This document shows positions 1 to 33,921 of a stretch of DNA of 33,921 nucleotides, one piece after another. Positions within the stretch are counted from its first letter, which is position 1. Every line of letters starts with the position of its first letter. A model generated the notes under the pieces. The model did not search any database. It saw only the letters and a list, made by a program, of their open reading frames with translations, and was not told where the DNA came from. The translations under genes were made by a program, and so were the position numbers. The stretch is from Neolecta irregularis DAH-3 (lineage: Eukaryota). The stretch spans positions 1 through 33,921 of the forward strand of contig LXFE01000507.1 of assembly GCA_001929475.1 (NCBI GenBank), read 5' to 3'.

Positions 1-1437
1 GGCTCCCGCGCCCGCCGCAACACCGGCAGACGCAGCATTCTATGCAGCCCGCGCCTCAGATCCCCGCAGACAGCCTCAGCCGCCCTTCCCCCCTGCTCTC
101 TCCTCAGAACTCCCAAACCCGCAGGCCCACATGCCCAGAGTCAACATGAAGGAAGATGGGTATGTAGTTTCTTCACCGCCTAGTCTAGCTTCCTATTTCC
201 ACAGGATAGCTTCCCTTATCTACAGGATAGCCTCCTATAGCTACAGGATAGTTACATACCAGTACCTCAGTAGCTCAACATACTCTTATCTGACTTCTCT
301 GTTCTGCCTTCTCCACCACTGCAGCTGACTCGTGGTGTAGGAAAATGTTCATAGGCGGCCTCAACTGGGAAACCTCAGACGGTACCCTCCCATTGCTGCT
401 ACACGTTAAACACAAAGACTCCCTCAAAAACTACTTTTCCCAGTATGGAGACGTCGCAGAGTGCACAGTCATGCGCGACGGCGCTACAGGCAGATCCAGA
501 GGCTTCGGCTTCCTCACCTTCAAGGACCCCAAATGCGTAAACACAGTAATGGTCAAGGAACACTACCTGGACGGAAAAATTGTACGCCCCCTTTCTCTTC
601 TCCCCTCACCCAAGATCGACCCAAAACGTGCAATCCCCAGAGAAGAACAAGACAAAACTTCAAAAATATTCGTCGGCGGTGTCTCCCAAGAATGCACGGA
701 CTCCGACTTTCGTGAATACTTTGCCCAATTCGGCCGCGTCCTCGATGCTACTCTTATGATGGACAAAGACACTGGACGACCCCGAGGCTTTGGATTCGTT
801 ACCTTTGAATCAGACGCCGCTGTAGAAAACGCTCTCGCACAACCAGTTTTGATGATTAAAGAGAAACAGGTAGAATTTCAAATTTTTGCTTTCTTACTCT
901 TAGATTGAAGTAAAACGAGCTACCCCGAAAGGTGGCCCAAGTTTTGGCTCTTCCCGCAACGATTTTGGAAACGATGCATACAACTCATACAATCAAGCCC
1001 CGCAACAGCAATTCGCTCAGTCTCAACACAACTATTACAATGGAATGAGCCCCGCCGCCATGGCTCAATACTATCGGCAAATGCAGCAATACTATTCTGC
1101 ATTCCAGCAACAGATGGGCCGTGGTATGGCCAGACCCATGATGATGCCCGGTATGCCCACCGCCATAAACATGCAGGGGATGAACCCGGCCATGATGGGT
1201 TATGGACAACAACAAGCCGCAGACCAACAGTACTCTATGCCCGATTCCACTGACCAATGGGCAAATAACGGCAGCGTTAAATCAGACGAGGATATATCCA
1301 AAGTCCCCGCTAATGCCCCAAAAGGTCCTGCAGGAGGTTCGAGTGTCGGACGTGGTTCTTTTCGTGGACGGGGAAATTTCAGAGGTGCAGGTAGAGGCGC
1401 CCCAGGCGGAGCGAGATTTAATCCCTACGGTCGGTAA
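1..1437 (+). CDS. HRP1: Hrp1/Musashi-like hnRNP with two RRMs (cleavage factor IB type); the 5' end lies upstream of the window
   Basis: Spliced product reads KEDG|KMFIGGLNWETSD|SLKNYFSQYG..RSRGFGFLTF..DGKI|IDPKRAIPREEQDKTSKIFVGGV..RPRGFGFVTF, followed by a Q/M/G-rich tail, RGG repeats and a PY-NLS-like end (RFNPYGR*). Introns are 160-340, 382-417, 582-614 and 870-903. The frame is open from base 2. Confidence 0.92.
186..253 (+). repeat. About 3.2 copies of a 21-bp tandem repeat in hrp1 intron 1
   Basis: tagcttcctatttccacagga / tagcttcccttatctacagga / tagcctcctatagctacagga / tagtt. Confidence 0.9.
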
Positions 1438-1492
1438 ATTGTAAGCTATTCAATGAGACTCGAGCGCGTCTATAAATTCTCAATTTTTGAAC

Positions 1493-3651
1493 CTAAATAG
1501 ATTTATCTACACGTTGACCCTTTGTGCGCGCCGGGAAATACTCCACCCAACCCGCTCTATTACTCCCAAAAGACAAACTAGACGGATTAATTGTATGGCA
1601 TCCTCCATAGGTAATTTCAAACGATGGACAGTCTGCATCAGCGACAATAAGCTACATGTGAGATTCTTCCACACTGCAAGACATACAGCTGTTGGCAACG
1701 GGAACAATCGAAGCGTATAATCAAAATCCCATAGCACAGGCTTAATGCTCACGTGAAATGGCGAAAGATGCCCTTGATCAAGAATCGTTCGTACAAGCTG
1801 ACATTAGCCAAACGATTATACTGAATGAAACCACATTTCTGGCAGCTTTGACATCATCAGGTATATCATCTTGATCTGGCGGTGGACGATACGAATCATC
1901 GCCTTGTTCCTGTTCTTTTACAGCAGGTTTGAAAACCATACTATTTCTTCTCAAACGAGATAGCACATCGTCCCTGAATATCACAATATCTTGTGTAAAA
2001 TATGATATTCTGTAATGTCAAAGAATTATTCCAGGGAAACGCCTACCGACAAGGATTACTAGCGAAAACACAGTCCTTGCAGACTCTCCTTACGCGGTTT
2101 ATAAATACGCTAGGAATTTCCTTTCGAGGTAGGTATAAAGATGACGTCCAAGGATCGTTTGGCCCGGGTATGAATACCCATTTACAACCCCGAGCTAGAT
2201 GAGGAAAAGAATCAATCAGTGTAGCGAGAGCATTCCAGCGCTCTTATATCAGCCCGTATATGGAATAAGAGTACCTTTATACTGTGCAGAAAACCCGTTT
2301 GTGTGAAAGAGATTCGACATAAAGTTCCCGCAAAGGATAAACGCCAGTGGACATTCAATTGTCGTCCCGTTGTAATGCTCAAACATGTTCTTCAAAGCAT
2401 TCATAGTCTTTGATCAGCAGAAATTTTGAATCTGTATATACTTTTGCATCGTCCAATTTGACATCACTAGCCACGACAATCTTTGCATTCTCAAAATGGT
2501 GTTCCGCGCGACGGAGATATTTCTCTGTTTCCCGTTCGCCGTGCTGTAAACCGAGAAAATCTATATGGCCATAAATTTCTTTTGAAAGTTGTCTTCTTTC
2601 AACAGGTGGATGTCCCAATGTGAGGACTCGAAACCGACCATCAGAAGCAAAAGTACCGTCTACAAGAACAAAACATCCTGGTGCGAACCATCCATCGCCT
2701 GAAACCTTAAAGTCAGCGGGACCGATACGTGTACAACGCGTGCCGCTTCCGACATGTCTAGTTTTACAGTATCATCTACATCCTCAAGGTATAAATGTCC
2801 CTGTGGAGCAATCGCCAGCATCCCAAATAACATAAATGACTGCCCTGCCCGACCAAGAAGATTCTTGATCGATGTAATCTCGTACCAGTCAGTCTATTTA
2901 GAACAAAAATCTGCTGTACCTTGTGATAATCTTTTCCCTGCGATATTTGACTCCCGGAAAACGAAGGCGCCTGAAATGCTTCATTCCTTAAAAGTCTCTG
3001 CTTGAGCACAAAATACCGCTCTCGAAAGAACCCAGGTTTATGTGACGCGGCGGCGGCAACTATACACGGAGGTTCAAGTGATCTTGTATAAGGATGAAAT
3101 ACAAGAATGAAATAAACGTACTTTTCAAATGTTTTTCGATGGGGATTGAATACCCATTTGGGCTGGTTGAATGCATCTATTACGACAAGATATTTCGCGG
3201 GATCGATGTCGACTGCCTTTGACTGTGGGATATCAAGTGACTCTACATCATCTTTTTTGTTTTTAGTAGATACGGATTTGATGGTATGAGGAACATCTAT
3301 ATCTCTCAAAATGGGCACGAGTTTGTCTTCCGAGACTAGTGGATTCGATTCTTGCGTGAGTCTAGGTCATTGAAAGATACAAATACCTTCTCGTTTTCCC
3401 CATATTCGAGCAATTTCATCCAACCTTGGTTCTGCAGTTGTCCTCCATTCGACACCACATCTCTGTCCGACCCATTCGGCCAGTAGTTTTAAGGCGTCGC
3501 TTTTTAATGTGAGATTATGCTTCTTTGTGAAGATTCTGAATGCGATGGGGCGAAGTTGTGCGGGTAAAAGTTGGACTGGAAGAACTTTTGGAATCACATT
3601 TGAACCGTTTCTCTTGCGTTTTGTGCCAAATATTGGTGCAATTGCAGTCAT
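1493..3651 (-). CDS. DPB2: DNA polymerase epsilon subunit B, 9 introns
   Basis: Motifs include [95 protein letters not shown] and [33 protein letters not shown] is at 3651; the stop at 1495-1493 is reached after a final 35-nt intron. Confidence 0.95.
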
Positions 3652-3662
3652 CGGCGTTTGGA

Positions 3663-3719
3663 GTGAGATCGCCTAAAATTGAACGTCTATTAATTGTGAG
3701 ATCACGCCAAATTGGACGT
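3663..3719. promoter_or_regulatory. Duplicated 24-bp element in the 81-bp divergent dpb2/NASP promoter
   Basis: GTGAGATCgcctaAAATTGaACGT (3663-3686) and GTGAGATCacgccAAATTGgACGT (3696-3719) are 19/24 identical. A regulatory role is inferred from position. Confidence 0.55.
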
Positions 3720-3732
3720 TGCTTCCTCGACA

Positions 3733-4979
3733 ATGGCCGAGCAACTCGTCGCCCAAGGATGCAAAGCATTTGCACTCAAGAAATACGACGACGCTGCAGA
3801 TATACTTGCGCAGGCTGTAGAAGCTGTGTATGTACATTATACTGTAGAGCATGTGCTTATTTTATTCAAGAATAAAGACAAACGGCGAAGACAGCGCAGA
3901 TAATGCGGATACTTTGTTACTCTACGGCAAAGCGCTCTTTGAAGTCGCCCGGCAAAAGAGCCAAGTTCTCGGAGGCGGTTCACCTAGCGATCATGAAGAC
4001 GGTGCGTTTTTATTAAGAATCTCAGACTTAAAAATAGAAGCGGCCCAAGATTCCCTATCCAAGGTTGCGCTTCCTGATTCTACCCAAGATCCTAGGTTCC
4101 ATTTCGAAGGGGACGTTGAGAGCAACGAGGATGAGAATGATGAAGACCCGGAACAAGAAGACAACGGCGAAGAAGACTTCACGCTCTGCTGGGAGACTCT
4201 CGATTATGCACGCGTCCTCTACGAAAAGAAAACGGACCACCAACAACTCAAGGGAGATAATGAAGGATTGAAGGCTACAAAATGGAAATTGGCAGATGTA
4301 TTTGATCTCCTCGGCGAAGTATCATTGGAAAGCGGTATCCACTCGTTTACCACCCCTACTCATCCCTAGAAAACTTTGAGCAGGCAATCACCGATCTTCA
4401 AAAATCCCTGGAATTCAAAAAAGAATTACATTCTGGACATAGCAATATTCTCTCAGAGGCATATTTCAAATTGGCTCTGGCGTACGAACACTCGCCGAAC
4501 GAGGCTGATCGCCCGGAAGCCATTGCCAACATTGAACATGCCATAAACACCGTAAAGACATTTATAAAACTCGAGGAGGAAAAGCATGGTCTTGACGCCA
4601 AAGGAAAGGATAAAGAGGTCCAAGCAATTACTGAAGGGAAAGAAATGGTCACGATGATGGAGCAAAAGGTGCCGTATATCACTGCGATGTATACTAATTG
4701 CAGCTCGCCGAGTTACAGCAACCTCCAGATTCCAAGGTAACTCAGACCCTCAGGGATCTTCTCGCCCAAAGCGGAGGCGCTTCTCTTAGAGAAGGCGTCG
4801 AAGCGCTAATTGGAAGCGCCAACGATCTATCTGGCCTTGTCCGGAAGAAGACGGAAACTGCAAAGGAAGTCGTGGAAAATGCAACACTAAGCAAGCGAAA
4901 AGAAATCGAGGAGCAAGAAATTCCTGCATCTCCGACCAAACGGGTTCGATTGGAGACTGTCCCGGAGAAAGATGGTTAA
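3733..4979 (+). CDS. sim3: NASP/Sim3/Hif1-family (SHNi-TPR) histone chaperone, 4 introns
   Basis: TPR helices (LLLYGKALFEVA; DFTLCWETLDYARVLY; LADVFDLLGEVSLES|ENFEQAITDL) with an acidic insertion, then a C-terminal ANDLSGLVRKK and basic NLS-like tail. ATG at 3733. Confidence 0.88.
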
Positions 4980-5138
4980 ACAGCGATATGTATTGACAGA
5001 GGAGTTTCCCTTTGTATCTATATTGAGAGCAGCCAGGCGTAAAATACCAAAATTCAGGCTTATTCTAGTTTTATTTATATGTTTTATATGTTTTCTAGCA
5101 AAAGCGACAACCAGGAAAAAAGACCCAAGATATTACTG

Positions 5139-5213
5139 ATCCCAGAGATTTAACTAAGAATGTATTTGCAGATGTTCCCACACGGGTGTTAATTTAGTTA
5201 GCATCTCAGGGAT
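5139..5213. repeat. Imperfect inverted repeat (about 75-nt hairpin) between NASP and mpe1
   Basis: ATCCCaGAGATtTAACTAA (5139-5157) matches the reverse complement of 5194-5213, ATCCCtGAGATgcTAACTAA. Confidence 0.6.
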
Positions 5214-5524
5214 GGTCCAGCTCCTTCCGTACGCAAAAGTAATACGACTCGACTTGTATCTATAATAGTGTTGTCTCATCAAAAGCACTTGCAAATACTA
5301 AACTGTGGATTACCGTAAACAGGAAAGAGTGGCGATTATGGAGCGACTCGGGTTTTTGGCAACTGCACCTCTTCATTCCAGCCACCTTCCTCCTCCCTGT
5401 CTTTGAGATCAGCAAGTTTGCTCTGCTGTTTTGTGTCTGTTTGTGAACAGTCTGTGTCCCTTGGTCAGAATAAACCAGAGAATTTGTATTCCTGCTTCTT
5501 TCTACATTCTGTTTTACTGCTGCG

Positions 5525-7023
5525 ATGTCCTCTCAAGTCTACTACAAATTCAAGTCGTCCAAAGAGCCTTCGCGCGTCGTCTTTGACGGCTCCAGCATCT
5601 CTGTTTTTGACTTGAAACGTGAAATTATAATTGCAAATAAGCTTGGAACTGGCACAGAATTCGACCTGGCAATATATGACGATTCGACAAATCAGGGTAA
5701 CCTTTTGATGATATCAGTGCCCTATGCTAACCGTGAGAATTTGCGGATGACACCGCGTTCATATCCCGATCCACTTCTGTGACAGTTAGGAGACTTCCTG
5801 CTTTACGCCCTGGAAAAGGCACTGCTGCGAGGTATGTTAGTGGCATCGCCTCGACCCATAGCAACCGTCGCTTAGAATTTGCAAAGAAGGATGTCAAAAA
5901 GGAAATTCCTGTACGTATACTTTATGATCGAGTTTTGATAGATTGCCAGATTCCTAATACTGACCCCATCGGAGAAGACAACCTGTCGGCGTTTTTTAGC
6001 GCATCTTCTAACCAGTGGGAACAAACCCAGGAAAATCTTGCTTCACAGAAAAAGATCTTTTATTCAAAAAAGGCAAATCAGAATGCAAACGTCCCTGATA
6101 AACCTACTCCATCTGGTTATATTTGTTACCGATGCGGCGAGAAGGGTCATTGGATCCAGGCTTGCCCCACAAATGAAGACCCAAACTTCGACAAACGCCA
6201 GATTAAACGTACAACTGGAATCCCCAAGGCTTTTCTCAAGACAATCGAGAAGCCAGCTGAAGGGGGGAATGTGATGGTTAACGCAGATGGAGAATATGTT
6301 GTTGCTCGACCTGACGAGTATGTTTTATCATCATAATATGCTAATAATAGGTCTTCGTGGGAAACATATAGAGCAAAGACAACGGCGGCTTCGGCCTTTC
6401 AGAAACCAACAGATCCAGCGCTTGTATGCGGAATCTGTTCAAAACTCGTAGTTCAAGCTGTTCGAACGCCTTGTTGTGATAGTGTATATTGTGAAGAATG
6501 TATTCATTCCTCTTTATTCGAGAACGATTTCACTTGCCCTGGTTGTTTAGCCAGGGATATTCTTCTCGACGTGTTAAAAGTTGACGATGATATTCGAAAG
6601 CGTGCGGAAGAATATGCTCAAGCGCATTCTGTAGAGGTAGAGTTTTCCTGCGCACGCATTGTAAGCTTATCAAAGGTTCCTCAAGATTCGAAATCTCCCG
6701 AACCCGTTAGTAAAAAGCGCCCTGCTCCCGTCGATGAATCTTATCCAGACCCAAATATTCAAGCTTTTCCACCTTTTGGAGTTCCATTGATGATGCCCAT
6801 GATGCCAGGTATAGGAATGCCTCCTCCAATGATGCCAGGCATGACATTCTCGCCTCAATTCATGATGATGCCGGGCTACGGTAATTTCAATAATCCCTTT
6901 ATGCAATTTCCCAATCAGCAACCATATACCTCGGAAGATGATAGCCCGTATATGCGAAAACCAGTGAATGACCGACAACGCGCGAAGAGAGCGCGGCCAA
7001 GTGATTATCGTCAGGTTATGTGA
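5525..7023 (+). CDS. MPE1: Mpe1/RBBP6 cleavage-polyadenylation factor (DWNN ubiquitin-like domain, zinc knuckle, RING), 4 introns
   Basis: MSSQVYYKFKSSKE..ISVFDLKREII (DWNN); YICYRCGEKGHWIQACPTN..IKRTTGIPK (knuckle); CGIC..RTPCC..YCEECI..CPGC (RING); C-terminal RPSDYR. Confidence 0.93.
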
Positions 7024-7292
7024 GCTGAAAAACTGGTCAGATAGGTAGGATAATTTAGTCATAGTCCCTTTCTGTACAGTTATGCATTCAGGTTAGGTAA
7101 TATACCGCATTTCCACTACAATTCTATCCGCGTGTGTGTCGAGCAATAGTTGAACAATGAGCAGGAAAAGACATGGGATCTCAAGGAGGAAACTATTTTG
7201 ATGAATTTAGTAGAATGAAGCCTTATTGGACTAGTAGGTTCTCGGATAGAAATCCTATAGGGATCACTCTGCGGACTATATTTTGATTTACA

Positions 7293-7652
7293 TTAATCCT
7301 GAATTTCTCCACTCTTCAAAGCCCGAGCTCCTTCAATCAACTCTGGCTTTTGTAATATCTTCCCTTCCATCATTTTGATATCAGCTTTGATCCGAGTTTT
7401 CAAATTTCGCACATATTTATGTCCAGTTGCCTCTTCGGTATTTGGGCTGATGCTGACATGCGATTCGATAGTTGCGTCAGCCTTTGCGTCTTTAGTTGGC
7501 AATGTGGTATTACGTTCGGATGAGAATGGTTCTTTAAACCCAGTATCATGCTCAGTCCTGGATCGTGCGTCATGTGCGGAGGAACTGTCACTTGCGATTA
7601 TCATATCTGTTTGCTTATTTGAGTCAAGCGTGGTTTCTGGACCAGGTGTCAT
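7293..7652 (-). CDS. Small hydrophilic hypothetical protein (119 aa), probably with a 5'UTR intron at 7703-7658
   Basis: ATG-initiated ORF with an S/T/D/E-rich N-terminus and an amphipathic basic C-terminal helix (LKTRIKADIKMMEGKILQKPELIEGARALKSGE). AAG|GTAACC..TAAC..CCAG ends 5 nt before the ATG. Confidence 0.55.
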   Translation of the reverse strand: MTPGPETTLDSNKQTDMIIASDSSSAHDARSRTEHDTGFKEPFSSERNTTLPTKDAKADATIESHVSISPNTEEATGHKYVRNLKTRIKADIKMMEGKILQKPELIEGARALKSGEIQD

Positions 7653-7826
7653 TTAGCCTGGAGTAGGGCAAAGAGTTACTAGTAACCAACAATACAAGGT
7701 TACCTTGCGGTCTTCCTCAAGATGAAGCCAAATGTATGAATAAAGTTATTGATTGCAATTTGAATGAGCAATAGAAGAAAAAAATACATTATCGCTATCC
7801 CCATAGCATACATGAATGCAGCCACA

Positions 7827-8467
7827 TCAGAGCTCTATGCCAAGGAATACGAAGTTCTCTGACTCCTGGGCTGGTTTTTTTATCAACTCGAATCCAATCC
7901 AGCGGAGATCCTTTATCAAGCATCCTAGACATATTAGCTAGCTCTTGAGGGCCGAGACATACGAAGATCATCACGTTGGCGGTCCACACAAAGGATGAGA
8001 TGCTCGCAAGCAAAATAGTCAGCCGCCAACTCTGAAACGGCGATCAAGCCTTCTCTGAGATGTATGTCTGCAACTACTGAATCGACGCAAAGATGGAAAA
8101 AAGAATGCACGACGAAGGCATTCCACGTCACGCCATAGGCGTCTTGGATGACCAGTTTTTTGAGTTTTGAATGATGACAGGGGAATATTAAACGGCCGGA
8201 AAAAAGAGAAGAGGTCGCGCCTTCAAGTCCTAGAGATCTGTCACCTCTCCAGGATGAAGGATACGACGCCTCGCCGGTAGACGACGAGGACTTTTGGCCG
8301 GTGGCCTGCGGGATCAGCGATGCGATGGGATTTGCGGTACCGCCTCAGGGCCACCACTTGAGCGCGCAGTTGCCGGTACTGGAAGACAGAGAAGACTGCG
8401 CGGTACAAGACGAAGCGGTACTGAACAAGCTGCTGCTAAGACTGGCGGGAGAGAAGTTATTCGCCAT
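7827..8467 (-). CDS. OAZ1: Ornithine decarboxylase antizyme; needs a +1 programmed frameshift at CCC-TGA (8350-8345); introns 8340-8306 and 7962-7925
   Basis: ORF1 is 40 aa and ends ..CALKWWP-TGA. The spliced +1 frame gives ..TWNAFV..LREGLIAVSELAADYFACEHLILCVDRQRDDLRCLIKDLRWIGFEL..ENFVFLGIEL*, the fungal antizyme signature (S. pombe spa1 orthologue). Confidence 0.92.
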
Positions 8468-8616
8468 GCGGTGGATCAGCGAAAGGATGAAAGCGGGTGG
8501 CGAGTAATTATGTCGCAAATCGTGGTGGTAACGCCACGACCCCCACGGGCGGAACAATCTGCTCATGTGACCACTTGGCCCAGGTGCCACTCCACCAATT
8601 TTTGTTGTTTCTCGCG

Positions 8617-9591
8617 ATGCACAAGCACCATCACCATGCAGGCGAGCACCCATACTGCGAACTTCTCGGAAATTTTTCTCTTTTTATCCAGGTATGTTGT
8701 TTAATTGCCACTCTATTGACTGGGCTGAGGCATCGCTGGGCCTCCTCGCATGTGCGGCTTTGTTGATCAAGCGAAAGCTCGAACAGCCTCCTCGGCCCTG
8801 GAAAACATGGTATCCACTTCCCGTGCATCCAACATCCTCATAGACCTTCAGGGTGTTTGATGTCTCGAAGCAGATATTTGGCTCCATCGTCGTGCATTTC
8901 GTCAATATTGGAATCTCGACATTTGCAGGAGTCGCAAACTACTCCAACCCCTGTGTTTGGTACGTCCTACATTTGTCGCAATGCGTCGCTTATTTCCAAA
9001 GGTACTTTCTAAATGTACTCGTAGATACCACTATTGGCGTCGTCATTCTGTGGTTCTGGTTAATAGTTCTTTCCAAAGTGAGTAGATTCTTCCAATGGAA
9101 AGGCACTCGGTCCGGCGATTATGGGGATATCAAGGGACATCCAAAGGCATTCATGATAACTCCCCCACGTTTTACTCATAGAATAGATATCTTTCTGGTT
9201 TCGTCAGACAGCATTATACACCCTGACCTTGCTCCTTATGAAGCTTGTAATTTCGTTGGCATTTTACTTGATGCCATATCTTGACCGCATGGGTACCTGG
9301 ATGATAAGTTGGACACAAGGCCACCGCAAGCTGCAAATCTTCTTTGTCGTGTTTGCATTCCCTTTGGTGGTATATTGCCTATCTTTTCCCATGGCTCACA
9401 AGTTTAAGATGAATGTCATTCAGTTATGGTGTATCGACAATATCATCATGTTCAAACATCATGATGTAGGCATATTCAATGAGACAGAGTGTCTTGTTGA
9501 CGGAACTCGCATCGAAAGACATCCTGATCTCGTCCATTCTAGATCTGCATCCCCCGTTCCCGAGCTTGATCTTCTTCATCCACCGGAATAG
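8617..9591 (+). CDS. YPL162C/STIMATE(TMEM110)-family multi-pass (vacuolar) membrane protein, 5 introns
   Basis: Spliced: CELLGNFSLFIQ|ASLGLLACAALLIKRKLEQPPRPWKTW|VFDVSKQIFGSIVVHFVN..NPCVW|YFLNVLVDTTIGV..SGDYG..PK|ISFWFRQ..KLQIFFVVFAFPLV|MNVIQLWCIDNII. Confidence 0.85.
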
Positions 9592-9849
9592 TTTATTCAT
9601 TATTGTCAGATATATTAGTTCAAAATTCGGTACTTGTTTGGTTAGAGTTGTGGCGTCGTGGTTCTATAATTGTTTTTGGGAAAATCAACCTCGCATAGTC
9701 ATCAGAGCAAATTATTATCTTGGATCAAGCCATCTCATAACCGTGATTACAATGATCCAACTAGAAGCACACAAAATAAACTCGTCAGATAGAAAGAAAC
9801 CAAAAAGAAATCTCGGATCAGATTTATTTCTTCAAATTATTTTGCCGTA

Positions 9850-11547
9850 CTAAAACGCTCTTGATCCATATCCAGGCCTGGCATCTCTATGTCCTCGGCC
9901 ATATGCAGGATACGTCCTTTCGCCATATCTTCTTACTTCTGGCGCTGGTCGATAAACCTCAGGGCTTCGAGACCTTCTTCGAGTAACAGCTGCCGCTTGG
10001 ACTCGATCATAGGATCTATTTCGATCCTCATATTCTCGAGGACCAGTTGAACCTCTATAATGGTTAATAGGAATCGCTCGAGCTCGATGATCCACATCAT
10101 ATGGAGGGAAAGCGGGCCTTCGATGATAATCTTCAAATCTCTGGCCTCGATAATTTCTTGACAATGGTGGTTCAACATACCCACCCCGATCATATCGAGT
10201 ATCAATCATAGCCCGTCGAGTATAATCGCCTCCAGCTGGAGAAAGTGGTTGTCGAGGGTATTCGTAAGCTGGTGCAACATCGTAACTTCTTATGGCATCT
10301 TGACTATATTTGGGTTGAGGAGCATACGTGTCCCTTTGATACCCATAACCTGTTGTTCGTTCACTAAAGCCTGCTTTCTCCAAGCTAGGTTTAATCTCAG
10401 TCGGACTTGAGCCTGTCACTGCGCCAGGACGATAGCAATTCCAGTTTTTCTCAGGCTTTCCAAGCTTATAAGACAAAAATTTCATTTTCTCGTACTTCCT
10501 TCGTCGATGTTCGACTTTTTCTTGTTCGGTGAATTCATGTTGATGATGCCCACCAGCAAGTCTATCGTCCCAAGGATGTCGAAACTCGTCTTTCTGATGC
10601 GAATAATGCGAAGATCGGTCTAAATGATCAAAGTCCATCTGACCTTCTTCTGGATTTCCTCCCTTGTGTCTCGAATGATTCGAGTAGTTTGACAATCTCT
10701 TTCCATTTCTACCATTATCGAAAAAGGATTCGTTGGCATTATCAAAGCCGTCCCTGCTTCTGATGGTACTTAAAGTTTGCTCATCTCTTAATTTAAGAGT
10801 TGGGTCATCTGTTGTAGTAGTTAGCTGACTAGCTTGCGACATTCGTGATTGATTTTGGCTGCCAGAAGTATTTGGTCTTGTGCTCGCCTTGCTTGAAGCA
10901 GGATCATTCGTATATACAACGTTGGAAGGATGTCGCGGGTTGACGTGAATGCTACTCGATCGCGGAAAGGACGCGTGGTGATCGTTATCGGGAGAATCTT
11001 TTCGAGGCCCAACATGTTTCGGACCAGTAGGAGCTCCCTCTACCATAGGCGGTGTCCTTGATTTTGGACCTCTTGGAACTCTGGAGACCGAGAGAGTTGC
11101 TTTTGGGCCGTGAGGAATTTCCCTTTCAGTCTTGCAATCCACAGATCGACTTGCGGTACTGAGAGTGGGACTCGTTGTAATAGGAAGAGGAGGACCATCC
11201 TCTACATATTTGCCAATGCCATTCGAAAAGGCCATCACTATGCTAGAGTACCGGCCTTCCCAATTCTTCGGGCCGGTAAAACTGTATTTATTCAAAGGCG
11301 CTTGGTTTGGCTGGTAAGACTTGGACATTGATGTTACGTCCGTGCCTTCGGCTGATCCTACAGTTTTGATTTTATTCTTTTCTCTCGCTTTGATCACTTC
11401 TTGAAGACGCTGCTTTTCTTTCTCGAGATTTCGCAATTGAATGGCGTTATTCTCGTAGTCTGATTGGCTAGGCTTTACCCCGTTAATAAATAACGCAACT
11501 TCTTCTTCAAAAGTAGTTTCGGGCTTTCTATCCTGATCTTCTGTCAT
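9850..11547 (-). CDS. Intronless low-complexity hypothetical protein (565 aa): N-terminal coiled coil, xxGP[KR] repeats, R/D/Y-rich RS-like C-terminus
   Basis: Long uninterrupted ATG ORF containing RRRSRSPE and many YD/YR/RY dipeptides. No catalytic motif recognised. Confidence 0.75.
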   Translation of the reverse strand: MTEDQDRKPETTFEEEVALFINGVKPSQSDYENNAIQLRNLEKEKQRLQEVIKAREKNKIKTVGSAEGTDVTSMSKSYQPNQAPLNKYSFTGPKNWEGRYSSIVMAFSNGIGKYVEDGPPLPITTSPTLSTASRSVDCKTEREIPHGPKATLSVSRVPRGPKSRTPPMVEGAPTGPKHVGPRKDSPDNDHHASFPRSSSIHVNPRHPSNVVYTNDPASSKASTRPNTSGSQNQSRMSQASQLTTTTDDPTLKLRDEQTLSTIRSRDGFDNANESFFDNGRNGKRLSNYSNHSRHKGGNPEEGQMDFDHLDRSSHYSHQKDEFRHPWDDRLAGGHHQHEFTEQEKVEHRRRKYEKMKFLSYKLGKPEKNWNCYRPGAVTGSSPTEIKPSLEKAGFSERTTGYGYQRDTYAPQPKYSQDAIRSYDVAPAYEYPRQPLSPAGGDYTRRAMIDTRYDRGGYVEPPLSRNYRGQRFEDYHRRPAFPPYDVDHRARAIPINHYRGSTGPREYEDRNRSYDRVQAAAVTRRRSRSPEVYRPAPEVRRYGERTYPAYGRGHRDARPGYGSRAF

Positions 11548-11961
11548 AGGACTGGATAAAGAAGTCAGATCTAGAAATAAAGAGCGAAATACACGATTAC
11601 TAGCCTAAATATGATATAACTCAAGAACCTGTTGAAACAATTCCTTGATATACCTTGATAAGCATATGTCTTTTTAGAGATAGTACTGTATGTGTGTCTC
11701 GCGATCCGAGATAGAACTTGAAAACACGGTGTGGTGGAGTTGATGGTGGTTGGTAGCGGGGAGGAATCTCAGATGAGTGAAACGCCTCCAGGCATGAGTC
11801 GATGGCGTAACTTATATGCTTATTATATTACTGGCAATGTGTAGAGCGTAGTCCAAATGGATTGCGTAAGAGACTGGTGGAAATGAAAAATGTTGCTTTC
11901 TCACAAATCTTGTTATAAGACTACCATGGATATGTAGAATATCAGTGCGTTATAGACGACC

Positions 11962-11997
11962 AAACATGTTTTCAGAGAAGTCAAGGAAAACATGTTT
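11962..11997. repeat. Perfect 12-bp inverted repeat; each arm holds the palindrome AAACATGTTT
   Basis: AAACATGTTTTC (11962-11973), a 12-nt spacer, then GAAAACATGTTT (11986-11997). Confidence 0.75.
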
Positions 11998-12289
11998 AAT
12001 AGTTCTATACAGGCTAACGGGTTGTAACGTTCTTGTTTTAGTATTATAGAACTTGAATTGGCCAAAGTCTCTATTTATCAGCCATGTCTTTGTAATTTAT
12101 AGAGAATTCGGCAATAAACCAGAGCACTACAATATATATGGAGGAGCGATAAAATTTAAACCTGACAAATGAGTTCTCGCAAATTTCGTCATCGCTGTTA
12201 ACTTGTTTCCCTCACGCAGTAACAATTGTCATTCCATTGCCCAACCACCTACGCGCATCCCTTTCCATCCTGCTAAAATACTATCAAAC

Positions 12290-14222
12290 ATGTCTGAAGC
12301 TATGTATATCTTTCCTTTTCACATCTATGAAAGTTAAACTGACACCAAGATTGCGCTTGGCCGGTATTTCCGGCCATGTGCGATCGCTCGATAACAGTGC
12401 TGGTTCGTTCATCTCACATACTTGAGACATATATAGCTAATACTCTTACGCAAAGATCTCGGCCTAATCGGTCTCGCTGGTACGTTATTATATTCCTTTA
12501 ATGGCATTGCTGATCGTGTTAGTTATGGGGCAGGTATGTAATCGCCTTGTCCTGGTTTAATCATGTACTATAGAACCTGGTCCTCAACGCCAATGACAAA
12601 GGATTTATTGTTGGTATACATTCAATTCAAAAGTTACACGGTCTAATCTGTGGCTAGCTGTTTTCAATCGTACTGTCTCCAAGGTTGACCACTTTTTGGA
12701 GAACGAAGCCAAAGGTAAAATATTATCATATTTTGGAAGCTCAAATCGAACAGGGACAAATATTGTCGGTTCTCATTCGATAGAAGAGTTATGCTCTCTG
12801 TTGAAGCGACCCCGTAGGGTTATGCTTCTTGTCAAAGCCGGTTCGGCCGTTGATGACTTCATTGCCAAACTCTTACCACATCTTGAGGAAGGAGATATCA
12901 TTGTTGACGGTGGTAACTCTCACTTCACTGATACCAACAGAAGATGCGATGAGCTCTCAAAGCGCGGAATCCTTTTCGTCGGCTGCGGAGTTAGTGGTGG
13001 AGAAGAAGGTGCTCGAAATGGTCCAAGTTTGATGCCTGGAGGCAACGAAGCTGCATGGCCTCATATCCGAGAAATTTTCCAAAAGATTTCCGCTCATACT
13101 GATGGAAAACCATGCTGTGAGTGGGTTGGCTCTGTAAGCTCCAAGATGTTCTTACAGAAACGTACTCAACCCCAAGGGTGGTGCCGGTCATTACGTGAAA
13201 ATGGTTCATAATGGTATCGAATATGGTGACATGCAAGTCATTTGCGAAGCTTATGACTTGTTGAAACGTGGTCTTGGAATGCATGAGAATGAAATTGCGG
13301 ATGCATTCACCGAATGGAATAAAGGTGTCCTCGACTCTTTTTTGATTGAGATTACCAGCGACATTCTTAAGTACAACGACAAAGACGGGGCACCTCTCGT
13401 CTGCAAGATTCTCGATACTGCTGGCCAGAAAGGGACCGGGAAATGGACCGCTATATCTGCTCTCGATCTCGGTATGCCAGTTACCCTCATAGGAGAAGCT
13501 GTCTTCAGTCGATGCCTATCATCTATCAAGTCAGAACGGCATGTAATTAGTGAAAGATTGTTCCTGACTTTAGTGTTCGAGCAAGCCGAATTCTCTCCGG
13601 CCCACGTCCAGAATACCACGGAGACAAAAGTAATTTCATCGCTCAACTCGAACAAGCCCTCTATGCCTCAAAAATCATATCATACACTCAGGGATTCATG
13701 CTGTTTCGAGAAGCAAGTAAGACTTACAAATGGAACCTTAACTACGAGTCTATTCCTCAGATGTGGACTGATGGATGTATTATTCGTAGTGTTTTCCTCC
13801 AAGATATCACCGCTGCTTTCACCAAGAATCCAGAATTGGAAAACTTGCTCTTTGATCCGTTCTTTAAGAAGGCTATCGAAACGGCTCAAAATAGTTGGAG
13901 GCAGGTGGTCGCTCAAGCTACCTTATGGGGAATTCCTTGCCCTGCTTTTAGCACTGCCCTGAGTTTCTTTGATGGATATCGAAGCGAACGAGTATATATT
14001 TTCAAAGCTTCTATTGACAAATTTAGCTCCCAGCTAACTTGCTGCAAGCTCAACGAGACTACTTTGGAGCTCACACTATCCGAATACTCCCGGAATGTGT
14101 TTCAGAATCACTTCCAGCTGATGAAGGTGCTTTGCATCGATTGTTAGGTCTAATGTACAGATATCCATATCAACTGGACAGGACATGGCGGAAACGTCAG
14201 CGCGTCCACGTATCTCGCCTAA
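12290..14222 (+). CDS. gnd1: 6-phosphogluconate dehydrogenase (decarboxylating), 10 introns, with 5' micro-exons and two possible acceptors in intron 1
   Basis: [113 protein letters not shown]. Confidence 0.97.
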
Positions 14223-15572
14223 ATATTCGACGCATTGTGTTTACTGCCACTTTATCCATTGCTCAAAAACTGAAATTGAATTATGAGAAATCAGACTTTG
14301 CCACCCTGCGAGCTTGTCTTTTCATGCATGAAACTTAAATTTGTCTTACAAAAGAGGCTTCGTTAGATTTCCTGGATAAAAGATCTCTGTCACAAATAAC
14401 CGGCCCCGTTTCCGCATCCCCTGATTTGCAAGTGCCTTCAACTGTCTTTGACCATTCCCAGCGTCACTCGTAGGATCTTTTCTTTGAGAAATCCACCATT
14501 AAAGTGGAGACCCGAAATGAAGATCGTGGCTGACTTGGGCCCTATAATGCGCTCGAGATTCCTGCTGTCAAAGTTCCCAAAATAGTAATAGACGACAATT
14601 GGACGGATTACTGGCGACGGGGCAAGTAGAATTGACCCGTAGCCACTCGATACCGAGTACTCCAATCCAACTCAACCCGGATTTCCTGAAAAGGTATTTC
14701 ACGGCATTAAAGAAAAACTCTACGTGACTCTCAGCTGTTATCAATCTCTTTTCTACAACGTTCTTACTCACCAACGGCCCCATTTGATACACTTTGAGGA
14801 CGAAAACCATACCTGTTGATGGTTGAGGGGCATGAACGCCGCTCGGATGACTTCGTCGTCAAAGATATTTGAAATTATGGTTGAAATCCCAAAGCTCCAG
14901 GCTACAAGACTTCCGAGTCTACGATTTGATAGACTGCATGCATTCCGTCGGGGTGACAAAGAAATTTGGAGAAAAGTTCAGGATGTGTTCTGCCCATAAT
15001 AAGAAAAAGATGTATAATGTGAAGCTTTTTATAATCATGGCCCTGATGAGCATTGATGTGAATTAATCGAAGGAGTGAAATGATTGTCTCGAGCAGCGAT
15101 CATATCCCTAACTCCGATAAAGGTACCTGGACACGAAGCTTTTCTGTCCATGTTATTTGTTGTGAATTTTTCAAGGCATAAATGGACAGACAGAATCACT
15201 TAAATGAAGAATCAAGAATGATATTGTTTGCATTTCAGATTCGCGTTTTCTTCTCGTGTGAAGATTGGAAACTCGCTCCAGTACTGTTGGAATACCACCT
15301 CACATTGTTGAACCAATGAACGAGAAAGGTTGATGTCCTAGAAAAGTATGGAAATTAGACCGAAAAATAGCCCGGTTACGCATGTTTCAATGCTTCAAAT
15401 CGTGTTGAAAACCCCGCTAGATCATAGTCGTTGTTCGCTTGGAATTTACAGAGGGTCAGGTTGAAAAAGTAAAAATGACAGCAAAGTAGGCGAGACTATA
15501 GATCCGGGCAAAACAAACCGGAAGGTCCAAGTAAAGTTTCACTAGGTACATGGCTCGATGGCTGTAGAAAGC

Positions 15573-16327
15573 TCAGCCACCCTTTTTCTCGTTTGCTTTT
15601 CGGGATTCTTCCATGCGTCTGCGTTCACCTTCTAACTGCACATTTCAGAGATGGGTAAACGACGGATGTACTCACGACTGTTCTCACTCTTCCCAGTCCA
15701 TTGACATCATTCCGGAGACTTTTGGTTGCATTTGCAGTGTAAGGGGGATCTACGATGATGTCGTCTAACACGGCAATACTCTTGCCATTCCATTTACAAG
15801 GCAGACTATAAACAATAAGAGCAAGTGGATGTAGGCTTGTACGTCTTTGACAAGGCCATGAATATTGCACGGCCGTCGTTGGAGACTCCGTTTGGAATTT
15901 GGGAGATGGATGCCCGTGCATTTTTAGCCTTTGGATTGCCTTTGACCTCTAGGGATGGGAGCGAGATAGGGCCAATTGCAGGAACTGCAGTCGTGAAGGG
16001 CGCCGCTGTTTCCTCTGCGGATTTCTGGACGGGTTTTTCGAGAACCTGGACGCTTTCGAGATGAGAGATCTTCCACGTATGGACTGTGCAAGCGTGCAAC
16101 ATGGTATTTACCGCAGGACTGGATCCCGTATTTAGTTCTACAGCAGAAAAGAGCGTGATGGTGTTTGAGGCGGCATCGAAGGCGTATACTCTGCCGCAGA
16201 TCTCGTCGCGAAAAGCGGTGATGATCTTTATTCTGCACCGTCAGCCATGAACGGAAGTAATGGCGGCGTGCTTCAGACCAATAACCCAATCCACGGTAAA
16301 CAAATGGGACGACTGCGGCGGAGGCAT
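15573..16327 (-). CDS. LSM12: Lsm12-like protein (Lsm fold plus anticodon-binding-like domain), 3 introns
   Basis: MPPPQSSHLFTVDWVIGLK|IKIITAFRDEICGRVYAFD..GVSNDGRAIFMALSKT|LPCKWNGKSIAVLDDIIVDPPYT..RVRTV|LEGERRR..KKGG*. Confidence 0.85.
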
Positions 16328-16462
16328 TGCAGTTGTTCCCGCAGTGCAGGAGACTGGTGAGTCTGGCGCTGAGTCTCAGATTTCCCATGTGTCAGGGATC
16401 ATCACGTGCTCAGCCACTCGCTTCCTACCCGCGCCTTCCCGCCAACTGCGCCACTGAAAACA

Positions 16463-19400
16463 ATGAAACAGCGAATTTCGTCGCTTGATCTGCGCGCTCT
16501 TGCACATGAACTACACCACCAGATCGTATCTTTGCGCCTGCAAAATATCTACGATCTAGGAAACAGCCGCTCTTTCATCTTCAAGTTTGCCCGTCCTGGT
16601 CTCAAACATGTGTTGCTCGTCGAATCAGGTTTCCGCCTCCATTTGACCGACTTCGTGCGCGATAAATCTGCGGCCCCCTCAGCATTTTGCGCAAAGGTAT
16701 GACTCTATATTGCCGGGATTGCTGGGAGCTAATGGTATCGCCAGCTGCGTAAACATATTCGTACTAGACGCCTCACTGGGCTTTCGCAGATAGGAACAGA
16801 TAGGGCCTTGAAGCTCACTTTTGGTGGATATGACGATCCTCTCCGGAACTACAATGTCATCCTCGAGTTCTATGCAAAAGGAAACATCGTCCTTACCAAT
16901 GGAAACATGACCATTCTGGGAATCTTGCGGTTGGTCACCGTTGAAGAAGAAGGGGAACAGCAAAGATATGCTGTCGGTGAGAAATATAAACTTGCTGAAA
17001 GGCAAGAGTTTCAACCAATGACCCGCGAACGTCTGCTTGATCTCGTTGCCAAAAGATTGTGCGAAACTGTCGACGAAGAAGTTGCAAACCCCCTTCAAAG
17101 AACCAAGAAGAAACGCTCAAAAGCCAAAAATACTCTTGCCAACATTCTTGGTGTGCATGCAAGCGAGTATGGCGCGGCTCTTGTCGAACATGTTATCTTA
17201 AAGTCTGGAATAAACCCAAATGCAAGTTTGGCCGATGTCGACTGGAATGCAGACAGTCCCGAGATATCTGCTTTGCTCAGTTCATTCAAAGAGGCAGAAC
17301 AAATCATCAACACCTGTTCTCAGCCATGCTTGACAGGATTCATCATTGCCAAGAAAGAAAACCGCGATCCTGCTAAAAACGAATCGAGTGGCTCTACACA
17401 AGAAATCCTACTTTATGAAGAATTCCACCCCTTCCTGCCCATACAGTTTGCCGACAGATCCGATATTTCCATAATAAAATTCGAACAAGGTTTCTCACAC
17501 ACTACAGATGTGTTCTTTTCGACACTCGAAGCCCAAAAGCTCGAATCCCGCTTGCGTCAAGCTCATCTCACAGCTGAAAAACGTCTTCAAAGCGCACGTG
17601 AAGAACACTCTCAGCGAGTGCAAAGTCTCAAGTTAGTCCAAGAAGTCAACATAGGAAAGGCTCGGGCTATTGAAGCGAATTTAAATAGAGTTGATGAAGC
17701 TGCGGCTGCCGTCTCTGGACTTGTTGCCCAAGGGATGGATTGGATGGCTATCGAGACGTTGATAAAATTGGAAAAGACAAACAGCAATCCCGTTGCCGAG
17801 ATTATTTGTCTACCATTAAAACTAGCCCAGAACTCTATTACCTTGGCTCTTACTTTTGGTGATGATGACGACGAAGAAAGCGATTCAGGCATCGACGAAA
17901 CCGAAAGCGAAGCCAGTGACTCTGAATCCGGATATGAGATTCGAATACGAGAAGTGCTTAAAGTTGACATTGATCTCTCGATCTCAGCCTGGGGTATGTT
18001 TAACCATAGGCCTTTATTAATGCGTAGCGAACGCCCGAAATTACTACGGAAAGAAACGTCAAGCTGCAGCCAAACAAGAAAAGACCGTTCAGTCATCTTC
18101 CAAAGCTCTGAAATCCACAGAAAAGAAAATCGCTGCCGATCTCAAGAAGAGTCTTGCCCAAGAGAAACAACTCATGCACCCCATTCGCAAGACGCAATGG
18201 TTTGAAAAGTTTTATTGGTTTATTTCTAGCGAAGGCTATCTTGTACTGGGGTATACCTCCTTTCGCAGCCCTACAAATATTCCTAACAATAATTTGTAGA
18301 GGTAGAGACGCTCAACAAAATGAATTGCTTTACAAGCGCTATTTTCGCAAAGGAGACATCTACGTGCATGCAGACCTTCAGGGCGCTTCTAGCGTAATTA
18401 TTAAAAACACATCGCAAACTGCCCCAATTCCACCTGGGACATTATCTCAAGCCGGACTGTTCAGTGTCGCTACTTCAAAAGCTTGGGATGCTAAGATTCT
18501 TACTTCGGCATGGTGGGTTCATCATGAGCAGGTAAGTAAGACAGCTCCCACTGGAGAATATATCACCACTGGGTCCTTTATGATCCGAGGGAAGAAAAAC
18601 TTTTTGGCACCTGCTCCTTTAGTCATGGGTTTTGGCATTTTATGGGTTTTGGATGAGGCAAGTAGAGATAGACATCTCAAGAGACGACTTGAACGAGAGC
18701 AGAGAACTGAAGAGAGAGAGAAGGATTCTGTGGCATCCCACATCAATGACAAAGAGTACTCTTCGATACAGCAATCAGCAAATATCGACCCACAATCACA
18801 GAAAACAACTGATGCATCTCTAGAATTGTCTTCAGTCCTGCCAACAGATGATAATGAAAGGAATGGAATGACCGCAAACGACAAATATGATCTCGCAGAC
18901 TATGGAGACGAGATATCCCTTCCCTCATTCTTGCAACCAGTCCAACCTTCGACCTCTGGGAAACCACACATTTCCGCAAGACAGCGTCGTGACATGTCGA
19001 AGGCTCAAATACAGGGCGTCCTGCCATCTAGTCCTTTGGATAGTGGGATTTCAACGCCCATCTCGGAGGCAGATCCAGATGGAATACCTGTAGCACTCAC
19101 TCCAGAGGAACTGGATCGGTCTGGCGCAGGATTATCAAATGGTCCAACACGTAAAGAACATCGAAAACCTCAGGTTCGCGGGAAGAAAGGCCAGCAGAAA
19201 AAAGCCCAGAAATATGCAGATCAAGATGAAGAAGAACGGCAATTACGAATGCAACTTCTTGGAGTAGCAAGACAAACGCAAACTAGCGTGCCACAAGAAA
19301 ATCCCACATTCAAGAAGAAACCCAAGATTGATAGAGAGGCGAAACAACTGTTAAAGGAAGAAAATATCCAAGTGTTGAATGAAGAAGAGGAAGCGAATTT

Positions 19401-19814
19401 AACCCTTTTGGATAATTTCACTGGTTTTCCTTTGCCGGATGACGTATTGTTAGGTGCTATTCCTCTCTGTGGTCCTTATGCGGCTATGGGAAAATACAAG
19501 TACAAGGTATTCCCAGGTCTTATTTCACATTTCCTCTAAATGTTGTAGGTCAAACTTATACCAGGGAGTATGAAGAAGGGAAAAGCAGTCAAGGCTCTCT
19601 TGTCACATTTCGCGAGCATGACGATTGGACAAGATAGTGAAACCGCTAGCCTTACAGAGCTGGAACTAGTAAAAACTATTAAAGGTATTTATTTTGGTCA
19701 TGTGTTTCTTATGCTTTAGACGCCGAGATGTGTGTTGGCATTGGCAAGATGAAAGTGATGACTGGAAAATCGGACTCTTCAAAGGGTAAAGCTAAGGGAA
19801 AGGGAAGAAGGTGA
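16463..19814 (+). CDS. RQC2: Ribosome quality control subunit Rqc2/Tae2/NEMF (NFACT-N, coiled coil, NFACT-R, NFACT-C), 5 introns
   Basis: MKQRISSLDL..RLQNIYD..LLVESGFRLHLT..FCAK|LRKHIRTRRL..GTDR; WFEKFYWFISSEGYLVL; GRDAQQNELLYKRY..YVHADLQGASSV; QVSKTAPTGEYITTGSFMIRGKKNF; KYKYK|VKLIPG. Confidence 0.95.
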
Positions 19815-19911
19815 TATAAAGGGGAAGGTCAATACAGATATGATTGAATTTATTTATACGCTCTACATATGCAAAATAAAAAAGAATATCATTGAATCGG
19901 GTCGTAATCTC

Positions 19912-20548
19912 CTATTTGAGAAGGAAGTCATCATATTTGTATGACTGATATGCTTCTCGAGCTAGTGACCTCTCGGTGACCATGATATCCGTTTGAATAT
20001 CTTGTATCAATTCATCTTCCAGTCAGCAACAATTGAGATCTCAAGGACACACCTAAACCAGGGTAATCCTGCTCTGTACGAATGAATCCTAAAACAACCG
20101 CTCTCAGCTCTTTACCGTAAAAGTCGTCCTCGAATTTATGCATGATATGCACTTCCTGGCCAATAAACTGTAGATTGCTCATGGGAGCATACAGCAGATC
20201 TAGTTTTATTATTATAAAAGGGATTATAACCCAAACTCATGCACTATCGAGTCAATACCGCACTTTGACTCCAACGCACCATTGGAAACACCTCGCTGTC
20301 CTCCTTACGGTCGTTTATGACCCTCGCCCACCCGAAATAAACACCCGACAGCATTTCCTGTAGGGCACGTGGTATGACTCTTGGCGATACATTTGCTGAT
20401 TTAAATATGACGTGTAAGATGAGACTATACCTGTAGGGATTCCCAATTCTTTCGATCCGCGACCGAATCCTTTGATTACCGAACCGATAAATTCAATTGG
20501 AAAGGGTTCATCTAGAATATCTGGGCCAACGATTTGAGCACGAGTCAT
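19912..20548 (-). CDS. FMN1: Riboflavin kinase, 4 introns
   Basis: [77 protein letters not shown]. Confidence 0.95.
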
Positions 20549-20750
20549 TATTCAACCGACTAGTATTGTCTGCGACACTGCTTCCGCAAGAATGTTCTGG
20601 CCCATGTCTTATACACATCGTGGCAATAATGATATATATAATCATAACTCACGTAGTTATTCTGTATCTATATTGTTATCATCAAGAATGCTATCTTCAC
20701 GTCCAAGACAGTTCCCCGCACTGTGCACCTCGCTCACTGTCACGACTCCC

Positions 20751-23197
20751 ATGAAGTTTGCCAATCACCTACGAACAAGTCTTATCCAAGAGTTCCGCTA
20801 CCAATATGTCGACTATCAGGGGGCTAAACGCGATCTCAAAGACAGATTGAGAGATCATCCTTGGCGTGACGAAGATGAAAAGGCTTTCATCGAGAGGTTG
20901 GACCAGGAACTCGACAAAGTATGGACTTTCCAGAAAGTCAAATCTGGGGAAATCGCAAAACGAGTGAAGGCAACTGATAAAGATGTGTCTGAAGTTGTTG
21001 AAAACATCGAGTTGGATGAGCCTGAGCGAGTCAAGGAAGCTTTCTTGTATTTGGAAGAAGTTTTATTCGATATCATTGCAGATGTGCATGATTTAGCAAA
21101 ATTCACGCGGCTGAACTATACTGCCTTTGAAAAGATCCTGGTATGTCAAGCTTCAAGTACCCCAGCTAACCGTGCAGAAAAAACATGATGTACGGCTTAT
21201 CTCTCTCATTTGCTTACCATAGAAACAAACGGGAAGACGTCTAAAACACACTTGGTCGATAAAACTACAAGAAAAACCATTCTACAAGGAAAATTACGAC
21301 TCTTTAATCCTAAAATTATCAAAACTATACGACCTTGTGCGCAATAAAGGACATCCCATACAAGGAGATAGCTCTGCTGGAGGAAAACAACAAAACTTTG
21401 TCCGCCAAACTACCAAATATTGGGGCAACTAATATTTTACACATTGAGTACTGACTGATAGTTCATCCTGACAACATTACAGAATTGAAACTTATTATTC
21501 TTCAACATCTTCCTGTTCTCACCTTCAATCCAAACAAGGAGTTCGATCTCGCTGACTCGGCGATTTCGTCAATATATTTTGACAATGATGATCTGCAACT
21601 TTATCTTGGACGACTTGAAAAAATCGAGGGGGCTGAAGCTATCCGATTGAGATGGTATGGAGGAATGGATGTGAATACCATCTTTGTCGAACGGAAAACG
21701 CATCGTGAAGATTGGACGGGTGAGAAAAGTGTAAAGGCACGATTCAGTTTAATGGAAAAGCGTGTGAATGAATATTTGAAGGGTTCTAAAACCGTTGAAC
21801 AATTATTCGAGAAAACTCGAAGAGATGGGAAGAAATCTTTAAAAGAAATTCAGCAACTCGAGACGCTCGCAAGAGAGGTTCAATATACTTGCATTAAAGA
21901 TAAACTTCAGCCAGGTATTGCCACTCGACGATCACCAAGTTGATAGCTAGTGGTTCGAACATTCTATAATCGTACCGCGTTTCAACTGCCAGGCGATGCT
22001 CGAGTTCGGATTAGTCTCGACACTGAATTGACAATGATTCGGGAAGACAATTTCGACGGCAAGGAGAGGGCCAGAGATAATTGGCGACGAAGAGATGTAG
22101 GAATTAACTGGCCTTTTGTACACTTGCCCGAGGAAGAGGTTGAACGGTTCCCTTACGCTGTCCTTGAAGTCAAACTTCAAACCCACGTTGGCCAAGAGCC
22201 TCCTGCTTGGATTCGTGAGTTAGTTCAAAGTCATTTGGTCTCCTTGGTCTGTTGTATCCGATACTAATGGTGCAGGTTGAAGCCGTTCCAAAATTTTCAA
22301 AATTCATCCATGGAACAAGTGCTCTTCTTCCAGAGAAAGTTAAGCTTCTTCCGTTCTGGTATCCTCAGATGGACGTTGATATTAGAAAGCCAGAGATCCC
22401 TCATTTCGGAATTGAAAGACAACCAGCAAGTGCTTCTGCATCTGCTTCAGAAAACGATGACCAGTATCTTGATAGGATTCGTGCACTGAACGAAGATGAA
22501 TGTCCTGGTAGCCTTGGATCTCAGCATGATGATCGAGATGATGATGTCGAAGATCGCTACGATGATGCTGCAATTGAATTTGAAGATGATGAAGAATCAT
22601 CTCTGGGTTGTATACAGGATGAGGATTCAACATTTCTACAAAAGGTTTCCAGTGCTCTTGCAATAATTGGCCAAAAGTTGAGATCCAAACGACCCTTATC
22701 AGCTTCTCAGTCCGAGGAAGACGAGGGACCTGAATTAGGGACCATCTACACTCAACGCTTTCGAGCACCTCCCGGAAAAAGCATGTCTAGTTACATCTAA
22801 GTCAATGCTTACTCTTTCAGAAATTTCTGTTCCCGTTCGAATCGAACCCAAGGTCTATCTTGCAAACGAGCGAACCGTGTTGGAATACATGCAAACAGCC
22901 ATTTACATCGGTGCAGTGGGAACCAGTTTGATGAACTTTGGGGACAAGACGTCGTTACTGGCTAGCGCCGCATTCACTCTAACTGCTGTACGCTACTTTC
23001 TCAATTCATTGCTAAAACCCCAGATCGTAGTATCAATCTACTCAACGGCGCGTTTCCTAGTCCGAGCTATATACATAAGAAGGCGGAGAGACACTGGCTA
23101 TATCGATCGATTTGGGCCAACGATGCTCTGCCTTTTGATACTCATAAGTCTTACCTTGAATTTCTGGTTACGACTTCGAAGTGAGAGAGACTTTTAA
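20751..23197 (+). CDS. VTC4: Vacuolar polyphosphate polymerase catalytic subunit (SPX, VTC/TTM, 3 TM), 7 introns
   Basis: MKFANHL (SPX start), [123 protein letters not shown]. Confidence 0.95.
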
Positions 23198-23309
23198 TTA
23201 TTTTCTTTGAGGGTTTTGGGGTTTATAATGCATGTGATGTTATAACGCTTTTCGATAGTTAATAGAATTGGAATCGAGTTTCAAACAGAATTGATCAGAG
23301 AGAGTAGTT

Positions 23310-25104
23310 TCACATTTGCCATTTTCCTTGTTCAAAAGCCTCCGCCTTTTTCAAGACTTCATCTTCTTTTTCAAGAGCGAACTCACACAATCTTCTTCGT
23401 ATTGACTTTTCTGTGATTCCTAGCATTCTGATCGCCAAAAGAGCAGCATTCGTGCTATTGTTAATGGCAACAGTCGCAACCGGCACCCCTCTCTGCCAAA
23501 GTGAGCATATTTAATGAAAGAAAAGAACGTACAGGCATTTGCACAATGGAATGGAGTGAATCTACTCCACCAAGAGTCTTTAATTCTACAGGAACCCCTA
23601 TAACTGGCAATGTAGTCAACGCAGCAACCATTCCTGGCAAATGAGCAGCACCACCAGCTCCTGCGATGATCACTTTAATTCCACGTCCAGCCGCTTCTCG
23701 GGCATATCGGAACATTCGATCAGGTGTCCGATGTGCAGACACAATCGTGATCTCAAATGGTATGCCAAATTCTGATAATATATTTGCGGCATTTCGCATT
23801 CGTGGTAAATCAGAATCTGACCCCATAATGATTGAAACAACTGGCAATGACAAGGTCAAAGAAGAAGGATTGGTCATTGAGTCGGCATTCGAAGTAAGAA
23901 TATTGGCGAGTCGATAATCACACTCTGACATACTAGATCCAACAATCGTAACATGTCCCATCTTGCGCGATTTTCTCGACTCTAATTTTCCGTAGAGATG
24001 TACTGTAGCACCTGGCGTCTCTAGAGCTTTCCTACAGATTTGATGATGCTCATCAGGTGTTTCTCCGCCCAAAATATTCAACATGATTGAAGTAGTCTTC
24101 ATGGCAGTACAAAGTTTGGGAAGCGGAAGACCGGTTATAGCTCGAATATGAGCCTCGTACTGTGAAGTATTGCAGGCTTCAATCGTGTAATGACCTGAAT
24201 TGTGCGGCCGAGGGGCAATTTCGTTGATCAGAATGTCTCCTAGAAGAAGTAAGCTATCCATTGCAAGTACAGGAGAGGTTACCCGACTTCATCAGAAACA
24301 TTTCGACTCCAAATACTCCGGCTCCATTAAATGTAGAGATAGCTTTCTCTGCGATGATTCTAGCTTTCGCTTGGACTGATTCCATCACGCGAGCAGGCGC
24401 GTAGACCAGGTGGCAAATGTTGCTTTGGTGGATTGTCTCGACGGTAGGATAAGAGATTATGTTTCCTTGCGTTGTACGAATGACTACGACGGCAAGTTCC
24501 TTCTCAAACTCTGCCCATTTTTCAACATAAAGAGGTTGATCTGGGAGCGTCTTTATAATCTCGGTGACCGATTCCGCCGACGATACGACAAAGTTTCCAC
24601 GACCATCATATGACAAAGTTCGCGACTTCAGCATACAGGGATATCCCAATTGTTCACCAGCGGTCAGTATTTCATGTCGACTCCTTTGCACTGGTATTGA
24701 TTGGGTTGTCGGCAACCCTTTTGAGGTGAGATGTTCTTTTTGAGTGAATTTGTCTTGAATGATTTTAATCGTTTCGCTCGAAGGATGAACCTCGACTTTT
24801 CCTTCCTTTTCTATCTCTCCAAGTATTTGGGTATCAACATGTTCAATTTCAGTAGTAAGGATGTGACATTTCGAGGAAAGCGTTTTAATTGCTGACGGAT
24901 CTGAGAATGACCCGTCAATATGTTGAAGCGAATTGATTTGCTTCGCCGGCGAGAAAGGAGCATCAAGGATGATAGTTTTGATATTCAGTCGATTAGCAGC
25001 TTCGACAAGCATTCGCCCAAGTTGGCCGCCGCCTTTACATTATTAAGTATAGCTGGTGATTAAAATGTGGATGCACCTAGTATACCAATTGTTCGACTGT
25101 CCAT
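23310..25104 (-). CDS. ADE2: Phosphoribosylaminoimidazole carboxylase (PurK-PurE fusion; S. pombe ade6), 3 introns
   Basis: [110 protein letters not shown]. Confidence 0.97.
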
Positions 25105-25930
25105 TGTGTTTATCGATCAAAATAGATAAAAATTGGCGAGACAGTTCGAGGTCTGAGAAAAAAAATCAATAATAAGACGACTGAAGTTCTCGACAACCAA
25201 CGTTCTCGAGTTATGTCAAGAGATTACTGAATGATTGAAGCCTCAAAAAGAAATATTTGGATACATATAGTTTTGAAGGGTAGTATATTCTGACAAATCC
25301 GGTACCTTTGGTGTACTAAGAATAATGATTAGGACAAAGATCAATCGGCTTTCAAGTTGCATTTTTAGAATAGATGGTTCTCGTATATATCTAATGTAAT
25401 ATTTGACGCTTGAGCTTTATCTGGCTAGATGCCTTGACAGGTATTGAAGTCAGATTCAAGTTTTCATTCTTTCAACACGTTTGACGAGACTTTGCAAGCG
25501 AGATCTACAGAAGATACTTCATCAATCAATAGAACAGGTCGATGGGGAAAAGAGATTAACTACAGCTGAATTCTCGAAACAGCATGAATTTCTGAGCATA
25601 TGAGTTAATTTTTATGGCATAAAGAGCTTGTTCGAGCTGAGCGATAAATTTACTTTTGTCCCTATGGTATTCTAGGACGTATCTGATTCATACAATAGAC
25701 TCCAATTAAACACTGAAATCATCCTAGAAATTTCAAAGGAAAGAAGGGGCACTATATAAAGGACTCCTGGGGATATGTTCCCGTTAGTAGGTAATATGAT
25801 AAATAAACGTGACAGAAACTTAGGTTAACACAGACTCATTCCTCGACTCGGCTACTGTTAACACTCAGTCAGACACCGTATAAAAATAAGCATTCTTGGA
25901 ATCATTTAGAGCTATCATTATTGGCAGCTG

Positions 25931-26434
25931 ATGTCTGAAGTATCGAGAAGTGCTTTCGAATCTCCATTCGACCCGATATCCTATATCTCCTTAGCACTTC
26001 CATCACAGTTAACAACGCCACACTCAGCTCAATCTCTGCTCAGTGAATTGACATTGCTTGAGGGAAAGACGCAGGACGACCTTGCTGTACTTCTCGATTC
26101 TTCAGTACCATTAATTCCTCGTCTGCCGGCGGATCTCGAAACCTTGGTATCTACAGCATCTTCGCTTTCCACATCGTTGGAGACGCTTCAACAACCACAA
26201 TGTGAAAGTCTAGAGCGACTAAAGATTCTGGCTCAGATCCGAGAAAATATTGTGAAGACAGTGGGAGTTTTCGAGACTGGCTTGCGAATTGACCAAGAGT
26301 TGGAGCGAATAGAATTTCTGAAACAAAGCCGGGAGTTTGAAAAGGCGCAGGAAGCTAAAACCAAGCTGCGCCGAGTAGTAGATATCTGGAAGGGAACCCG
26401 AGAGGAAAAGGAGCGGCGCGCAAAGGTGGAATAG
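25931..26434 (+). CDS. Short helical protein resembling the N-terminal part of COG complex subunit 7
   Basis: FDPISYISLALP..QSLLSELTLL..IPRLPADLETL..LERLKILAQIRENI..WKGTREEKER. The pattern resembles the COG7 N-terminus as recalled from memory; not verified. Confidence 0.55.
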   Translation: MSEVSRSAFESPFDPISYISLALPSQLTTPHSAQSLLSELTLLEGKTQDDLAVLLDSSVPLIPRLPADLETLVSTASSLSTSLETLQQPQCESLERLKILAQIRENIVKTVGVFETGLRIDQELERIEFLKQSREFEKAQEAKTKLRRVVDIWKGTREEKERRAKVE

Positions 26435-26604
26435 CAGTGCCAGCTTTGTATTGCAACTTCAAATCCTCAATCTCTTTTTTTGCATATAAGAATTGGGTAT
26501 AAACTGTGATATATTTAATCAAACCACTGAATGAGTGTGCACTCTGCGTGTTTCGTGTTGCTTGTTTACGACATTCCAGTTCCGTCTCCACCAAATCCTC
26601 ATCC

Positions 26605-29600
26605 ATGAATCAAGGTACTCCGCCAGGAACTCCAAATCTTATCTCGTTTGACACGTTTGAGAATCAGAAAGAAAACATACAACCAAGGCCGGAGGGACGT
26701 TCTGCTAAAGCACTCGCCCAAGTATTTTCGGCTTCTCCACGAACACAAAGAACTTCTCTCGCTAGTACAAAACAAGCGTATGAACGAGAAATAGCAAATT
26801 GTGATGAATCCGACGATCCTCTCGATATATGGATCCAGTACATTAAATGGGTTACTGACAATTATCCACAAGGCCAGAGCGTGGATAGTGGGCTAGACGA
26901 CCTCTTCGAACGCTGCACCTCGAAATTCAAGGATTCAAAACATTACTATAATGATGCGAGATATCTTCGTCTTTGGATGCAATACGCGCGAAGATCGGAT
27001 TCACCAAAGGATATTTTCGTTTTTCTTTACAGAAACCAAATTGGCGCGGAATTAGCTATGTATTACGAGGAATACGCGGCTTTTCACGAGTCTATGGGAA
27101 GGTTTCGTGCATTTCTATTGATGGTATTCTAATTGAGTCTAGGAAGAATCAAGCCGATGATATTTACAAACTCGGAATTTCTAGAGGTGCGAGGCCGTTA
27201 GAACGACTACAGCGACGTTATAATGAGTTCAAACATCGCTTCAACGCAGATCCCTCCTCCTTGGAGAATGATCCTGCTCTTCCAGACCCACTTCGTCCAG
27301 TTCTTGGTAGTCAGTCGTCATTCCTCCCCATGGGTAGCACTCAACAATCCTCAAGTCAACAGTCCCGGCAGACTAATCGAATTGAGGTATTTTCAGACGC
27401 GAAAGGATCCGAGGATGCCGTTAGTACTGGTGGCTGGCAAAGTATAGGAACTTTGCAAGGTAAGAAAAAAGAAAATGTTCAAGACCCAAAGCCCTGGGCC
27501 GGAGAGAAATTAAAGATGAAAACAAAATCCGAATCTCAAGAATCAGATCGATTTATGGTCTTCAAGGATGAAAATGTACAAGCACTTATCGAAAATCATA
27601 GCTAATATCTGTAAGGCACTATCATCTTCAGCTATATCAAATCGAACTCCTCCTCTTCTCAAGGCGGCGCAAAATAATTCTTTGCGGCCACCTCCTCAGC
27701 CTGGAAAGCGACCAGAATTTGTGGTTGTTAATCTCGAGGCTATGTATCCGTCTCCTGGTGTTGAATACTCCTATGAAGAACTCCGCGCTAAATTACATGG
27801 CTTGTATCAAGTCAAATGGCCAGAGAACCCAAAGAAATCTTCACCGATTTCAACTTTTCAACTTTCTCAACCTTCCCAGTCTCAGGATTACATGATGGAA
27901 CTCAAAGAAGCGCAAACTCCAGTCAAAAGTAAGTAACCTTGTGATAGATTGAACTGATGCCCAAGGCTCTCCAAATTCGAATAGTGACTTCATCAAGCGC
28001 AAAGCTGCTTCTCCAACTATTAACACAAAGGAAGCTATGGCCGATATTATTGATATATTTAGTCAACCTCTGAAATGTGATCGCAGCGATTACGACAGTT
28101 CGGTTGAAGACGAAGAAGACTTGACTCGCTATGGAGCAGATAACATGTCCCAGTTACGAGAGGGTTTGCCTATCAAACAGCAATTCCCGCCTCCAGCTCC
28201 TCAAGCTTCCGAATCTAGTGGCTTTCTTCCAATTCGAGAGACACAACACAACCCAGGAGCCCAAATGAATCATCTTTTAGAACCCAAAACTCCTCATTTA
28301 CCTCAATACCACGATCGACGCCCCACCTCATTTGATCTAATGACTCCAATCACAGAAAATACCGAAAATCTCCCCAGCACAATTATGTCAAAGTTAGCTA
28401 TCAGTACAAATGATATCCACGGTCGAGATGGTCCGCTTAGTTCGCCATTTCATGACGACATAACTCTGGATACTCCGAATCTGAATTCGACGTTGGTAAA
28501 GTCAAAGGTTGTTGGGCCTCTACCACAAAGAAAAGGACCCATCATCACAGAGGCTGTATGTAATCCGCTTGATCCTGGTATCAAATCCACTATTTTCGCT
28601 TCGTTGTGGCCTTCAATCGATTCATACCAAGGTTATAACGCTTATGATCACTCACTCCATAAATCGGAGGTTCTCGAGAAATATTTCAAGACAAATGCTA
28701 AAGGCAATGCTTCCGAAATCACTCTCGAGTTGGGATCTTGTCAGTTTTCACTACAAACGAAACTCGGCGAAGGAGCCTATGGAGCAGTTTATCTTGCAAG
28801 GAACATTTCTGAATCGAAATTGTATGCCGTGAAGGTGGAAAAAACTTCAACTGCATGGGAATTTTATATCATCAATCAGATTAAGCGAAGACTAGGCGTG
28901 TCAAGAGCTGCACTGTCGATCATTGAGGTTTACGATATGCACTTATTTCGTGATGAAGGATATCTTTTTCTCGAATATTGCGACCAAGGCACGGTTTTGG
29001 ATATTGTAAATCTTGCCAAGGCTGATGGTGGGGGAGTTCTGGATGAATTATTAGTTATATTCTTCTCGTTGGAATTGATTCGAACAGTTGAATCGTTTCA
29101 TTTGAAAGGAATTTTGCACGGAGATTTGAAACCTGATAATTGTCTTCTTCGTCTGAAGGATTTTTCAGAAGAATGGTCCTCCCAGTTCCGAAGAGATGGC
29201 AGTGGTGGATGGTCGTCCAAAGGTCTGACTTTGATTGACTTTGGACGAGGAATTGATATGAAACTCTTCGTTCCGAACGTTCAGTTTATCGTGGATTGGG
29301 AAACGGATGAACAAGATTGTGCTGAGATGAGAGAGATGCGACCCTGGACCTATCAAGTCGACTATCACGGCCTTGCAGCTATTATTCATACCATGTTGTT
29401 TGGCAAGTACATTGAGACAGTCAAAGAATCCAAAGGACCTGGAATCGGTAACAAGAAGTACTCTGTCAAGGCAAGCATTAAGAGATACTGGCAAGTTGAT
29501 ATGTGGAGAGATCTTTTTGACCTACTTCTTAATCCTTTGGCAAATGCTGGATCAGATGGCCTTCCGGTCACTAAGCAATTGAGTAAATTTCGCGAAGATA

Positions 29601-29692
29601 TGGAGACATATCTGGAAGAAAACAGCTCCAAGGGTCTTGGATTAAAAGTTCTTTTGAAACAGTCCCAAGCACAATTAGCACACGGGCGGTGA
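26605..29692 (+). CDS. BUB1: Spindle checkpoint kinase of the Bub1/Mad3 type (MadBub), 3 introns
   Basis: QKENIQP..GRSA; TPR (DDPLDIWIQYI..YNDARYLRLW); second KEN (KKKENV); GLEBS (EYSYEELRA); SPTINTKEA; kinase motifs LGEGAYGAVY, AVK, HGDLKPDN, LIDFGRGIDM, PWTYQVDYHG. Confidence 0.95.
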
Positions 29693-30232
29693 GAGAATTG
29701 TTTTTTGATCTTGCATTGGGTTTCTTGGTGTACTTGTTGTACATATAGACAGGAATAAGCAGCACGCAAAGCACTTTTGCTGATATATCTTGAACACATT
29801 TCACTAAACCTGGATTTACAAGTTACCATTTAAAATCTCAACTACATGAAGTAAAATCGCTTTATCTTTTTATTGTCATGTTGGGTGGTTTTCTGAGGTG
29901 GATTTACGTTTTAACCACGATGCGAAGTAAAGAATTGTACAAGAGCAGTTGTCTAAAGAAAATTCTAAAAGCAAACTCTCTATTGCAGTCTAAATACACT
30001 AGGGTCATTGCGCACCCCTGAAAGCTCCGATTGAGGCTATTGCTAATTGCAATAATACCAAAACATTGGTGAGACATGGCGGTCAATGCAAGACTTGTGC
30101 TGGTCGCTTCGAGACAATATTCATATGAAGCATTGATATCGAAAAGGCGAGAAACTTGAAACCTGGCGACCCTGCACCCAGGGTGTTTATCTCAGTAACC
30201 AGATATCGCCGATAAGTGTTATATTACTCTAT

Positions 30233-31224
30233 TCAATTCTGATATATTCCACTTTCTCTTTTCCCTTTACTCGTGCGACCAGGCAGAACAATTGACGATA
30301 CGTACTTATCGCCGGCACGAATTGCATCTTGCGCCTGTCCCACCCAAAACTTGGCTCTCGCTCGATTTCCTCCAAGGCTGGATATAGAATCAATCGACAG
30401 AAATGAGACGATAGTCGATCTTACAAGGCAGTCGGATATACGATTAAAAACAAGGTTTGAGCAAGTCCAGACTCTGAGACTATACGAAGAGAGATTCTTC
30501 AAGGGTATCAAAGTTTTCTTCACTAACGCCGCTGATAGTTTTTCAATCATCCTTTCGAAGACAATGTGCGCAGGACCGAGATAGCCGATATGTCTAGCAA
30601 CAGCTTCGAATCCGTGAAACCGATCCATTTGTCCACGAATCCGGATTCCATCTCGTCCTAGAAGTATTGTCGATTCCAAAGAAAAAACCATATCCAGCTT
30701 CTTAGCCTTGAAAACCTCGACTAGAAATTCCTGAAATCGACGGGTATACTTTTGCATAGGAGGACTTTGAAGTATCTTTACTAACTTGATGGTTTCTGAA
30801 AGACAGTAATCTGCACCACGGCGATCGTACAAGTATTCCACAGTCGCCGGTGACTGGAAGACATGTTCCAGTGAAATTGTCCGGATCGAAGAAAACTCTG
30901 ATTGTGAAAGAAAATCCAATGACCCATGATCTTGAATTGCTAGTGGTGTGTCGTTTTCGATATGGGAAAGGGCGTTGGTCATCGAACGCGAGGTAATGTA
31001 GTGTAACTGGTGAAACAATAGCGAGCACCAGTTATGAGGGGAAAAAAACTATTTCGTGAAAAGAAATCTTCAGTAAATGGTGATACATACGATAAACTAA
31101 AGTGGTCTAGGCTTGATTCGACTGTTTGGAAGGGAAACACAATCATACGACTTGTTCTTGCTATATCCAAGAACTCGCCCATCAAACGCCCGACTTGGAA
31201 ATTTTTGATGTCATTCTGCGACAT
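30233..31224 (-). CDS. Hypothetical protein, paralogue of 33179-33832; 5' structure uncertain (possible intron 31086-31049)
   Basis: 261-codon open frame sharing ARxxGYLGP and WxxQAxDAxxxGD with the 33179 ORF. A 38-nt GTATCA..TAG intron would join it to the upstream frame (ATG 31224). Confidence 0.55.
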
Positions 31225-31431
31225 ATAATCTGAAAAATATTCTTCTGCCAAGAGTTTATTTGAGAGAATACTCGGCGACCTGTTTGGTCATTTGATTATT
31301 ATAAAACCAAACGGTGATCTTCAGAATTATCTCATTTGAATACCAAAATATGAGAGATCCCAATAGTCGACTCTCATCAGTCTGCGTTGTCATCAACAGA
31401 ACCTTTGTCGGAAATCCTTTTGCATGCAAGC

Positions 31432-31474
31432 AAATTTGAAGTCTGTTTTAAGCCATAGGACAGACTTCAAATTT
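31432..31474. repeat. Perfect 15-bp inverted repeat with 13-nt spacer
   Basis: AAATTTGAAGTCTGT (31432-31446) and ACAGACTTCAAATTT (31460-31474). Confidence 0.85.
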
Positions 31475-31771
31475 CGCTATACCTCTTTTATACCGCCACT
31501 TTCTGAAAGAATTTCATTGCCGAAACTACCACTGCGAAAGAAGGGCCTTCGCTTTTCTTTGAAACTGTAGAATCTCCCTATTTTCTTGTCTATAGGTACC
31601 ACAAGCTTTTTGGGCCATTTGGGGAATATCCGAATATAGTATCAAGATATATGACGATTCGACGACCATGTGGCAAATATCTCAAGTCCAAAAACATACT
31701 GGGCCATTAAAGCAAACGCCAAAGATAGATCTTATGTACAAAAAACATATTACGTCATAAATGTATTATTT

Positions 31772-32731
31772 TCATGAAAGGCCTTTTCTTTTGACCGGTA
31801 GAGTCTTTTCGATGGCTAGCTCCGATTCAAGATCCCGGCTTTGTATCTTGTCAAATGATTTTATATTGTCAAAAGCGCTGTCATCAAGGGATGTGATATT
31901 GTTTTCTTTCAGTCTTCTTATCTCCCGGGTCAAGTTGAACACTTTGGCATAACATTGCAAAGCTTTTGCGCCGCAAAGTATCGCCAGACATTCAGTGGCA
32001 AAAAGCCCGAATTCGGCATAGAAAAGCGAGTAAATACCAGCGCATATCGCACAGGTGTTTGCTTCAATGAGTCCTTTTAATACACGTTTAGTCAGGTGGA
32101 AGGCTGCAAAATCGTCTGGTATAGTACGAAGCACTTGAAACATGAGACTTTCCGAGTAAATAGAAGCATACTTTTCTGGGAAGCGTAAAGTGTATTGATT
32201 TCGCAAGCGAGGAAGAGTACAGCGCCGACTAGATCAACTATCTTTACAATGAGATGAAGAGTGCTGACACCGCTGAGAGCAGCGGCGAACTGCATCGGTA
32301 TACTGAGAGCTATGGATATTTCAGTAGCTTTGAATAGATTTGTCGTAAAGCGTAGGTATTTCGTCGATAAGAGCTGCTTTGGTAATCTCAGATAACTGAT
32401 GGCGACTTCACATATCCCGTAACAATTGTACGTTAGACGGATGAAATGTCTATCGATCGGGAAAAAAGAATCGAGAAAGTATGTCAAGAGCACGCCGCCA
32501 GCGGAAACTGCTAACAAAACGAACATTGACTGGTATTTTATCAGTCTTTTGAAATCCTTTTTGCTCTTCAAATCTTTGAGCATAGGATTGGTCATTCCTG
32601 CGAGTTAGATTTGAATGAGAATTAAACGTGCCTTGACTACACCAGAGACCATATACTAGAAAAAAAGACTTGAAGACCCAAAGATTTGCGGTATGAAGAT
32701 CGGTAATCGTAGTCTGCTGTGTTGCAACCAT
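31772..32731 (-). CDS. Orphan multi-pass (about 7 TM) membrane protein, 295 aa; introns 32631-32598 (GC-AG) and 32171-32134
   Basis: Three overlapping ORFs join in frame through two short introns (..WCSQG|MTNPML.. and ..ASQK|MLRTIPDD..). Seven hydrophobic segments are followed by a charged tail. Confidence 0.7.
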
Positions 32732-33178
32732 CTTTGACTCGAGCTAGGGGGTTTGAGAAATCATTCGGCAGGAGTTTTCTAGATAAAGGAGCATATCCGG
32801 AAGCGATCATCGGATGTGCACCAGTATGTGTGGCTTCGGCTAATGGGTAACTGTCCCTCGTCCCTCATTATCACTGGAATAAAGTTTTTGTACTGGCTGG
32901 TCAGAAGAATATATTTATGACGGAGGGTCAGGTTTGAAACTGGCGGTGGTGTCTCTAGACATAGACATGGACATCATATACATAGGCAGATAAAAATACC
33001 TTCGGCAATAGAAAGCCGGAGCAGGAAAGTCCTGCTCCACCTTCATGTTATGCCGTGGAACATTTTCAGTTCCGATAATTAATTAGTCACCAGGTACAAC
33101 TCCGGAAGCGATATTGATCACATGTCAAGCCAAGTTCATATGACAGAAAATAATTACCGCTTTTAGTGACCATCTACC

Positions 33179-33832
33179 ATGCATGCCACCTATCCGCCGT
33201 CCTCGTCTTGTGATTCTTCAAATTCATCTACTGCACGACCCTCTAAACTCAATCTTCAACTAAAAGCAGAAATCAAAGCAGCTATATACTGCCGTGCACA
33301 AACTATAAACCTAATCAAACGCCTTAAATCAACCCAGACGCAAAACCTAACTTGTCTTCTCCAAGCAGATCTTTTACAACTATGGAAAGTCACAGGGATA
33401 TACTACGCAATTGAAGTTGAAAAATCATTGATTTTTTCAAAACATGGCATCTGTGTAATTGGGAAAAAAACTTCTTTGGGAGATGAATTGAAGATTGCCA
33501 GGGATGTAGGGTATCTTGGACCCTGTGAAGAGACTTTTCGCCGTATTATAAATAATCTTCAATTCGATTATTCAGTAAGTGAGATGAAACAGTATAAGAA
33601 AAACGATGTATATGCACTAGGCAATGACAGATTGACTATGAGTAAAATGGTTATGGGAGCTATGTTTGTTGTTATTGGGTTGCCGTTAATTTTAGTGATG
33701 GGTGTATGGGGTGGAATCAATGGCCGTCGAGAATTTCAAAAGGAGAATAGGTACTGGATTGAACAGGCTAGAGATGCGGTTATTTCAGGTGACTCAAAAG
33801 TTGCCAAGATAATTCAAGAATATAGAAATTAA
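33179..33832 (+). CDS. Hypothetical protein (217 aa) with one hydrophobic segment; paralogue of the 30233 gene
   Basis: ATG ORF containing KIARDVGYLGPCEETFRRII, a TM-like segment MVMGAMFVVIGLPLILVMGVWGGI, and RYWIEQARDAVISGDSKVAKII. Confidence 0.7.
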   Translation: MHATYPPSSSCDSSNSSTARPSKLNLQLKAEIKAAIYCRAQTINLIKRLKSTQTQNLTCLLQADLLQLWKVTGIYYAIEVEKSLIFSKHGICVIGKKTSLGDELKIARDVGYLGPCEETFRRIINNLQFDYSVSEMKQYKKNDVYALGNDRLTMSKMVMGAMFVVIGLPLILVMGVWGGINGRREFQKENRYWIEQARDAVISGDSKVAKIIQEYRN

Positions 33833-33921
33833 AGTGCTAGATATATCCATCTATTTCCATTTTTCCATTCATCTCTTTCTAGTCTTTAGAAAGGCTAAAT
33901 CAATCATCTATTTGAATCTGT

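Follow-up and report, generated by a model that had tools for sequence, protein, structure and literature searches.

An apparent genome-wide excess of U2-type GC-AG introns among the tiny introns of Neolecta irregularis

A 33,921-nt stretch of the Neolecta irregularis genome (the window; a gene-dense fungal contig with a G+C content of 43.6%) raises the question of why so many of its introns should begin with GC. The first-pass annotation had counted about 7 GC-AG introns among about 67 and suspected relaxed recognition of the 5' splice site. All seven claimed introns start with GCA, end with AG and span 34–40 nt, and an ab initio gene model supplied with no coordinates recovered every one of them exactly (7/7; posterior 0.92–1.0) among the 62 introns it called in the window. 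Posteriors, here and below, come from this self-trained model, which was run on the window and on other contigs. The evidence on the window introns consists of DNA and homology, from which we infer splicing at the RNA level. Even 6 out of 67 exceeds the fungal GC-AG mean of 1.009% quoted in PMC7072748 (p=6e-5). The excess therefore stands; the figure of roughly 10% does not hold as a wider rate, which is about 6% (see below), and the window lies on its high side (7/62 vs 6%, p=0.08).

Four of the GC junctions, two in vtc4 and one each in gnd1 and lsm12, are placed exactly by homology. The first vtc4 intron (21425..21461, + strand, 37 nt) has the donor GCAACT, without +5G, and is obligate, a frame-keeping GT alternative being absent; the W[VI]H motif restored by GC splicing is unbroken in 116 of 120 homologs, 81 of which show RQTTKYWVHPDNIT. 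At the second vtc4 intron (22781..22820, + strand, 40 nt, GCATGT), GC splicing reproduces the spacing of the homologs and the alternative donor GT+9 would add three extra residues; other fungi have an intron at this position too, there with a GT donor, and five such loci are described below. The exons flanking the gnd1 intron (13539..13573, + strand, 35 nt, GCATGT; posterior 0.99) align by homology to yeast Gnd1 residues 184–302 and 304–443, leaving exactly the split Arg codon. In lsm12 (16233..16271, - strand, 39 nt, GCACGC) splicing at the GC donor removes an in-frame stop, the public protein P0122 is identical to the GC-spliced model, and the homolog P0124 is collinear as judged by eye.

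Two further junctions are favoured. The intron in dpb2, encoding the Pol epsilon B subunit (2706..2743, - strand, 38 nt, GCACGC; posterior 0.92), had been called probable and remains so: the GC model is collinear with human POLE2 and the public GT+6 model, P0121, requires a 2-residue gap, while the yeast protein is neutral, being off by one residue with either donor. In the STIMATE-family (YPL162C-like) gene, the GC-AG intron (9147..9186, + strand, 40 nt, GCATTC; posterior 0.94) is likely. There is no GT with the same acceptor, and the sole GT alternative uses an acceptor 25 nt downstream; PF12400 is matched on both exons, but with a register offset of -3 instead of 0. Homolog searches with the dpb2 and YPL162C-like exons returned their own protein or nothing. 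The seventh intron (32598..32631, - strand, 34 nt, GCACGT; posterior 0.99) lies in a gene for a hydrophobic protein for which no relative was found in Pfam or Atlas, and an in-phase GT at -6 or -18 is possibly its true donor. The model also made one false GC call among its eight in the window, at 22992 in vtc4; the true donor of this last vtc4 intron (22988..23023, + strand, GT-AG) is the GT at 22988, whose frame fits the Vtc4 C-terminal consensus.

Three public proteins were checked against these junctions. Lsm12 is right, Dpb2 probably carries two extra residues, and Vtc4 (P0001) misses both GC introns, running out of frame at 21425 and stopping inside the 22781 intron, so that it is frameshifted and truncated. 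Gene prediction that bars GC donors harms models in this way, with effects on comparative work on an early-branching ascomycete.

For a wider count, the self-training two-strand gene model was run on 629,621 nt, comprising the window and 16 contig stretches selected as long via kinase matches (one via a U1 match). Outside the window, GC donors were found in 71 of 1,193 introns at p>0.8 (6.0%, CI 4.7–7.4) and in 81 of 1,346 best-path introns, and they were present on 15 of the 16 contigs. The first-pass annotation had named a genome-wide rate near 1%, which is usual for U2-type GC-AG introns, as the finding that would speak against its claim; the sample gave 6.0%. When GC and five decoy donors were given equal 1% priors, the model converged on 1,322 GT and 98 GC introns (6.9%), with 3.7 for GA, 2.6 for TT and about 0 for the others. 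With the prior fixed at 1% for all 15 non-GT dinucleotides, the model yielded an expected count of 62 for GC introns, with 23 calls at p>0.9, as against an expected count of 2.6–5.8 and 0–1 calls at p>0.9 for each decoy. Conversion of 84 GT donors to a decoy resulted in 70 expected recoveries, which indicates that a donor class that is present is not overcounted. In a Pfam register test on the exons flanking 62 non-GT introns (60 GC; exons ≥22 aa, within one locus), one family was matched on both sides in 18 of the 60 GC pairs, with an offset of 0 in 14, of one residue in 3 and of -6 in 1. We take 4–7% GC as the safe range. The model does produce false GC calls: besides the one in the window, other metagenome loci, run with a 7% prior and fitting the model poorly, gave 6 GC among 70 calls.

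T-to-C assembly errors or gene-model noise could in principle produce such a count, and the false call in vtc4 proves that the model does err. Errors would, however, neither be restricted to +2C nor carry stronger flanks, and spiked donors keep the GT profile (see below). Decoys are near zero (<0.3% of introns in the self-trained model), two paralogs that have diverged to 77% nt identity have a GC donor in common at one position, and the lsm12 GC junction is already used in a public protein. An artefact is therefore highly improbable, and the surplus appears to be real and genome-wide, about six times the norm for what is an ordinary class of introns. General relaxation of the 3' splice site was rejected, as non-AG acceptors amount to about 10 expected among 1,426 introns (<1%), with 5 candidates at p>0.5.

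Annotated GC-AG plus AT-AC introns in File S9 of PMC7072748 amount to 7 of 5,041 (0.14%) in S. pombe, 2.2% in Cryptococcus neoformans, 5.0% in Pochonia chlamydosporia, 5.6% in Metschnikowia bicuspidata and 6.2% (13/209) in Sugiyamaella. The high-count fungi of this file lie, like Neolecta, several-fold above 1%, although these are annotation counts and two are based on small numbers; if they hold, the Neolecta rate is not unique among fungi. A high share of GC donors is also seen in algae: values of 39.6% for Aureococcus, 22.2% for Micromonas pusilla and 7.7% for Chlorella are given in PMC3033335, and about 14% for Pelagomonas and 4% for Cyanidioschyzon in 10.1101/2024.10.30.620910. Both sources attribute the algal excess to high genomic G+C, 65.9–69.5% in the two highest. 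Neolecta differs in its moderate G+C (43.6% in the window, 38% in introns), so that this usual explanation does not apply, and in the absence of intron repeat families. An introner origin was likewise rejected: only 3 similar pairs occurred among 1,249 introns, none of them GC, and the position of the second vtc4 intron is common to other fungi. A GC-AG excess in Neolecta was not reported among the top literature matches or under the terms looked up in PMC5309816, PMC8476143, PMC7072748 and PMC10581693.

GC and GT introns are alike in anatomy. Both have a median length of 37 nt (5–95%: 33–44; p=0.69 for the difference; 32–46 nt overall) and a U2-type branch site (YTRAY); the spacing of the branch A is equal in the two classes, at about 29 nt after the donor and 8 nt before the intron end, and first introns make up 19% of the GC and 21% of the GT class. 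No single dominant U12-like motif was found among the listed GC donors. Donors are weak throughout: GT donors hold 6.2 bits including GT and about 2.2 bits beyond it, with +5G in 40%. Together with the absence of +5G from 34 of 78 GC donors, this supports the earlier suggestion of relaxed 5' splice-site recognition.

The same annotation had pointed to GCAACT and GCATTC, both without +5G, which implied a lack of compensation, and this proved wrong. Flanks were scored against the U1-complementary consensus; GC donors match it at 4.01 of 7 positions and GT donors at 3.03 (p=1e-11), one extra match on average, and GC introns also have the better branch site. Such compensation exceeds detection bias, since in the spike-in controls true GC donors had 4.05 matches vs 2.86–3.28 in spiked donors, and GC introns a branch score of 2.48 vs 1.77–1.85. 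With increasing numbers of U1 matches from 0 to 7, GC donors made up 0/4, 1/64, 6/316, 20/445, 26/294, 17/107, 5/16 and 3/3 of introns, rising with donor strength from 2% to about 40% and thus nearing the neutral C/(C+T) of 39%; detection somewhat favours strong donors, so the slope of this dose-response may be overstated. The odds ratio of T over C at +2 is 9.5, close to that of +3A (8.7), whereas a 1% rate would need 62. +3A is present in 74 of 78 GC donors, and GC in 0 of 150 +3T donors. Roughly, then, +2C costs about one base pair, and the stepwise climb of the GC share with U1 pairing offers a natural series for the worth of +2U. That GC is chosen for want of a GT nearby was not seen: out-of-frame GT is not depleted around GC donors (36/760 vs 409/11,020), a comparison confounded by the GT consensus at +5/+6.

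In their GC...AG ends, their U2-type branch site and flanks stronger than those of the organism's own GT donors, these introns resemble the U2-type GC-AG introns known from fungi, animals and plants; they differ in a rate of about 6% instead of 1% and in an absolutely weak consensus. In human, GC donors are likewise known to be compensated (PMC3167603). The present analysis tested the rate against decoys, its dependence on donor strength, the intron position at which other fungi have GT, and the comparison with a tiny-intron clade.

The splicing machinery does not support the proposed variant U1 or U6. The single U1 copy found has the 5' recognition sequence ACUUACCUGG (its score is below Rfam gathering), U6 has an ACAGAGA box and a 50-nt intron, U2 is present in two copies with GUAGUA, and loop 1 of U5 is canonical. 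A pattern search of the fragmented assembly for a GC-reading U1 returned the same U1 and three matches without an Rfam U1, and a missed copy is possible. Neither G+C bias nor introners nor variant snRNAs would thus lie behind the excess. Loss of METTL16, U1C, Luc7 or SNRNP27K was rejected as well: the genes for the U6 methylase METTL16, for U1C and for Luc7, whose inspection had been recommended, were all found, as was that for SNRNP27K, although the frequency of +4A is only 18%. The U1C N-terminus and Luc7 look ordinary, as do two important motifs, NPPF (METTL16) and RQYMNR (SNRNP27K).

Some spliceosomal protein (Prp8, Prp28, a U1 snRNP or a tri-snRNP factor) might still have changed in this lineage so as to weaken proofreading of +2U, with the tiny introns incidental. 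This proofreading would then be largely and specifically lost with canonical snRNAs, GY would be the donor rule, +2 would be nearly neutral at strong donors, rare GA-AG introns, for which there is a candidate at L078:5740–5776, would be spliced, and relatives with tiny introns would be unchanged. Only +2C is relaxed (other donors <0.3%, other acceptors <1%), a related tiny-intron clade has no GC donors among 44 introns, and the Prp8 linker differs from human and worm, the two species compared, at a few positions (human 1431–1432, 1561 and 1563), all of which would fit. We nevertheless consider it somewhat unlikely, since the two compared stretches of Prp8 are highly conserved, the four factors named above look ordinary, and the penalty at +2 equals that at +3A, as general relaxation predicts. 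A second functional Prp8 was rejected, the extra matches being decayed fragments.

The explanation that we favour overall, with modest confidence, is that genuine U2-type introns are processed by a spliceosome with canonical snRNAs, and that pairing across the 32–46-nt intron confines the donor to a narrow zone. Given short introns with a fixed branch-A spacing, little donor sequence would then be needed. Donor strength would act as an additive threshold from which +2C removes about one U1 pair; a GC donor would be tolerated as long as it retains +3A and has roughly one further flanking match or is combined with a better branch site. GT donors that pair more than they need to could then drift to GC. 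With about one in 16 of its tiny introns starting with GC, Neolecta may serve as a natural test case for the recognition of intron starts.

Length-based intron definition, as put forward earlier, fits the 32–46-nt lengths; it may be insufficient. In the related clade (L142, L162 and L167) the median intron measures 36 nt and donors are just as weak (2.98 matches), but all 44 confident introns are GT and none GC (p~0.05 at 6.5%; the loci share orthologous genes, so the introns are not independent). Short length alone may therefore not suffice, which weakly suggests that tiny introns are permissive, and the clade may serve as a comparison. It also bears on drift, by which GC donors would splice somewhat worse and have been fixed under weak selection, with machinery no more tolerant than elsewhere. 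Consistent with drift, the GC share stays far under the neutral 39% save at strong donors, many decayed prp8 fragments remain in the assembly, and none of the other rows of a quick tree with 28 rows has an end branch as long as that of the window Vtc4 (1.01). We regard it as unlikely, however: with relatives equally weak-donored and without GC, weak donors do not single out the Neolecta lineage, and GC donors occur in essential genes, obligate ones included.

Metagenome Vtc4 loci, 80 in all, served to trace the history of the two vtc4 introns. Where the window has its 22781 intron, five loci (L142, L153, L156, L162 and L167) have a GT intron in the same phase 1, 54 have no intron, 20 lack the motif and one is spurious. 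The quick tree places two of the five within Pezizomycotina and unites the other three (L142, L162 and L167) in a clade adjoining Saitoella (support 85). Most simply, then, at least one GC donor would have arisen by substitution within an old GT intron. In 71 of the 80 loci there is no intron at the 21425 position, so some GC introns may be lineage-specific.

Beside the GC donors, a candidate 37 nt intron with the donor GAAAGT was found in an actin-family gene on another contig of the assembly (L078:5740–5776, equivalent to G000:C2531:15740–15776, plus strand). The gene model gave it a posterior of 0.98 and its flanking exons fit one Pfam family in register, with an offset of 0. This is probably a GA-AG intron, and a single-base error could be the source of the GA. 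Three GC-AG introns are predicted by the gene model within a single 485-codon gene (L035:5340–5905, equivalent to G000:C3066:25340–25905, plus strand). A 296-residue hydrophobic protein, putatively of the 7-TM type, is encoded near the end of the window (31772–32731, minus strand); no match was found in Pfam and none in Atlas at 0.9.

AAG and GAG acceptors are both common in the genome sample (222 and 30 of 1,249 introns). Five candidate introns with non-AG acceptors were kept at p>0.5, ending in GG (G000:C2625:10014–10051 and G000:C1299:7077–7114), AT (G000:C3919:29952–29989 and G000:C3174:25925–25959) and CG (G000:C2625:27362–27395).

The U6 snRNA gene (L002:269–417, minus strand) is interrupted by a 50 nt spliceosomal intron, which lies shortly 3′ of the ACAGAGA box and has the strong donor GTAAGT. 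METTL16 and SNRNP27K are linked to A at donor position +4. Both genes were found (L094:472–1812, minus strand, and the genome sample), despite the preference for T at this position (52% versus 18% for A in the genome sample).

The intact prp8 gene is divided among short contigs, and decayed, partly scrambled prp8 fragments occur on six contigs (L182, L183, L184, L185, L189 and L190), with 83–100% nucleotide identity to the intact pieces. Most contain stops or frameshifts and some still carry introns; their sequences point to an origin by DNA-level copying.

The metagenome Vtc4 loci L142, L162 and L167 belong to a fungal clade near Saitoella, possibly Archaeorhizomycetes, and their introns are mostly 32–42 nt long, as in Neolecta.

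Follow-up and report, generated by a model that had tools for sequence, protein, structure and literature searches.

A putative three-exon antizyme gene of an intron-rich fungus, with a CCC-TGA frameshift site and a probable 35-nt intron directly downstream

Antizymes bind and destabilise ornithine decarboxylase, and the frameshifting by which they are made is stimulated by polyamines. Just 5′ of the shift codon of antizyme mRNAs lies a proximal 5′ element (module A), the consensus of which is UGG-UGC. As the shift site itself, CCC-UGA is on record in the antizymes of several ascomycete clades and of Pneumocystis carinii (text and Table 1 of PMC1874602), and such sites form a small minority (2016 review, PMC5009743). 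In Spa1, the antizyme of Schizosaccharomyces pombe, the shift site is followed within 150 nt by a 3′ stimulator (PMC1874602, section 10). According to the same section, most antizymes carry the weakest or second-weakest termination base after the stop, and in mammals termination is efficient when a G stands at that position (Ivanov and Atkins, PMC1874602, section 10).

Structured sequences downstream of the shift site have been described for several groups of fungi. The antizyme mRNAs of mushroom-related fungi (Agaricomycotina) form two stem-loops that have no spacer between them and start 17 nt past the stop (PMC1874602, section 10 and Figure 4B legend); their stems are of 6 and about 10 bp, six covariations were reported, and the shift site is UUU-UGA (PMC1874602). 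In Neurospora- and Aspergillus-related fungi, the stem-loops begin 31–41 nt downstream (PMC1874602). Annotation of such genes can go astray: for the antizyme of Cryptococcus neoformans, a wrong annotation left out the shift site along with the 31 nt at the 3′ end of exon 2 (PMC1874602, section 7).

The locus compared with these systems is on the minus strand of a 33,921-nt stretch of DNA from Neolecta irregularis DAH-3, the whole of which was analysed (the window). Judged from its sequence, it very likely encodes, in three exons, an ornithine decarboxylase antizyme of a fungus rich in introns, a judgement that takes antizyme identity, frameshift site and 35-nt intron together. Its features are as follows.

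8348–8467, minus strand: ORF1, 40 codons, opening at the nearest ATG (8467) and closing with the shift codon CCC (8350–8348)
8345–8350, minus strand: putative +1 frameshift site CCC-TGA, with TGG-TGG before it and GGCG after it
8306–8340, minus strand: probable intron 1, 35 nt, with donor GTACCG, internal CTGAT and acceptor CAG, 4 nt past the TGA; GC 0.60
7963–8305, minus strand: exon 2, 114 codons of ORF2, with the first part of the ODC_AZ domain; in the +1 frame once intron 1 is out
8214–8291, minus strand: two adjacent predicted hairpins (8291–8268 and 8267–8214) from a single-sequence fold
7925–7962, minus strand: intron 2, 38 nt, GTATGT..CTAAT..TAG, backed by the collinearity of exons 2 and 3 with protein P0001 and by contiguous Pfam profile positions
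7827–7924, minus strand: exon 3, with the final 32 codons of ORF2 and its TGA (7829–7827), reaching the end of the ODC_AZ profile

Re-reading of the sequence bore out the minus-strand layout given in a preliminary description of this DNA (shift site, GGCG, 35-nt segment and shared DNA frame). Within 8467–8300, the ATG at 8467 opens the 40-codon ORF1, which ends AAG TGG TGG CCC and is closed by TGA at 8347–8345. GGCG (8344–8341) follows, and then the 35-nt segment (8340–8306), which starts with GTACCG, contains CTGAT, ends with CAG and is followed by GCC ACC GGC. On the DNA, ORF1 and the downstream ORF (stop-to-stop 7934–8344) share one frame with a single TGA between them, and the zero frame from this TGA to 8306 is free of stops (13 codons, GGTANPIASLIPQ). 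The +1 frame of the unspliced sequence ends after 10 codons, at the TGA within CTGAT. ORF2 comes to stand in the +1 frame of ORF1 only on an mRNA that has lost the 35-nt segment; on this reading, it is the 3n+2 length of the probable intron that makes both ORFs appear to share a frame on the DNA.

The shift site proposed earlier, CCC-TGA at 8350–8345, has TGG-TGG directly 5′, in the position of module A, and a G as the base after the UGA. Its use in fungal antizymes is already known (PMC1874602), and in common with the fungal CCC-UGA antizymes, the gene has CCC-UGA at the end of ORF1 and the ODC_AZ domain within ORF2, which after splicing would be in the +1 frame; the gene differs from them in its very divergent sequence and in the probable intron 4 nt past the stop. 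It resembles S. pombe Spa1 as an ascomycete antizyme in a setting of short introns, Spa1 being expressed through a polyamine-regulated +1 frameshift, whereas the shift site of Spa1 is UCC-UGA rather than CCC-UGA. With UGA-G, it also departs from most antizymes, which have a weak-termination base there (PMC1874602, section 10).

The antizyme identity was assessed by profile and sequence searches. The preliminary description had called the gene an antizyme and had named the Pfam family ODC_AZ (PF02100) as the profile against which ORF2 should be compared. On exon 2, this profile scored 27.5 bits, above the curated cut-off of 24.2 (E 3.1e-6, profile positions 32–73), and a 36-residue piece on exon 3 carries the profile on from position 77 to position 113 of 114. 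In hhalign, exon 2 aligned to named fungal antizymes (an alignment of 10 antizyme models) with a probability of 96.4% and an E value of 1.1e-9, so the call stands. ORF1 is without a Pfam match, as expected for the ORF1 of an antizyme.

Close relatives are scarce. In an exhaustive search of 1.84 billion representatives at E ≤ 0.001, P0001 was the only match (E 7.8e-4); BLASTP aligned the two at 40% identity over 62 residues (E 3e-13) plus 31% over 36 residues, and with intron 2 removed the antizyme is collinear with P0001 without gaps. S. pombe Spa1 was not detected from the window ORF2 among these 1.84 billion representatives. A profile search seeded by P0001 returned 10 proteins, seven of which are named antizyme-domain proteins of Lipomycetaceae (Dipodascopsis, Lipomyces, Myxozyma and Limtongia). 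The best named matches of the antizyme and of the 6-phosphogluconate dehydrogenase (6PGD) encoded elsewhere in the window are both from Lipomycetaceae and not from Taphrinomycotina; an identity of 75% for 6PGD does not, however, assign the organism to Lipomycetaceae. Other searches yielded no further relatives: the read-through translation as query had no match at E ≤ 0.001 among 4,750 candidates of 97–310 residues; a PDB sequence search with exon 2 gave four weak matches at E ≤ 10, none of them an antizyme; and metagenome scans for relatives' DNA gave 562 pattern stretches for the ORF2 exon and 80 for P0001, none of which was confirmed. The antizyme here is very divergent, and the protein databases are without it.

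In this genome, UGA is an ordinary stop, because ORF2 closes with TGA where the family profile runs out (position 113 of 114) and the rebuilt 485-codon 6PGD is without an in-frame stop.

For this antizyme, we infer splicing, frameshifting and a polyamine response along the following lines. Two very short spliceosomal introns, of 35 nt (8340–8306) and 38 nt (7962–7925), would be cut from the pre-mRNA, leaving an mRNA with ORF1 closed by CCC-UGA and ORF2 placed in the +1 frame. A ribosome that has CCC in its P site and UGA in its A site would slip ahead by one base, as happens in every other frameshifting antizyme, read GAG GCG next and continue over the exon junction; the product would be about 188 residues long. 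Without the slip, translation would terminate and the ORF1 peptide alone would be released. The junction is expected to fall within the stretch covered by the ribosome at the shift site. The two-hairpin element of exon 2, placed 19 nt past the UGA by splicing, would be the candidate 3′ stimulator.

To judge the 35-nt segment, the introns of the window were collected. The 6PGD gene (12574–14222, plus strand) was rebuilt from tblastn matches of four homologues. It has five introns of 44, 43, 35, 35 and 34 nt, respectively, and its 485-residue product is collinear with the homologues (best match P0012 at 90.7% identity; best named match Lipomyces oligophaga at 75%). The five donors validated in this way are GTATAC, GTAAGC, GCATGT, GTATAT and GTGCTT. 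Ten reference introns were used in total: the five of 6PGD, antizyme intron 2 (38 nt) and four from the joining of long ORFs (33, 37, 48 and 49 nt). The homology-validated set was relied on because the catalogue made by ORF joining is noisy; a 121-nt intron in 6PGD, called by ORF joining alone, proved false, homology giving 43 nt at that place. Since the introns are of 34–44 nt in 6PGD, 38 nt for antizyme intron 2 and 33–49 nt in the ORF-joined set, 35 nt is a usual intron length here. Window-wide, introns are extremely short, the validated or well-supported examples being of 33–49 nt.

One of the 6PGD introns is of the GC-AG type (13539–13573, plus strand; 35 nt), with a GCATGT donor, a CTGAC branch and a TTTAG acceptor, and its removal is needed for gap-free collinearity with the homologues.

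Given its signals and setting, the intron at 8340–8306 is very probably real. It has the features of short fungal introns, namely GT-AG borders, a CTRAY motif and a length within the range of the genome. Its CTGAT is 8 nt before the terminal G, a distance that ranges over 6–11 nt among those reference introns that have a CTRAY-type branch. The chance of such a signal set was estimated by scanning for stretches of 30–50 nt that begin with GT and have CTRAY 5–12 nt ahead of the first AG. Three sets were found in 6,183 nt of four long exons and 109 in 67,842 strand-bases (both strands of the window), so that 0.005–0.017 sets of 3n+2 phase are expected by chance in the 31 nt that separate the TGA from the +1 stop. 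Position 8340 is the only GT donor from the TGA to the stop of the +1 frame. When all GT/GC..AG pairs of 20–150 nt were enumerated, none removed the TGA with the frame kept.

The register of the spliced reading was compared with that of Dipodascopsis uninucleata P0129. Read in the +1 frame from the proline of the shift site across the splice, the window antizyme aligns without gaps to residues 40–56 of P0129 with 9 of 17 identities, and among the 40,420 ungapped 17-mer pairs that the two proteins allow, this one ranks first. Of the 14 residues that open exon 2, taken alone, 6 are identical to P0129 residues 43–56 at offset 0, the other 16 offsets reaching at most 3; an identity of 6 of 14 was reached by 12 of 20,000 shuffles. 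The pattern in common is Pro-Glu-Ala, five variable residues, Ser-Ser-Ser-Thr, two variable residues and Ala-Ser. The comparison is with the gene model of one relative (P0129) and covers a serine-rich stretch. An intron of this length, which the preliminary description had placed here, is thus of ordinary size, has a chance expectation of 0.005–0.017 and keeps the register with P0129.

Other borders for the intron were set aside on their local alignment scores, which are 32 for a 50-nt intron to the AG at 8291 and 38 for a GC donor at 8343, as compared with 47 for the 35-nt intron. Whole-protein local alignments were unable to separate the gene models, only the C-terminal domain being aligned.

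Downstream of the shift site, the segment 8291–8214 is predicted from the single sequence to fold into two hairpins at −39.6 kcal mol−1 (z −4.57; 0 of 200 shuffles as stable), and none of 44 coding windows of 120 nt is below z −2.42. The element occupies 19–96 nt past the UGA when the RNA is spliced and starts 54 nt past it when the intron is retained; the unspliced 134-nt stretch as a whole has z −2.10. That splicing would alter the 3′ context, as had been suggested, is supported by this predicted shift from +54 to +19 nt. A junction-spanning helix from a 120-nt fold (8343–8341 and 8305–8303 with 8197–8192) was set aside, exon 2 alone having z −3.5 to −3.9. A search of 7700–8800 against Rfam gave no match at E ≤ 10.

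By its position and stability, the two-hairpin element may act as a 3′ stimulator. It resembles that of Agaricomycotina in being a spacerless pair, the first hairpin of which starts at 19 nt here (spliced) and at 17 nt there; the stems here are of about 9 and 20 bp in a single-sequence prediction, whereas those of Agaricomycotina are backed by covariation.

Two properties of intron 1 bear on how it is spliced. Its donor, GTACCG, is atypical: among the 10 reference donors of the window, C at +5 and G at +6 each occur in none, and C at +4 occurs in one. Its GC content (0.60) equals that of the coding flanks and compares with 0.21–0.50 in the reference introns. Because of the atypical donor and the exon-like GC, intron 1 may be spliced inefficiently, and some retention of so weak an intron would be likely in any fungus. 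These features could also mean that slow or regulated removal of the intron serves as a second control on antizyme output and hairpin spacing, in which case transcripts that retain it would yield only ORF1 or ORF1 plus 10 residues. The +5 and +6 bases absent from all 10 reference donors, the GC of 0.60 and the position of the two-hairpin element (z −4.57) at 19 nt past the UGA when spliced and at 54 nt when unspliced agree with such gating, but the validated donors GTATAC, GTAAGC, GCATGT, GTATAT and GTGCTT point to a general degeneracy, and the hairpins are a single-sequence prediction. Donors in this genome are degenerate in general, and we regard splicing-gated frameshifting as unlikely.

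The +1 frameshift on spliced mRNA is also preferred over a dual mode of expression that the preliminary description had put forward, frameshifting on spliced RNA or read-through of the UGA on intron-retained RNA. In such a mode, most of the antizyme would arise by frameshifting, and read-through would add a functional antizyme with a 14-residue insert. ORF1 and ORF2 are indeed in frame on the DNA with a stop-free retained intron between them, and the weak donor and exon-like GC make some retention plausible. However, a 3n+2 length is found in 4 of the 10 reference introns and an open reading in 13 of the 30 intron-frame pairs, so that the combination is expected by chance in ~17% of cases; the in-frame look is treated as a coincidence because it is expected about one time in six. 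Moreover, the read-through reading is identical to P0129 at 3 of 17 positions, whereas shifting and splicing give 9 of 17; the best local alignment of the read-through reading requires a 9-residue gap, and the UGA is followed by G, with which termination is efficient in mammals (PMC1874602, section 10). Neither mark of read-through genes, a stop in a leaky context or conservation of the peptide read through, is seen here (UGA-G; 3 of 17 versus 9 of 17). A literature search on antizyme with intron retention and frameshifting returned, by title or abstract, nothing on antizyme read-through or intron retention. The dual mode is thus not supported and is considered very unlikely, and it is just as improbable that there are two recoding routes between which splicing efficiency chooses while setting the spacing of the two hairpins.

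Least likely of all, and hardly credible, is a gene without the intron, be it a read-through or recoded-UGA antizyme or one inactivated by a nonsense mutation: there is one continuous frame with a single in-frame TGA, and the Tetrahymena antizyme does without frameshifting (PMC5009743), but UGA is reassigned there and an ordinary stop here, so that case is not applicable; TGA closes ORF2 at the family C terminus, the canonical TGG-TGG-CCC-TGA cassette is kept, a full set of intron signals of modal length stands at the sole place and in the sole phase that make a +1 shift productive, the spliced register matches P0129, and ORF2 is intact over two exons.

The reading favoured here, a +1 frameshift on spliced mRNA, also bears on how antizymes are annotated in related fungi. 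The Lipomycetaceae models (D. uninucleata P0129; Lipomyces, Myxozyma and Limtongia P0130–P0135) are the nearest detectable relatives, with domain identities to the window of about 33–40%. Judged by length (126–175 residues), six of the seven begin inside ORF2. The seventh, P0129, is like the window in having Ser-Gly-x-Pro-Glu-Ala in the ORF2 frame over the shift site and the next 14 residues in register; over its residues 37–42, five of six match the +1 frame of the window and one of six matches ORF1. It is thus probably an ORF2-frame model that starts from an upstream ATG, and from the lengths and the N terminus of P0129, none of the seven named models appears to include the frameshift. The idea that P0129 has a window-like 40-codon ORF1 was dropped, as its N terminus fits the +1 frame and the equal length is meaningless. 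The frame of this N terminus leaves the register comparison downstream of the shift site unaffected. Back-reading P0129 suggests that the zero frame of its locus would be xGG-xGU-xCC-xGA-RGC, which is compatible with the canonical UGG-UGU-UCC-UGA.

The Cryptococcus neoformans antizyme is comparable in that an intron donor stands shortly downstream of the shift site and automatic annotation erased the frameshift; it differs in being of a basidiomycete with GUU-UGA and another intron distance, and in the window no in-frame intron can hide the stop. CCC-UGA sites, a close downstream intron donor and an annotation that erases the frameshift are therefore known already (PMC1874602), and that a probable exon junction falls 4 nt away from the shift site is, structurally, a minor curiosity. 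What the locus adds is a trap for annotators, as an in-frame stop between two ORFs can mask a +1 frameshift combined with a 3n+2 intron, and an accurate gene model of a highly divergent antizyme. In so compact a cassette, with the junction 4 nt from the shift site and strong predicted hairpins after it, a link between splicing and frameshift efficiency is testable.

Some minor observations concern the surroundings. Further in-frame ATGs are found at 8566 and 8653 on the minus strand, in the same open frame as ORF1 (stop-to-stop 8345–8683), so ORF1 could be of 73 or 102 codons, respectively, if transcription began far enough upstream. The GC content is 0.56–0.60 across the recoding region (8190–8467, minus strand), with 0.56 in ORF1, 0.60 in intron 1 and 0.57 in the first 116 nt of exon 2; it is 0.47 in the remainder of exon 2 and ~0.44 in the window. 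Far from the 6PGD gene, 38 residues encoded at 25565–25678 on the minus strand match 6PGD residues 294–331 (84% identity to P0012, E 1.3e-13), and this piece looks like a duplicated exon fragment or part of a pseudogene.

Follow-up and report, generated by a model that had tools for sequence, protein, structure and literature searches.

We propose that the gnd1 pre-mRNA of Neolecta irregularis is spliced at two alternative 3' sites, giving a short cytosolic form of 6-phosphogluconate dehydrogenase (6PGDH) and a long form with a PTS2, a reading to which we assign a probability of roughly 0.55. Splicing to the distal CAG (ending at 12397), followed by a 5-nt micro-exon, would produce a 490-aa cytosolic enzyme starting MSEAIADLGLIG, and splicing to the proximal AAG (ending at 12349) would retain 48 bases and produce a 506-aa enzyme with an N-terminal PTS2. 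Pex7, the PTS2 receptor, would carry a fraction of the long-form enzyme into peroxisomes, where Gnd1 could make NADPH. Splicing would favor the distal, cytosolic junction, leaving the PTS2 form as a minor product. The features referred to throughout are given below; positions are those of the window, that is, the whole stretch of 33,921 nt that was analyzed (contig LXFE01000507.1).

12290..14222, forward strand: gnd1 (6-phosphogluconate dehydrogenase), from ATG to TAA, 11 exons, introns of 34-53 nt
12290..12303, forward strand: exon 1, 14 nt, ATGTCTGAAGCTAT, encoding M S E A I-
12338..12343, forward strand: branch-like ACTGAC; its branch A (12342) precedes the proximal AG by 7 nt and the distal AG by 55 nt
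12347..12349, forward strand: proximal acceptor AAG, closing a 46-nt intron (12304-12349)
12349..12385, forward strand: predicted pre-mRNA hairpin of 15 bp, with arms 12349-12364 and 12370-12385, stems of 8 and 7 bp separated by a U-U mismatch, and the loop UAUUU
12350..12397, forward strand: alternative cassette, 48 nt, coding with the proximal acceptor and intronic with the distal one
12354..12380, forward strand: PTS2-like R-L-A-G-I-S-G-H-V, codons within the cassette
12364..12369, forward strand: candidate internal donor GTATTT, whose use would create an exon of 14 nt and yield MSEAILRLADLGLIG
12395..12397, forward strand: distal acceptor CAG, closing a 94-nt intron (12304-12397)
12398..12402, forward strand: micro-exon TGCTG of the short form, 5 nt, also forming the end of exon 2 (53 nt) in the long form
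12403..12455, forward strand: intron 2, 53 nt, GTTCGT...CTAAT...AAG
12456..12479, forward strand: exon 3, 24 nt, encoding -D LGLIGLA-, where the Rossmann fold begins

Gene structure and splice sites of gnd1

The predicted product of gnd1 is decarboxylating 6-phosphogluconate dehydrogenase. The protein encoded by the 11-exon model is identical to P0001, the protein of the closest relative, in 443 of 475 columns (93.3%) with 0 gaps, P0001 itself beginning at an internal MGQNL and being uninformative on its 5' end. PF03446 and PF00393 were found on the cluster containing both P0001 and P0121, the public N. irregularis protein, and the NCBI name of P0121 agrees with the 6PGDH identity. The public P0121 model is wrong at its N-terminus and also at one GC-AG intron. 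A frameshift or pseudogene at 13539-13574 was considered and rejected, as a GC-AG intron resolves this region. With the downstream exons corrected, all three proposed forms (506, 490, and 493 aa) reach the TAA stop at 14220-14222. No Neolecta-named protein was among the best 120 of 8000 scored candidates, P0121 having surfaced only through the cluster of P0001; this is no more than weak evidence against a second gnd paralog. The AUG of gnd1 carries an A at position -3. At the other end of the protein, the C-terminus of Gnd1 reads -STYLA and falls outside the PTS1 pattern, printed as [SAC][KRH]L in a passage of PMC5309816; since it is unlike PTS1, any peroxisomal routing would depend on the N-terminus.

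A preliminary description of this region had placed exon 1, the acceptors, the micro-exon, and an internal donor, and a base-for-base reading gave the same coordinates and frames throughout. The donor GTATAT follows exon 1 at 12304. The two acceptors, the AAG ending at 12349 (with ACTGAC at 12338-12343) and the CAG ending at 12397, lie 48 nt apart and, as had been claimed, are both in frame; both forms are open. The distal CAG does leave the 5-nt micro-exon TGCTG, the next donor being GTTCGT at 12403. A third form, through the internal GT at 12364, had also been put forward; its predicted 493-aa product is open to the TAA, and it is a formal option without support. The predicted product of the distal acceptor regains the canonical fungal 6PGDH N-terminus: MSEAIAD-LGLIG is close to the MSEAVAD-IGLIG of P0091, the whole start resembles those of P0091, Saitoella, and the short Umbelopsis models, and MSxA[VI] in the exon 1 peptide is common to the Umbelopsis, Saitoella, and P0091 N-termini. 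At the level of the sequence, the two-acceptor layout of the C. albicans GND1 type is therefore present.

Other properties of the region bear on how the two sites might be used. The first 46 nt of the cassette (12350-12395) contain no AG, a property shared by 3,397 of the 67,752 46-mer positions in the window (5.0%). The 94-nt distal intron is about twice as long as the longest other gnd1 intron (the others measure 34-53 nt), and an exon of 5 nt is extreme and counts against a two-acceptor reading. A branch-like motif stands 6-15 nt before the AG in 8 of the 10 gnd1 introns; ATAAC at 12390-12395 was considered as a branch site for the distal acceptor and set aside, its A standing just 3 nt before the AG.

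The proximal AAG, with its branch site 7 nt upstream, looks like the acceptor of an ordinary constitutive gnd1 intron, and the long form might accordingly be made from every transcript. The 46-nt intron would then always be removed, exon 2 would always measure 53 nt, and every Gnd1 would carry RLAGISGHV, so that any split between cytosol and peroxisome would reflect the weakness of the signal, with its V at position 9, or limiting Pex7, and not splicing. Both the length of the intron 12304-12349 and its branch-to-AG distance are typical of gnd1 introns, AAG is the acceptor of two further introns of the gene (ending at 12455 and 13176), no 5-nt exon is required, and the cassette bases are included in P0121 and in three Umbelopsis models. 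We nevertheless regard constitutive use of the long form as unlikely, because it leaves unexplained an in-frame CAG that regenerates the consensus fungal N-terminus, the short Umbelopsis models that end at the same point, the 46 nt free of AG, and a hairpin far more stable than encoding the peptide would demand. Moreover, the PTS2 form is a minor product in those fungi for which RNA-seq evidence exists, according to passages of PMC7491326.

A PTS2-like nonapeptide and its counterparts in other fungi

The PTS2 consensus is given as (R/K)(L/V/I)x5(H/Q)(L/A) in a passage of Kremp et al. (2020; PMC7214817). Codons 12354-12380 read R-L-A-G-I-S-G-H-V and, as had been noticed earlier, are PTS2-like except for the final V: the nonapeptide fits the consensus at positions 1, 2, and 8, and V at position 9 lies outside L/A. 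A second motif pattern, modelled on a Petriv-type consensus, also allows V or I at position 9. Such a motif is unlikely to have arisen here by chance. When the 48-nt cassette was shuffled 200,000 times, 114,921 shuffles stayed open, and among these 442 carried the loose PTS2 pattern and 59 the Petriv-type pattern. Over all six frames of the window, the 67,838 positions include 42 matches to the loose pattern and nine to the strict R[LVI]x5[HQ][LA]. A cryptic PTS2 in the 5' UTR, of the U. maydis Pgd1 type, was also considered as a candidate; the codons were found downstream of the AUG at 12290, to which splicing would join them in frame.

RLAGISGHV occupies the same place as the PTS2 motifs of other fungal 6PGDH N-termini. 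The start of the Rossmann fold was found by pattern in 83 of the 121 proteins examined, and 18 of these 83 carry [RK][LVIQM]x5[HQ][LAFVIM] immediately before D[ILF]GLIGLAV, with L (10), I (5), F (1), M (1), or V (1) at position 9. An alignment with other fungal Gnd1 extensions, of the kind that the preliminary description had recommended for ascomycetes, revealed collinear PTS2 motifs in Umbelopsis, Jimgerdemannia, Candida-clade yeasts, and the metagenomic yeast-like contig L014, among them RLHNLSRHI (Umbelopsis), RLSNFARHL (Jimgerdemannia), RLQLVNSHV (Yamadazyma), and RLSQIAGHV (L014). The L014 protein begins MLRLSQIAGHV-, and the contig has its own TACTAAC ahead of a distal TAG; a transcript-like contig, L013, resembles the Ustilago type. 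Umbelopsis sp. WA50703 and U. vinacea are each represented by two models, one short (MSQAVAD-) and one long (MSQAVNRLHNLSRHIDSSNSAD- and MSTQAVNRLHTLSRHIRISPSAD-), these pairs being gene models and not transcripts. Five proteins passed E 0.001 in a search that used residues 1-40 of Umbelopsis P0101, a result that does not amount to a census. In a metagenome scan, the best of at least 80 loci reached 71% identity, and the transcript-like 1859-nt JGI contig whose 475-aa ORF encodes P0001 was not among the matches listed.

The long and short Umbelopsis models suggest that the cassette extends beyond the Neolecta lineage, and even further back, and it may be homologous to the PTS2 cassette found at the same position in the 6PGDH genes of Saccharomycotina and Mucoromycota. 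Taken together, the example from Taphrinomycotina and the paired Umbelopsis models point to an origin before Dikarya.

If the short form were instead the sole product, the 48 bases would be intronic, and their PTS2-like reading would be a relic or would be used too rarely to function. Precedents exist: for A. fumigatus and C. auris, passages of PMC7491326 report a potential proximal site unsupported by junction reads, as well as losses in other yeasts. The V at position 9 could be a sign of decay, and the hairpin could merely make the distal site reachable. A relic, however, would not be expected to be open, in frame, and matched to PTS2 at positions 1, 2, 5, 6, and 8, a combination of open frame and motif that recurs in just 59-442 of the 200,000 shuffles, and endings in H-V are also found in the Gnd1 extensions of Yamadazyma P0107 and contig L014. 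We therefore consider exclusive production of the short form to be even less likely than constitutive production of the long one.

For the reading with two alternative sites, the preliminary description had gone further and suggested that the NADPH-supply switch of C. albicans exists in this distant lineage. The word distant is fair, N. irregularis being a member of Taphrinomycotina. A 6PGDH gene, a PTS2-like cassette, a canonical distal start, and a known layout all argue for the switch, and the final V, off the strict consensus, argues against it. As regards the import machinery, passages of the Neolecta genome paper name the peroxins PEX5, PEX8, PEX19, PEX26, and PEX33; PEX7 is not named in these passages, and pex7 or pex-7 has 0 occurrences in one of its supplementary files. 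The main text of that paper contains no RNA-seq or transcriptome wording. Pneumocystis, also of Taphrinomycotina, is reported to be without PEX5 and PEX7 in a passage of PMC1855432. A search of one literature collection gave nothing relevant on Neolecta together with Pex7 or on Pex7 in Taphrinomycotina, no paper linking Neolecta with 6PGDH targeting, the single hit being the unrelated PMC1855432, and no paper combining 6PGDH, PTS2, and Mucoromycota.

A predicted hairpin within the cassette

The first pair of the predicted hairpin, G12349-C12385, involves the G of the proximal AAG. The predicted stability of the 37-nt element is -26.4 kcal/mol (z -6.24), and none of 200 shuffles was as stable, which also holds for each of two larger windows, of 75 nt (z -4.07) and 171 nt (z -3.83). 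Among synonymous recodings, 1 of 3000 weighted and 0 of 3000 uniform ones were as stable as the hairpin, and the 75-nt window containing it ranks 11th of 13,540. The probability of the G12349-C12385 pair is 0.98-1.00 from 10 to 45 °C, and the GTATTT donor falls in the closing pair and the loop. Two identities were rejected: a thermosensor, for which the hairpin is too stable (pair probability of at least 0.98 up to 45 °C), and a repeated element or known RNA family, since it is not a repeat within the window and has no Rfam match at the gathering score. The stem-loop in the APE2 intron is said to have been described as an 'RNA thermosensor' by Meyer and colleagues in 2011. The Neolecta hairpin is without comparative support, which counts against it: no such structure is predicted in two other fungal-type PTS2 regions with DNA, those of L014 (z +0.58) and L013 (z +2.03).

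Its position is that of an APE2-type stem-loop, predicted to lie between the branch site and the distal acceptor and to involve the proximal AG. By pairing the G of the proximal AAG and looping out 37 nt, the hairpin may leave no more than about 19 nt between the distal CAG and A12342, the one good branch site. In a combined reading, it would hide the AAG, and the spliceosome would reach the CAG 55 nt from the branch and splice in the 5-nt micro-exon; the cassette would be at once a PTS2 and a hairpin that sets its own low inclusion, and it would predate the split between Mucoromycota and Dikarya. We advance this combination tentatively, at clearly less than even odds.

The least probable of the explanations considered is that the hairpin acts in translation and not in splicing, aiding start-codon recognition or throttling synthesis of the PTS2 isoform: with an exon 1 of 14 nt, A12350 is base +15 of the long mRNA and the first paired base stands 14 nt after the A of the AUG, a spacing at which a downstream hairpin reportedly helps start-codon recognition (an observation ascribed to Kozak in 1990), and the stability among shuffles and synonymous recodings would suit such a role, but the A at -3 makes such help seem unneeded, and the pair G12349-C12385, one base of which is intronic, is confined to the pre-mRNA.

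Relation to known systems

Peroxisomes need NADPH, and fungi send a small share of their pentose-phosphate enzymes there by several post-transcriptional mechanisms. The Neolecta gnd1 cassette would be a further case of a PTS2 splice layout already described in other fungi. If the combined reading is true, peroxisomal 6PGDH produced by alternative splicing would be among the oldest conserved alternative-splicing events in fungi, and the targeting signal would set its own low inclusion rate; the hairpin and the micro-exon, if real, would represent a compact natural case of RNA structure setting the ratio of differently targeted isoforms.

Alternative 3' splice sites in GND of Candida albicans were reportedly described by Strijbis and colleagues in 2012. 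According to passages of Hurtig et al. (2020; PMC7491326), junction reads in C. albicans, L. starkeyi, and C. jadinii show that the proximal 3' site of GND includes the PTS2 and the distal site gives the cytosolic form, in agreement with what the preliminary description had said of C. albicans; the PTS2 form is minor, at about 0.1% of the mRNA in C. albicans, and GND alternative splicing is dated to more than 332 million years, with an older origin left open. The Neolecta gene resembles those of C. albicans and other Saccharomycotina in coding for the same enzyme, in having a 5' intron with two in-frame acceptors of which the proximal one brings in the PTS2, and in the type of nonapeptide (RLSILSKQL, RLSVISRHI, and RLQLVNSHV in Saccharomycotina). 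It differs from them in that Neolecta belongs to Taphrinomycotina and its case is predicted from sequence, in that the distal choice leaves a 5-nt micro-exon and then immediately another intron, and in that the one good branch site precedes the proximal acceptor. The cassette of the yeast-like L014 is without the 15-bp hairpin into which that of Neolecta is predicted to fold. In Yarrowia lipolytica, the PTS2 likewise resides on an optional 5' segment of the same gene, which is included or left out by exon skipping and not, as proposed for Neolecta, by a choice of 3' sites (passages of PMC7491326).

Dual targeting of fungal PGD is conserved and its mechanism varies, as stated in passages of Kremp et al. 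(2020; PMC7214817). Ustilago maydis Pgd1 is the same enzyme and likewise acquires a PTS2 at its N-terminus in an isoform of low abundance (about 2%); in U. maydis, however, the PTS2 is encoded in the 5' UTR, ahead of the AUG, and is read from AGG/AUU initiation, whereas in Neolecta it lies downstream of the AUG, in a segment proposed to be alternatively spliced. For the hairpin, the closest parallel is S. cerevisiae APE2, in which a stem-loop masks a proximal AAG and splicing goes to a distal CAG; RNA folding can also make a remote 3' site reachable from the branch point (both in passages of the review PMC11585973). In APE2, as predicted for Neolecta, the stem-loop is situated downstream of the branch point and ahead of the distal 3' site, and the alternative protein carries additional residues at its N-terminus. 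Heat shock melts the APE2 stem, whereas the Neolecta stem is predicted to remain folded throughout the range 10 to 45 °C and, unlike that of APE2, would itself encode a targeting signal.

Gene structure and the two candidate 3' splice sites

The window carries a complete 6-phosphogluconate dehydrogenase gene, gnd1 (12290-14222, + strand), comprising 11 exons separated by very short introns.

Exons and splice signals of gnd1
12290-12303, +, exon 1, ATGTCTGAAGCTAT
starts 12304, +, donor GTATAT
12338-12343, +, branch-like ACTGAC
ends 12349, +, proximal acceptor AAG
12350-12402 (long form) or 12398-12402 (short form), +, exon 2
ends 12397, +, distal acceptor CAG
12398-12402, +, micro-exon TGCTG
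starts 12403, +, donor GTTCGT
12456-12479, +, exon 3
12523-12533, +, exon 4
12574-12613, +, exon 5
12658-12714, +, exon 6
12754-13133, +, exon 7
13177-13538, +, exon 8
13539-13573, +, GC-AG intron of 35 nt, GCATGT...CTGAC...TAG
13574-13991, +, exon 9
14027-14126, +, exon 10
14161-14222, +, exon 11

With intron 1 taken in its proximal version, the ten introns measure 34-53 nt, and eight of them contain an NT[AG]A[CT] branch-like motif 6-15 nt upstream of the AG. A frame break at 13539-13574 is removed by the GC-AG intron (13539-13573), which is the only reading yielding IKSER/VRAS, the counterpart of IKPERVRAS in the closest relative, P0001. The final model and P0001, whose protein starts at an internal MGQNL, are identical in 443 of 475 aligned columns without a gap. 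P0001 is the single 93%-identity match to exon 7; among the best 120 of 8000 scored candidates, the other matches reach at most 78% and are scattered over fungi. Six introns interrupt the first 200 coding bases (12290-12714), leaving exons of 14, 5 or 53, 24, 11, 40, and 57 nt; such a density of very small exons, among them 12523-12533, is unusual. An upstream ATG opens a 10-codon frame ending in TAA (12169-12201), 121 nt before the gnd1 start, and this frame is a possible uORF, provided that the transcript includes it.

The public protein model (NCBI OLL25082.1, P0121, 546 aa), titled '6-phosphogluconate dehydrogenase, decarboxylating 2, partial' and placed in the same protein cluster as P0001, was compared with window positions 12169-14222 and lacks a start codon. 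Its 5' region and the cassette are translated out of frame, a TAG acceptor at 12436 restores the frame, and K-S-E is missing owing to a GT donor chosen at 13530. The words RNA-seq, transcriptome, and intron are absent from the main text of the Neolecta genome paper (PMC5309816); this model was probably not RNA-guided.

The preliminary description held that an alternative 3' splice site in gnd1 adds a PTS2-like peroxisomal signal. All of its coordinates proved correct on the window sequence, codons 12354-12380 do read RLAGISGHV, and each of the three forms keeps an open frame (long, 506 residues; short, 490; with the 14-nt exon, 493). The distal CAG is atypical, as it implies a 94-nt intron followed by a 5-nt exon, and the only branch-like motifs available to it are ACTGAC, 55 nt off, and ATAAC, with its A 3 nt from the AG. 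The 46 nt between the acceptors are free of AG, as are 3,397 of the 67,752 46-mers of the window (5.0%). We favor alternative splicing with dual targeting of the gnd1 product, to which we assign a probability of about 0.55. The proximal AAG is ordinary for gnd1, with a 46-nt intron, branch A12342 7 nt upstream, and further AAG acceptors at 12455 and 13176; constitutive production of the long form from this site appears unlikely.

A predicted hairpin spanning the cassette

The pre-mRNA is predicted to form a hairpin at 12349-12385, with 8 + 7 bp around a U-U mismatch and a UAUUU loop, whose first pair joins the G of the proximal AAG to C12385. The folding energy is -26.4 kcal/mol for the 37-nt hairpin (z -6.24) and -31.9 kcal/mol in a 75-nt context (z -4.07), while z is -3.83 in a 171-nt context, and in each case none of 200 shuffles reached the native stability; the predicted pair probability is 0.98-1.00 from 10 to 45 °C. 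The 75-nt cassette window ranks 11th in stability among 13,540 on both strands of the contig. The only other contig sites at or above this stability (75-nt windows, -32 to -38 kcal/mol) are 16301-16380 (+), 33001-33076 (both strands), 8212-8291 (-), and 2-81 (-). When the 14 inner codons were recoded synonymously with the peptide kept, a fold as stable as the native one arose only once in 3000 samples drawn according to the codon usage of gnd1 and never in 3000 drawn uniformly; therefore, the peptide does not by itself account for the hairpin. No second copy occurs within the window, and Rfam gave no match near the gathering score, the single match reaching 13.3 bits where 33 are required. Comparison lent the hairpin no support: two other PTS2 regions compared as DNA, from the 6-phosphogluconate dehydrogenase-encoding metagenome contigs L014 and L013, showed no such structure (z +0.58 and +2.03, respectively), and L014 has its own branch box beside the distal site.

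If the stem forms, the branch A and the distal AG come to lie approximately 19 nt apart (7 before and 12 after the stem) instead of 55 nt; RNA structures are described as able to make remote 3' sites reachable (review, PMC11585973). The stem would thus favor the distal CAG and make the cytosolic junction predominant, leaving the proximal AAG to a minority of transcripts, perhaps those in which the second splicing step precedes transcription of the stem's 3' arm. By analogy with other fungi (PMC7491326), the PTS2 form would be a minor product. Exclusive use of the distal site, with the short form as the only product, is in our judgment slightly less probable than constitutive use of the proximal one.

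The PTS2-like motif and its counterparts in other fungi

Among 200,000 shuffles of the 48-nt cassette, 114,921 remained open, of which 442 contained a loose PTS2 pattern; 59 were open with a second pattern, modeled on a Petriv-type consensus, with V or I also permitted at position 9. Across six frames of the whole window, the loose pattern occurs at 42 of 67,838 positions. Chance is a poor explanation of such a motif in an open cassette, and we give it little weight.

We examined the N-termini of 121 proteins and located the Rossmann-start pattern D[ILF]GLIGLAV in 83, the remaining 38 being truncated models or carrying the animal-type IAVIGLAV. The motif [RK][LVIQM]x5[HQ][LAFVIM] lies shortly upstream of the Rossmann start in 18 of the 83, which belong to Candida-clade yeasts, Umbelopsis, Austropuccinia, and unnamed Logan or JGI proteins. 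Position 9 is L in 10 carriers, I in five, and F, M, and V in one each, the V occurring in Yamadazyma (RLQLVNSHV). Umbelopsis sp. WA50703 has two models, MSQAVAD-IGLIG (P0097) and MSQAVNRLHNLSRHIDSSNSAD-IGLIG (P0101), as does U. vinacea, MSQAVAD- (P0099) and MSTQAVNRLHTLSRHIRISPSAD- (P0122); Umbelopsis models comprise 484 aa without an insert and 499 or 500 aa with a PTS2-like insert of 15 or 16 residues after MSQAV. In the alignment, this pair matches the window pair (short form MSEAIAD-LGLIG), and the long forms share the same short first-exon peptide, with the cassette end directly preceding A-D. Comparison with other fungal Gnd1 extensions places the cassette collinear with the Umbelopsis inserts, and the model pairs suggest the same two-acceptor intron in Mucoromycota. 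We consider it very likely that the cassette represents a genuine, homologous PTS2 module.

The N-terminus of Jimgerdemannia reads …SERLSNFARHLSPTATPSAD-, and that of Blyttiomyces contains RLSNLAKTI, in which T replaces the expected H or Q. L014, one of 80 metagenome loci listed, encodes MLRLSQIAGHVTNKASGD-FGLIG, with TACTAAC...TAG embedded directly after the motif MLRLSQIAGHV. Within 2734-3000 of this yeast-like contig, an open frame runs from 2734 and includes ATGs at 2806 and 2923, and a 14-nt ATGCATGAAGCGAG followed by GT is reminiscent of the 14-nt exon 1 of the window. The transcript-like L013 (100-160), approximately 70% identical to P0001, has RLTSLSAHL in its leader, upstream of the MSEASCD-IGLIG start codon ATG and in the same frame, with no intervening stop and no in-frame ATG ahead of the motif in the frame open from base 76.

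Possible peroxisomal import and known dual-targeting systems

The Gnd1 C-terminus, -STYLA, falls outside the PTS1 pattern that the genome paper gives as [SAC][KRH]L (PMC5309816). That paper names PEX5, PEX8, PEX19, PEX26, and PEX33 for Neolecta; PEX7 is unnamed in the 12 main-text passages covered, and pex7/pex-7 is absent from one of its supplementary files. Since Pneumocystis, of the same subphylum, has been reported to lack PEX5 and PEX7 (2007, PMC1855432), Pex7 in Neolecta should not be assumed. The neighbors of gnd1 in the window are ordinary housekeeping genes, and the Pfam-matched long ORFs include no WD40 or PEX7 candidate.

Pfam matches on long ORFs of the window
345-908, RRM protein
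5779-6336, zinc-knuckle protein
18154-19539, NFACT (Rqc2/Tae2-like) protein
20592-21188, SPX-domain protein
23461-25012, -, ADE2 (ATP-grasp + AIR carboxylase)
26506-29692, Mad3/BUB1 region, then protein kinase

The literature searched yielded no description of a spliced PTS2 cassette of 6PGDH in Taphrinomycotina. New here are this lineage, the 5-nt micro-exon, the hairpin overlapping the PTS2 codons, and an apparent extension of the cassette back to Mucoromycota. In C. albicans GND, the proximal 3' site adds a PTS2, in a form making up approximately 0.1% of mRNA, and the distal site yields the enzyme of the cytosol (Hurtig et al., 2020, PMC7491326). The same paper reports junction reads backing the event in L. 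starkeyi, C. jadinii, and Y. lipolytica (the last by exon skipping), potential sites only in A. fumigatus and C. auris, and an age of >332 million years, 'possibly earlier'. At the level of sequence, the window shares this Saccharomycotina design of a proximal PTS2 and a distal cytosolic site. The proposal that the same switch exists in this distant lineage is partly supported, in that the homologous cassette and the documented two-acceptor design speak for it. U. maydis gains peroxisomal PGD through non-AUG initiation (Kremp et al., 2020, PMC7214817), and L013 has the same layout as its Pgd1, with the PTS2 in the leader upstream of the ATG; that study argues that PGD dual targeting is conserved and its mechanism variable. 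In the S. cerevisiae APE2 intron, a stem-loop hides a proximal AAG and a distal CAG is used instead (PMC11585973). The predicted stem in gnd1 likewise involves the proximal AAG, with the distal CAG beyond, but differs from that of APE2 in that it is predicted not to melt in the physiological range.
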